A DNA stretch of 46,384 bases from Candidatus Doudnabacteria bacterium (GCA_963768175.1 CAVYGQ010000002.1:146284-192667), one strand, 5' to 3'. Positions 1-46,384 are shown, numbered from the stretch's first letter. Numbers and translations: made by a program. Notes: generated by a model from the letters alone, not told the origin.

Positions 1-1989
1 CGCTTCGGGTGTTATCGGAACAGAGTGCATAATTTTGCGTGCGCGGCCTTCATGTAAAAATTCCAAATCCACATCTAAAACTATTTTTTCGCCGGCTTTG
101 ACCACGCATTTTCCGGAATTAGTAAACTGCCCGATAGCAGTTGCTTCCACTCCGCGCCGTTTCATTAAGTTAAAGAATTTTTTCCAATTCTTTTTTGGCA
201 CGGCCAGGGTCATTCTTTCCTGGGACTCGGAAATCCAAATTTGCCAAGGCGTTAGCCCGGGATATTTTAGCGGCACTTTATCCAGGTTGACTTCGCAGCC
301 ACCCCTCGACTTCGCCCTCTCGGCCCTGCTTGAGGGCTTCGCTCGGGACGACCCTGTTGGGTCGCCCATTTCTCTTGCCATTTCCGCCACGGAGCAAGAC
401 AGGCCGCCGGCGCCGTCATCGGTAAGGCTGTTGTACAGCCCTAAATCCCGCGCTTCTTTAGCCAGCGCATCGCTCAATTTTTTTTGGGTAATCGGGTCGC
501 CAATCTGCACGGCCGCGGCCGGACTGCCGGAATTCAAGCTTTCCGAAGAAAAAGTCGCGCCGTGGATGCCGTCCCGGCCCACGCGCCCGCCGAGCATTAC
601 TATATAGTCGCCGTCCTTGGCTTGTTTTTTAAAAGAATCTTTGCCGTTGATTTTTTTCGGGATAAGCCCGACGGTTCCGGCAAACACCAGGGGTTTGCCG
701 CGATAACGTTTATCAAAATACAAAAAGCCCAAGTTGGTGGGGATGCCGCTTTGGTTGCCGCCGGAGTTGATGCCGGCAACAACGCCGTCCATTATCCGGC
801 GGGCGGGCAAAAGTTTTTGCTGTTTTTCTTTGTCACGGAAAAGTTCGGTTTTATCTTCGGGATCGCCCAGGCAAAAACCGTAAACGTTAATTACCGGCTT
901 GGCGCCTAGGCCAAATCCTAAAGCGTCGCGGTTGACCCCGACAATGCCGGTGAGGCTGCCGCCAAAGGGGTCTAGGGCAGAAGGGGAGTTATGGGTTTCC
1001 ACTTTGTGGGTTATTACATAATCGTCGTCAAAAACAATTCCGCCGGAGTTGTCCGTAAACACGGAAACGCAAAAATCCCGCTTGTCTTTTTTCTTTCTAA
1101 TTTCATTCGTGGCGGCTTTTATGTAGGTTTTATACAGTCCGTTCTTAATTTCATCCAGTTGGTCGGCAAATATAGTGTGCTTGCAGTGCTCGCTCCAGGT
1201 CTGCGCTAGGCTTTCCAGCTCCACGTCCGTGGGCTGGCGTTTTTGGGCCTTGAAATAATCACGGATGGCCTTCATGTTATCCAAATCCAAAGAGAGCGGG
1301 CCGTGGCGCTGCTTGGTTTTTGGGTCCATTATTCCTTGTTTGCCAATAGCAGCGAGATCTTCATCGCTTACATTTAAATCTACCAAAATAGCACCCTGGT
1401 TTTCCGGCAAAGTGACTTTGGGCGCGGTTATGCCCATGCCGCCGTCGGTCTTAAATCTATCAAAACTTTTTATTTTAGCCTGCTGGATAAGTGGGTTGTA
1501 TAAACTGTCCGCGATTTTTTTAATATCACCCCCTTCACCCCCTCTTATTTTAAGAGGGGGAGCTATTTTATCCCTCCCCTTAATATAAGGGGAGGTTGGG
1601 AGGGGATATTTTTTTTCAAAGTTAACAAATAAAACCTGGGAAGAGTACACTCCTTCACCAGGTTTAAATTTTAATTTTAGCCCGTCTTCCAAAGTTTCTT
1701 TGGCCGTGTTGCCTACGTTGTCCGTCACGCCCGGCAAAAAGCCAATCTCTATGGCCCAGTCAAAAGTTTTTGGCGCTAAGGGTTTTTCGCTTGCCTGCTG
1801 AAGCAGGGGATTGGCCAAAAGCTGCAATGCCTTAGCTACTTGCTGTGGGGCAAAAGTTTTATCTATAGCATAGCAATCCGTAATTGCTACGTCCTTTACT
1901 GGGGCTTTAAGTCCTAAGTTTAAAAAAGCCTTTTTTTTTGCCTGGGCTCTGGCGTCCGGCACAATGTATTTTACGGAGATTTTATGCAT
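1..1989 (-). CDS. purL: Phosphoribosylformylglycinamidine synthase, PurS-like N-terminal domain fused to PurL (FGAM synthase II); C-terminal part lies beyond the window start
   Basis: Absent from the ORF track because it is open at the window edge. Own minus-strand translation from ATG at 1989 gives MHKISVKYIVPDARAQ... (PurS-like). It then shows TWSEHCKHTIF, FTDNSGGIVFDD, ETHNSPSALDPFGG, GINSGGNQSGIP, GGRVGRDGIHGATFSS and DDGAGGLSCSVAEMA, which are PurL motifs. Plus-strand ORFs 35..607, 484..909, 991..1209 and 1265..1588 are antisense shadows. Confidence 0.9.
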   Translation of the reverse strand, partial: MHKISVKYIVPDARAQAKKKAFLNLGLKAPVKDVAITDCYAIDKTFAPQQVAKALQLLANPLLQQASEKPLAPKTFDWAIEIGFLPGVTDNVGNTAKETLEDGLKLKFKPGEGVYSSQVLFVNFEKKYPLPTSPYIKGRDKIAPPLKIRGGEGGDIKKIADSLYNPLIQQAKIKSFDRFKTDGGMGITAPKVTLPENQGAILVDLNVSDEDLAAIGKQGIMDPKTKQRHGPLSLDLDNMKAIRDYFKAQKRQPTDVELESLAQTWSEHCKHTIFADQLDEIKNGLYKTYIKAATNEIRKKKDKRDFCVSVFTDNSGGIVFDDDYVITHKVETHNSPSALDPFGGSLTGIVGVNRDALGFGLGAKPVINVYGFCLGDPEDKTELFRDKEKQQKLLPARRIMDGVVAGINSGGNQSGIPTNLGFLYFDKRYRGKPLVFAGTVGLIPKKINGKDSFKKQAKDGDYIVMLGGRVGRDGIHGATFSSESLNSGSPAAAVQIGDPITQKKLSDALAKEARDLGLYNSLTDDGAGGLSCSVAEMAREMGDPTGSSRAKPSSRAERAKSRGGCEVNLDKVPLKYPGLTPWQIWISESQERMTLAVPKKNWKKFFNLMKRRGVEATAIGQFTNSGKCVVKAGEKIVLDVDLEFLHEGRARKIMHSVPITPEA
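299..363 (-). repeat. In-frame GC-rich insertion inside purL
   Basis: Encodes an extra DPTGSSRAKPSSRAERAKSRGG between AEMAREMG and CEVNLDKVPL. It contains the word cctcgacttcgc, which is also present in the terminator hairpin at 27859-27888. Confidence 0.5.
1526..1610 (-). repeat. In-frame insertion inside purL built from two perfect hairpins
   Basis: Hairpins are CCCCCTCTTA-ttt-TAAGAGGGGG (1538-1560) and CTCCCCTTA-ata-TAAGGGGAG (1574-1594). On the minus strand the segment encodes YPLPTSPYIKGRDKIAPPLKIRGGEGGD with the frame preserved. Confidence 0.6.
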
Positions 1990-2136
1990 TAGAATAAAAA
2001 ATAATCTTCCTTAAAGAGTTGTTTTTGGAAGATATATATAGACATTGAGAAATCAAAAAGTATCGTTCGATTGGTGGTTTTATTGTAACCAAGTTTTAGC
2101 CGTGCGTCAACCCTGGAAAATGGGCGGATTTTGGAT

Positions 2137-2210
2137 AAAAAAACACCGCCTGGGAAGCCCGCGGCAGAGAGAGGAGCACGCAAGCTCTCTGGCAGGCTTC
2201 CCGATGGCGG
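2137..2210 (-). terminator. Intrinsic terminator (minus strand)
   Basis: The minus-strand RNA reads CCGCC-auc-GGGAAGCC-ugc-CAGAGAG...CUCUCUG-ccgc-GGGCUUCCC-a-GGCGG, followed by ug and U7. Confidence 0.6.
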
Positions 2211-2552
2211 CGCCGGGAACGGATGTTGGGCAACCCTTGTCAAAGGGCGTCTACAGTTCGTTCCCGAAACTGCATTATGATGATGGCGGCCGGAGCCGTA
2301 GCAGTTCCGCGCAGCTTGATAACTGGCGGTTGCGGGCGGACCCCGGTCGAAACGGCTGTGTTACCTCCTTCTTCCTCCTTCTTATAGGGGGTTAAGCGCC
2401 CCACATCCATCGGGACGCTTTTACTGCGAAGCCGCGGATTTCGCGGCAGAACCGCACAAGCCGGTGTATGCCGGCTCTCCGTCCCCTAACCTTCTCGGCT
2501 AGTTGGCGGATTTGCTGGTGGCGGCGTTGAGCCGCCACTTGCGGTAGTTCAT
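2211..2552 (-). ncRNA. Orphan GC-rich transcription unit: structured RNA or carrier of a 56-codon sORF (2240..2410); class not recognised
   Basis: Bounded by a promoter (2559-2587) and a terminator (2137-2210) on the minus strand. It holds several perfect local hairpins, e.g. GTGGCGGC-tcaac-GCCGCCAC, AGCCGG-cataca-CCGGCT, GCCGCG-aaatc-CGCGGC. It is visibly more GC-rich than its flanks. No ORF of 60 aa or more is credible. Confidence 0.3.
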
Positions 2553-2558
2553 GGCCTA

Positions 2559-2587
2559 AATATAGGGATTAGAAGGAAAAAAGTCAA
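2559..2587 (-). promoter_or_regulatory. Sigma70-like promoter (minus strand)
   Basis: Minus strand reads TTGACT (2587-2582), a 17-nt spacer tttttccttctaatccc, then TATATT (2564-2559). Confidence 0.5.
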
Positions 2588-2670
2588 ATGAAAAAAGCGT
2601 TCCGGATATCATTGATATTTGTGGGCTTATATATTACTATAAATTTGTATTTTTACTATTATTATGTATT

Positions 2671-3225
2671 ATGAAACGCATATTTATCGCTATTTCTATA
2701 TCGGAACAACTTCAGGAGGGAATTTTGAAGTGGGAAAGCCGGTATCAGAAATTGCCGGTCAGATGGCTTGTGGGAAAAAATCTCCACGTAACTCTGGTGC
2801 CGCCATGGTATGAGCAGGACTTTAAAGCTATAAGCAGTAAGTTAAAAGTCGTAACCGCAAAACCGTTTGAAATTAAATTTGATAATATATCTTTCGGACC
2901 AAACCAAAGTGAGCCCCGCGTGATCTGGGCGATGGGGGAGGCGGGAGAGGAAATTAGGGAATTAAAGAAATTAATTGAAACTGCGCTAAGCGGTGGTGTT
3001 AGCAAAAAATGCGGTCGCACTTTATTGCAACACATAACTTTGGCTAGGTTTAAGCCGGAAGATTTTGGGAGGTTCCCTATAAAGCGTCTCGATGAAAAAA
3101 TTGGTTGGCGGCAAACGGTAACTTCGTTTGTGCTTTACGAATCGCACTTGTCATCGTCCGGAGCGGATTACGAGGTGCTTGAAGAGTTTCCTCTGAAATC
3201 TTCTACGAAATACGAAAAAAACTAA
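2671..3225 (+). CDS. thpR: RNA 2',3'-cyclic phosphodiesterase / 2'-5' RNA ligase family (2H phosphoesterase)
   Basis: 184 aa with the two H-x-T/S-x motifs of the 2H superfamily: NLHVTLVPP and LQHITLARF. Confidence 0.85.
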   Translation: MKRIFIAISISEQLQEGILKWESRYQKLPVRWLVGKNLHVTLVPPWYEQDFKAISSKLKVVTAKPFEIKFDNISFGPNQSEPRVIWAMGEAGEEIRELKKLIETALSGGVSKKCGRTLLQHITLARFKPEDFGRFPIKRLDEKIGWRQTVTSFVLYESHLSSSGADYEVLEEFPLKSSTKYEKN

Positions 3226-3267
3226 ATACGAAACGTAAATCCCCAAATGGCCGTTATCTGGGAATTT

Positions 3268-3308
3268 GGGAAGCAAAAGAAGGGCCGCCCTAAGTGCATC
3301 AGGGCGGC
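3268..3308 (-). terminator. Hairpin terminator downstream of the 3348..3740 gene
   Basis: Stem GCCGCCCT (3284-3291) pairs with AGGGCGGC (3301-3308). On the minus strand it is followed by the U-rich stretch cccuucuuuugcuu. Confidence 0.45.
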
Positions 3309-3347
3309 GTGTTGAGTCTTGCGTGGTCGTGGCGTGGGCGGATAGAG

Positions 3348-3740
3348 TCACTGTCCGTAGTATTGGCGGGTTCCGACAGTTGGTTCCCAGTCGGCGTTGT
3401 CCTGACAGTACTTTTTGTAGGTATCGGGTTTACCCTCTACTGGAGGTTCTTCAGGCTTGGGATAGAGCCTCTCGGGGGTCTCCCGATTATGCCTTTCTTC
3501 TCCGGGGGTCAGCTTGGACCCGTCATCTTGCGGACCCGACGCTCCCCAGAGATTTGGGTTTTTCAAGGCTTTCCGGACTGCAAAGAAAGCGTAGGTGATC
3601 GCCACGGCCGCAATAACGGCCACGAAGTAGAACAGCGACCGATCGGCGTGCGTAGCGTTGGTGTTGGGCGTGCTCCCCCAGAGTGACCAGGGAAGGACTA
3701 TCATAATCAGGATTATCCTGAGCCGTCTAAGCAGGACCAT
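3348..3740 (-). CDS. Hypothetical two-TM membrane protein in a GC-rich patch
   Basis: This is the ORF-track ORF 3348..3776, trimmed to the ATG at 3740 because AGGAGG lies 8 nt upstream (aggaggagacaaacgATG). TM segments are LRIILIMIVLPWSLWG and SLFYFVAVIAAVAITYAFFAV. No family was recognised. Confidence 0.55.
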   Translation of the reverse strand: MVLLRRLRIILIMIVLPWSLWGSTPNTNATHADRSLFYFVAVIAAVAITYAFFAVRKALKNPNLWGASGPQDDGSKLTPGEERHNRETPERLYPKPEEPPVEGKPDTYKKYCQDNADWEPTVGTRQYYGQ

Positions 3741-3984
3741 CGTTTGTCTCCTCCTGGATTGGTTTGGACTTCTCATGTAGCATGCGATCGTCTACATGAT
3801 CGCCTTCCGGTTCCAGGGGATCCCCAGGAACCTTCAAAACTACATCAGAGCAACTGATTTGCATAATTCCTCTTGAATCAGTCTGGTATGAGCCGAACTG
3901 ACTACATTGTAGTTTTTACCGGGCTTGGTGTCAAAAGGGATTTGACGCGTTGCGGAGGACGGTAAAAAGGATTAAAATCAAGAC

Positions 3985-4791
3985 ATGAAAGACGGCAAGA
4001 AAATCATCCATCCTTCGCGTAAAGCTACGGAGGATGACCATCTATATTTATCGCCGGTAAAGACCGGCGATAAAGGAAAGAAGTGGGTCAAACTCGCGAT
4101 TTTTGACATAGACGGGACGATTTTTCGTTCGTCTTTGATTATTGAGCTTAGCCAGGCTTTGGTGGATGCCAAAATTTTTCCTATTGCCGCCCAAAAGGAA
4201 ATCAGCAAGGAATATTTGGCCTGGTTGGACCGCAAAGGCAGCTATGAGGCTTACATAAATAAAGTGGTAAAAATTTACGTTAAATACATAACCGGGAAAA
4301 AATTTACCGCGGTGGACAAAATCGCGCGGCAGGTTATTGCTTACCAAAAAGACCGCGTCTACCGTTTTACCCGCGACCTGATAAAGCGGCTTAAAAAGCA
4401 AAAATATTTTTTGGTCGCCATTTCTGGCTCGCCTTCCTATATAGTGGCCAAATACGCCAAGGCTATTGGCTTTAACTTATTTTTTGGCACGGAGCTGGAA
4501 ATGGTCAGCGGCAAATTCACGGGAAAAGTCAAAAGTTTGGAGTTCGCCTTTAACAAGGCGAAGATTGTCAAAAATTTGGCAAAAAAATACCGCGCTAATT
4601 TAAAGCTATCAGTCGCGGTGGGGGATACGGAAGGAGATATTGCGATGCTTAAATTAGTCGGCCGGCCCGTTGCCTTTAATCCTAATTTGGGTTTGGCCAA
4701 GTTCGCGAAAGAGCATAACTGGACGGTGGTGGCCGAGCGCAAAGACGTAATTTATCAAATAGCCGATTTTAAATTTTTAAACCGTTTATGA
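3985..4791 (+). CDS. HAD-IB family hydrolase (phosphoserine phosphatase-like)
   Basis: Shows the DxDxT motif AIFDIDGTIF, AISGSP, a conserved K, and GDTEGDIAML (HAD motif IV). Confidence 0.8.
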   Translation: MKDGKKIIHPSRKATEDDHLYLSPVKTGDKGKKWVKLAIFDIDGTIFRSSLIIELSQALVDAKIFPIAAQKEISKEYLAWLDRKGSYEAYINKVVKIYVKYITGKKFTAVDKIARQVIAYQKDRVYRFTRDLIKRLKKQKYFLVAISGSPSYIVAKYAKAIGFNLFFGTELEMVSGKFTGKVKSLEFAFNKAKIVKNLAKKYRANLKLSVAVGDTEGDIAMLKLVGRPVAFNPNLGLAKFAKEHNWTVVAERKDVIYQIADFKFLNRL

Positions 4792-5504
4792 CCATAAGCA
4801 TAATCATTCCCGCCTATAATGAAGAAAGGTACATTGGCAACTGTTTGTGCGGCATTCTTAAATATGCCTCGGACAATTTAAAGGAAATTATTGTGGTTAA
4901 CAACGCCAGCACTGATAAAACCGCCAAAGTGGCGGCAAGCTTTGCCGGGGTCCGGGTGGTGGATGAGCCCAGTAAAGGTTTGACCAAGGCCAGGCAGAGG
5001 GGATTGTTGGAAGCTACGGGGGAGTTGCTGGCTTTTGTGGACGCCGACAGCCTGGTGCCGGAAAACTGGTTTAACATTATTAACCGCGAATTTAGCGCAG
5101 ACAATAAACTAGTTTGTTTAAGCGGCCCGTATGTTTATTTTGATACTCCCGCTTGGCAGCAATGGATGGTAAAGCATTTGTATTACGGCATGTTGGCGCG
5201 TATTGCTTATTTTTTTTCTGGATATATGGTTTCGGGCGGCAACTTTGTGGCCAGAAAAGACGCACTTTTAAAGATCGGCGGCTTTGACATTAGTATTGCT
5301 TTTTATGGGGAAGATACCGATATTGCCAGGAGGTTGCATAAAGTCGGCAAGGTCAAATTTTGCAGCGAATTTTTTATGTCGACTTCTGGCCGGCGCTTTG
5401 CCAACGAAGGCACCATTAACACCGGCGCCAAGTATGTGGCAAATTATACTTCCGTTATGCTTACCAAAAAACCGGTGGTGAAAAAATATAAAGATATAAG
5501 ATAA
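4788..5504 (+). CDS. Glycosyltransferase family 2
   Basis: Shows IIIPAYNEERYI, VVNNASTDKT and FVDADS (DxD). The start overlaps the upstream stop (ATGA). Confidence 0.85.
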   Translation: MTISIIIPAYNEERYIGNCLCGILKYASDNLKEIIVVNNASTDKTAKVAASFAGVRVVDEPSKGLTKARQRGLLEATGELLAFVDADSLVPENWFNIINREFSADNKLVCLSGPYVYFDTPAWQQWMVKHLYYGMLARIAYFFSGYMVSGGNFVARKDALLKIGGFDISIAFYGEDTDIARRLHKVGKVKFCSEFFMSTSGRRFANEGTINTGAKYVANYTSVMLTKKPVVKKYKDIR

Positions 5505-5507
5505 AAG

Positions 5508-7181
5508 ATGGATTTTCAAGAAATAAAATCGCAATTTAATTTTAAGGGAGACATAAAAACCGATGACGCTACGCTGGCCAAATACAGCCGCGACGCCAGT
5601 ATTTTTGAAATTGTCCCAAAGTGCGTGGTTTGCCCCAAAGATGCGGAAGACGTAAAAAATTTGGTAAAGTGGGTTTCGGCCAACAAAGGCCAAAATCCGG
5701 ATTTATCGATTACCGCCCGCAGTGCGGGCACTGACATGGGCGGCGGCAGTTTAAACGATTCCATAATCGCCAACTTTACCGCTTATTTTAACAAAATTGA
5801 AATGTTCGGGCCGGATTTTGCCGTAGCGGAGCCGGGAGTTTATTATCGCGACTTTGAAGCCGAGAGTTTAAAGCGGGGATTGCTTTTGCCCTGCTTTACC
5901 GCGTCTAAAAGCCTGAACACCTTGGGCGGCATGGCGGCCAACAATTCGGCCGGGGAAAAATCGCTTTCCTACGGCCAGGTCAAAGACTACGTACAGGAGT
6001 TAAGCGTGGTGCTTTCCGACAACAACGAGTATGTGTTTGGCGAGCTGGACAATAGTCAGCTGGAGCAAAAATTAAGATTGCCGGGCTTTGAAGGCGAAAT
6101 TTACCGCAAAATGTTCAGGCTGGTTAACGAAAATTATGGTGTCATAAAAAAAGCCAAGCCGACGACCTCCAAAAATTCAGCCGGCTACCTGCTTTGGGAA
6201 GTCTGGGATAAAGTTAAATTTAATTTAGCGAAGCTGATTACCGGCAGCCAGGGAACGCTGGGGCTGATTACCAAAATAAAATACCGTTTGGTCAGGCCAA
6301 AGCCCAAGAGCGAGCTTTTGGTGATTTTTATGAAAAGTTTGGGTAATTTAGGCGAGGTGACCGCTTCGGTAGCCGCTCACCGTCCGGAAAGTTTTGAAAG
6401 TTTTGACGACCATACCTTTAAATTGGCCATGAAATTTTTGCCCGATATGATAAAAAGGATGTCCCGCAAAGCCGCCGGCTTCGGTAAAAGTGGTAGCCAA
6501 TTTAAACTCGGCTTGGAGTTTTTACCCGAAATTTGGCTTACGCTTACTGGCCGCGCGCCCAAACTGACTTTAATTGCCGAGTTTACCGGCAATAGCGAAG
6601 AAGAAGTTTACGGAAAACTGCTGCTGGCGCAAAAAGAAGTTCAGGCCAAGTTTAAGCTAAAAACCCGCATAACCAATAGTACTGAAGAGGCGGAAAAATA
6701 TTGGGCAATAAGGCGGGAAAGTTTTAATTTACTGCGCCAGCACTCCCGTGGTCTGTCCGCCGCGCCGTTTATAGAGGATATTATTGTCCATCCCGGCCAG
6801 TTGCCCAACTTTTTGCCGGAGTTAACTGCCATACTGGATAAATATCCGAGGCTTATTTACACGATTGCCGGCCACGCCGGCGACGCCAATTTTCACATTA
6901 TTCCGCTTATGGACCTAAGGCGCGCCGAGCAGCGCATGATAATCCCCAAACTTGCCGACGAGGTTTATGGTTTGGTCCTAAAATATCAAGGCTCCATAAC
7001 CGCCGAACATAATGACGGGCTTATTCGCAGCCCGTATTTGGAAAAAATGTACGGACCCGAAGTTTTTGGGCTGTTTAAGCGGACCAAGGAAATTTTTGAC
7101 CCGAAAAATATTTTTAACCCCGGGAAAAAAGTCGGCGCGACTTTTGATTACGCCTTAGCGCATGTAAAAAAAGTGTTATAA
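5508..7181 (+). CDS. FAD-binding oxidoreductase (GlcD / D-lactate dehydrogenase-like)
   Basis: 557 aa. It has the FAD-binding PCMH-type motif ITARSAGTDMGGGS and the C-terminal oxidase part AGHAGDANFHIIP...SITAEHNDG. Confidence 0.85.
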   Translation: MDFQEIKSQFNFKGDIKTDDATLAKYSRDASIFEIVPKCVVCPKDAEDVKNLVKWVSANKGQNPDLSITARSAGTDMGGGSLNDSIIANFTAYFNKIEMFGPDFAVAEPGVYYRDFEAESLKRGLLLPCFTASKSLNTLGGMAANNSAGEKSLSYGQVKDYVQELSVVLSDNNEYVFGELDNSQLEQKLRLPGFEGEIYRKMFRLVNENYGVIKKAKPTTSKNSAGYLLWEVWDKVKFNLAKLITGSQGTLGLITKIKYRLVRPKPKSELLVIFMKSLGNLGEVTASVAAHRPESFESFDDHTFKLAMKFLPDMIKRMSRKAAGFGKSGSQFKLGLEFLPEIWLTLTGRAPKLTLIAEFTGNSEEEVYGKLLLAQKEVQAKFKLKTRITNSTEEAEKYWAIRRESFNLLRQHSRGLSAAPFIEDIIVHPGQLPNFLPELTAILDKYPRLIYTIAGHAGDANFHIIPLMDLRRAEQRMIIPKLADEVYGLVLKYQGSITAEHNDGLIRSPYLEKMYGPEVFGLFKRTKEIFDPKNIFNPGKKVGATFDYALAHVKKVL

Positions 7182-7246
7182 ATATCAGAAAATTTGGTTA
7201 GCCAGAAGTCGGATAGCCAGATGGTTTAACTTCCAGAATTTTGACG

Positions 7247-7277
7247 AATCCGACTTGCACAGCAGCGGATTTTTTTA
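7247..7277 (+). terminator. Intrinsic terminator after the FAD oxidase gene
   Basis: Stem AATCCG (7247-7252) pairs with CGGATT (7266-7271) and runs into a T8 tract (7270-7277). Confidence 0.45.
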
Positions 7278-7292
7278 TATGATAACAGAACC

Positions 7293-7730
7293 ATGTACTA
7301 TTTTGCCTACGGATCAAGCATGAATTTCCACCATATGCGCAGAATATGCGGCTGGCATTTTACCATGCTCGGCCAGGCCGTCCTGCCGGATTTTGAATTT
7401 GGCTTGGACAAGCGTGGCTATGCCAACATCCATAAAAAAGAAGGAGCCAAGGTCTATGGCGTACTGTATAATATTGACCAGTACTGCATAGATGCGATGG
7501 ATGAATATGAGGGTTACCCAAATATTTTTAGTCGTCTTTTGGTAAATATTACGGACAAAGACGGCGCTTTGCGCAAAGCTTGGGTGTATTTGGAAAAGCC
7601 CGAGGAATTCGGCGGCACACAGGCAAATGAAGCCCATTTTAAAATTCTTATTGCCGGAGCCAGGGCAAGCCATCTGCCGCAGCAATGGATTGAATTTTTA
7701 GAGTCCTTCCAAAATAACCCGAACGTTTAA
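7293..7730 (+). CDS. Gamma-glutamylcyclotransferase-like (AIG2/GGCT fold) protein
   Basis: N-terminal YFAYGSSMN motif and the downstream MDEYEGYP motif. Confidence 0.75.
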   Translation: MYYFAYGSSMNFHHMRRICGWHFTMLGQAVLPDFEFGLDKRGYANIHKKEGAKVYGVLYNIDQYCIDAMDEYEGYPNIFSRLLVNITDKDGALRKAWVYLEKPEEFGGTQANEAHFKILIAGARASHLPQQWIEFLESFQNNPNV

Positions 7731-7756
7731 TTGTCTTATAAATAAAGCCAAACCAA

Positions 7757-7782
7757 ACCTCCTATCTGGAGGTGATTTTTTT
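7757..7782 (+). terminator. Intrinsic terminator
   Basis: ACCTCC-tatct-GGAGGT followed by ga and T7. Confidence 0.6.
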
Positions 7783-7806
7783 GCCCCAATAGACTATAAT
7801 ATAGAT

Positions 7807-8001
7807 ATGCTCCGCAAAATCTTTAAAATCGGCCATTCGGCCGCGGTAACAATCTCTCGAAGCCTTTTAAAGGATATGGATTTTAAGGTGGGCGATAAAG
7901 TTAAGCTGGAAATTAGCCCGGATAAGGGAGGACTTATTATCCGTCACGGGAAAAAAGAAAGCCAGTTAAGTTTGGGGTTAAAGGTAAGGCCAAAGTTATA
8001 A
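7807..8001 (+). CDS. AbrB/MazE/SpoVT-family DNA-binding protein (antitoxin-like, no partner seen)
   Basis: 64 aa with KIGHSAAVTISRSLLKDMDFKVGDKVKLE, which is SpoVT-AbrB-like. A TATAAT at 7795-7800 ends only 6 nt before the ATG, so the mRNA is possibly leaderless. Confidence 0.7.
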   Translation: MLRKIFKIGHSAAVTISRSLLKDMDFKVGDKVKLEISPDKGGLIIRHGKKESQLSLGLKVRPKL

Positions 8002-8002
8002 G

Positions 8003-8057
8003 AGTAGAAAGTTTCCGCCAAAGGCGGATCCGCCTTTGGCGGAAAAAGTAGAAAGTT
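8003..8057. repeat. 34-bp perfect palindrome (8012-8045, centre GGATCC) flanked by 11-bp direct repeats AGTAGAAAGTT (8003-8013, 8047-8057)
   Basis: Read directly: tTTCCGCCAAAGGCGGA|TCCGCCTTTGGCGGAAa. Each arm is itself a CCGCC-nnn-GGCGG hairpin. The direct repeats look like a target-site duplication. Confidence 0.85.
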
Positions 8058-8324
8058 ATGGCGAAACACATAAATATAAAAATTTCCGGACGGGTGCAGG
8101 GTATTGGCTTTAGGTTTTGCGCTTACGAAAAATTTGTGGAATTGGGTTTGACCGGCAAAGCGGAAAATACTGAAGACCGGGGTGTGCTGGTAGACGCTGA
8201 GGGTTCTGAAGAAAAGTTAGAGCTGCTAATTGATTGGTGCCATCAGGGTCCGGCGGGAGCCAAAGTGGACAGGGTTGAAGTTACGGAAGTTGCTGAGCCT
8301 TTTGTGCCATTAAAAGTGAGCTAA
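8058..8324 (+). CDS. acyP: Acylphosphatase
   Basis: 88 aa with ISGRVQGIGFRF ... GWVRN-like segment ... VDRVEV, which is the acylphosphatase signature. Confidence 0.85.
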   Translation: MAKHINIKISGRVQGIGFRFCAYEKFVELGLTGKAENTEDRGVLVDAEGSEEKLELLIDWCHQGPAGAKVDRVEVTEVAEPFVPLKVS

Positions 8325-8359
8325 CTTTTTATATTATTAAAAAGATGTAATTTAGATCT

Positions 8360-8560
8360 ATGATTATAAAGTTTAAGCGCGAGACAAAAATTATTTTTAT
8401 TTTTTTGGCCTTAATTATTATAGGCGCGGTTATTTTTATTGCCGTAAATTACCGGAAATTGAAAAAACCCGTTCCGGTCCCCCAGAATTTGGCCGCGCAA
8501 GTTAAGGCTGCGCAGGTTCCCATTTTACCGCGCGGCGCTGCCAGCCCCGGAAGAAATTAA
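8360..8560 (+). CDS. Small hypothetical membrane protein
   Basis: 66 aa with one TM, IIFIFLALIIIGAVIFIAV. No other support. Confidence 0.4.
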   Translation: MIIKFKRETKIIFIFLALIIIGAVIFIAVNYRKLKKPVPVPQNLAAQVKAAQVPILPRGAASPGRN

Positions 8561-8593
8561 AAAACAGGTTTGCCCTTAATTGCGCTAGGTTTT

Positions 8594-9166
8594 ATGAAGA
8601 AAGCGACTGTGATTTTAATTGTTTTAGTGATTTTAGGTTTAGCGGTTGAAGTTCTTTATAAATATTCCGGAAGCAGAACCACTACTTTCAATAATCAAGA
8701 TCAGCAAAAAATTAACACAACCACGCCTATGAATATTTCCAGCCCGGCTTTTGCCGACAACCAGGCGATACCTAAACAATACACCTGCGACGGTGACGGC
8801 ATAAACCCGCCCTTACAATTTTCCAGTGTGCCCAGTGAGGCTAAAAGTTTGGCTCTTTTGGTGGAAGACCCGGATGCCCCCACCGGAACATGGATCCACT
8901 GGCTTATGTGGAATATCCCGCCCACGGTAAGCCAAATCGCCGAAAACAGCGTGCCTGAAAAAGCGGTTCAGGGACAGGAGAGCAGCGGACAAAACGTTTA
9001 CGGAGCGCCGTGCCCGCCCAGTGGCATCCATCACTATATTTTTACCCTCTTTGCCTTGGACAGCGAATTGAACTTACCGTCTTATTCTACGGCTGAAAAT
9101 TTGCAGGCCGCCATGCAGGGACATATTATTGAACAAGCCCAAATTGTCGGTGTTTATGGGAGATAG
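8594..9166 (+). CDS. YbhB/YbcL family Raf-kinase-inhibitor-like (PEBP) protein with N-terminal anchor
   Basis: Shows LLVEDPDAPTGTWIHWLMWNIP and GAPCPPSGIHHYIFTLFALD. The ORF-track ORF starts at TTG 8570; ATG 8594 (MKKATVILIV...) is preferred. Confidence 0.85.
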   Translation: MKKATVILIVLVILGLAVEVLYKYSGSRTTTFNNQDQQKINTTTPMNISSPAFADNQAIPKQYTCDGDGINPPLQFSSVPSEAKSLALLVEDPDAPTGTWIHWLMWNIPPTVSQIAENSVPEKAVQGQESSGQNVYGAPCPPSGIHHYIFTLFALDSELNLPSYSTAENLQAAMQGHIIEQAQIVGVYGR

Positions 9167-9204
9167 GAGTTAGTGGCAAGCAAAGAGTTAAAAGTCGAAA
9201 GACT

Positions 9205-9237
9205 AAGCCGTAGCGATAACATCAAGCGGCTTTTTTG
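9205..9237 (+). terminator. Intrinsic terminator
   Basis: AAGCCG...CGGCTT followed by a T-run (9231-9236). Confidence 0.55.
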
Positions 9238-9250
9238 TTTGACTGAAAAA

Positions 9251-9259
9251 TGGTATAAT
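9251..9259 (+). promoter_or_regulatory. Extended -10 promoter element for the pilin cluster
   Basis: TGgTATAAT at 9251-9259. The -35 is weak. Confidence 0.4.
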
Positions 9260-9282
9260 AAAATCGACAAAAGAGAATTCTT

Positions 9283-11184
9283 TTGAAACAAAATGGCTTT
9301 AATCAATCGGCAAAAAATACAATCCGGATTTACCCAGCACCACTTTTTGATTTGGATAATAAGCCTATGATTATCACAAAAACCATACCTTTAAGATCGG
9401 TTGTAAAAAAGCCCACGGAAAGTGGTGCTGGGTTTACCCTAATAGAGTTGTTGGTTTGTATTGCGATTTTCGCGATTTTGGTTCTCGGCGTTTTGGGCTC
9501 GATTGGCGCCGTAACCAAAGCGGTAAAAATGGCCCGGGAGAAAACCATCCTCTCCAGCCTGTCTACCAATTATTTGGAAGTCGTCAGAAATATGCCCTAC
9601 AGCCAGGTGGGAACTATTCAGGGCAATCCGCACGGCTCCTTGCCGGACCAGCCTAACGCGATTAGTCAGATTATTAACGGCGTCACTTATAATATTTATT
9701 ATGAGGTTAACTATCATCACGACCCGGCCGATTCCGCCACTGGCACTCCCGATTACAAGATGGTCAAGATGAGCATTGTTAATGCTTCCACCAACCAGGT
9801 AACGGACTTCCAAACCACCGTAGTACCGCAAGGAGTAATTAGTAATCCGAATACCGGCGCGCTCCAGGTAAACGTCATCAATGCCCAAGGCCAGCCGCTG
9901 GTCGGGGCCAGCGTAAATATTACTTACCCGACAACTTCCCCTTACACTTATAATTTGCCCGACACCTCGGACGTTAACGGCCAGGTTTTGGAAGTCGGTT
10001 TGCCCAAAGCCACGAACGGTTACCGGATTGTGGCCACAGAGCCTGGCTATTCCACCGACCAGACGTATCCCTTAACTGTCCAAAACCCGAACCCTGTCCA
10101 CCCCGACCCTACCGTGGCTACCGGTACCATTACGCAACTGACTTTGTCCATAGACCAGTTGGCCAATTTAAAAATTAGGACTTTAAATTCCATCTGCCAG
10201 CCTTTAAGCGGCGTGAATTTAAATGTGGCCGGCGCTAAACTTATTGGCCAAAACCCCAATGTCGTTAAATATAACAACAACTATTCTTCGGTTTCCGGAG
10301 CCATTGCTTTAAACAACATTGAATGGGATACTTACACGCCAACCTTGCTTACGGGCCAGAGCATAATTACCTACGGCACTTCGCCCATCCAGCAAATTAC
10401 CATGTTGCCCAACACCACGCAGACCTTCACCATGATTTTAGGCTCCAACACCACGGCTAACAGCCTTTTGGTAATTGTCAAAGACGCCTCAAGCGCCACA
10501 GCTCTGGAAAACGCTTCGGTGACTTTAACCGACGGCGGCAGCTTCAGCCAGACACTACTTACCGGGGGAAGCGTTTGGGTGCAGAATAACTGGAACGGCG
10601 GCTCGGGCCAGGCGCAGTGGTCCAGCTCTACCCCTAGCATGTATTTTCAGGACAACGGCAACGTTGATGTGACTACGGCCGGCCAGATTAAGCTAAAAAA
10701 GATAGGCAGTAATTACACTACCGCCACTGGAACCCTGGAGAGTTCAACCTTTGATACCGGTACTAACGCCACAAATTATACTATTTTGTCGTGGCAGCCC
10801 CCTTCCCAAAGCGCTTCCACCACCGCTGTCTTCCAGGTAGCCGCTAATAACGACAACACTACCTGGAATTACGTCGGGCCGGACGGGACGGCAAACACGT
10901 ATTTTACCGCTCCGGGCCAGGATATGGGCAGCATTTTGGACAACAATGAGTACTTCCGCTACAAAGCTTTTTTGTCCACGGTAAATACCGCAATAACTCC
11001 CACACTGTCTTCGGTCAATGTGAATTTTGTGACTGGCTGTTTTACCCCGGGGCAGGTAATTTTTACCGGACTTGCCGCCAAAACTTATTATGTTACCGTC
11101 TCTATGTCGGGATACCAAACGCAGAGTAACGTATCCGTGGGAGTAAACGGCAACCAGTACTTTCAGGTATTAATGAGCCCTTAG
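9283..11184 (+). CDS. Large type IV pilin-like protein (prepilin-type N-terminal cleavage/methylation domain)
   Basis: Shows the class III signal G|FTLIELLVCIAIFAILVLGV. The ~560-aa C-terminal part includes carboxypeptidase-regulatory-like beta segments (VNVINAQGQPLVGASVNITY). The start may be ATG 9367 rather than TTG 9283. Confidence 0.8.
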   Translation: MKQNGFNQSAKNTIRIYPAPLFDLDNKPMIITKTIPLRSVVKKPTESGAGFTLIELLVCIAIFAILVLGVLGSIGAVTKAVKMAREKTILSSLSTNYLEVVRNMPYSQVGTIQGNPHGSLPDQPNAISQIINGVTYNIYYEVNYHHDPADSATGTPDYKMVKMSIVNASTNQVTDFQTTVVPQGVISNPNTGALQVNVINAQGQPLVGASVNITYPTTSPYTYNLPDTSDVNGQVLEVGLPKATNGYRIVATEPGYSTDQTYPLTVQNPNPVHPDPTVATGTITQLTLSIDQLANLKIRTLNSICQPLSGVNLNVAGAKLIGQNPNVVKYNNNYSSVSGAIALNNIEWDTYTPTLLTGQSIITYGTSPIQQITMLPNTTQTFTMILGSNTTANSLLVIVKDASSATALENASVTLTDGGSFSQTLLTGGSVWVQNNWNGGSGQAQWSSSTPSMYFQDNGNVDVTTAGQIKLKKIGSNYTTATGTLESSTFDTGTNATNYTILSWQPPSQSASTTAVFQVAANNDNTTWNYVGPDGTANTYFTAPGQDMGSILDNNEYFRYKAFLSTVNTAITPTLSSVNVNFVTGCFTPGQVIFTGLAAKTYYVTVSMSGYQTQSNVSVGVNGNQYFQVLMSP

Positions 11185-11290
11185 CCCAACGAAGTTGGGT
11201 TGACTTATAATCTATAATTTATAACTAATAACTTTGGAAGCGGTAATAAATTTTAGGCTATTAGTTATTAATTATTAGTTATTAGTTTTT

Positions 11291-11929
11291 GTGAAAGAAA
11301 TAAAATGTAACAAATTACAGAATAATTCCGGTTTTACTATCATCGAACTGCTGGTGGTGATTTTTGGTTTTAGCCTAATTGTTTGGGGTTTGATAGCGCT
11401 TGTATCCAATATCCTTTCATTTTCCAACCAGCAAAGCGGTTTGCTTAGTGATACCGACCAGGCCAGAAGTTTGGCTTTCCAGATTGCTTCCGAACTTCGC
11501 AATGCCCAGACCGGAAGTAATGGAGGTTACGTTTTGGATACCGCGGCCACGGGCACGATTATTTTTTATTCGCCCGTTGCCGACATGGACACTGGCATAG
11601 AGAAGGTCCGTTATTTTGTGCAAAACGGCCAACTGTGGAAAGGCGTTACGGATTACAACGGCAGCAGCTACAACACCAGCACTGAAAAAACCTCCATAGT
11701 CCAAAAAGATTTGGCTAACGGCTTTACCCCGGTGTTTTATTATTATGACGGCAGCTACGTCGGCTCGTCTACCCAAACTTCGCTGGCGGTGCCGGTAAAC
11801 GTTACGCAGGTAAAATTTGTGAAAGTAAATATCCAGATTTATAATAAAGCCGGAGTAAAGAATACCAACACCTACACGGTGACTGCCGGCGCGGCGATTA
11901 GGAACTTAAAAACGAATTTAGGACAGTAG
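11291..11929 (+). CDS. Type IV pilin-like protein (minor pilin/pseudopilin)
   Basis: GTG start. N-terminus reads NNSG|FTIIELLVVIFGFSLIVWGLIALV. Confidence 0.8.
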   Translation: MKEIKCNKLQNNSGFTIIELLVVIFGFSLIVWGLIALVSNILSFSNQQSGLLSDTDQARSLAFQIASELRNAQTGSNGGYVLDTAATGTIIFYSPVADMDTGIEKVRYFVQNGQLWKGVTDYNGSSYNTSTEKTSIVQKDLANGFTPVFYYYDGSYVGSSTQTSLAVPVNVTQVKFVKVNIQIYNKAGVKNTNTYTVTAGAAIRNLKTNLGQ

Positions 11930-11935
11930 GGTTAT

Positions 11936-11977
11936 GTAAACATTAAAGCATTGAAGCATGAAAACAAATTCAAACAT
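11936..11977. repeat. Array of 8-bp periodic NNAARCAT words upstream of the four-helix-bundle gene
   Basis: Reads gtaaacat|taaagcat|tgaagcat|gaaaacaaat|tcaaacat. Confidence 0.7.
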
Positions 11978-12325
11978 GGGGGAATATTTGGATAAATTAA
12001 AAAGTAAAATGGATGAGTATGTTCATTTTGTTTATAAAATCAGCAGGTCGTTCCCAAAGAAGAATTATACGGGTCAACATCCCAATTTCGGAGAGCCACG
12101 CTTTCTGTTATTTTAAATTTTATAGAGGGCTATGCTCGCAAGAGGTCAGCGGTTAAATTAAATTTCTGGGAAACATCTTATGGATCATTAAAAGAATCAA
12201 AGTATCTTTTATACTTTGCTTTTAAAGAGAATTGGATTATGCAAGCTGAGTATGAACAAGGTTCGGCAATAGCCGAAGAAATAGGTGCGATGCTATGGAA
12301 AGCCATTGAATCTTTGCAAAAGTAA
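11958..12325 (+). pseudogene. Four-helix-bundle protein (23S rRNA intervening-sequence protein family), frameshifted
   Basis: Not in the ORF track because it is split. Frame 1 (11958..12116) gives MKTNSNMGEYLDKLKSKMDEYVHFVYKISRSFPK. From 12056 another frame gives KEELYGSTSQFRRATLSVILNFIEGYARKRS...GSLKESKYLLYFA...IGAMLWKAIESLQK*, ending at 12325. Together they match the FPKEE.YGL.SQ.RRA..S...NI.EG..R pattern. The shift lies at ttcccaaag (12051-12060). Confidence 0.7.
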
Positions 12326-12326
12326 T

Positions 12327-12451
12327 ATATTCATATAAACATATAAGCATTCAAACATTTAAGCATGGGTAAGACTTAGATGCAGGAATGTTTAAATGTT
12401 TATATGCTTGAATGTTAAGATGATTTTATGCTTATATGTTTAAATGATAAA
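12327..12451. repeat. Direct (12327-12366, NNAARCAT x5) and inverted (12388-12451, ATGYTTNN x8) strictly 8-bp periodic word arrays
   Basis: Direct array reads atattcat|ataaacat|ataagcat|tcaaacat|ttaagcat. Inverted array reads atgtttaa|atgtttat|atgcttga|atgttaag|atgatttt|atgcttat|atgtttaa|atgataaa. The annotated ATG at 12428 is one of these units. Confidence 0.8.
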
Positions 12452-13838
12452 GAAGAATCCGGCAGCATTTTGGTCTTTACCATCGTTATTATTTTTATTT
12501 TTAGCCTGGTGATGCTCGGGCTTTTGAGTTACGCCACAATGCAGATTAAAGTGACGCGCAGCGCGGTTTATGACCAGCAAGCCTTCCAGATTGCCGAAGC
12601 CGGAGCAAATTATTACCAGTGGCATCTGGCACACTTCCCCACCGATTTTTGGGACGGAAACGCCAGTACTACGCCCGGCCCTTACGTCCATAACTATCTT
12701 GATACCGACAGCGGGCAAGTTTTAGGGCAGTTTAGTTTAAGTATTACCCCGCCCGCGACGGGCACCACAGTTACCACAATCGTTTCCACCGGAACGGTTG
12801 TGGGGAACGTCAAAGAAAAGCGGACGGTGACCGTGCGTTACGGCATTCCTAGCCTGGCCCAATACGCTTTTTTGACCAACGGCGATGCCTGGATTGGTCC
12901 GGACGAAAGCGTCAACGGACAATTTTTTAGTAACGGCGGCGTGCGTTTTGACGGTACCGGCAACGCGCCGATTATGTCGGCCAAAAGTACTTATACCTGC
13001 CAGAGCTGGTCCGGCGACCCGTGTCCGCACACTGAAAACGGCATTTGGGGAGCGGCGCCGCAATCCACCCAGAATTTTTGGCAGTATCCCGTACCTAATG
13101 TGGACTTTTCCAGCATCACGGCCAGATCTGGCTACCTTAAAAACCAGCGCCCAAACGGCCGGCATCTATTTGGCGCCATCCAACGCCCAGGGTTATTCTC
13201 TGGTATTTAAATCGGACGGGACCATAGATTTTTATAAAGTTACCTCCTTAAATGCCGATCCTTCGGGCGTGGATGTGAATAAGAACACCCACAACGAAAG
13301 CATAGATTATAAAGTTACAAACGGAAGGACCTTTCTTTATAACGAACCCATTCCGGCAAACGGTGTTATATATATAGAGGACCAGGCTTGGGTGGAGGGG
13401 GTGGTTAAGGGCCGGGCAATAGTGGCGGCGGGGGTTCTGCCTTATAACGCCAATTCCGCCCCAAGCATCCACATTCAGAACAGCATAACTTATTTGGCCA
13501 AAGACGGTACCAATTCCTTGGGGCTAATCGGCCAGCAGGATGTTTTGATTACTTATCTTTCGCCCAATAATTTGGAAATTGACGCCGCTTTAATTGCCCA
13601 AAACGGCAGTGCCCAGCGTTATGACTATTCCCATAACACATTAAACTCCATTACCATTTACGGAGCCACGGCCAGCAACGGCACCTGGACTTGGACCTGG
13701 GTTGACAACGGGGGCGATTGTGTTTCCGGCTATTGCACGACCAGTACAACCTACGACCCAAACTTGTTATACTCCCCGCCGCCATCATTCCCTCTGTCTT
13801 CCGGCGGCTATCAGCAAATAAGCTGGAGCAGCAATTAG
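12428..13838 (+). pseudogene. PilX-like minor pilin / pilus-associated protein, split by a frameshift near 13121-13127
   Basis: ORFs 12428..13210 and 12885..13838 overlap in different frames. The N-terminus SILVFTIVIIFIFSLVMLGLLSYATMQIKVTRSAVYDQQAFQIAEAG is PilX_N-like. Sense continues ...NVDFSSITA | DLATLKTSAQTAGIYLAPS... if one base (the a at 13124) is removed. Confidence 0.7.
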
Positions 13839-13938
13839 AAATGACAAAAATTAAAAAAATTTAAAAAATGAGCAAAAATAATGGGGCCTATATTTATGTC
13901 ATTTTTGTCAATTTTGCTCATTTTTGTCATTAACACTT

Positions 13939-14301
13939 ATGAAATATCTTTTAATTTTTTTACTGTCTTTCGCCTTTATTAATCCCGCTTTGGCCGCAAA
14001 GACGGTTTCAGGAGCCGTACCCAAACTCCAGCCTTTGCAGCCGCCGCCGGCGGGCATTACCCCCAATTACAGTAAAAATATCCAATATCAAGACCCTAAT
14101 TACGTGCCAACTGCCGGCAGTTCAAATACAGGCCCCGGTTCTCAAGGACAGCTGCCGGGACAAAGCCCCGTGTCCGGGCAGTCTCAAGCAGCGGCATTGG
14201 TGCAAAACAGCTCGGCGCACCATTATGTTTGGTGGGCGGCTTTATTGCTGGCCGCGGCTTTATTAGGTTATTTGGTTTATAAGCGGAACAAGGCCAAATG
14301 A
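13939..14301 (+). CDS. Small secreted protein with C-terminal TM anchor
   Basis: Signal peptide MKYLLIFLLSFAFINPALA, a Pro/Gln/Ser-rich middle, and a C-terminal VWWAALLLAAALLGYLVYKRNKAK. ATG 13939 is preferred to TTG 13924. The stop overlaps the next start (ATGA). Confidence 0.55.
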   Translation: MKYLLIFLLSFAFINPALAAKTVSGAVPKLQPLQPPPAGITPNYSKNIQYQDPNYVPTAGSSNTGPGSQGQLPGQSPVSGQSQAAALVQNSSAHHYVWWAALLLAAALLGYLVYKRNKAK

Positions 14302-15647
14302 AAACTACTTGTCCTTATTGCGGCAATAACCCGGTGCCGCACCGTTTTTACCGGTATAGCGAAAACCTGAATATTTTTTTGACGCCGCTGCGGCAGAAAC
14401 TTTTATATAATTCTTTGTCGCGTTTTTTTAAGGGCGGGACATGGCCGGGAAAAGTCGGAAACCTTTTTTTGGATTTGGGACTATTTTTGGGGATTGTTAA
14501 GCTTAGGCGGGAGCCTAAGCTTTGCAAGGTCAGGCGCGCCCAGGTTTTGTGGGAAGAAGCGCAAAAGCGGGGAATAGAAATGAGCGAACTGCTGCTGTTT
14601 GGCAGGCCGGTTGATACTTATGTGGCGGAGAAATCACAAAACACAAAACATAAAACACAAATCATTTTTTCCGGACTTCCGCGGCCAGTTGGTTATGTGA
14701 ATAAGTGGTTAGATTTAATGGATGACAAGTGGTTGTTTAAAAAAGTTATGATGCAAAACGGCTTGCCTGTGCCCATGGGGGCAAGCTGCAGTAATTACAA
14801 TCAAGCAAAAAAAATATTTAATAAAATACAAGATTTATCGAAAAATCGTCCGCCGGTTGGCGGAGGAAAATCGGACCTCCGACTTCCGACTTCCGACTTT
14901 CCGACTCCGGTGATTGTTAAGCCCCGCGCCGGCAGCCGGGGGCGGCACAGCACGACTTTTGTTTTAAACGAAAGCGATTTTAAAAAAGCCTTTAAAATTG
15001 CCAAACAGCTTTGCGCTTGGGTTATTGTGGAAGAGCAATTATTTGGTCCGGTATATCGCGCTACCATAATAAACCGGCATTTGGCCGGCGTACTTAGGGG
15101 CGATCCGCCTTTTGTAACGGGGGACGGCAAAAGCACAATTGCCGATTTAATTAGGCAAAAAAACCAGGCGCCGCATCCGGGGGTAAAGGATATTGTGATG
15201 GATGCGGGGATGGAAAGATTTTTGCAAAGATCTGTCGGCAGAAAATATCCCCCCTCCAACCCTCCCCCTATCCATTCGGCAAGCTCAGGACAGGTTTTAG
15301 TGGGAGAGAGGTGGGGTAAGGGTTCAGCCTTTAATTTCGTCCCCGCCAAGGGAGAAATTAACAATCTTTCAGAAAAAATCGGCGTTAATTACGGTGGGTC
15401 GTCTTCGGAAGATTTTGACATTTGCCACGCGGATAACAAGGAGCTGTTCTTGCGCGCCGCCAAAGTTTTAGACGACCCCCTGGTAGGTTTTGATTATATT
15501 ATTCCCGATATTACCAAAAGTTATAAACAGCAGCGCACGGGATTTATAGAAGTCAACTCCTTGCCGTTTATTAATTTGCACCACGACCCGCTGCTCGGGA
15601 CCCCGCGCAATGCCGCCGCCTTGGTCTGGGACATGCTGGGCTGGTAA
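14298..15647 (+). CDS. ATP-grasp ligase (cyanophycin-synthetase N-terminal-like / RimK-type)
   Basis: Shows DDKWLFKKVMMQNGLPVP, VIVKPRAGSRGRH, VIVEEQLFGPVYRATII, PFVTGDGKSTIADLI, NLSEKIGVNYGG and GFIEVNSLPF, an ATP-grasp pattern as in CphA. Confidence 0.75.
   Translation: MKTTCPYCGNNPVPHRFYRYSENLNIFLTPLRQKLLYNSLSRFFKGGTWPGKVGNLFLDLGLFLGIVKLRREPKLCKVRRAQVLWEEAQKRGIEMSELLLFGRPVDTYVAEKSQNTKHKTQIIFSGLPRPVGYVNKWLDLMDDKWLFKKVMMQNGLPVPMGASCSNYNQAKKIFNKIQDLSKNRPPVGGGKSDLRLPTSDFPTPVIVKPRAGSRGRHSTTFVLNESDFKKAFKIAKQLCAWVIVEEQLFGPVYRATIINRHLAGVLRGDPPFVTGDGKSTIADLIRQKNQAPHPGVKDIVMDAGMERFLQRSVGRKYPPSNPPPIHSASSGQVLVGERWGKGSAFNFVPAKGEINNLSEKIGVNYGGSSSEDFDICHADNKELFLRAAKVLDDPLVGFDYIIPDITKSYKQQRTGFIEVNSLPFINLHHDPLLGTPRNAAALVWDMLGW
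14849..14908 (+). repeat. In-frame hairpin plus 7-8-bp microsatellite inside the ATP-grasp gene
   Basis: Hairpin TCCGCC-ggtt-GGCGGA (14849-14864) followed by (t)ccgact(t) x4. The segment encodes RPPVGGGKSDLRLPTSDFPTP. Confidence 0.6.
15249..15325 (+). repeat. Second in-frame GC-rich repeat insertion inside the ATP-grasp gene
   Basis: Reads cccccctccaaccctcccccta...gcaagctcaggacagg...tgggagagaggtggggtaagggttc and encodes PPSNPPPIHSASSGQVLVGERWGKGS. The word ctcaggacagg resembles ttcaggacagg at 31901-31911. Confidence 0.5.
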
Positions 15648-15659
15648 AAATCAATTAAC

Positions 15660-15688
15660 TTGCTAAAACCGCGGCCGCGGTTTATAGT
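15660..15688 (+). promoter_or_regulatory. Promoter of regulator R1 with palindromic operator in the spacer
   Basis: TTGCTA (15660-15665), 17-nt spacer, TATAGT (15683-15688). The 18-bp perfect palindrome AAACCGCGG|CCGCGGTTT occupies 15666-15683. Confidence 0.6.
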
Positions 15689-15701
15689 AGTAATATAATA
15701 T

Positions 15702-16232
15702 ATGTCCAGAAAATACGGAACTTTTGCCGGCGAGCTTTTAATTGCCATTGGTGAAGCCACGGGATTTTTTTCTTGGCCTCTTGAGTATACTGAATCATGG
15801 AGACGGAAGCAGTTGAGAGGTTATGAGAGTAAACGGATTTATGATAATCTGTACCGTTTTAAAACCCATGGTTTAGTAAGAGAAATTAGCCGGAACGGCA
15901 AGAAGTTCATTAAACTGACCTCTAAAGGACAACTGGAGTTGTTGCTCCATAAAGCTAAGTTGGAAAAACCCAAGGTCTGGGACGGGCACTGGCGGATGAT
16001 TGTGTTTGACATCCCGGAAGACAATCATAAAGATAGGGATAGGTTAAGGGAACTGCTTAAGAGAAATGATTTTGTCATGCTGCAAGCGAGCGTGTTTATT
16101 AGTCCTTATCCGTTAAACAGGGAGGCAATAGAGTATCTTAAACAAGCCGGCTTGAAAGAATATATAAGAATTATAAGGGCAGACGAACTTGATGATGATG
16201 GGGATTTGAAGAAAAAGTTTAATTTGAAATAA
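15702..16232 (+). CDS. PaaX-like transcriptional regulator R1 (winged HTH + Cas2-like ferredoxin-fold domain)
   Basis: 176 aa with ...GKKFIKLTSKGQLELL... then WDGHWRMIVFDIPEDNHKDRDRLRELLKRNDFVMLQASVFISPYPL. This fits the W.G.W..v.FdIPe..R..R..Lr..L....F..Lq.SV...P pattern of PaaX-family/Cas2-fold proteins. Confidence 0.75.
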   Translation: MSRKYGTFAGELLIAIGEATGFFSWPLEYTESWRRKQLRGYESKRIYDNLYRFKTHGLVREISRNGKKFIKLTSKGQLELLLHKAKLEKPKVWDGHWRMIVFDIPEDNHKDRDRLRELLKRNDFVMLQASVFISPYPLNREAIEYLKQAGLKEYIRIIRADELDDDGDLKKKFNLK

Positions 16233-16268
16233 TACTTCTTAAAACCGCGGCCGCGGTTTTAAGAAGTA
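16233..16268. promoter_or_regulatory. 36-bp perfect palindrome containing the R1 operator core, starting 1 nt after the R1 stop
   Basis: Reads TACTTCTTAAAACCGCGG|CCGCGGTTTTAAGAAGTA. It has the same geometry as the R1 promoter (TTCTTA, 17 nt, TTAAGA) and lies upstream of the glycerate kinase gene. Confidence 0.7.
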
Positions 16269-16304
16269 AGGGCTTATTTAATGTTTGTCCATGTTTGATT
16301 AAGT

Positions 16305-17669
16305 TTGCTTAGTGTTAGATTAGGTATGGGAACACGAACCAAACATATTATTACCAATTTTGATACTCTGGCGACCTCAAGCTTAAGGCGCCAGGCTTTG
16401 GAAATTACGGAAGCCGGGTTTCGGGCCATAAATACCAAACAGGCGGTAAAAAGAACGGTTAAATATAATCCCAAAAAGCAGGTGCTGGAAGTTGGCGGCC
16501 ATGAACCACTCACCGCAAAAGGTGGTTTGGGTACATGGCATGGGAAAAAATATTTGTTGAACGGTTTTGACCGGGTAATCTGCATTGGTTTTGGCAAGGC
16601 CGCTTTTAACGCGGTTTTAGAGCTGCAAAATATCCTTGGCGACAAAATAAAATGCGGGTTCGTGATAGATTTAAAACAGGGGTCTTTGGGCAATATTACC
16701 TGTAGGGTCGGTACGCATCCGTATCCGACAAAAATAAATATTGACGCCACCACAGAGCTGGTGGCCATGGTTTCGGACTGTACGGAAAAAGATTTGGTGT
16801 TGTGCGTAGTCAGCGGAGGCGGCAGCGCGCTTTTGTGCAGTCCCCACCAAATGAGCTGCGAGCAGGAAGTTTCTATTATTGCCGCGCTTACCGCCAAAGG
16901 CGCCAGCATTGGGGAATTAAACACCGTGCGAAAACATATCAGCAACGTCAAGGGCGGCAACTTGGCAAAAATAATGTATCCAGCCAGCGTGATAAGCTTA
17001 ATTTTCAGCGATGTGCCCGGAGACGACCTAAGCACGGTAGCTTCGGGGCCGACGGTGCCGGATGATACTTTTATGAAAGACGCCGCGGCGGTGCTGAAGA
17101 AATACAACGTGCTGGAGGCTTGCCACATGCCGTCCTGCCAGCTGGCTGAAACCCCTAAAGAGCCAAAATATTTTGAAAAAGTGCAAAATATTTTGGCGGT
17201 TTCGCCCAAGCAGGCTCTGGCGGCATTAAAGGATAGGGCGGAGGATTTAGGTTTTGACGTAAAAATATTTTCCACCCAGTTCCAAGGGCAGGCGCGGGAG
17301 CTGGGCCCAAAGATCATCGCGGCAAGCCAAAAGCGCCAGGCCTTAATAGGCGCGGGGGAGAGCACGGTTAAAATTATAGGCCAAGGCAAGGGCGGAAGGA
17401 ACCAGGAAATGGCGCTGGCGGCCTTGCCGTTTGTGGCCGAAAACCAGGTTTTGGTTTGCGCCGCTTCCGACGGCCACGACAACACGGACGCGACCGGGGC
17501 GATTGTGGATTTATCCACGCAAATTAAGGCCAAAAGCTTAGGCCTTGACGGTGAAGGCTATTTGCAAAATAACGACAGCTATAATTTTTTAGAAGCCACT
17601 GGCGATTTGCTGTTGACCGGCCCAACCGAAGCCAACGTGTCGGACTTTTTTGTTTGCCTGAAACAGTGA
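16305..17669 (+). CDS. Glycerate 2-kinase / hydroxypyruvate reductase-like (DUF4147 + MOFRL family)
   Basis: Shows CIGFGKAA, VVSGGGSALL, SIGELNTVRKHISNVKGG, IFSDVPGDD and GAGESTVKIIGQGKGGRNQE. The start is TTG 16305 or ATG 16326. Confidence 0.85.
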   Translation: MLSVRLGMGTRTKHIITNFDTLATSSLRRQALEITEAGFRAINTKQAVKRTVKYNPKKQVLEVGGHEPLTAKGGLGTWHGKKYLLNGFDRVICIGFGKAAFNAVLELQNILGDKIKCGFVIDLKQGSLGNITCRVGTHPYPTKINIDATTELVAMVSDCTEKDLVLCVVSGGGSALLCSPHQMSCEQEVSIIAALTAKGASIGELNTVRKHISNVKGGNLAKIMYPASVISLIFSDVPGDDLSTVASGPTVPDDTFMKDAAAVLKKYNVLEACHMPSCQLAETPKEPKYFEKVQNILAVSPKQALAALKDRAEDLGFDVKIFSTQFQGQARELGPKIIAASQKRQALIGAGESTVKIIGQGKGGRNQEMALAALPFVAENQVLVCAASDGHDNTDATGAIVDLSTQIKAKSLGLDGEGYLQNNDSYNFLEATGDLLLTGPTEANVSDFFVCLKQ

Positions 17670-17684
17670 AATGATTGAGGACCA

Positions 17685-17724
17685 TATCATAAAATTTGAC
17701 GGTCGTGAAATTTTATGATACATT
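17685..17724 (+). promoter_or_regulatory. Promoter of regulator R2 with palindromic operator
   Basis: TTGACG (17696-17701), 17 nt, TACATT (17719-17724). Inverted arms TATCATAAAATTT (17685-17697) and AAATTTTATGATA (17708-17720). Confidence 0.6.
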
Positions 17725-17760
17725 CACGGCAACTTTATAATCCCATAATTTTGAAGCGTT

Positions 17761-18279
17761 ATGCTCGCGACTTTTATTGATTTGTTTTTAGAGGCTTTAA
17801 CCGGTGAGCCGCATATGTACCCTCGTCCCTATGAGACCATGTATCATTTTGCCCAAAGGCTGAAAAAAATGAAGCGCCGGCAGTACTGCAGTACAGTGTG
17901 GCAAATGCGAAAACAGGGGTTGATTAGAATCACAATAAAAAATAACCAAAAATTCATCCAATGCACCAAAAAGGGACAACTGGAAATTTTGTTCAAAAAA
18001 GCGGTCTTAAAGAAACCCGCCCGCTGGGACGGCAAGTGGCGGTTAGCTGTTTTTGATATTCCGGAAAGAAGCAAGGACAAACGCAGTCTGTTAAGGGGAC
18101 TTCTAAAGAAAAATGATTTTTATAAGCTGCAAGCCAGCGTATACATAAACCCGCATCCTTTGAACAGGGAAGCGGTCAGGTATCTTAAGGAAAGCGGACT
18201 GATCGATTATATCCGTTTGATTAAGGTAGAGGAGATGGATAACGATAAGGATTTAAGGAAAAGGTTTAGACTGAAATAA
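17761..18279 (+). CDS. PaaX-like transcriptional regulator R2 (paralogue of R1)
   Basis: 172 aa with QKFIQCTKKGQLEIL... WDGKWRLAVFDIPERSKDKRSLLRGLLKKNDFYKLQASVYINPHPLNREAVRYLKESGL. Confidence 0.75.
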   Translation: MLATFIDLFLEALTGEPHMYPRPYETMYHFAQRLKKMKRRQYCSTVWQMRKQGLIRITIKNNQKFIQCTKKGQLEILFKKAVLKKPARWDGKWRLAVFDIPERSKDKRSLLRGLLKKNDFYKLQASVYINPHPLNREAVRYLKESGLIDYIRLIKVEEMDNDKDLRKRFRLK

Positions 18280-18320
18280 GTATCATAGATTTTAACGGCC
18301 GTTAAAATCTATGATACATT
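18280..18320 (+). promoter_or_regulatory. 38-bp perfect palindrome (R2 operator type) doubling as the promoter of the GT-A-like gene
   Basis: GTATCATAGATTTTAACGG|CCGTTAAAATCTATGATAC (18280-18317) starts 1 nt after the R2 stop. TTAACG (18292-18297), 17 nt, TACATT (18315-18320). Confidence 0.65.
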
Positions 18321-18381
18321 GATATTTCGCAGGCCATCCGCAGGCCAGTTTAATGCATTATATTTTAAAAGCGGAAAAATT

Positions 18382-19692
18382 ATGGCATCTGATTACATCC
18401 AAACTTATTTGTATTCGGTTTTAAAAGGGCAGGAAAGCTCGCTTATTGCCGAGCCGATGGAAAAGCAATGCCGCGTGGCGGTTTTGGCGCCGGTTTATGA
18501 AGAAAATTTTGAGGTGATTTTACAACTGCTTGATTCTTTGGCCAAACAGAAAAACATCAAGCCCAAAGAATTTGAAATGGTTTTGATTATTAACAACAGC
18601 AAAAAAGAGGCGGAAAATAAAACCCACGTTTTTAAAACCAATCAAAGCGCCATAAAACTAATCAAGTTTATTAAAAAGCTCGGACCAGCTCCCAAAGGTT
18701 TGCAGAGGCGGCAGCTGGAAACAATCAGAAACATCCAAAGCAGCGGAATTATCATCCATTTTATAGACAAATCTTCCGCGCAAACGGCTTATGAAATAAG
18801 CAATGTGGGCGTTGCCAGAAACCGCGGCGGCGCGGAAATCTGCCAAAGGTTTTTGTCGGTACCGGCCGGGGAAAAGGGGATTATTATGAACACCGACTGC
18901 GACTGCGCGCTTTCCCCGAATTTTATTAACGGGTTAAAAAATACGTTTGACCAATACAACGTTATTGCCGCTTTAGGGGATTTAAAGTTTGTTCCCGATC
19001 CCGCCTTTCCCGACCAGCGCCTGCTGAAGCAAGTGACCAAAGTCTGCGGCGGCAACGATGTGCGCGGCCTGCCCAAGAGCTTTTTGGTCAAGGGCAAAAA
19101 AGTTTATTTTGAAAAGAAAGACAAAATCAACCTTAGCCTGCTAAACAGCGGCCAGAATATTGCGGTGTTGGCCAAGACGCTGGCGCTGGCCGGAGGCTTT
19201 CCGCTTTATCCGACTTATGAAGATACGGCTTTCGGCCGGAGAGTTTCCCAATTGCCGGGCGAAGTGGCAAAGAACCTTAACCTTATGGTTACCACCTTGG
19301 CGCGGCCGTCCGAGCGCGCGGGGGTCTCCGCGTTCGGCCGAAAGCTCAAATCTGTTTTAGCTTCCATTGAGGAGTTCCGGCAGGGCCGGGCGAAAAAAAT
19401 TTATGTTTTTCACAAGCGCGAGACGGAAAAATTTTTGTATTACGCTTCGCGGTTGGCCAGGCAGGGGCAATTGGACGAGAAATGGCTGGAAGATTTATTG
19501 AAGGCTTTCCATTTTCGCCGCAAAGGGCTAACTGATGAACATTTAAAGGAAATTGTTGAGGTATTTAACCGCGAGTTTAAGCTGTTAGACAGCCAGCATA
19601 ATTTTGTCGGCATAAACGATATAATTGCTAAACATCTTTACCATCGGTTTCCCCAAAAAGACATTACCGCCAAATTTAAGGATGTTCTGTAG
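18382..19692 (+). CDS. GT-A fold (family 2-like) glycosyltransferase, tentative
   Basis: VAVLAPVYEENFEVILQLLDSLAKQ...MVLIINNS resembles the GT2 N-terminus, and NTDCDC is a DxD-like motif. ATG 18382 is preferred because the TTG at 18319 lies inside the palindrome/promoter. Confidence 0.5.
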   Translation: MASDYIQTYLYSVLKGQESSLIAEPMEKQCRVAVLAPVYEENFEVILQLLDSLAKQKNIKPKEFEMVLIINNSKKEAENKTHVFKTNQSAIKLIKFIKKLGPAPKGLQRRQLETIRNIQSSGIIIHFIDKSSAQTAYEISNVGVARNRGGAEICQRFLSVPAGEKGIIMNTDCDCALSPNFINGLKNTFDQYNVIAALGDLKFVPDPAFPDQRLLKQVTKVCGGNDVRGLPKSFLVKGKKVYFEKKDKINLSLLNSGQNIAVLAKTLALAGGFPLYPTYEDTAFGRRVSQLPGEVAKNLNLMVTTLARPSERAGVSAFGRKLKSVLASIEEFRQGRAKKIYVFHKRETEKFLYYASRLARQGQLDEKWLEDLLKAFHFRRKGLTDEHLKEIVEVFNREFKLLDSQHNFVGINDIIAKHLYHRFPQKDITAKFKDVL

Positions 19693-19800
19693 GCCTTTGT
19701 TTTTTGCGTGTAAAAACGCTTTGTTGCTAATCGCAACAGCTTACTGCCCTTGGCGTCATCCTTAAATCTTGAATCAGGTTCGGGGCAACAAAGGAGCATG

Positions 19801-19841
19801 GTATCATAGATTTTAACGGCCGTTAAAATCTATGATACGAT
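19801..19841 (+). promoter_or_regulatory. Third copy of the R2-type palindrome (38/38 identical to 18280-18317)
   Basis: Read directly. TTAACG (19813-19818), 17 nt, TACGAT (19836-19841). It lies between the GT-A-like gene and the Pro-rich surface protein gene. Confidence 0.6.
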
Positions 19842-19881
19842 ACCACGGAAACGGCCTCAATAGAATAATACGGCTAAAAGT

Positions 19882-19932
19882 GAGATTTTTTCCCTTTGGC
19901 TCCGCCTAGGGCCGGGATGACGCCGAGAGCGG
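19882..19932 (+). repeat. Solitary diverged copy of the 52-bp repeat unit found at 31949-32149
   Basis: gagattttttccctttggctccgcctagggccgggatgacgccgagagcgg compared with gagattcttccccttcgctccgctcagggtcagaatgacgccgag. Confidence 0.5.
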
Positions 19933-19954
19933 GGGGAAGAAAAATAATTTCAGT

Positions 19955-19982
19955 TTGACTATTTGGCCAAATATGCTTTAAT
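19955..19982 (+). promoter_or_regulatory. Promoter of the 20014 gene with a GGCC-centred palindrome in its spacer
   Basis: TTGACT (19955-19960), 16 nt, TTTAAT (19977-19982). The spacer begins with the perfect palindrome ATTTGG|CCAAAT (19961-19972). Confidence 0.45.
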
Positions 19983-20013
19983 TAAGGTATAGATTAATAT
20001 TTAAAGGACAAAA

Positions 20014-20709
20014 ATGTCTAACAAAAAAGGCAATAAATTTCACGAAAGGCATAATATGGAAAAAGCCACCATAAAACGCGTCAAGCGCAACAAAAAGCAC
20101 ATTTCAACCAAAGAAAAGATTATAGCCGGAGTGGGGGTTGGTTCTACTCTTTTAGGCGGCGGCATTGGGGTAGGAGGGGCAAAACCCTCTCCGTCGCAGG
20201 CAATGGTAAGCACCCAAAAAGATTCCAGTAACAACACAGCCGGCAAAATTAAAGATTTTCTAAAAAAGACTTTCGGCGTTCCCAAAGCCAAAGCCTTTAT
20301 GGACACCTCGGGGGTGTCGTCCTCTACCGGGGTTGATTTTGGTCAGATGTCAGGGAGTGCTGGGACTGGCATGTTGGGTTCATTTGAGGCGACAGGAGGC
20401 CCTTCAAACCCGGTTGTTTATTATGATTCCGGACAGCCAGCTCCCACTTCAGACACCCCACCCGCTGACACCCCACCCGCTGACACCCCACCCGTCGTCG
20501 TCAGTCTTCCCCCGGGCGTTCCTCCTGATTCTACGCTCAACCCCGATGACACTACTTGGACCGACCCAAAAACCGGGATTGTTTATGGGCCAGGCTCTGC
20601 TCCTGGTGATTATTTTGTTCCCGTGGATAACACCCCACCCGTTGACACCCCACCCACCGCTCCACCATCTGACCTTCCAGGTAATTTGATTGCGGTTTGC
20701 AAAATTTAA
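20014..20709 (+). CDS. N-terminally anchored Pro-rich surface protein (paralogue of the 23930 gene N-terminus)
   Basis: IKRVKRNKKHISTKEKIIAGVGVGSTLLGG matches IKRVKRGKKEITTKEKVLAGLGLGATLLGG of the 23930 protein. It carries TPPAD x3 repeats. Confidence 0.65.
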   Translation: MSNKKGNKFHERHNMEKATIKRVKRNKKHISTKEKIIAGVGVGSTLLGGGIGVGGAKPSPSQAMVSTQKDSSNNTAGKIKDFLKKTFGVPKAKAFMDTSGVSSSTGVDFGQMSGSAGTGMLGSFEATGGPSNPVVYYDSGQPAPTSDTPPADTPPADTPPVVVSLPPGVPPDSTLNPDDTTWTDPKTGIVYGPGSAPGDYFVPVDNTPPVDTPPTAPPSDLPGNLIAVCKI

Positions 20710-21695
20710 ATCCTCCTTCAGGATTAGGGCCAAATAGTACTTGGGAAGAGGTTGTATCACTAGTTGGTGCTGATAACGGAACAATATCACCAGACGGCAA
20801 TTCCGTATCCTATATTGATGAAAATGGTGACGAGATTATTTATACTAGGCAGGAGTGGGAGAGTGGTTTATATCCTGGGCAAACCCCATTCGGCGCTCCA
20901 CCCGCCCTACCCACCCCACCCACCGCCCCACCCGTTGTCAATCTGCCACCAACTGTCATACCACCCGTCGCCCCACCCGTTGTCAATCTGCCACCAACTG
21001 TCATACCACCCGTCGCCCCACCCGCCACCCCACCACCTGATGTCAACCTGCCCGGTAACCCACCGCCGGTAACTGACGGATCTAATGTGCAATCTGGTGT
21101 AACTGTTGGGAGTGTTCTTGCCGGTATAACCCCAATTGATACAAATAATGTTGTCCCTCCACCTGTTGTCCCTCCAGCTCCCATTCCCCTTCCTAAGCCA
21201 ACCGAGCCCGGGGGCGACAACACCCCTCCCGCTCCTGTAATTCTTCCTTCAGGTCTTCCTTCGCCAACCATTCCAGCAAGCGATACCCCAACCCCGGCTT
21301 CGGTTAACCCTACTACGGGCCTTCCTGTACCAACCGTTCCTGTCGATGAAGTTATCCCTCCCGTTAAAGTTGATCCACTTACGGGCCTTCCTGTACCAAC
21401 CGTTCCTGGGGACGACAGCCCGCCAACGATTTATCCGCCAGCTAAAACTCCGTCAAGCGGCGTATTAGGCGTAGTAAAAGCCGGTGAGGGCGTCTTGCAC
21501 AAACTTACAGGACGCGATGTTACTTCCCCTGCCAAAGCAGACGGCTCAACCCCGTCCAGCGGGTCGCCGTCTTCTCCCAGTGGCACGCCCAAAGCCCGCA
21601 CCCCCCAAATTCGCGGTTCAGGGTCAGGTTCCGGCGCAAAAACACCTAAAGTCAACCCCCGCGGGGGATCGGGCAAAATGACACCCCGCGAATAA
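20697..21695 (+). CDS. Pro-rich repeat protein, probably the frameshifted continuation of 20014..20709
   Basis: No signal or anchor of its own. It repeats the module (Pro-rich, then LNP..STW) seen in the upstream ORF. A 45-bp unit occurs twice (PPVVNLPPTVIPPVA). The ORFs overlap by 13 nt around the T-run at 20695-20697. Confidence 0.55.
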   Translation: MQNLNPPSGLGPNSTWEEVVSLVGADNGTISPDGNSVSYIDENGDEIIYTRQEWESGLYPGQTPFGAPPALPTPPTAPPVVNLPPTVIPPVAPPVVNLPPTVIPPVAPPATPPPDVNLPGNPPPVTDGSNVQSGVTVGSVLAGITPIDTNNVVPPPVVPPAPIPLPKPTEPGGDNTPPAPVILPSGLPSPTIPASDTPTPASVNPTTGLPVPTVPVDEVIPPVKVDPLTGLPVPTVPGDDSPPTIYPPAKTPSSGVLGVVKAGEGVLHKLTGRDVTSPAKADGSTPSSGSPSSPSGTPKARTPQIRGSGSGSGAKTPKVNPRGGSGKMTPRE

Positions 21696-21757
21696 TATCT
21701 ATAATTCGGTACGGCCTTATTGATGCTTGGTTATTAAGCTTGTGATATAATTGCCTT

Positions 21758-22078
21758 ATGGACAGAGCTGAAATGGAAAAACAAATTCAAGAAACAGCCG
21801 ACAGCATTGCCGGTGAATTTAAGCCGGAAAAAATTATTTTGTTCGGTTCTTGGGCATGGGGAAAGCCCGGTCCGGACAGCGATGTAGATTTGTTTGTAGT
21901 GAAGGACGCGGAAAATACCCGCCGTCTCGCGGGGGACATTAGGGGTTTTTTGTGGAAATCCAAAATGCCTATAGATATTATAGTTTGCAAGCCGGAGAAC
22001 ATTGATAAGAGTTTGAGCAAGGGCAATTTCTTTATCAGAAATATAGTATCCCAAGGAAAAATTCTGTATGAGCGATAA
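21758..22078 (+). CDS. Nucleotidyltransferase-domain protein (MNT-type antitoxin)
   Basis: Shows ILFGSWAWGKPGPDSDVDLFVV, the GS-x(n)-D-x-D minimal NTase motif. Confidence 0.8.
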   Translation: MDRAEMEKQIQETADSIAGEFKPEKIILFGSWAWGKPGPDSDVDLFVVKDAENTRRLAGDIRGFLWKSKMPIDIIVCKPENIDKSLSKGNFFIRNIVSQGKILYER

Positions 22079-22451
22079 TTCTTTTTATAAAGATTGGCTC
22101 AAAAAAGCTTCGGAAGACGAATTGTCTTTGAAAGCGGTTTTGGCGGAAGGCGCGCCCAGTACCGCCTGTTTTTTGGCCCAGCAGATGGCCGAAAAGCTCC
22201 TTAAAGCTCTGCTGGTTTATGGCGGCCGCGAATTTCCAAAAATCCACGACTTGGTAAAATTGGGCGAACTGGCGCAGGCTCTATACCCCGACGTGGTTGA
22301 ATTAAAGAAGGATTTGCAAACATTAAGCCAGTTTTATGTTGAGACCCGCTATCCGGCGGATAGCCCGGAGTTTACTGCCGGCGAAGCGCGGGAAGCTTTT
22401 GACATGGCGCAAAGGGTCAAGCTGTATGTAAATTCAAAAATCCCAACCTAA
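22068..22451 (+). CDS. HEPN-domain protein (toxin partner of MNT)
   Basis: Shows AQQMAEKLLKALL...KIHDLVKL...YVETRYP, a HEPN (PF05168-like) pattern. It overlaps the MNT gene by 11 nt. Confidence 0.8.
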   Translation: MSDNSFYKDWLKKASEDELSLKAVLAEGAPSTACFLAQQMAEKLLKALLVYGGREFPKIHDLVKLGELAQALYPDVVELKKDLQTLSQFYVETRYPADSPEFTAGEAREAFDMAQRVKLYVNSKIPT

Positions 22452-23456
22452 ATGAAAATCGCGTTTTACGAAACCGAAGAATGGGAAGAGGCTTATTTAA
22501 GGGAAAGACTTAAGGGTTTTGAGACGGAATTTTTTGCCACGGGCTTAAGCGAAATGGATTTGCCCCCGCAAAGCGGCGCGGAAATTTTGTCCATATTTGT
22601 GGGCAGCCAAATAACGCCAAAAGTTTTGGAAAGTTTTCCGAACCTCAAATTCATCGCCACGCGCTCCACGGGATACGACCATATTAATCTGGAAGCCTGC
22701 AAGCAAAAAAATGTCGCGGTCAGCTACGTGCCGACTTATGGGGAAAACACGGTGGCCGAACACGCCTTTGCGCTGCTGCTTGCTCTTTCGCACAAGTTGT
22801 ATCCGGCTATTAGGCGCGTTAAGCAGGAAGCTCTGTTTAGTTACGAAGGCCTGCAGGGTTTTGACTTAAAAGGCCGGACCATCGGTATAATCGGCACCGG
22901 CCACATTGGCACTTACGTGGTAAAAATTGCGCACGGCTTTGGCATGAATATTTTGGCTTATGACCCGCATCCCAACCAGCAGCTGGCCAAGGAATTTAAT
23001 TTTCAATACGCCGGTTTGGAAGATCTTTTAAAGCAATCGGACGTGGTAACGCTTCATGTGCCGTATATGCCGGCCACGCACCACATTATAAATAAAGACA
23101 ACCTCAAGCTTTTTAAACAGGGGAGCGTGCTCATTAATACGGCGCGCGGCGGATTGGTAGACAGCCAGGCTTTGGTTATGGCGTTAAAGAACGGCCAATT
23201 GGCCGGAGCCGGTTTGGATGTTTTGGAAGAAGAAGGCTTTATTAAAGACGAGCTGGAAATGTTAAGCGGCGGCCATCCCAGCGAGCTAGAGCTTAAGACC
23301 GCTCTGGTTGACCACGAGCTGATGCACATGGACAATGTTTTAATTACCCCACATAACGCCTTTAACACCAAAGAAGCGATGCAGAGGATTTTGGACACAA
23401 CGGTGGAAAATATTAAAGGTTTTGCCGAAGGAAAGCTAATTAATTTAGTAAGATGA
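22452..23456 (+). CDS. D-isomer-specific 2-hydroxyacid dehydrogenase (D-lactate/hydroxypyruvate reductase-like)
   Basis: Shows GIIGTGHIGTYV (NAD binding), INTARGGLVD and ITPHNAF (catalytic R/H). It starts immediately after the HEPN stop. Confidence 0.85.
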   Translation: MKIAFYETEEWEEAYLRERLKGFETEFFATGLSEMDLPPQSGAEILSIFVGSQITPKVLESFPNLKFIATRSTGYDHINLEACKQKNVAVSYVPTYGENTVAEHAFALLLALSHKLYPAIRRVKQEALFSYEGLQGFDLKGRTIGIIGTGHIGTYVVKIAHGFGMNILAYDPHPNQQLAKEFNFQYAGLEDLLKQSDVVTLHVPYMPATHHIINKDNLKLFKQGSVLINTARGGLVDSQALVMALKNGQLAGAGLDVLEEEGFIKDELEMLSGGHPSELELKTALVDHELMHMDNVLITPHNAFNTKEAMQRILDTTVENIKGFAEGKLINLVR

Positions 23457-23469
23457 TACCGATATACTG

Positions 23470-23904
23470 ATGCATACAGATGATACTGATAATGCGGATA
23501 CCGGAAAACAAGGGTTAATGTATGAAGACCTGACTTTTATTATTAGAGGCGTTTTGTATTCAACTCACAACGAATTAAGATGTTACGCCAGAGAAAAACA
23601 GTATGGCGACGTTGCCGAAAGAATTTTTAAGGAGAAAAATATTCCTTATAAAAGAGAAGTAAGGATTGGCGATTCAGGAAATACGTTGGACTTCGTTGTT
23701 GACGATAAGGTATTGCTTGAGTTTAAAGCTAAGCGTATTATTACTAAAGAAGACTATTTTCAGACTCAAAGATATTTGCAGGAAACCGGTTTGCAATTGG
23801 CAATTTTGGTTAATTTTAGGGATAAATATATTAAACCCAAAAGGATTGTTCGGATAGAAAACTGGCAAAACAAGGATCAGTATTATCCGTATCATCCTCA
23901 TTAA
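23470..23904 (+). CDS. GxxExxY protein (PD-(D/E)XK-like, 23S IVS-associated family)
   Basis: Shows IIRGVLYSTHNELRCYAREKQYGDVAERIF...LDFVVDDKVLLEFKAK...LAILVNF. The likely true start is ATG 23518 (MYEDLT...). The first 16 and last ~10 codons read through the flanking word repeats. Confidence 0.7.
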   Translation: MHTDDTDNADTGKQGLMYEDLTFIIRGVLYSTHNELRCYAREKQYGDVAERIFKEKNIPYKREVRIGDSGNTLDFVVDDKVLLEFKAKRIITKEDYFQTQRYLQETGLQLAILVNFRDKYIKPKRIVRIENWQNKDQYYPYHPH

Positions 23905-23929
23905 TCCGTATATCAGTATCATAACTTTT

Positions 23930-25186
23930 ATGAAACCAAAAGTATCCCCAAAAAAACTCAAACCCTCTAAACATTCACATCGCAATTCTATGGACAAAGT
24001 TAAAATAAAACGCGTGAAGCGCGGCAAAAAAGAGATTACGACCAAAGAAAAAGTTTTGGCTGGGTTGGGGCTTGGCGCCACTTTGCTTGGCGGAGCCGCA
24101 GCGGTATCCGCCCAGCCGGAAACCACCGAGTTCGTCAAGGCGCAGACAACCGAGGAAGGCAGCGCGACAAAAAAGGCCAAAGGCTTGTTAACGGATGTTT
24201 TTGGGGTAGGAACAGCCCATGCGGCAGGGCTGTCCGGCAAAGCTTTATCCCCGAATAAAATCCCGTCTTTTATTACCGGACCGGCTAAGTATTATAAACA
24301 GTCAGATATCGTGACCTCAGATTCTTCCGATGACAGTGATGTGGAAGGAGTAGATTCGGGAGATGTTGTCACTCCAAATATTGTCACCCCAAATGTCGTT
24401 ACTCCAACTTCTGATGACAGTGATGTGGAAGGAGTAGATTCGGGCGCTGTCGTTACTCCTCCAGCTAACGATGACAGTGATGTGGAAGGAGTAGATTCGG
24501 GAGATGTTGTCACTCCAAATATTGTCACCCCAAATGTCGTTACTCCAACTTCTGATGACAGTGATGTGGAAGGAACAGATTCGGGAGATGTTGTCACTCC
24601 AAATATTGTCACCCCAAATGTCGTTACTCCAACTTCTGATGACAGCGATGTGGAAGGAGTAGATTCGGGTGCTGTCGTTACTCCTCCAGCTAACGATGAC
24701 AGCGATGTGGAAGGAGTAGATTCGGGTGCTGTCGTTACTCCTCCAGCTAACGATGACAGCGATGTGGAAGGAGTAGATTCGGGTGCTGTCGTTACTCCTC
24801 CAGCTAACGATGACAGCGATGTGGAAGGAGTAGATTCGCAGGCTAGCCAGCCAGTCCAGGGTTATGCCGGCGTGGAAAGCATGGCTGATGTTTCAGGCCT
24901 GCAAATGCCGGCCGGGTATTTAGCTTCGTCGGGTTCTCCCCTGGACGTGCAGGCGCCGGATGCCGAAGTGGAAGACTTGGCTGGAGCGGCAGACGTGGCC
25001 GCGGAGGGTTCGCTGGGCAATTATACGGTCAAGGGCGGCGATAATTTGTGGAATATCGCGAAAAAATATTACGGCGACGGCCGTAAGTGGCGCGTTATCT
25101 TGGCAGCTAATCCGAACTGTTTAAGCCGGCCGGGTGATACTCATACCTTAAAAATCGGCGCGCAATTAGTCATCCCAAAAATATAA
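23930..25186 (+). CDS. N-anchored acidic tandem-repeat surface protein with C-terminal LysM domain
   Basis: Anchor LAGLGLGATLLGGAAAV. LysM reads YTVKGGDNLWNIAKKYYGDGRKWRVILAANP...LKIGAQLVIP. Confidence 0.8.
   Translation: MKPKVSPKKLKPSKHSHRNSMDKVKIKRVKRGKKEITTKEKVLAGLGLGATLLGGAAAVSAQPETTEFVKAQTTEEGSATKKAKGLLTDVFGVGTAHAAGLSGKALSPNKIPSFITGPAKYYKQSDIVTSDSSDDSDVEGVDSGDVVTPNIVTPNVVTPTSDDSDVEGVDSGAVVTPPANDDSDVEGVDSGDVVTPNIVTPNVVTPTSDDSDVEGTDSGDVVTPNIVTPNVVTPTSDDSDVEGVDSGAVVTPPANDDSDVEGVDSGAVVTPPANDDSDVEGVDSGAVVTPPANDDSDVEGVDSQASQPVQGYAGVESMADVSGLQMPAGYLASSGSPLDVQAPDAEVEDLAGAADVAAEGSLGNYTVKGGDNLWNIAKKYYGDGRKWRVILAANPNCLSRPGDTHTLKIGAQLVIPKI
24329..24838 (+). repeat. Coding tandem repeats: 84-bp unit A (DDSDVEGVDSGDVVTPNIVTPNVVTPTS) and 57-bp unit B (DDSDVEGVDSGAVVTPPAN), order A B A A B B B plus a partial unit
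   Basis: Read directly. The early units use gacagtgat, and the fifth and later units use gacagcgat. Confidence 0.9.
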
Positions 25187-25222
25187 AAACAATAATTATT
25201 ATTAAGAATTAAAAAAACGCAT

Positions 25223-27268
25223 ATGAATAAAAAGATTAAGTGTATTTCTCCGGCAAAAAAGCAGGCTTTTTTGCCGCGCCTGCTTAAGGCCAAAGCAAGT
25301 TTCGCTATTGCCTTAAGTTTTGTGCTGTTTGCAACCGTGGCCGGCAGCAGTATTTTTAAGGCCAAAGCCTTAACTATGGACGAACTTCAGGCCGCCTCAT
25401 CCCCACAGGTTTTAGGGGCGACTAATTCTGGTACTAATTACGTAACCGTGCCCAATGGCCAGACGGCCTGTCCCAATATTAGTTTCACTCCCGCACAAGC
25501 GACCGCCGGCGGAGTGGTGGGTACGCTGGGACCCGGTCATGTAACTTCCGATGGTGCACCCAACATCGTCCTTTACGCCCAGCCATTATCTACGACATAC
25601 ACCGGCCCCGCCGCTTACAACCCATATTTTAATACGGGGCCCGTCAAAGGTTTTAGCAATTGGTTTACACCGTGGGCGACATCAACCTTTGAGGGGACAG
25701 TTCCCTTCCTTAATCCTGAACCTCCGAACGCTACCGCGGAGGGCGCGGCCGAGGCCTTGCGCCTGGTGGACCTTTACGCTCCCGGATCAAAGATTGCGAC
25801 CGAGCCGACTGGCATAACAGGGGTAGAGCCGCCCATCAGCCTTGTTGAAATTATTCTGCCCGCCGGCACTAATGCCAACGGCACTATATATCTAGACGCA
25901 AGCGGCATCCTTCAATACTATTATAATGGTGGAGAAGTACAAAGCTATTACGATTACAATAATTCAACGGGGGTGGATTCAATCTCCGACCGGATATTGG
26001 AACAGACGGTGCTGGGATGCACGTATTTATCAACAACCGACCAAATCCCATTAGCGTCCTCCACAAAACTTCCTGACGCCGTTTGGAAAGGAGGTTACGG
26101 GAGCACCATAGTGTTGGCAAACGGAGATTCTGCCCAGATCCAGGGCATTGATCCCGTTTCCGCGCAATGCGAGGGCAAGTTGGCAAACGAAAACAGTGCA
26201 GACCCGTATCGGTACGTAGCTTGGATTGCTACCTGGGAGTACGTTCCGGAAGGCGAGGATCCGTCGCTGGGGAAGAATTGGGTTCCGATTACAGACAGTT
26301 CTCTGATTACCCCGTCAATGAAAGCGGTGCTTCCGCTGGCGCAGGAGTTGCTGAATGAAGAGGCGGCGAGCTCCAATGTCATTGGTGGGGGCAGCTGGTA
26401 TAAAGGAGCCCTTACAGCATTCGTCCCCGGAACCACCAAGCTGGATTGGTTTACCTGGACACAATTGGGCGTGCAGGGAGGCGGCGCCGGACCGGTTCTT
26501 TGGCCGGCATCGGTTCAAGGCATGACCTTTGACAAATGGGATGGTACGGTTATGTCCCAGGCCGATTTGGAAGCCAGGGCTTTTGCGGCAGCCGGAACGG
26601 TTCCAAACGGCTCTAACGCCGCCGCGGATTTGGCGGCGGGTAAATACAGCCTGCCGACGAATACGTCAAAAACGCCGCAGCAATTTGAACTTCCGCTCCC
26701 GCCGGCATCGTGCTATGCCGGATCGGGCCAGCCCGCGCAGTCCTTAACTTGTGCCACCCCGGCTATTTCAGCCAACATTGGCAATCCTGTAACTTTCAGC
26801 GCCTTAGGCGGCATTGCCCCTTATTCCTGGAGCGGCGGGGAAAATCCCGCCACTAGCACCGGTTCCAGCTTTACCACCAGTTATTCCACAGCCGGCAACA
26901 AAACCGCCACAGTTTCCAGCCAAGACGGCCAGAATGCCAGTTGTAGTGTAACCATCACTTCTACCGGCACGCCAGGCACTTACCCCACCGTTACCATTAC
27001 CTCTGCCACCAACCTTTCTTTAAAGGTTACCGCTACCCCGCTGTCCTACGACAGCACCGCCGGAGCATGGACTTATCAGATATACTGGAAGAGAACCCGC
27101 AATGCCCAGGGTTCTTTGTATGTCACCCTAAAATCCGACAAGACCCAGGTCTTACTAACCGTTGACCCAGCCAGCCAAACCGGCACCCAGATTGTTACCT
27201 TGGCTCCTCCACCGCCTACCGCGTGGAATTTTACACCCAGCCTGCCAAAGGCGGTAACTTACTACTAA
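25223..27268 (+). CDS. N-anchored secreted protein, hypothetical (PKD-like segment near the C-terminus)
   Basis: Anchor FAIALSFVLFATVAGSSIF. The segment ISANIGNPVTFSALGGIAPYSWSGGENP...GNKTATVSSQDGQNASCSVTI is PKD-like. Confidence 0.65.
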   Translation: MNKKIKCISPAKKQAFLPRLLKAKASFAIALSFVLFATVAGSSIFKAKALTMDELQAASSPQVLGATNSGTNYVTVPNGQTACPNISFTPAQATAGGVVGTLGPGHVTSDGAPNIVLYAQPLSTTYTGPAAYNPYFNTGPVKGFSNWFTPWATSTFEGTVPFLNPEPPNATAEGAAEALRLVDLYAPGSKIATEPTGITGVEPPISLVEIILPAGTNANGTIYLDASGILQYYYNGGEVQSYYDYNNSTGVDSISDRILEQTVLGCTYLSTTDQIPLASSTKLPDAVWKGGYGSTIVLANGDSAQIQGIDPVSAQCEGKLANENSADPYRYVAWIATWEYVPEGEDPSLGKNWVPITDSSLITPSMKAVLPLAQELLNEEAASSNVIGGGSWYKGALTAFVPGTTKLDWFTWTQLGVQGGGAGPVLWPASVQGMTFDKWDGTVMSQADLEARAFAAAGTVPNGSNAAADLAAGKYSLPTNTSKTPQQFELPLPPASCYAGSGQPAQSLTCATPAISANIGNPVTFSALGGIAPYSWSGGENPATSTGSSFTTSYSTAGNKTATVSSQDGQNASCSVTITSTGTPGTYPTVTITSATNLSLKVTATPLSYDSTAGAWTYQIYWKRTRNAQGSLYVTLKSDKTQVLLTVDPASQTGTQIVTLAPPPPTAWNFTPSLPKAVTYY

Positions 27269-27696
27269 GAAAGTTCTTTACCACTATAGCCGCACCTTTA
27301 GTATCTTCCGGCAGCGGCAATTCAATCTGCAGCACTCTTTGGTGGGCTAATTTCATGCAGACTCCGAGAAGCTGTTTCCAGATGCAGTACTGCGGTGTTT
27401 CCAACCAGTCGGAAACAGTCGTAAGCCCGTCGAGCGGGGACCAGTATACTAACCCGACGCTCAATAACATGGAGATCTTTCTGTACAACTCGGAAAGCGC
27501 CTGCAAGGCGAGCATCGCTTCCGGCAATGGCAATCCAAACTGTGCCAATCTCTGGTGGCGCAATGGCGGCTCCCTTAGTTTTCATAGCTGTTCCTTGTTG
27601 CGGTTCTGTGGCACTATACCTAAGGAGGTACAAACCTTTTCATCACAAGCAGCTTGCAATTCCAGTCCTTTTGTCAGCCCATCCAGCAGTGGTTAA
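27223..27696 (+). CDS. Cys/Trp-rich two-repeat module, probably a frameshifted C-terminal extension of 25223..27268
   Basis: An internal duplication supports coding: GSGNSICSTLWWANFMQTPRSCFQMQYCG versus GNGNPNCANLWWRNGGSLSFHSCSLLRFCG. It has no signal peptide of its own and overlaps the upstream ORF by 46 nt. Confidence 0.5.
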   Translation: MEFYTQPAKGGNLLLRKFFTTIAAPLVSSGSGNSICSTLWWANFMQTPRSCFQMQYCGVSNQSETVVSPSSGDQYTNPTLNNMEIFLYNSESACKASIASGNGNPNCANLWWRNGGSLSFHSCSLLRFCGTIPKEVQTFSSQAACNSSPFVSPSSSG

Positions 27697-27858
27697 AATA
27701 TACCGATCGGGGTTTGCCACATACCCAGCCAGGCGGAAAATGGCATTTGGGATGCCAAACTTTGTCCTACGGCAAAACTACAGGCTCTGACGGCAGTAAA
27801 CTAACTGCCCTTGTGAACGTTTCCGTAAAGTAAATACGCATTAGAATTATAATTACAA

Positions 27859-27893
27859 CCCCGCCCCTCGACTTCGCTCGGGGCGGGGTTTTT
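27859..27893 (+). terminator. Intrinsic terminator
   Basis: CCCCGCCCC-tcgacttcgctc-GGGGCGGGG followed by T5. Confidence 0.75.
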
Positions 27894-27926
27894 GTTGGTG
27901 GCCGACAGCAGTTAGTTGCAGGGTTT

Positions 27927-27960
27927 GTTGACAATTTGCGCGGCCGCGCATATAATCAAC
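27927..27960 (+). promoter_or_regulatory. Consensus promoter of regulator R3 with palindromic operator in the spacer
   Basis: TTGACA (27928-27933), 17 nt, TATAAT (27951-27956). The 14-bp perfect palindrome TGCGCGG|CCGCGCA lies at 27937-27950. Outer GTTGA/TCAAC extend it to an imperfect 34-bp palindrome. Confidence 0.7.
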
Positions 27961-27982
27961 ATGTAATATTTAGCTATAATGT

Positions 27983-28468
27983 ATGCGCTTAAGGAACTAT
28001 CCCCAAAATTTTTTACTCTTTGCTTTCATTGATGGCTTGAAAGCGGCTTTTGCGACGAAAAACGAATGGAGATCTGTAAAATACCCGGGTTCCTATAATC
28101 AGTACCGACAAACGGCCTATCATTTGCGGCGCAAAGGTTATGTAAAAATCGTTATAAATCCTTCCGGAAAAAGATTTTTGCAGCTGACGCAAAAGGGGGA
28201 GCTCGAGTTATTGATGGCTAAAGCCTGGCTGCGTAAAGTTCAGGTTTGGGACGGGAAATGGCGGATGGTTATTTTTGACATTCCGGAAGAAGCAAATGAA
28301 AAACGCGATAAATTGCGCAGACTGTTAAAAAGTGGTGGCTTTTTTAAACTCCAGGCCAGCGTCTATGTGAATCCTTATCCTTTGAACCGCGAGGCGATTC
28401 ATTATTTAAAAAAGACAAGGTTGACAAGGCCATTAAAATGTGCCATTATATTAGGTCAATTTAATTGA
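27983..28468 (+). CDS. PaaX-like transcriptional regulator R3 (paralogue of R1/R2, shorter divergent C-terminus)
   Basis: 161 aa with GKRFLQLTQKGELELL...WDGKWRMVIFDIPEEANEKRDKLRRLLKSGGFFKLQASVYVNPYPLNREAIHYLKK. Confidence 0.75.
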   Translation: MRLRNYPQNFLLFAFIDGLKAAFATKNEWRSVKYPGSYNQYRQTAYHLRRKGYVKIVINPSGKRFLQLTQKGELELLMAKAWLRKVQVWDGKWRMVIFDIPEEANEKRDKLRRLLKSGGFFKLQASVYVNPYPLNREAIHYLKKTRLTRPLKCAIILGQFN

Positions 28469-28510
28469 TATATATGTTGGTTAAACCAATAAAAATCAGC
28501 GTTTTCAGCC

Positions 28511-28551
28511 AAAAACCGGCTTCTTAAACTTTTGTTTGGGGGCCGGTTTTT
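28511..28551. terminator. Hairpin terminator (A-run/T-run on both sides)
   Basis: AAAAACCGGC (28511-28520), 21-nt loop, GCCGGTTTTT (28542-28551). Confidence 0.55.
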
Positions 28552-28598
28552 AGCGTTTAAATGGGATTTTGCGGATAGAAATTTGTCCATTCTGTATT

Positions 28599-28688
28599 GT
28601 TGATTTTTTGCGCGCCTATTTGCGCGCCTATTCGATAAACTCAGGCGCCCTGAGCCATGCCGAATGGGCGGCCGCGCAAAAAATCAAC
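28599..28688. promoter_or_regulatory. R3-type palindrome split by a ~56-58-nt insert
   Basis: GTTGATTTTTTGCGCG (28599-28614) and CGCGCAAAAAATCAAC (28673-28688) are perfect inverted arms. The right side keeps the GGCCGCGC core. The insert contains a 12-bp tandem duplication (tgcgcgcctatt x2) and the hairpin CTCAGG-cgc-CCTGAG. It is followed by atcaac x3. Confidence 0.6.
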
Positions 28689-28780
28689 ATCAACATCAAC
28701 AATTATGGCCAATTTTCTCTTCGTAAGCCACTTGTTGTATTGGTGGTTTTCAAGAGCAGTCCGAATGGAGGAAGTTAGCA

Positions 28781-31744
28781 ATGAAACCTACTATGAGGTG
28801 GTTGTTGCTCGCAGTGCTCCCGCTTTTAGCGGGCAGTTTCGCGCAGGCGCAGACCGGCTCGGAATTCGTTCCGGTGACCCCGTGCCGTATCGCCGACACG
28901 CGCAATCCCATCGGCCCCTTTGGCGGCCCATTTATGGCCGCCGGCTCTACCCGCTCCTTTGCAATTCCGCAGAGCGGATGCAACATCCCGGTCACTGCCA
29001 CGGCCTACTCGCTCAACGTCACCGTTGTGCCTCAGGGGCCGCTTAGCTACCTGACTTTGTGGCCCACCGGCCAAGGCCAGCCATTCGTGTCCACCCTGAA
29101 TTCGTGGGGCGGCATCGTGGTGGCCAACGCGGCCATCGTTCCCGCCGGCAGCGGCGGAGCGGTGAGCGTCTATGTCACCAACCCGACCGACGTGGTCCTG
29201 GACATTAACGGCTACTTCGCTTCGGCTGGGAGCTTAAACGCTTCGGCGTTTTATACTGCCACGCCGTGCCGCATCGCCGACACGCGCAACCCTGTCGGAA
29301 CGTTTGGCGGGCCCACTATGGGTTCCAACCAGACAAGGGACTTTCCCGTTCCGCAGAGTTCGTGCGGAGTCCCGTCCTCTGCGGCGGCCTACTCGCTGAA
29401 TGACACGGTAGTCCCAGGTACGAGCTTTCTCGGTTACCTGACAACGTGGCCTACCGGATTGGCGCAGCCGCTCGTCTCTACCCTGAACTCCTGGACTGGC
29501 AAAGTGGTGGCGAACGCCGCCATTGTTCCGGCGGGAACCAACGGGGCAATTTCCGTATTTGTCACGGACCCGACCGACGTAGTCTTGGACATCAACGGCT
29601 ATTTCGGTCAGCCGGGCGGTTCGGGAGAACTTTCGTTCTACCCGCTGACCCCGTGCCGTATCGCCGACACGCGCAATCCCATCGGCCCCTTTGGCGGCCC
29701 GGTGATGGAGGCGCAGTCCACACGTTCATTCGCGATCCCGGCCAGCACCTGCTTGGTGCCTTCAACGGCCGCGGCCTATTCGCTCAACGTGACTGTGGTG
29801 CCAGACGGAGCTCTTTCTTATCTCACGACCTGGCCCACCGGCTCGGCGCAGCCGTTCGTCTCCACACTGAATTCTTGGGACGGCACTGTGGTGGCGAACG
29901 CCACCATTGTTCCGGCGGGAACCAACGGCGCGATCTCCGTGTTCGTCACCAACCAGACCGATGTGGTTTTGGACATCAATGGGTATTTCGCGAATCCAAA
30001 CGCGACGCCAACTCCAACTCCAACGCCAACACCCACGCCGACCATTACGTCGGTCACCGTAAGTTGCCCCAATTCCACGCTTCTCTCCGGGGGAACCGAG
30101 CAGTGCACCGCAACGGTGCAGGGCACGGGGGATTTCAGTTCCGCCGTTAATTGGTCGGCTTCGGCCGGCACAGTGAATCCGGCCGGACTGTTTTTGACCC
30201 CAATCCAAACTGTGCAGAGCTCGGTCACGATCACCGCGACCTCTGCGGTTGACACCGGGAAGTCCGGTTCGATTGATGTTACGGTAACCCCGCTTACGCG
30301 GGCGTGCACAGCAACCTCGCAGTGGCAAACGGAAGTTGAGTCGGTTAAGACGGGTTTCGGCGTGCTGCTGACCTGCAGTGGGTGTCTGCCCGCTGACGCG
30401 GTCATGATTACCGGTAACTCCAGCAACGTTGCCGGGGCGGCGTTTGTCCCTCCCAACCAGTTTGAAGTCGTGTTCTGGGATGACCAGCCGATTTTTACCG
30501 GCCGGGAGATTATGCAAGTCTGTGCCGCCGACGGCACGGATTGCTCCAACAAAGTATCCCTGAAGTTTAAGGGCCCGCCGAACCAATTGTGGAATTCCCA
30601 TAACACGGGGAAGCAGTACTTTTTCCCGTTTTTGGCGTACGGGTCAGTCCAAGAGTTTGCGCAGGACGGGACGCTAACAGGTTCAGTTCCCTTCGGTGGT
30701 ACAATCTATAGCGTGGCTATGGATGACGGCTCCAAAGGGACAGGATACAGGGTGGTGGTTGAAACCTCCCATCTGTCTCCGGGGAACTCAAGCGTGGACT
30801 GGGACAAAGCCCAGGACATTGGAGGCCAGGTTTACAACGCAAACTCGTTTGCGTTTGTTTCGGTCTTAGACGGTCTGGGTAGCGCTACCCAGCCGAATGC
30901 CGGGTCGTATTCCTGCTTCCCTCTCATCCAGGGGGAGGTTGCGCCGGTAACTTCGGCGCCGACTTCCGGAAGTCCGTGGATCACGGCCATGGGCTACTGC
31001 GGCGGCCCAGGGGAAAAGAATTTGTTTTACTTGGATCGTGAAAAGTCCACGCAGTTTAAGTCCATTGTGTCGCCTTCTGGAGTCGCCACCGTGGGCTCGT
31101 TTGAAGTTGCGGGGCTGGTTCCGGCCAGTATGGTTCTGGCCATGAACCCCCGACTGGGGATGACCAACGCCACTGGTGGCTGGTCAATAGACTTTGACCC
31201 AGCTACCTGCCGCGTGGCGCAAATGGCGCAGATCAGCGACGGCGCGGGTGGCTTTAAGCCCGTGTTGATCCTGTTTGATGGCCACACTATGACCCAGATA
31301 GCATCCGTCGATTTGCCGCCTGGCGCGGACATGGTTGCATTCAACCTCGCGGCTAACACTGTGGAAGTTGAAGTGGAAGACCAGGCCTCCGCTCTCTACG
31401 GCGGGGCGTCTAAGATTTATTCGGTGGACACAGCCGGCAACGTAACGCTGTTGTCCATCCCGGAATTAGACGCTGACCCGATTGGCCTAATAGGGTACGG
31501 AGTAAGCGCGGACGGGAAGACTCGGTTCTTCTGCGCGCCGGAACTTAACCCGATTTGCCAACCGGTCACGGTTGCCGTGTCCGGCGCCTCCGAGTCTTCG
31601 GCTGTTGCGCCGCGCGCCAGACTTAGGCGAGGAGTTGAGCCTAAAGTCAGGCTCATACCGATCAACTCTGCTTTAACGGCGCCGCAATCTAAACCCGAGT
31701 CGGGTGACGGCTCGGTAACTCCGCGACCGCCGTCAGGGGAGTAA
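28781..31744 (+). CDS. Secreted 987-aa repeat protein of foreign (GC-rich) composition: 3 x ~128-aa PCRIADTR modules, PT linker, Big_2-like domain, large C-terminal region
   Basis: SD ggaggaagttagcaATG. Signal peptide MKPTMRWLLLAVLPLLAGSFAQAQ. Modules read TPCRIADTRNP.G.FGGP...LNSW.G.VVANAAIVPAG..GA.SV.VT..TDVVLDINGYF. A (PT)n linker and ITSVTVSCPNSTLLSGGTEQCTATVQG (Big_2-like) follow. Codon third positions are dominated by G/C, unlike neighbouring genes. Confidence 0.8.
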   Translation: MKPTMRWLLLAVLPLLAGSFAQAQTGSEFVPVTPCRIADTRNPIGPFGGPFMAAGSTRSFAIPQSGCNIPVTATAYSLNVTVVPQGPLSYLTLWPTGQGQPFVSTLNSWGGIVVANAAIVPAGSGGAVSVYVTNPTDVVLDINGYFASAGSLNASAFYTATPCRIADTRNPVGTFGGPTMGSNQTRDFPVPQSSCGVPSSAAAYSLNDTVVPGTSFLGYLTTWPTGLAQPLVSTLNSWTGKVVANAAIVPAGTNGAISVFVTDPTDVVLDINGYFGQPGGSGELSFYPLTPCRIADTRNPIGPFGGPVMEAQSTRSFAIPASTCLVPSTAAAYSLNVTVVPDGALSYLTTWPTGSAQPFVSTLNSWDGTVVANATIVPAGTNGAISVFVTNQTDVVLDINGYFANPNATPTPTPTPTPTPTITSVTVSCPNSTLLSGGTEQCTATVQGTGDFSSAVNWSASAGTVNPAGLFLTPIQTVQSSVTITATSAVDTGKSGSIDVTVTPLTRACTATSQWQTEVESVKTGFGVLLTCSGCLPADAVMITGNSSNVAGAAFVPPNQFEVVFWDDQPIFTGREIMQVCAADGTDCSNKVSLKFKGPPNQLWNSHNTGKQYFFPFLAYGSVQEFAQDGTLTGSVPFGGTIYSVAMDDGSKGTGYRVVVETSHLSPGNSSVDWDKAQDIGGQVYNANSFAFVSVLDGLGSATQPNAGSYSCFPLIQGEVAPVTSAPTSGSPWITAMGYCGGPGEKNLFYLDREKSTQFKSIVSPSGVATVGSFEVAGLVPASMVLAMNPRLGMTNATGGWSIDFDPATCRVAQMAQISDGAGGFKPVLILFDGHTMTQIASVDLPPGADMVAFNLAANTVEVEVEDQASALYGGASKIYSVDTAGNVTLLSIPELDADPIGLIGYGVSADGKTRFFCAPELNPICQPVTVAVSGASESSAVAPRARLRRGVEPKVRLIPINSALTAPQSKPESGDGSVTPRPPSGE

Positions 31745-31810
31745 CCCTATGACGGAGCGGAAAGAGGAGGATACGAAATTTAGGACTTCTGGAGATAGAA
31801 GTCCCCCTTA

Positions 31811-31848
31811 CCCGGCAGTGCTGCGCGCTGCCGGGAGTTTTTTATTTT
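31811..31848 (+). terminator. Intrinsic terminator of the GC-rich gene
   Basis: CCCGGCAG-tgctgcgcg-CTGCCGGG followed by agTTTTTTATTTT. Confidence 0.75.
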
Positions 31849-31948
31849 GCGTAATTTTGAATTTTGACGGCCGTCTTTGCTGCTTTATACCTTCACTACG
31901 TTCAGGACAGGCTATAAGGAGCGGAGAGGAGGATCTCATCATCGGTTT

Positions 31949-32149
31949 GAGATTCTTCCCCTTCGCTCCGCTCAGGGTCAGAATGACGCCGAGAAAATTT
32001 GAGATTCTTCCCCTTCACTTCGTTCAGGGTCAGAATGACGCCGAGAAAATTTGAGATTCTTCCCCTTCGCTCCGCTCAGGGTCAGAATGACGCCGAGAAA
32101 ATTTGAGATTCTTCCCCTTCGCTCCGCTCAGGGTCAGAATGACGCCGAG
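31949..32149. repeat. Tandem array of a 52-bp hairpin-forming unit (3 full copies plus 1 of 45 bp)
   Basis: Unit is gagattcttccccttcgctccgctcagggtcagaatgacgccgagaaaattt. Copies lie at 31949, 32001 (3 substitutions), 32053 and 32105. No spacers separate them. Confidence 0.9.
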
Positions 32150-32231
32150 CGGGATTATTACCCCCGTTTCGCTAAGTATCGGAATGAGTTGAGAGGAAAA
32201 AGGATGGCACCGGTGGCAGATATCCACACGC

Positions 32232-32260
32232 TTGTAATTTTTTTGGAAATCTGCTATAAT
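32232..32260 (+). promoter_or_regulatory. Sigma70-like promoter
   Basis: TTGTAA (32232-32237), 17 nt, TATAAT (32255-32260). Confidence 0.5.
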
Positions 32261-32303
32261 AAAGATACAAATTTAATAAAAAACCAGTAATAAATTCCCA
32301 AAT

Positions 32304-32807
32304 ATGACACAAAAAAAACAACTTATAATATTAGTTATCGTAATTTTAGCAATAGCCGTGTTCTGGGTTATTGTCCTTTACCCGCCCAAAAACCCGCCCA
32401 AAAACCAGAATGCTAATAATATGCCGGTTAAGGTTAAAACCGTTCCGCCGGAGATGCCGACTCCGGTTTACGCCCCGGCAGGGCAGGTGGTGTCCGGTTT
32501 CCCCCAAGACCTAATTTTGGACCCTAACGCCCAGGCGGCGCAAAGCTATGCCATAAATTACGCCACCAGCACCAAGCAGTACACCGTGGTATGGAATTCG
32601 GCGTCTTCCATGGATACCATGTATAAAAAGTATTTAGAGTACTTTAGCGCCAGTGCCAACGGCTGGCAGATTACCAATAAATTCACTACTTCCCCAACCG
32701 TGCACGGTCTTTACGCGACCCAGCCTTCGGCCCAGGTCAACGTGACTATAGAGGCGCAAAAGGCAGGATCCAAAGTTACGGTTGGCTACCTTTCGCTTTC
32801 GCAGTAA
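32304..32807 (+). CDS. N-anchored hypothetical protein
   Basis: 167 aa with TM LIILVIVILAIAVFWVIVLY. No family was recognised. Confidence 0.55.
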   Translation: MTQKKQLIILVIVILAIAVFWVIVLYPPKNPPKNQNANNMPVKVKTVPPEMPTPVYAPAGQVVSGFPQDLILDPNAQAAQSYAINYATSTKQYTVVWNSASSMDTMYKKYLEYFSASANGWQITNKFTTSPTVHGLYATQPSAQVNVTIEAQKAGSKVTVGYLSLSQ

Positions 32808-32824
32808 AAAAATAAGAGCCTGTC

Positions 32825-33187
32825 ATCCCGCACTTGATGCGGGATCTTTAGCCAAAATGAACCAATATTTTGTTTACATCTTGGCTAGTAAAAGGTATGG
32901 CGTATTGTATATCGGCGTAACAAACAATCTTAAGAAAAGAGTATGGGAACACAGAAATGCGGAAGTTAAAAGTTTTACCAAACGGTATTGGGTGCATAAA
33001 TTGGTATATTACGAGGAAACCAGTGACATTAATTCCGCTATTACCAGAGAAAAGCAATTGAAGAAATGGAAAAGACAGTTGAAAATTGAGTTAACTGGGA
33101 AATTTAATCCGGAGTGGAAAGATCTATATTTTGCCATTTGAATTTAAGATTCCCGCTTTCCTGCCTACCGCAGGCAGGCGCGGGAAT
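32825..33187. mobile_element. GIY-YIG cassette bounded by TCCCGC/GCGGGA-stem hairpins
   Basis: Left hairpin is ATCCCGCA-cttga-TGCGGGAT (32825-32845). Right hairpin is nested: ATTCCCGC...CTGCCT-accgc-AGGCAG...GCGGGAAT (33149-33187). Confidence 0.4.
32857..33141 (+). CDS. GIY-YIG nuclease family protein (small URI-domain type)
   Basis: MNQYFVYILASKRYGVLYIGVTNNLKKRVWEHRN ... REKQLKKW. The ORF-track ORF 32782 starts inside the upstream hairpin, so ATG 32857 is preferred. Confidence 0.8.
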   Translation: MNQYFVYILASKRYGVLYIGVTNNLKKRVWEHRNAEVKSFTKRYWVHKLVYYEETSDINSAITREKQLKKWKRQLKIELTGKFNPEWKDLYFAI

Positions 33188-33229
33188 GACAAAATTTAAT
33201 ATATAAAAACCAATTAAAAATTTAAATAT

Positions 33230-36200
33230 ATGGCACATTTGCACAAAGCTTTCAAAACAATGGCTAACAAGAAGGCATTTTTTGCGTTTGCGGCCGCGGT
33301 TTGCGCGTCCGCGGCGTTTTTGTACTTTTATCCCAAAGCCCAGCCTTCGTCCGCGGCCTCGGCTCCGACCATAAATTTTGTCGGCGGTAATTTTACCTGG
33401 CAGGACTGGAACAATTCAGGCAATTCTTACTACCAGCTCCCGGGTTATAATTTCCTGTTCCCCCAGCCTAATCAAAGGCTTGGTGGCGGCGCAGGCGACA
33501 GCGGCCTTATTATAAGAGGCAGTAATTTTACCGGCAGCGAAACCGTTACAATTGACGGGTCAACCGTCAGCGGAATTACTATATTTCCGCCATATGAAAT
33601 TGATTATAACAATATCGGTTCTTGGACGAGCGGCAGCACCCATAGCGTAACAGTTACCAACACCAACGGCACCGCGACTTCCGCGTTCACGGTTTTGATA
33701 CTTATAAATCCTTCAATAAATTTTGGTTCTATGGTTTATTCCTGGTCTTCAATTACCGGTGGGGTTTATTACTCATTGGAAAGAGGATCGTTTTGCACCG
33801 TAGTAGACAATAGGGATTCGTATAATAATATAATTGATGGGTGGAATTGCGATACGCCGGCCGCTACCACGTATCTTCCCTACATTCCGAGCGGCTGGAC
33901 TACTTATTACGGTAAAGCTACGGGGCATTTGTATGGCCCAGGATTTGGCTCGTGCACTTACCCCAATGGCGAGCAGCCGGGCAGCGGTTTTTCAGGATAT
34001 GCTGCTGGCGGTGTTTTTGGAAGCAGCCCGTCCCCAAGCCCGTCCCCCAACCAGTATTTTAGTAATCTTACGGTTAATCCCAGCAACCTTGTAACAAGCC
34101 TTACCGATATCGGCAATGGCATAAATTGTTCCGGGGGTTATACTCTTGACGGCACTTTTAATCTGACGGCTTGCCAGCCCGGCTATACCGCCACTGGCGA
34201 CGGCATATGCACGGCACAGACAGGAACGGTTGGTATTGTTTCAGGTGGTATTGCTTCAGATGGTATTGGTTCAGGAATTTACGCACCCAACAGTGTAGCC
34301 AACAACGATCCGGTTCCGGCTGATTGGACTATCACCGGCCCATCCAGCAACCTAACTGATGGCACTTCTTGCCTTACTTCGGCGTCTTATCCCAATTCTA
34401 TAGCAGGGGTGTATGACTTGACGTCACTTACGGCGTGCAATCCCGCATACTTTACTTTGGATTCGGTAAAAGAGCAAGTCGCCGTCAAGGAAGATTCTGG
34501 TCTGCTGGCGTATATCAAGAGCCTTATTTTCCCTATCGCAAATGCGTTCCAATTTAACGACGGCTTAACCGCAGTGCGAACATTGCTTGCCAACGGCAGC
34601 ATTTTATACCATATTGGATGGACTCCGCTGGCAAACCTGGGGGTAAGTCCCAGTACGTTAAGCTTTGTGCCGTCAAGCGGCAGCGCGACAATCACAGTAG
34701 CAAATACCGGCGCTCCCGGGTCTACCTTGGCTTGGAGCGTTAGCGGTATACCGTCTTGGCTTTTGTTATCTGCGTCGTCAGGACAAATTATTAATGGGCA
34801 TGCGACAGGCGGGACATCGCCCGTAACGGTTTCCCTGCAAAACATACCAGTAGCGCCGGGCATATATACCGCGACTTTAACATTTTCCGGTAAACAAGTA
34901 GACAACGGCAACACCGACACTTCTCCTAAAACTATTCCCGTTACCGTGACGCTTGTTGTCCCCGGCAGTATTCTGGTCAGCTCCGTTGATTTTGGCACCG
35001 GCGGAGGCATTGTTGACTCCAGCGGGTGGACGCTTTCGGGAAACGGTTCGCAGAGCAATACAGGCCTGCAACAGTTAACCTATAACAGCGAGCCCGCGGG
35101 CAATTACACGCTTACGCAAAACTCCCCGGCGCCAACCGGCTATGCGTTCCACGATATTTATTGGGGAGCGAGCGGGCCGGTTACCAGCGGCATAACCTTG
35201 CCGAAGACAAGCAGTTCCGTAGCTTTGCCGGCCGGCGGGTCAGGCCAGTTTTATATCAGGTGGGACCATTCCCATATTGTAACCCCCTCAAGCTGTTTGA
35301 CTTTTACCGCTTATTCCGGCGGCGCTACCCCGGCTTCCCAGCCCTTTAATCTTGCCAATGCCGCTAGCCCCACTGCTACTATTCCTTTGAACTGGGCCGG
35401 CACCACCAGCCAACCGGGCTGGTGCACCATTAGTCCGACCTCGGGCACCTTGGCAACGGGAGCAAACAGTAATGTTTCTGTGTCCGTGGGCGCCCCGTCC
35501 AATACGGGAAATCTGACCTGCAATATCTCTATTACCGACCCCACCGCCGACAACAGCCCCCAGACCGTCCAGGTGTGTTACAATGTCAGCTCGGTTGCCT
35601 GCGGCACTGCCAATAAAACCTATCTCTATACGGACAGCAGCTACGGCAGCGATACCTTTTGTAACCCTACCATTGTTCCTTCCATCCCTGTTTCTCCGGC
35701 TTTTCCCGCCCAGGGGGCGACTACCACCTGGACCTGCGGCGCCGGCACGGGTTTGGTTAATTGCGCGGCACACAGGAACAACCCGCCTCCCCCCATTTGT
35801 TCCATCAATTCCGGAAGCAGCTTAACTATTCCTTTCTCCGCTACCTTGGGTTCCAACCCCAGCCCCAACACCGGGTCATTCACCATCAATAATACCGGCG
35901 GTCAAGCGTTGCACTGGAGTGTGGCAACATCAACGACTTCCGGCGGCGCCTGGTTTTCCGTAGCTCCTGCCAGCGGGACCGCTGCGGCCGGAAGCTCCCC
36001 GACTCTTACCGTGACGGTTGCCAGCAGCGCTTTGGCCGTAGGCACTTACAACGGCACCATTACCATCAGCGACAGCGACGGGGTTACCTGTTCTGTTTCA
36101 ACCGTTAGTGTTACCTTAAACGTAAATACCGCCCCTTGCACCCCTCCGAGTTACAAATCCGCTTACTCCGGCTTTGCCACCACCGCTTCCGGCCCGACCG

Positions 36201-39200
36201 GTTCTACCCTGACCGTTACCCCCAGCCAGACTTTTTACGCTTATGTTGATTTCAACTTGGCCAACACGGACTCCATCCAGGCTCCGAATTCCGGCAGCAA
36301 CGTCTGCACTTTTCAAGCTTTTATGTCCGGCAGCAGCGGCACCAGCATGGCCAGGTTTATATGTACGGCCCCCGCGGCGGCAAATACGTACACTTACGTA
36401 ACCGGCACCAACAATTATCCCGCCGGCAGCAACGTTTGCGCCAGCTCGCAAACCCTTGGCACGGTGACGGTAGTTAATCCACCTATTTGTTCCATTAACT
36501 CCGGAAGCAGCTTAACTATTCCTTTTTCCGCTACCTTGGGTTCCAACCCCAGCCCCAACACCGGGTCATTCACCATCAATAATACCGGCGGTCAAGCGTT
36601 GCACTGGAGTGTGGCAACATCAACGACTTCCGGCGGCGCCTGGTTTTCCGTAGCTCCTGCCAGCGGGACCGCTGCGGCCGGAAGCTCCCCAACTCTTACC
36701 GTGACGGTTGCCAGCAGCGCTTTGGCCGTAGGCACTTACAACGGCACCATTACCGTCAGCGACAGCGACGGGGTTACCTGTTCTGTTTCAACCGTCAGTG
36801 TTACCTTAAACGTAACTGCTGTAGCTTGCACCAATTTAAATTACAAATCCGCTTACTCCGGCTTTGCCACTTCCGCTTCCGGCCCGACCGGCTCTACCCT
36901 GACCGTTACCCCCAGCCAAACCTTTTACGCTTTTGTTGATTATGGCCAGAACAACATTGACTCCATCCAGGCTCCGAATTCCGGCAGCAATGTTTGTGTC
37001 TTTAGCAACTGGCTAACCGGCAGTACCGGCGGCAACAGCATGGCCGTGTTTACATGTACGGCCCCTGCGACGCCGAATACGTACACTTACGTTACCGGCA
37101 CCAACAGCGGTACCACTTCCAACACCTGCGCCAGCGGCCCGAGGACAATGGGCACGGTGACGGTGCAAGGCGGCCCTTACACGCTTAATGTTCTTTTATC
37201 CGGCAGCGGTTCCGGTACGGTAACCAGCAATCCCTCGGGAATCAACTGTGGCTCAACGTGTTCGGCAAGCTTTACTTCGGGCACATCCGTAACCCTTACC
37301 GAAGCCCCCGGCGGCAGTTCTACCTTTGCTGGCTGGTCGGGCGATTGTTCGGGTTCGGCGACAACCTGCACGGTTACTATGAGCGCCGCTAAAAACGTGA
37401 CCGCGACGTTCAATACGAGCGGCAGTTCTTACGCGCTTACTGTTACCGATGCCGGCAGCGGTTCCGGTACGGTAACCAGCAATCCCTCGGGAATCAACTG
37501 TGGCTCAACGTGTTCGGCAAGCTTTACTTCGGGCACATCCGTAACGCTTACCGAAGCCCCCGGCGGCAGTTCTACCTTTGCTGGCTGGTCGGGCGATTGT
37601 TCGGGTTCGGCGACAACCTGCACGGTTACTATGAGCGCCGCTAAAAACGTGACCGCGACGTTCAATACGAGCGGCGGCGGCCCTTACACGCTTAATGTTC
37701 TTTTATCCGGCAGCGGTTCCGGTACGGTAACCAGCAATCCCGCGGGAATCAACTGCGGTTCAACGTGTTCGGCAAGCTTTACTTCGGGCACATCCGTAAC
37801 CCTTACCGAAGCCCCCGGCGGCAGTTCTACCTTTGCTGGCTGGTCGGGCGATTGTTCGGGTTCGGCGACAACCTGCACGGTTACTATGAGCGCCGCCCAT
37901 AACGCGACAGCGACGTTTAATCCAAGCGGCGGTTCTTGCACGCCCGGCGCTTATTCCCAGACCGTAATCAGCGATGCCAGCAACTTATTTAACAGCAGTC
38001 TTTACGGGAACGGTTCGGCAATAGTTCTCACGCCACTCCCTAACCCTCCTTGGACAAGAATTACGGGAGCCAACTGGATTTGGGATAACAGTGAAGGTGT
38101 CCCTCCGGCTTCATATGCCAACGACACACCCGCAGAGGACGTAAACTTTGCCAAAACCTTTACCATCCCTGCCACTACCGCGTCCTTAAGCGGCACCATG
38201 ACGGTAGCGGCCGATAACCTGTTTAAGTGTACGCTTAACGGAACAACGCTGCCTTTTAATGTTAACGCCGGCAACGGATTTACCAATGGGACTCTAGGTT
38301 CCGGCACAAGCACAACGGTGTCCAGTTTTTTGCAAACCGGAATAAATACTCTAAGCTGTGTCGCCGAAAATGCTACCGGTACACCGCCTAATCCCGCGGG
38401 TTTTATTTACAAGTTAGGCGTGTCAGGCACCACGACTTGCCCCAGCGGCAGCGGCCCTACTACGGTGACCTTAAGTAATAATACCTGTAACCAGATTAAC
38501 TTGAGCTGGACTACTTTGGGCGCCGGTTATACCTATAATGTTTACCGCAGCGCCAGCAACAGTTTTAGCAGCGCCAGCAAATTGACCGGCTCCGTTATAT
38601 CGGGTTTGACTTACACCGATACCACGGCTGTGGTCGGCCAGTTTTACTATTATTGGGTTACGGGCATCACCGGCGGCGTGGAGACTAACCCTACGGCCGG
38701 AGGCCCGACTCCTCCCATTAGCCCGGTAGCTTGCGTGGCCAACTTAGGCGATTCGGACAAAGACATTGTGTCCGTTAACGGCACAGCGGAAGCCGCCAGC
38801 GCCTGTAATTCTTTTACAGACCCGTTGCCGGCCAACACCACCTTAAATATTGGCGACAACCTGGGTTTTCAGATTAACCTTTGCAATGACCAGGGCCAGG
38901 CCACGACAACCAGCATTACGGTTACGGACACGATGGTAAATTTGCAGATGCCGTCTGCGGGATGGCAGGCCAAGTATACCGTCGGCAGTGTCGTTACGCC
39001 CTTGACTTACGACGGAACCGTTAACAGCGGGTCTGCGAACCATTATTATGTTTCCGGTACCGCGCCAAACCAGACTTTGACCTTTAATCTCACCAAGACC
39101 GCGGACAACATTGCCGCCGGTGCCATAGCTAACCTGACTTTTACGGCCCAGCTTACGGTTCCCAGCGGCACCACCGCGACCCAAAGCCGTTTCCAGAATA

Positions 39201-39313
39201 CCTTTAACATAAGTTATAACGGCGGCGGCGGCGGGTCAAACCTGAGCAGGTCTACGCCCTGGTTGCCTTTTTACACAGGTAACGGCAACCCCAGCATTAT
39301 TGAGGTGCCGTAA
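33230..39313 (+). CDS. 2027-aa N-anchored giant surface protein (BACON-like, InlB-B-repeat-like, FN3-like and other beta domains)
   Basis: Anchor AFFAFAAAVCASAAFLYF. BACON-like segments read GSFTINNTGGQALHWSVATSTTSGGAWFSVAPASG...GTYNGTITISD. There are 3 x 84-aa units (GSGSGTVTSNPSGINCGSTCSASFTSGTSVTLTEAPGGSSTFAGWSGDC). The FN3-like segment reads INLSWTTLGAGYTYNVYRS. Confidence 0.85.
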   Translation: MAHLHKAFKTMANKKAFFAFAAAVCASAAFLYFYPKAQPSSAASAPTINFVGGNFTWQDWNNSGNSYYQLPGYNFLFPQPNQRLGGGAGDSGLIIRGSNFTGSETVTIDGSTVSGITIFPPYEIDYNNIGSWTSGSTHSVTVTNTNGTATSAFTVLILINPSINFGSMVYSWSSITGGVYYSLERGSFCTVVDNRDSYNNIIDGWNCDTPAATTYLPYIPSGWTTYYGKATGHLYGPGFGSCTYPNGEQPGSGFSGYAAGGVFGSSPSPSPSPNQYFSNLTVNPSNLVTSLTDIGNGINCSGGYTLDGTFNLTACQPGYTATGDGICTAQTGTVGIVSGGIASDGIGSGIYAPNSVANNDPVPADWTITGPSSNLTDGTSCLTSASYPNSIAGVYDLTSLTACNPAYFTLDSVKEQVAVKEDSGLLAYIKSLIFPIANAFQFNDGLTAVRTLLANGSILYHIGWTPLANLGVSPSTLSFVPSSGSATITVANTGAPGSTLAWSVSGIPSWLLLSASSGQIINGHATGGTSPVTVSLQNIPVAPGIYTATLTFSGKQVDNGNTDTSPKTIPVTVTLVVPGSILVSSVDFGTGGGIVDSSGWTLSGNGSQSNTGLQQLTYNSEPAGNYTLTQNSPAPTGYAFHDIYWGASGPVTSGITLPKTSSSVALPAGGSGQFYIRWDHSHIVTPSSCLTFTAYSGGATPASQPFNLANAASPTATIPLNWAGTTSQPGWCTISPTSGTLATGANSNVSVSVGAPSNTGNLTCNISITDPTADNSPQTVQVCYNVSSVACGTANKTYLYTDSSYGSDTFCNPTIVPSIPVSPAFPAQGATTTWTCGAGTGLVNCAAHRNNPPPPICSINSGSSLTIPFSATLGSNPSPNTGSFTINNTGGQALHWSVATSTTSGGAWFSVAPASGTAAAGSSPTLTVTVASSALAVGTYNGTITISDSDGVTCSVSTVSVTLNVNTAPCTPPSYKSAYSGFATTASGPTGSTLTVTPSQTFYAYVDFNLANTDSIQAPNSGSNVCTFQAFMSGSSGTSMARFICTAPAAANTYTYVTGTNNYPAGSNVCASSQTLGTVTVVNPPICSINSGSSLTIPFSATLGSNPSPNTGSFTINNTGGQALHWSVATSTTSGGAWFSVAPASGTAAAGSSPTLTVTVASSALAVGTYNGTITVSDSDGVTCSVSTVSVTLNVTAVACTNLNYKSAYSGFATSASGPTGSTLTVTPSQTFYAFVDYGQNNIDSIQAPNSGSNVCVFSNWLTGSTGGNSMAVFTCTAPATPNTYTYVTGTNSGTTSNTCASGPRTMGTVTVQGGPYTLNVLLSGSGSGTVTSNPSGINCGSTCSASFTSGTSVTLTEAPGGSSTFAGWSGDCSGSATTCTVTMSAAKNVTATFNTSGSSYALTVTDAGSGSGTVTSNPSGINCGSTCSASFTSGTSVTLTEAPGGSSTFAGWSGDCSGSATTCTVTMSAAKNVTATFNTSGGGPYTLNVLLSGSGSGTVTSNPAGINCGSTCSASFTSGTSVTLTEAPGGSSTFAGWSGDCSGSATTCTVTMSAAHNATATFNPSGGSCTPGAYSQTVISDASNLFNSSLYGNGSAIVLTPLPNPPWTRITGANWIWDNSEGVPPASYANDTPAEDVNFAKTFTIPATTASLSGTMTVAADNLFKCTLNGTTLPFNVNAGNGFTNGTLGSGTSTTVSSFLQTGINTLSCVAENATGTPPNPAGFIYKLGVSGTTTCPSGSGPTTVTLSNNTCNQINLSWTTLGAGYTYNVYRSASNSFSSASKLTGSVISGLTYTDTTAVVGQFYYYWVTGITGGVETNPTAGGPTPPISPVACVANLGDSDKDIVSVNGTAEAASACNSFTDPLPANTTLNIGDNLGFQINLCNDQGQATTTSITVTDTMVNLQMPSAGWQAKYTVGSVVTPLTYDGTVNSGSANHYYVSGTAPNQTLTFNLTKTADNIAAGAIANLTFTAQLTVPSGTTATQSRFQNTFNISYNGGGGGSNLSRSTPWLPFYTGNGNPSIIEVP
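35795..37175 (+). repeat. 690-bp coding tandem duplication with mosaic identity
   Basis: The first ~330 bp of each copy differ at only about 6 positions (counted by eye). The remaining ~360 bp are clearly diverged with indels. Confidence 0.85.
37177..37935 (+). repeat. Three ~252-bp near-identical coding tandem repeats
   Basis: The antisense shadow ORFs 37177..37413, 37429..37665 and 37684..37941 have near-identical sequences. Direct reading agrees. Confidence 0.9.
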
Positions 39314-39321
39314 AATAATCA

Positions 39322-39360
39322 ACAAAGAGACTCTTTGCGCAGCGCAAAGAGTCTCTTTGT
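39322..39360. terminator. Bidirectional hairpin between convergent genes
   Basis: 19-bp perfect arms ACAAAGAGACTCTTTGCGC-a-GCGCAAAGAGTCTCTTTGT. Confidence 0.7.
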
Positions 39361-39364
39361 ATTA

Positions 39365-39868
39365 TTAAGGGCGTTTTTTTGCAAACCAAAAAATTATCAG
39401 TATGGCCAAAACCAGAGCGGCGGCCGCGTAAAGGATTATTGGGGTTAAATTATTTTTTGGCGCCGGGAAAAAAGCAATTGTCACCGGCAGTTTTACGCCC
39501 GCGCCGACGCCGAGTTCGGAAGCGGCCAGCGGCCGGCTGATTACGGAAAGATTTGTGCCAAGCAGTTGGCTGCCGTTTTGCGGCAGGTCTTTTGGAGCCA
39601 CGGTTATTATTATGGTTTTTCTCGTTCCCGCTTCCAAAGTTACGCTTTCCGGATTGGCGGAAATCGCGCTTTGGAAATCGTCAGCCGATATTTCAAAAAG
39701 CTGGACGTTGGCCGTGGGATTGGCCACGACTATCGTTGCGGAGGCAGGTTTGCCGTCGCTTATGTTAAATTCCAGCTTGGCCGGGGAAACCTGGATGCCG
39801 GCGGCTAGGGCGGTGGTTAATGGAAATGCTAAGGCCGATAATAAGAGAGGGATATATTTGGTATTCAT
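39365..39868 (-). CDS. Secreted PapD/MSP-like beta-sandwich protein with C-terminal TM anchor
   Basis: Signal MNTKYIPLLLSALAFPLTTALA. Body reads IQVSPAKLEFNISDGKPASATIVVANPTANVQLFEIS...TRKTIIITV. C-terminal anchor IILYAAAALVLAILIIFWFAKKRP. ATG 39868 is preferred to 39904. Confidence 0.6.
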   Translation of the reverse strand: MNTKYIPLLLSALAFPLTTALAAGIQVSPAKLEFNISDGKPASATIVVANPTANVQLFEISADDFQSAISANPESVTLEAGTRKTIIITVAPKDLPQNGSQLLGTNLSVISRPLAASELGVGAGVKLPVTIAFFPAPKNNLTPIILYAAAALVLAILIIFWFAKKRP

Positions 39869-39952
39869 AGATTCTTCCAAAATTTTTAATTTTATAATTT
39901 TCAATTTTTAAACAATTTTTGATGATTTAATTTGAAAATTATAAATTGAAAA

Positions 39953-41858
39953 TTAGTTTTCTGTCGCCCAAAACACAATCTGTCCAGTTTTTTGGCCGCT
40001 TAAGTTGTAGTTTGCGGGAACAGCCAAAGAGGCGGTAGTGTTTTGGCCTGCCCCTTGCGGCAAGCTAAGGTTAAAGGAATGCCAGTCCGCATTATCCAGC
40101 AGCAAATTGTCCGTAAAGAGGCTGTCGCCGGTGGTCTGGGCTTGGATTTTTACGGGTACGGTGCCAGTATTGAAAAAATTTAGTGTTTTTGACGCGGCTT
40201 TTCCGGCGGCCAGCGAACCGAAATCCAAAGCCGAGGGGCTGACGGTAAAAGCAATTATATCGTTTGAAGCGGAAGTTGAAGTGCCCTGGACTTGGCCGCC
40301 GTTGGATTCAATATCCGCGTTTAAGGAGACCGCGGCGCTGTTTTGTTGGCCGGAGCCGACCGTTAAAGTTTCGCCGTTGCTTCTAACGTATCCGTCTTCT
40401 TGGGCGTAGATTTTATAATAGCCGTCAGGCGGGCTTACTGTGGCCTGGCCGCTGCTGTCGGTTTGGACTGTTTGGGTTCCGAAGTAAACATCGGCGCCGC
40501 TCAACGCCTGCCAAGTGCTGCTTGCCGTAAAATACTGCACAGTGGCAGTTACGCTTCCTTTTGCGGGGACTACGGTGGCAGACAAACTTAAGCGGGTCGG
40601 CTGCCAGCCCCAGCCGCCGTAATACCACAAGACTTCGTCGTTGGGGGTTAAGGTGTAGCTTCCCGCGCCTACGTTTGGAGAGATGTCGTTGACAAAATAC
40701 ATCCAGCCGGTATTTCCGGAAGCCTGGTCGTTGTTGATTTGATCTAAATAATCACCTAAGCTGCTGGTGGCGATGTGGTAAGTAAAACCGCAAATAAGCC
40801 CCGCGTTTTTTACAATATCCAGGGCCGTTGGACCCGAAGCGCTTCCTTCGCAAACCGTTTGGGCAGAGCCTTCTATGCGGAAGGGAAAAGTTGCCGGAGT
40901 TTGTGGGTTTGTGGGAGTTTGGCTTGAGCCACCGCCAAAGCCGCCGGACGAAGCCGTACTGGATGAGCCGGCGGTATTGATGTTGGTTATGTTCAGTGGC
41001 AGGGTTTTGTCGGCTAGAGCAATAACCGCGTCCGCGGTAACAGCAGGGGATGACGGCGCAGTATCTGAAGCCTCCCACTTAAAGTAGCCGCTGTTTGTTT
41101 GGTAAGAGGCCAAATATGTTAAGGGATTATTGCTGTTTTGGGCCCAGGTAGACGGGTCGATGGAAAGGGCGTTAAGCGCCCAAACTACCCAGGAAGTAGA
41201 GGAGGAGTCAGTGGTGTTGCCGCTGGTGTCATATACAAAGCCGCCGTCCGGTTCTTGCGTTGTTTTAAGGTAATTTAAAGCGTTTTGAATGTGTGGATCG
41301 GCGGGCCCTGTGCCTGCCGCGACTAATGCCATAATGGCTGCTGCCGTGTCATTGCTGTCGGATGAGCCGCTGGTTGACCAGCTCCAGCCGCCGTCGCTGT
41401 TTTGGTGCGATAAAATAAAATTTTTAGAATCCGTAATAATTTTATTTGTTGACGGTACCCCGGCGGAGACCAGTGCTAATATTCCAAAAAAGTCGTCATT
41501 TAAAAGAGTGGAGTCGCCGATCTGGTTTTGGGAATAAAAATTTTCCAGTGCGGCTACGTAATCCGTGCTGCCAAAAGTTCTCGGATTTTGGTTTAAGGAA
41601 GTTAAGGCTAAAATTGGAGCTTCGTAATTAATTGCGCTGCTTGTTGTGCTAAGTAACTTTAAATAATCGCTTTGAATGCCGCTCGATGAAAGCGCAGACA
41701 AAGCCATAGTCACCCACGGACTGTTTTGTTGGGCTAACAAATAACTTTGAGCCGCATTTTGGTCGTAAGCTGCCTGAGTTCGCGGGAGGGGAGAGGAAGG
41801 CTACGACAAACAATAATGATAATAATAGCGATAGCAATTTTTTTACTCTTGAATTCAT
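39953..41858 (-). CDS. Secreted prenyltransferase-like alpha/alpha-toroid + DUF4430 protein (transcobalamin-like domain order), signal peptide separated by a frameshift
   Basis: Toroid repeats HQNSDGGWSWS and QEPDGGFVYD. DUF4430-like segment is GWMYFVNDISPNVGAGSYTLTPNDEVLWYYG. It also has a carboxypeptidase-regulatory-like and a PapD-like C-terminal domain. The signal peptide MNSRVKKLLSLLLSLLFVVAFLSP (ATG 41858) is in a different frame from the body. The frames can only join between 41800 and 41741, plausibly at the C-run 41785-41795. Confidence 0.7.
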
Positions 41859-41949
41859 AAATTTTATTTTTTTAATTTTAATTAAATAAAATAACAATAA
41901 AAATTGAGAAATAAAACAAACAGTAAATGAGATGCTTTGTTCTTAAAAA

Positions 41950-41970
41950 TAAAAAATCCGCACGCGCGGA
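41950..41970 (-). terminator. Short intrinsic terminator, minus-strand orientation only
   Basis: Minus strand reads UCCGC-gcgu-GCGGA followed by U6AU5. There is no U-run on the plus strand. Confidence 0.45.
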
Positions 41971-42280
41971 CATAAGTTTAAATCAAATTGATTCCTGCTC
42001 GGGAGGTTGTATAACGGATAACTTAAAATTGATAATTGATAACTGCGAAACAGTTATAAATTATTAATTATTTATTGTCAGTTAACTATTCTATTCAGCG
42101 ACCCGGCTCATGATCTTTGCAATCATATTACGGTTGCGGCACAGCGCCTGGATTGCTACGCAATTCAACCAGCAACAATTTATTGGTAACAGTAATACTG
42201 GGTTATAAATTACCAATTAAAAGTTATCAGTTGCGCGTAACGTACAGAACTTCCCTAAATAAAATTTAAATTGTCAATGT
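41971..42280 (-). ncRNA. Candidate ~300-nt non-coding transcript, class unknown
   Basis: Delimited by a promoter (42287-42315) and a terminator (41950-41970) on the minus strand. No ORF longer than about 30 codons. A GC-richer core forms a closed junction: GTTGC...TTGC-gta-GCAA...GGC-gctgt-GCC...GCAAC (42133-42178), plus ATGAT-tgcaaag-ATCAT. Confidence 0.3.
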
Positions 42281-42286
42281 AGATTG

Positions 42287-42315
42287 ATTTTAATAGTTAT
42301 GAAATTTTTTGTCAA
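42287..42315 (-). promoter_or_regulatory. Sigma70-like promoter (minus strand) inside the AT-rich desert
   Basis: Minus strand reads TTGACA (42315-42310), 17 nt (aaaaatttcataactat), TAAAAT (42292-42287). Confidence 0.45.
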
Positions 42316-43203
42316 ATTTGCCCTCTTAATGGGAGTCCAAACTTAGTCAAAATATGGACATTTCTAAGCCGGTGTCTCCTCTATTTAGACATTAAAGCTA
42401 AAGACAAGCTTATCGGTTATCAGTGAACATAAGGCTTATCAGTCTGTTCTGCTTACGGCTCACAACGAGAGCGGTGCTCCACGGCGTAAAGAAGGGGCAA
42501 ATTTTTAAAGTTTTTGGCAGGTTAAATAATTAAAAAACCCTGTGGATAACTACGAAATTTAATTTGTCGGTGAGGTGGTAAGAATTTTTTAAGAAACCAG
42601 TTTCATACATTTTTGTTGGGTTTTTTGACTTTTAATTGTAACCACCCGTTAAATACTAAAAGCTTCAAGAAAATTCAGTAAAAAATTTAATTATGAAACA
42701 AAAAAAATTTGTGTTTTCCTGGCCAATTTAAGGATCACTAAAAGAGCTAAATTAGCGCGAAAGCTTTTTGTTAGCAGGACAATTGGGTGAATCTGAATTT
42801 TTTTTTCAAAAATTGTTTCAGCCTGCAGATTTTTGTCTACAAAAACTTAGTATAAGTTTTTTTTCGAATAAGAAAAATTAAAATTTTAAAATAAATTTTA
42901 TTCCCGAATAGTTTCATATTTTACTCTATATTTGGCGTTTCAATAAAGTCGGCGAAATTAAATTTATTTTTCTTTGTGAAGCATAAATTTATTTTATAGA
43001 GAAAAATTATGTTTTAACCGTCGTTTTTTTATTCGGATGTAACGGAGAAGGAATAAGGCTTGAATTTTGGATAATTTCGGTACTTATGAACTGAATCGGA
43101 AGGACTTTTTGTTTGCGAAATGAAAAAAATTGTGGTTTAAAAAATGAAACAAAAATTTTTTGCTTTTTAAACAAAATTTTGCCAAAAGAAGTGCTGAAAA
43201 CTA

Positions 43204-43232
43204 TTGACTAAAACATGGGCTAAAATTATAAT
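43204..43232 (+). promoter_or_regulatory. Consensus sigma70-like promoter of the terminal giant gene
   Basis: TTGACT (43204-43209), 17 nt, TATAAT (43227-43232). Confidence 0.6.
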
Positions 43233-43351
43233 TATATTGAGGATATCGTTTATCCGATATTTGCCAAAAAGACACAAAAATAAAAAGAAATATGAAAATT
43301 CTAAAATTAAATGTCGGCTATCCGAGATAACAAAAAAATACCTCATAAAAA

Positions 43352-46300
43352 GTGGACGACGATTTAGAAAAAAAAGCAGAAAATTTCTTACCAAATGGCG
43401 GTCAGCAAAGCGACGGCCATTTTGCCAATTTTACGGGACCTTTGCCCGGCGGTAGTTTGCCTGCCCAAGCCAGCCAAAATTCTGCCGGTTTTATTTCGCT
43501 TTCAGAAGCTAGCAAGCTGACCGGTTACCACCAGGATTATTTAGGGTTTTTGTGCAGGAATGGCAAGCTTAAGGGTTTTAAATTGGGGAGGAACTGGGTT
43601 ACAACCAAAGCCGATATTGATGATTTTGTAGCTAAGTACAAAAACGGCTTAAATGAAGTCACTGACGAAAGCGGAACTGCTATACAGGTGCATGTGGAAC
43701 CGGGAGGGCTTGCTTCGTCTGGCTTGTCTCGTTCCTTAGCGCAAGTCGAGGTAAATACTAGCCAAAACGGGTTAAATATAACGGAAAAACCGGAAAAGGT
43801 GGATAAAGTGGATAAATTAGAGGAACAGAAAAACTCTTTTAGCAGGGGTATCTCGATCCTTCCAATTTCCGATTTTCCGGAAGCTTTGCAGGATCATATA
43901 AGCACGGTCAAGCAGCGTTTGGAGACCGAGACCGAAATAAAAGGACAAACTACCCGGTTGGACAACTTGCGAAAAGAAGTGTTTGAGAATTTGGAAAATC
44001 GCATTCAGAATCTTTCTGGCACTTTGTCTAAAGTTGAAAAGGCTGTTGCCGAAAATAAAGCCGAGCTTGAGAAACAGGACTCAAATTTTCTGGCTGCCCC
44101 CTATTTGTCAGAGCAACCAAGAACTGATCTTAACAATAAGTTTGTTCCCAATTTAGATTTGGGCTACAAAAATTCAGACGCGGAGACGGAGACGCTGACC
44201 AAACCATACGCGGATCAATCCAAATTTTTACTTGGAAAAGAAAAAGTTAAACATCTTTACCAAAGCTTTACTAAAAAGCAGGACAGCAACTTGTCGGTAG
44301 TTTTTGCCGCGGTGCTGATAGCTTTGCTTGGACTGGTGGGTTCCGTGCTTTGGTCAAACTTTGCAACAGAGCGACAGATTGCAAAAAACCCAAACGAAAC
44401 AAAAATTGTTTACGAGGGAAATAAAAATCAGCAGCAGGCAACAAGCAACCAACCCGGACAGCAAACCACAACTTCCGGTGGGACAATTATTATTAACAGG
44501 ACCGTTAACGAACTTTTGGGTTTCAGCAGTTCTGATATTTATAATTTAATTAACAACAGGCTGAGCCAGTATTTAGCCGAAGGGAAGTTTAGGGGACAGA
44601 CCGGACCGCAGGGTCCCCAAGGTCCGGCTGGAGCCGCCGCCTCCGCCATTGGCGGGCCGGCCGCGCCGGTCACTTATGTCTTTGGCGGATCGTCGAGCAA
44701 TAACACCACCGGCAGCGTGGGGGCTTTTACGGACTTGTCAGCAACTAATTTTAGCGCCGAAACCGCCAATATAAATAATTTGAACGTCCAGGGCAGTTCC
44801 GTTTTTAACGGTAGTGCCACTTTTAACTCCAATGTCAATTTAAATGGGACGACCACAGCCGCGAATTTGATCGCCAGTAATTTGAATCTTGGTTTTTCCC
44901 CGGGCAGCGTGGTGTTCCAAGGTGCCAACGGACTTGCGCAGGACAATGCCAACTTGTTTTACACCGCGTCAACCTCGCAGCTGTCTTTGGGCACCACCAC
45001 GCCGAACGCTTCGGCCTTGCTGGAACTTGATTCCACCAACAAGGGTTTTTTGGCGCCGCGCCTGACCCAGGCGCAAAGAGACGCCATCGCCAACCCCGCT
45101 GCCGGCTTGTTGGTGTTTAATACGGATTCAAACGAATACGAAGCTTACAACGGTACTTCCTGGGCAGCTTTAGGTAGCGGCGGCGGCAACGGTTCGGTGG
45201 CCACGGGCACGCCGAATTCTTTTGCCTATTATTCTTCTTCAAACCAATTGAGTTCGCAAAATAGTTTGTTTATTAACGGCGGTAATATCGGCATCGGCAC
45301 GTCCACTCCCACCAGCCCACTCACCATAGTGGGCAACGCGTTATTAAGCGGAAACGAAACTTTAATTGGCCAGCTGTCCGTAAGCGCCACCTCCACTTTA
45401 GCAACCACTACCATTACCCAACTGACTTTGGGCCAGCCATTAGCGATATCAAGCGGCGGCACCGGCACCTCCACCGCCCCTACTGCCAACCAGATACTAA
45501 TCGGTAATGGCGCCGGGGGCTACAACCTGGTGGCGACCTCCACTTTAGGTATCGTCTCCGGCATCCAGAGCTTAAACGGCCAGAGCGGCTCTAGCCAGAC
45601 CTTTGCCACCACTGTTTCCGGCTCCATCTTTAACGTCACTTCCACCGGTAACGTCCACACCTTTACCTTCCCTGCTACTCCCAGCTTTACCACCATCAAC
45701 GGTAACACCATCACCACCGGTACCGGCACCCTCACCCTTAACAACAACATTTTATCTTTGCAGGGCGGCAATACCGCCTTAACCGGGACCAACTCCCTAA
45801 CCTCTTCTACCATCTCCACCTCCACCATTTCCCAGGTCACGGTCAACGGCAACGGCAATACCTTAAACCTCTACGGCAACTCCAATATCAACCAGAACCT
45901 GATGACCACTTCCTCTCCTTCCTTTGCCGGTCTAACCTTGGGTAGCACCATTACTCTAAACGGCATTACCTATACCTGGCCGTCTTCCCAATCCGCCGGC
46001 ACCTACCTAAAGACCGACGGCAGCGGCACCCTGACCTGGGCGGCAACCACCGGCGGGGGAGCGGCTTCTTCCACCGGCGCTCCCGGCAACGTCCAGCTAG
46101 CCGGTGCCAACGGTAACCTGGCTGCCAACTCCCTGTTCACTTACGACCTTACCTTACACCGTCTGGCTGTAGGCACGACTTCCACTTCCTCCACCTTTAC
46201 CCTGCAGGGACAACCCGGCAGTGTTCCTTTGTTAACCATCGCTTCTTCTACCGGTTTGACGTTATTCAATATCGGCCCTAATGGTTCCACCACCCTGTCT

Positions 46301-46384
46301 TCCTTAGGTACCGGGGTGGTAATGTCCGCTGCCGGCTCCCTGTACAACGGCCAGGTGGCCTTAGGTTCCCAGGTCAGTGGAGTT
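43352..46384 (+). CDS. HTH(excisionase/MerR-like)-coiled coil-TM-collagen-like/tail-fibre-like giant protein; 3' end beyond the window
   Basis: Not in the ORF track because it is open to the window end. Own translation gives ISLSEASKLTGYHQDYLGFLCRNGKLKGFKLGRNWVTTKADIDDFV (HTH_17-like). TM is LSVVFAAVLIALLGLVGSVLW. Then GQTGPQGPQGPAG (collagen-like), then STNKGFLAPRLTQAQRDAIANPAAGLLVFNTDSNEYEAYNGTSW (tail-fibre-type motif) and long T/S/G/N beta-repeats. The start is uncertain: GTG 43352, or in-frame TTG 43442 or 43457. An in-frame TAA lies at 43346. Confidence 0.8.
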   Translation, partial: MDDDLEKKAENFLPNGGQQSDGHFANFTGPLPGGSLPAQASQNSAGFISLSEASKLTGYHQDYLGFLCRNGKLKGFKLGRNWVTTKADIDDFVAKYKNGLNEVTDESGTAIQVHVEPGGLASSGLSRSLAQVEVNTSQNGLNITEKPEKVDKVDKLEEQKNSFSRGISILPISDFPEALQDHISTVKQRLETETEIKGQTTRLDNLRKEVFENLENRIQNLSGTLSKVEKAVAENKAELEKQDSNFLAAPYLSEQPRTDLNNKFVPNLDLGYKNSDAETETLTKPYADQSKFLLGKEKVKHLYQSFTKKQDSNLSVVFAAVLIALLGLVGSVLWSNFATERQIAKNPNETKIVYEGNKNQQQATSNQPGQQTTTSGGTIIINRTVNELLGFSSSDIYNLINNRLSQYLAEGKFRGQTGPQGPQGPAGAAASAIGGPAAPVTYVFGGSSSNNTTGSVGAFTDLSATNFSAETANINNLNVQGSSVFNGSATFNSNVNLNGTTTAANLIASNLNLGFSPGSVVFQGANGLAQDNANLFYTASTSQLSLGTTTPNASALLELDSTNKGFLAPRLTQAQRDAIANPAAGLLVFNTDSNEYEAYNGTSWAALGSGGGNGSVATGTPNSFAYYSSSNQLSSQNSLFINGGNIGIGTSTPTSPLTIVGNALLSGNETLIGQLSVSATSTLATTTITQLTLGQPLAISSGGTGTSTAPTANQILIGNGAGGYNLVATSTLGIVSGIQSLNGQSGSSQTFATTVSGSIFNVTSTGNVHTFTFPATPSFTTINGNTITTGTGTLTLNNNILSLQGGNTALTGTNSLTSSTISTSTISQVTVNGNGNTLNLYGNSNINQNLMTTSSPSFAGLTLGSTITLNGITYTWPSSQSAGTYLKTDGSGTLTWAATTGGGAASSTGAPGNVQLAGANGNLAANSLFTYDLTLHRLAVGTTSTSSTFTLQGQPGSVPLLTIASSTGLTLFNIGPNGSTTLSSLGTGVVMSAAGSLYNGQVALGSQVSGV

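Follow-up and report, generated by a model that had tools for sequence, protein, structure and literature searches.

Small PaaX-type proteins bracketed by private palindromes: candidate autorepressor modules in Candidatus Doudnabacteria

We consider it reasonably probable that three paralogous genes (R1, R2 and R3) in a 46,384-nucleotide stretch of DNA from a Candidatus Doudnabacteria bacterium (GCA_963768175.1 CAVYGQ010000002.1:146284-192667; hereafter, the window), and their homologues in related genomes, are self-contained autorepressor modules with private operators, the operator copy at the 3' end of each gene being most likely a protein-occupied boundary. This reading is based on the anatomy, conservation and arm privacy of the palindromes that bracket the genes, the overlap of the upstream copies with promoter-like sites, the covariation between protein residues and operator bases, and the presence or absence of the modules among relatives. 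No description of this bracketed architecture was found in the literature searched.

All three open reading frames (R1, 15702..16232; R2, 17761..18279; R3, 27983..28468; all on the plus strand) are present in the window and encode proteins of about 175 amino acids (176, 172 and 161, respectively) in which a wHTH domain is fused to a Cas2 fold. Profile searches and structure prediction bear out the PaaX-like assignment made in the first-pass annotation, without PaaX_C. Each protein matches the PaaX_M family (E-values from 1e-19 to 1e-22), no PaaX_C match was obtained in the Pfam profile search, R1 and R3 pass the cut-off of TIGR01573, and the scores against TIGR02277 (29-36 bits) are far under the cut-off of 264.55. 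The AF2 model of R1 (pLDDT 79.8) contains a wHTH followed by a beta-alpha-beta-beta-alpha-beta domain; its top Foldseek match is E. coli PaaX (8a39; E = 3e-5, TM 0.51), and the C-terminal domain matches type II-A Cas2. The FDIPE..R...R segment aligns by profile to Cas2, and D103 within FDIPE corresponds to the catalytic-position aspartate of Cas2 and is invariant in the R family, so that nuclease activity of these proteins is possible. No sensing domain was identified in R. Overall, R appears to be a small protein of the PaaX type, composed of a winged-helix domain, a linker helix and a Cas2-fold domain, that would function as a repressor.

The R1 locus agrees with the earlier description of a 17-nt promoter spacer holding a perfect palindrome, with a second palindrome behind the stop codon. 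The predicted upstream operator (15657..15692) has a perfect core (15666-15683) inside a promoter-like site (15660-15688) that matches the consensus, between TTGCTA (15660-15665) and TATAGT (15683-15688), and the predicted downstream operator (16233..16268), a 36-nt perfect palindrome (TACTTCTTAAAACCGCGG/CCGCGGTTTTAAGAAGTA), directly follows the stop codon. The window contains AAACCGCGGCCGCGGTTT at exactly two places, 15666 and 16242, a count that none of 100 shuffles attained. The outer positions of the upstream operator resemble those of the downstream copy except under the promoter hexamers. The specificity residues of R1 are H109 and D113 (codon 16038-16040, plus strand).

For R3 (N109, D113), whose C-terminal tail is both shortened and divergent, the predicted upstream operator (27926..27961) consists of outer arms TGTTGA and TCAACA around the core TGCGCGG/CCGCGCA (27937-27950), and the promoter-like site (27928-27956), TTGACA (27928-27933) and TATAAT (27951-27956), matches the consensus at 12 of 12 positions, with TGCGCGGCCGCGCA in its 17-nt spacer; a palindrome filling this spacer was part of the first-pass annotation. 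The downstream copy that it reported is present but disrupted (predicted operator 28598..28689): the core (28665-28678) carries one mismatch, and the left outer arm (28598-28614) is displaced by about 58 nt from the core and right arm (28665-28689), the gap containing a 12-nt tandem duplication (28607-28632).

The R2 locus (K109, S113), located between the glycerate kinase and GT genes, departs from that description. Its predicted upstream operator O1 (17685..17720) is an imperfect palindrome that differs from the downstream copy at several positions, and the -35 hexamer of the consensus-matching promoter-like site, TTGACG (17696-17701) at a 17-nt spacing from TACATT (17719-17724), falls within the left arm of O1, so the perfect palindrome in the R2 promoter spacer did not hold up. 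O1 is centred on CGGTCG instead of the CGGCCG ascribed to all three genes. The downstream copy O2 (18280..18317; predicted) is a 38-nt perfect palindrome (GTATCATAGATTTTAACGG/CCGTTAAAATCTATGATAC) as claimed, and a third predicted copy that had been overlooked, O3 (19801..19838), is identical to O2 and lies after the GT gene, 176 nt before a Pro-rich gene. Homologues at the R2 position, after glycerate kinase, are found in two relatives (L028 and L029).

Bracketing of these genes by their own palindromes is not limited to the window. The comparison set included about 70 relatives, with 60 homologues, mostly from Candidatus Doudnabacteria, used for the bracket counts. A CGGCCG-centred palindrome is located 17-140 nt before the start codon in 46 of the 60 homologues, such a palindrome is found near the stop codon in 45 (its centre lying between 6 nt inside the coding sequence and 144 nt past the stop), and 37 have both; a copy on one side was undetected in 14-15 of the 60. 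In a census of perfect palindromes over 57 genome loci and the window (about 380 kb), with a minimum arm length of 6 nt, CGGCCG leads all other centres by a wide margin, with 102 cases compared to 23 for the runner-up. When arms down to 5 nt are admitted, there are 114 CGGCCG palindromes, and 92 of these are within 150 nt of an R homologue. The arms are private to each paralogue, as previously suggested, with an identity of 0.74 between cognate copies versus 0.43 between paralogues of the same genome.

When the two cognate copies of a gene are compared, identity runs from 1.0 to 0.78 at positions -1 to -7, amounts to 0.51-0.65 at -8 to -12 and 0.73-0.86 at -13 to -16, and reaches background past -19. 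The predicted half-site accordingly comprises a near-invariant CGG core, an inner box (-1 to -7), an A/T-rich linker (about -8 to -12) and an outer box (about -13 to -18), the two boxes being common to both copies of one gene and not to paralogues. The best reading of these patterns is that the private operator would be two-fold symmetric and 36-44 bp long. The linker is 84% A/T, being A-rich in 13 and T-rich in 7 of 59 long-armed copies. In many short-armed upstream copies, the inner and outer positions are symmetric and the linker is not; the arm mismatches in such copies (8 G:T, 7 A:C and 26 others) show no wobble bias.

The protein and the operator covary at one position in particular. Among the 54 genes tabulated, Asp113 is accompanied by C at operator base -5 in 28 of 29 cases and a non-Asp residue by a non-C base in 23 of 25 (Fisher p = 6e-12, permutation p = 5e-5). 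On the tree, residue 113 has switched between D and non-D about 14 times independently, residue and base switch together in 22 of the 25 closest contrast pairs, and all 11 cases outside the table (ten new loci and L015) agree. Residue 113 is located in the first helix of the Cas2-like domain, where R112 and R116 are invariant and positions 109 and 113 are variable; the base at -5 is C for Asp113, G or A for Asn and A for Glu, and the base at -4 is A for Arg109. The three R genes directly upstream of glycerate kinase differ as these pairings predict: H109/D113 with CCGCGG in the window, R109/N113 with TGACGG in L058, and R109/D113 with TCACGG in L153. Covariation between the proteins and the arms, which had been expected in the wHTH recognition helix, is therefore found with its peak elsewhere; what remains for the wHTH and N-terminal region is a weak correlation of its identity with that of the outer box (r = 0.15, p = 0.0005-0.001), whereas the identity of the whole Cas2-like domain shows no correlation with the outer box. 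Protein and site co-evolve, and, given that residue 113 tracks base -5, we infer that the R proteins bind their palindromes. Amino acid-base chemistry, together with the covariation, suggests a direct contact between residue 113 and base -5; an indirect effect of this residue on DNA reading is also possible.

The palindromes might instead function mainly as RNA hairpins (terminators, processing sites or stabilizers) that are alike through duplication rather than through recognition by R. They are located at gene ends, their stems are long and perfect (mean RNA MFE about -23 kcal/mol), and long perfect upstream copies are associated with a co-directional upstream gene (21 of 22, compared to 16 of 23 for the short ones; Fisher p = 0.047). 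Moreover, 17 pairs have long perfect arms in both copies; at 51 of their 298 positions the two copies disagree, always with a mirrored change in the opposite arm. Dimer contacts alone leave these mirrored changes unexplained; at non-conserved positions, they call for either a hairpin or cruciform requirement or correction of quasi-palindromes by template switching, a known mutational mechanism. Nevertheless, the hairpin explanation appears extremely unlikely. The repeated, independent switching of residue 113 with base -5 is hard to account for without protein recognition, and the promoter-embedded copies retain the boxes while losing linker pairing, with mismatches that are not biased to wobble pairs. 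Furthermore, a T-tract follows the downstream palindrome in only 7 of 37 cases, a canonical terminator, GC-rich and with a T-run, is present in the same genome (27866-27890), and no Rfam family matches the region.

The two copies differ in their relation to promoters, called here as matches to a sigma-70-like consensus. A promoter-like site with at least 9 of 12 matches overlaps 22 of the 46 upstream copies compared to 5 of 46 in the reverse-strand control, the -10 hexamer starting 6-8 or 16 nt past the palindrome centre (by the count of the script), so the overlap originally noticed for R1, R2 and R3 extends to the family. Only 1 of 38 downstream copies has such a site. It is thus quite unlikely that the downstream copies serve as promoter operators for the genes that follow, each R controlling an adjacent glyco/surface gene as a small regulon, although the next gene is co-directional in 46 of 58 cases, the R2 operator recurs after both R2 and the GT gene, ahead of Pro-rich genes, the O1 spacing is preserved in O2 and O3, whose -35 hexamer (TTAACG) is weaker, and a few loci (L014, L035, L040) contain cognate sites 1-3 kb away. 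No perfect palindrome can combine a good -35 with a good -10 hexamer, and six of the downstream copies face a convergent gene. The neighbours across the family are varied, unrelated housekeeping genes (NhaP, CysRS, FtsX, FtsA, SecA, HisRS, OTCase, glycerate kinase), and glycerate kinase, the GT and 2-hydroxyacid dehydrogenase are kept in relatives that have neither R nor the palindromes. Control of glyco and surface functions, as proposed in the first-pass annotation, is accordingly not borne out.

Alternatively, the downstream copy could be an auxiliary operator without any boundary function, with R oligomers looping the intervening ~590 bp to tighten autorepression. Looping by two-operator repressors such as LacI, GalR and DeoR is well established, the gene has sites of the same specificity on both sides, whose distance varies rather little (median 592 bp), and the downstream copy, which has no promoter, is usually perfect and the better of the two. 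However, this distance is mostly a product of gene length and shows no helical phasing (Rayleigh p = 0.25-0.5), looping would require tetramerization, for which there is no support, and extra identical sites around other genes (O2/O3 around the GT gene; L015) would be left unexplained; we consider this possibility unlikely. Gene orientation provides hints of a boundary role: in addition to the bias of the long upstream copies, of 46 cases in which the next gene is co-directional, 37 have a downstream copy, versus 6 of 12 in which it is convergent.

The genes and their sites appear to come and go together. In L061, L062 and L029, the same flanking genes are directly adjacent or overlapping, with neither R nor a palindrome between them, which indicates that the gene plus its sites is one module that is gained or lost as a unit, in agreement with the cassette organization proposed initially. 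Presence/absence polymorphism at two intergenic positions of one conserved gene block, the occurrence of R1-like proteins in differing gene contexts, the identity of some brackets over 38-42 nt including the linker (O2/O3, L015, L048) and the invariant Cas2 catalytic-position aspartate could also be taken to imply mobile cassettes, in which recombination or integration would take place at the palindromes, with the wHTH-Cas2 protein helping to cut or join DNA there. That the modules are such elements is very unlikely because the empty sites lack a palindrome, and hence any target-site footprint, and several modules keep their synteny over many genomes as operators and protein diverge locally: NhaP-R-CysS is present in 9 genomes, and R adjoins glyK in the window, L058 and L153. 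Searches yielded one weak match in IMG/VR and no plasmid match, the neighbours examined included no recombinase or Cas1, and we know of no Cas2-fold nuclease that recombines DNA.

Among known systems, the best structural match of R is PaaX (E. coli, Pseudomonas; 8a39, 3l09; PaaX_N/PaaX_M/PaaX_C), a phenylacetyl-CoA-responsive repressor that binds TGATTC(N27)GAATCA and autorepresses transcription from Px by sterically hindering RNA polymerase (PMC9493321). Shared features are the N-terminal wHTH followed by a Cas2-like middle domain, the widely spaced inverted repeats (about 39 bp in PaaX) and, presumably in R, occlusion of its own promoter. Unlike PaaX, R has about 175 rather than about 310 amino acids, lacks the PaaX_C effector domain and has no paa genes nearby; its operators add a near-invariant CGGCCG centre and an inner box covarying with the Cas2-like domain, there is one copy on each side of the gene, and several paralogues with private operators coexist in a genome. 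With Cas2, especially that of type II-A, R shares the ferredoxin-like fold, the F-D-x-P motif in beta1 with its conserved Asp, and basic residues of the first helix that align with R112 and R116. In contrast to Cas2, R carries a fused wHTH, no CRISPR array was found in the window and no cas1 among the neighbours examined, and the equivalent helix appears to read bases, whereas Cas2 in Cas1-Cas2 complexes touches the DNA backbone without sequence specificity. C-proteins of restriction-modification systems and toxin-antitoxin (TA) antitoxins are likewise small DNA-binding proteins with a symmetric operator in their own promoter, and paralogous systems hold distinct operators that avoid cross-talk. 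R differs from these in its fold, in the absence of a partner toxin or enzyme gene from the module, in the second operator at the 3' end of its own gene, and in an operator twice as long with two boxes per half-site.

Taken together, these comparisons suggest a module with the layout operator plus promoter, R, operator, in which a symmetric dimer of R would bind each two-fold-symmetric operator. The exposed face of the first Cas2-like helix (R112, R116 and residues 109 and 113) would directly contact the bases of the core and inner box, the outer box probably being read by the wHTH and N-terminal region with a spacing as in E. coli PaaX. Because the upstream copy overlaps the -35/-10 hexamers, bound R would occlude RNA polymerase and so repress its own transcription. 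We infer the role of the 3' copy, be it boundary, roadblock or loop; in what is the least certain step, this usually perfect, promoter-free copy may be a 3' boundary, acting as a roadblock helped by an RNA hairpin, that limits transcription leaving the module, while perfect upstream copies may limit transcription entering it. The protein and both operator copies co-evolve in place, which would prevent cross-reaction among the paralogues of one genome, and whole modules are gained or lost between housekeeping genes.

The three genes annotated in the first pass as PaaX-like regulators are present in the window on the plus strand (R1, 15702..16232; R2, 17761..18279; R3, 27983..28468), and the proposed winged helix-turn-helix (wHTH) plus Cas2-fold identity of their products, proteins of about 175 amino acids, is upheld by Pfam, an AF2 model and structure matches alike, with the PaaX effector domain missing. 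All three contain the PaaX_M domain (PF20803, 'PaaX central Cas2-like domain'; E = 1.4e-22, 6.6e-20 and 2.7e-19, all above the 24-bit cut-off). Neither PaaX_N nor PaaX_C gave a Pfam match in R1-R3, and the proteins stop after the Cas2-like domain, with a short C-terminal tail in R3. The PaaX equivalog model (TIGR02277) scores them at 29-36 bits against a cut-off of 264.55, covering about 31-155 of its 279 positions, whereas with the Cas2 model (TIGR01573, cut-off 24.5 bits) R1 (28.8) and R3 (32.8) are above and R2 (21.3) is below the threshold, in matches confined to about 40 residues (beta1, alpha1). The AF2 model, computed from an alignment of 82 homologues (pLDDT 79.8), consists of helices 8-18 and 31-38, a recognition helix (43-55), a beta-hairpin wing (59-72) and a linker helix (74-87) followed by a beta-alpha-beta-beta-alpha-beta domain, so that the N-terminal wHTH is predicted to have the PaaX arrangement. 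The best structure match in the PDB is E. coli PaaX (8a39; E = 3e-5, probability 1.0, TM 0.51 over 177 columns), followed by Rv0674 (3kfw) and 3l09; the C-terminal half of the model matches type II-A Cas2, and a profile search of PDB sequences aligned 'lvifDiPeearekRd...klRklL' with a Cas2 segment.

Homologues of these proteins are found in Patescibacteria, chiefly in Candidatus Doudnabacteria, with several paralogues per genome; an exhaustive profile search returned 72 representatives at E <=1e-30 and 3,725 at E <=1e-10 (50% identity clusters). Many are annotated as 'CRISPR-associated endonuclease Cas2', a name that is misleading for these genes. The flanks in the examined loci are housekeeping genes rather than cas1 or CRISPR arrays, no paa genes occur among the examined neighbours, a PADLOC search for defence systems gave partial Cas2 matches and nothing else, and the 46-kb window contains no CRISPR-like array. 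A 52-nt tandem repeat at 31946-32149 (3.9 copies, 96% identity), which overlaps the small ORFs 31749-32054 and 32051-32290, is not such an array because it has no spacers.

Each R gene in the window is associated with its own palindrome. For R1, the 46 kb contain the 18-mer AAACCGCGGCCGCGGTTT at just two positions, 15666 and 16242 (two matches were obtained in 0 of 100 shuffles), the second occurrence being included in a 36-nt perfect palindrome that begins directly after the stop codon (16233-16268). For R2, the two bracketing copies reported in the first pass are there, but a third was overlooked: the 38-nt palindrome after the stop codon (18280-18317) recurs identically at 19801-19838, between a glycosyltransferase (GT) gene and a Pro-rich protein gene. 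The copy upstream of R2 (17685-17720), which had been described as perfect, is a degenerate version with the centre CGGTCG. The R3 upstream copy is located in the spacer of a promoter with a 12/12 match to the consensus, and its downstream copy has one mismatch, is split by about 58 nt and adjoins a 12-nt tandem duplication. A consensus promoter scan recovers the sigma70-like promoter with a 17-nt spacer claimed for each gene (R1, TTGCTA-17-TATAGT; R2, TTGACG-17-TACATT; R3, TTGACA-17-TATAAT).

Several other palindromes were identified in the window. A small GGCC-centred palindrome, TATTTGGCCAAATA (19960-19973), with the core TGGCCA rather than CGGCCG, lies about 40 nt ahead of the Pro-rich gene (20014) and shares 1 nt with the end of the hexamer TTGACT (19955-19960). 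It resembles the palindrome-in-promoter-spacer design, with a weak -10 hexamer, and could be the site of another R-like paralogue; the fetched locus L021 has a GTGGCCAC core. A different perfect palindrome with the centre GGATCC, TTTCCGCCAAAGGCGGA|TCCGCCTTTGGCGGAAA (8012-8045), lies just upstream of ORF 8058-8324 and is nearly identical in the metagenome relative L060 (about 2664-2699), where it precedes a small membrane-protein ORF; these may form a second conserved palindrome family, possibly another operator. The perfect palindrome with 19-nt arms at 39322-39360, ACAAAGAGACTCTTTGCGC|GCGCAAAGAGTCTCTTTGT, between the convergent genes 33230-39313 (+) and 39365-39904 (-), is probably a bidirectional terminator.

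The bracketed arrangement is typical of the family. We fetched 57 genome loci and located the homologue in each, for a total of 60 genes. In 39 of the 60, the 200 nt before the gene and the 250 nt after it have an exact word of at least 12 nt in common, and this word is nearly always an xxxCGGCCGxxx palindrome. CGGCCG is the centre of 102 perfect palindromes in these loci, compared with 23 for the runner-up centre; such copies are found upstream of 46 genes, downstream of 45 and on both sides of 37. Upstream copies typically have their centres 17-60 nt before the start codon; downstream copies begin at or even over the stop codon, with perfect arms of mostly 17-22 nt. Across about 380 kb, 92 of the 114 palindromes that have a CGGCCG centre and arms of 5 nt or more are located at most 150 nt from an R gene, and only 8 long-armed copies are away from R genes. 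This clustering, together with orthologous sites that lack both the gene and any palindrome, does not fit dispersed elements of the REP/RAYT type, and generic repeats or terminators unrelated to gene position, which the first-pass annotation had named among the outcomes that would refute its interpretation, do not account for the distribution.

The arms are private to each paralogue, as had been noticed for the three window genes: arm identity is 0.74 between cognate copies, that is, the two flanking one R gene, 0.43 between paralogues of the same genome and 0.39 between genomes. The difference between modules of the same genome also does not fit Xer/dif-like (pdif) sites, which would have the same recombinase-binding arms throughout a genome. 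Counting bases outward from the palindrome centre, cognate identity is 1.0-0.78 at positions -1 to -7, 0.51-0.65 at -8 to -12 and 0.73-0.86 at -13 to -16, and falls to background past -19, whereas in non-cognate pairs it is 0.25-0.59 from -4 outwards. From this high-low-high profile, we infer a half-site of three parts: the CGG core with the adjoining inner box, then a linker, then an outer box. A/T pairs make up 84% of the linker, which is A-rich in 13 and T-rich in 7 of 59 long-armed copies; the outer boxes are 24-26 bp apart, and the whole site spans 36-44 bp and, upstream, overlaps the promoter.

Variations on this arrangement were also observed. On the contig of P0063 (locus L145, 1501-2025 plus flanks), a family member in which residue 113 is Phe and Glu106 is replaced by Leu has flanking palindromes centred on CAG|CTG (AAATCACAGCTGTGA...), a natural variant of the otherwise near-invariant CGG|CCG core. 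Elsewhere, cognate or identical putative operators (L015, 2763-2802 and 4014-4053; L035, 1861, 2875 and 3627; L040, 6337; L014, 135) enclose R together with at least one additional small gene or are found at a distance of 1-3 kb, so the bracketed unit is not always R alone.

Several observations bear on whether the palindromes act as duplex DNA or as RNA hairpins. Many upstream copies with short perfect arms are symmetric at the inner and outer positions and asymmetric in the linker, the hallmark of a symmetric site for a protein on double-stranded DNA; the mismatches in these copies (8 G:T, 7 A:C and 26 other) do not show the G:T wobble bias expected of an RNA hairpin. A T-tract, here at least 5 T within the next 8 nt, follows only 7 of 37 long downstream palindromes, and a canonical terminator elsewhere in the window, at 27866-27890, differs from the R palindromes in appearance; as a group, the palindromes thus do not look like intrinsic (rho-independent) terminators. 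No Rfam family was detected in 15000-29500 at E values up to 1. In the 17 pairs with long perfect arms in both copies, the two copies disagree at 51 of 298 positions, each time with a mirrored change in the other arm. Such mirrored changes are outside what dimer contacts explain and call for either a structural requirement for a hairpin or cruciform, or quasi-palindrome correction by template switching.

The two copies differ in their relation to promoters. A promoter-like site matching at least 9 of 12 consensus positions is found at 22 of 46 upstream copies (5 of 46 on the reverse strand, used as control) and at 1 of 38 downstream copies (control, 3 of 38), which suggests that operator and promoter are combined in the upstream copies and that the downstream copies have no promoter function. 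In the upstream copies, the predicted -10 element starts, by the count of our script, either 6-8 nt past the centre, so that the palindrome falls within the spacer (the case of R1 and R3), or 16 nt past it, in which case the inner arm TTSACG forms the -35 element as in R2. Because the upstream copy overlaps the -35 and -10 elements, we propose that R represses its own promoter, and a self-contained autorepressor module, with R presumably bound as a dimer to its long symmetric operator, is the best-supported reading. PaaX acts in this way at its own Px promoter, through an operator of similar width, TGATTC-N27-GAATCA (PMC9493321), in which two 6-bp inverted repeats are about 27 bp apart. Unlike R, PaaX has the C-terminal phenylacetyl-CoA effector domain PaaX_C and a linkage to paa genes. 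On this model, an R dimer would present four reading heads to four successive major grooves: two Cas2-like helices might contact the core and inner boxes and two wHTH domains the outer boxes, with the A/T-rich linker between these contacts.

This division of labour can be compared with protein-operator covariation. The first-pass annotation had pointed to the recognition helix as the likely partner of the arms, which holds in part. Identity in the wHTH (residues 44-75) and the N-terminal region shows a weak correlation with that of the outer box (r = 0.15, p = 0.0005-0.001), also after controlling for the Cas2-like domain, whereas wHTH and inner box were uncorrelated in a Mantel test (r = 0.02), a null result that shifted the focus to single columns and the Cas2-like domain. 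In the column scan, residue 113, which belongs to this domain, shows by far the strongest association with the inner box (r = 0.32, permutation p = 5e-5), followed by residue 109. For the outer boxes, which are nearly all unique and of uncertain register, the scan yielded only weak column correlations (residues 5, 37 and 52). Residues 109 and 113 map to the exposed face of the first Cas2-like helix, within the motif F-D-I-P-E-x-x-[109]-x-x-R112-[113]-x-x-R116, in which R112 and R116 are invariant in all 82 aligned sequences.

The correspondence between these residues and the inner box is simple. Asp113 occurs with C at -5 in 28 of 29 cases and non-Asp residues with a base other than C in 23 of 25 (Fisher p = 6e-12), the base being G or A for Asn, A for His and Glu, and G for Ala. 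At -4, the base is A in 27 of 28 cases with Arg109, A or G where residue 109 is Lys, and T or G where it is Asn or Ser. A tree computed with these columns left out shows about 14 changes of the Asp/non-Asp state, and in 22 of the 25 closest contrast pairs the base class switches as well; for example, the L007 (Asn, TGACGG) and L009 (Asp, TCACGG) proteins are 74% identical and encoded in common synteny. The rule extends to proteins from contigs that had not been used before and to locus L015, all outside the 54-gene table: three Asp proteins (P0059, P0040 and P0012) have C at -5, and all eight non-Asp cases (P0011, P0081, P0044, P0033, P0073, P0061, L058 and L015) have another base. The operators of R genes directly upstream of glycerate kinase likewise differ as the rule has it (window, H109/D113, CCGCGG; L058, R109/N113, TGACGG; L153, R109/D113, TCACGG). 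These sequence comparisons provide strong evidence that the R proteins recognise the palindromes; for a reading of the inner box by the Cas2-like helix, the evidence is suggestive. The autorepressor model already includes the proposal that the Cas2 fold would serve here as a genuine DNA-binding head that reads bases by a simple residue-to-base code, for which we consider the balance about even.

The flanks of R genes are varied housekeeping genes at conserved syntenic positions. The arrangement Na+/H+ exchanger - R - CysRS is conserved in nine genomes; other settings include FtsX - R - pyridine-nucleotide oxidoreductase, FtsA - R and glycerate kinase - R - 2-hydroxyacid dehydrogenase, and SecA, HisRS and OTCase are further neighbours. 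A scan of metagenome glycerate kinase loci revealed a backbone of a 449-aa protein and glycerate kinase followed by GT and 2-hydroxyacid dehydrogenase in either order. Within it, the window, L058 and L153 carry the R1-type module, which is missing from L061 (the closest relative, with 79% kinase identity; 140-nt gap), L062/63 (16-nt gap), L029 (the genes overlap) and L068/69. An R2-type module occurs in the window, L028 and L029 but not in L061, L062, L064 or L065. At the sites without R, no CGGCCG palindrome was found, not even a single leftover copy, which indicates that the palindromes are part of the R module rather than of the neighbouring genes, and that the module is acquired or lost in one piece. 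A dedicated regulon for glycan and surface functions, as first envisaged, fits poorly with both the varied flanks and this independent presence and absence.

The surroundings of the window modules show further differences. The 2-hydroxyacid dehydrogenase gene directly follows glycerate kinase or R in L061, L062 and L029, and GT alone intervenes in L068/69; in the window, the stretch 18319-22451 includes extra DNA between GT and this gene (22452). The extra DNA encodes two Pro-rich repeat proteins (20014-21695) and a putative nucleotidyltransferase/HEPN-like pair recognised by sequence motif (21758-22451), and it starts shortly past the third putative R2 operator. A gene for a 987-aa secreted repeat protein (28781-31744), just downstream of the disrupted putative R3 operator, has a GC content of about 58-62% compared with about 45% around it and was probably acquired horizontally. 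AT-rich intergenic regions at 12325-12429 and 13839-13931 contain short repeated motifs such as TTTTTGTCATT or ATTGACAA in imperfect inverted and tandem repeats, and similar clusters fill the 'empty' intergenic site of L061 (3380-3490).

The patchy distribution of the modules, the identity of some brackets and the invariance of the Cas2 Asp103 might be taken to indicate mobile cassettes. We consider this very unlikely, given that synteny is stable, that protein and operators co-evolve in place, that empty sites carry no footprint and that the family is nearly absent from viral and plasmid collections: a single weak relative in IMG/VR and none in the plasmid collection, so that it is apparently not carried by phages or plasmids. 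Also very unlikely is a self-mobilising form, in which the protein would recognise its own palindrome in a sequence-specific manner and the retained Cas2 active-site Asp would nick or join DNA there, a Cas1-independent, Cas2-based insertion system.

For the 3' copy, we favour the role of a boundary, a roadblock plus hairpin that would limit transcription across the module edges. This preference rests on the downstream copy being the better site, free of a promoter and found whichever way the next gene runs, on its higher frequency before a co-directional next gene (37 of 46) than before a convergent one (6 of 12, among 58 neighbours), and on the position of long perfect upstream copies behind a co-directional upstream gene in 21 of 22 cases, compared with 16 of 23 for short ones (p = 0.047). 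DNA looping between the two copies, which would tighten autorepression, is a serious alternative; no signal of helical phasing was seen in the spacing of the two operators.

The domain family is already known (PaaX_M in Pfam), repression through a promoter-embedded palindrome is ordinary, and the R modules are classified here as a variant of PaaX-type repressors. In the literature searched (PaaX with Cas2, winged helix and Candidate Phyla Radiation taxa), nothing links such proteins of these bacteria with such sites. What appears to be new is the family-wide operator bracket, the two-box half-site with private arms around a common CGGCCG centre, the presence/absence behaviour of the module and, above all, a specificity residue in a Cas2-fold domain that follows a simple residue-to-base rule.

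The module is compact, with promoter, repressor and two operators in about 650 bp, and modules are mutually orthogonal within a genome and naturally situated between housekeeping genes, which makes them candidate orthogonal repressor/operator parts. To our knowledge, the transcription factors of the Candidate Phyla Radiation are almost unstudied; here, some 70 natural protein/operator pairs yield a readable rule in which residue 113 tracks base -5 and residue 109 base -4. The Cas2-fold domain is usually seen as a dimerisation or scaffold module. If confirmed, the rule would make the Cas2 fold a new sequence-reading DNA-binding head, with consequences for how the roughly 40-bp reach of PaaX-type repressors is understood and for how Cas2 relates to DNA-binding proteins.
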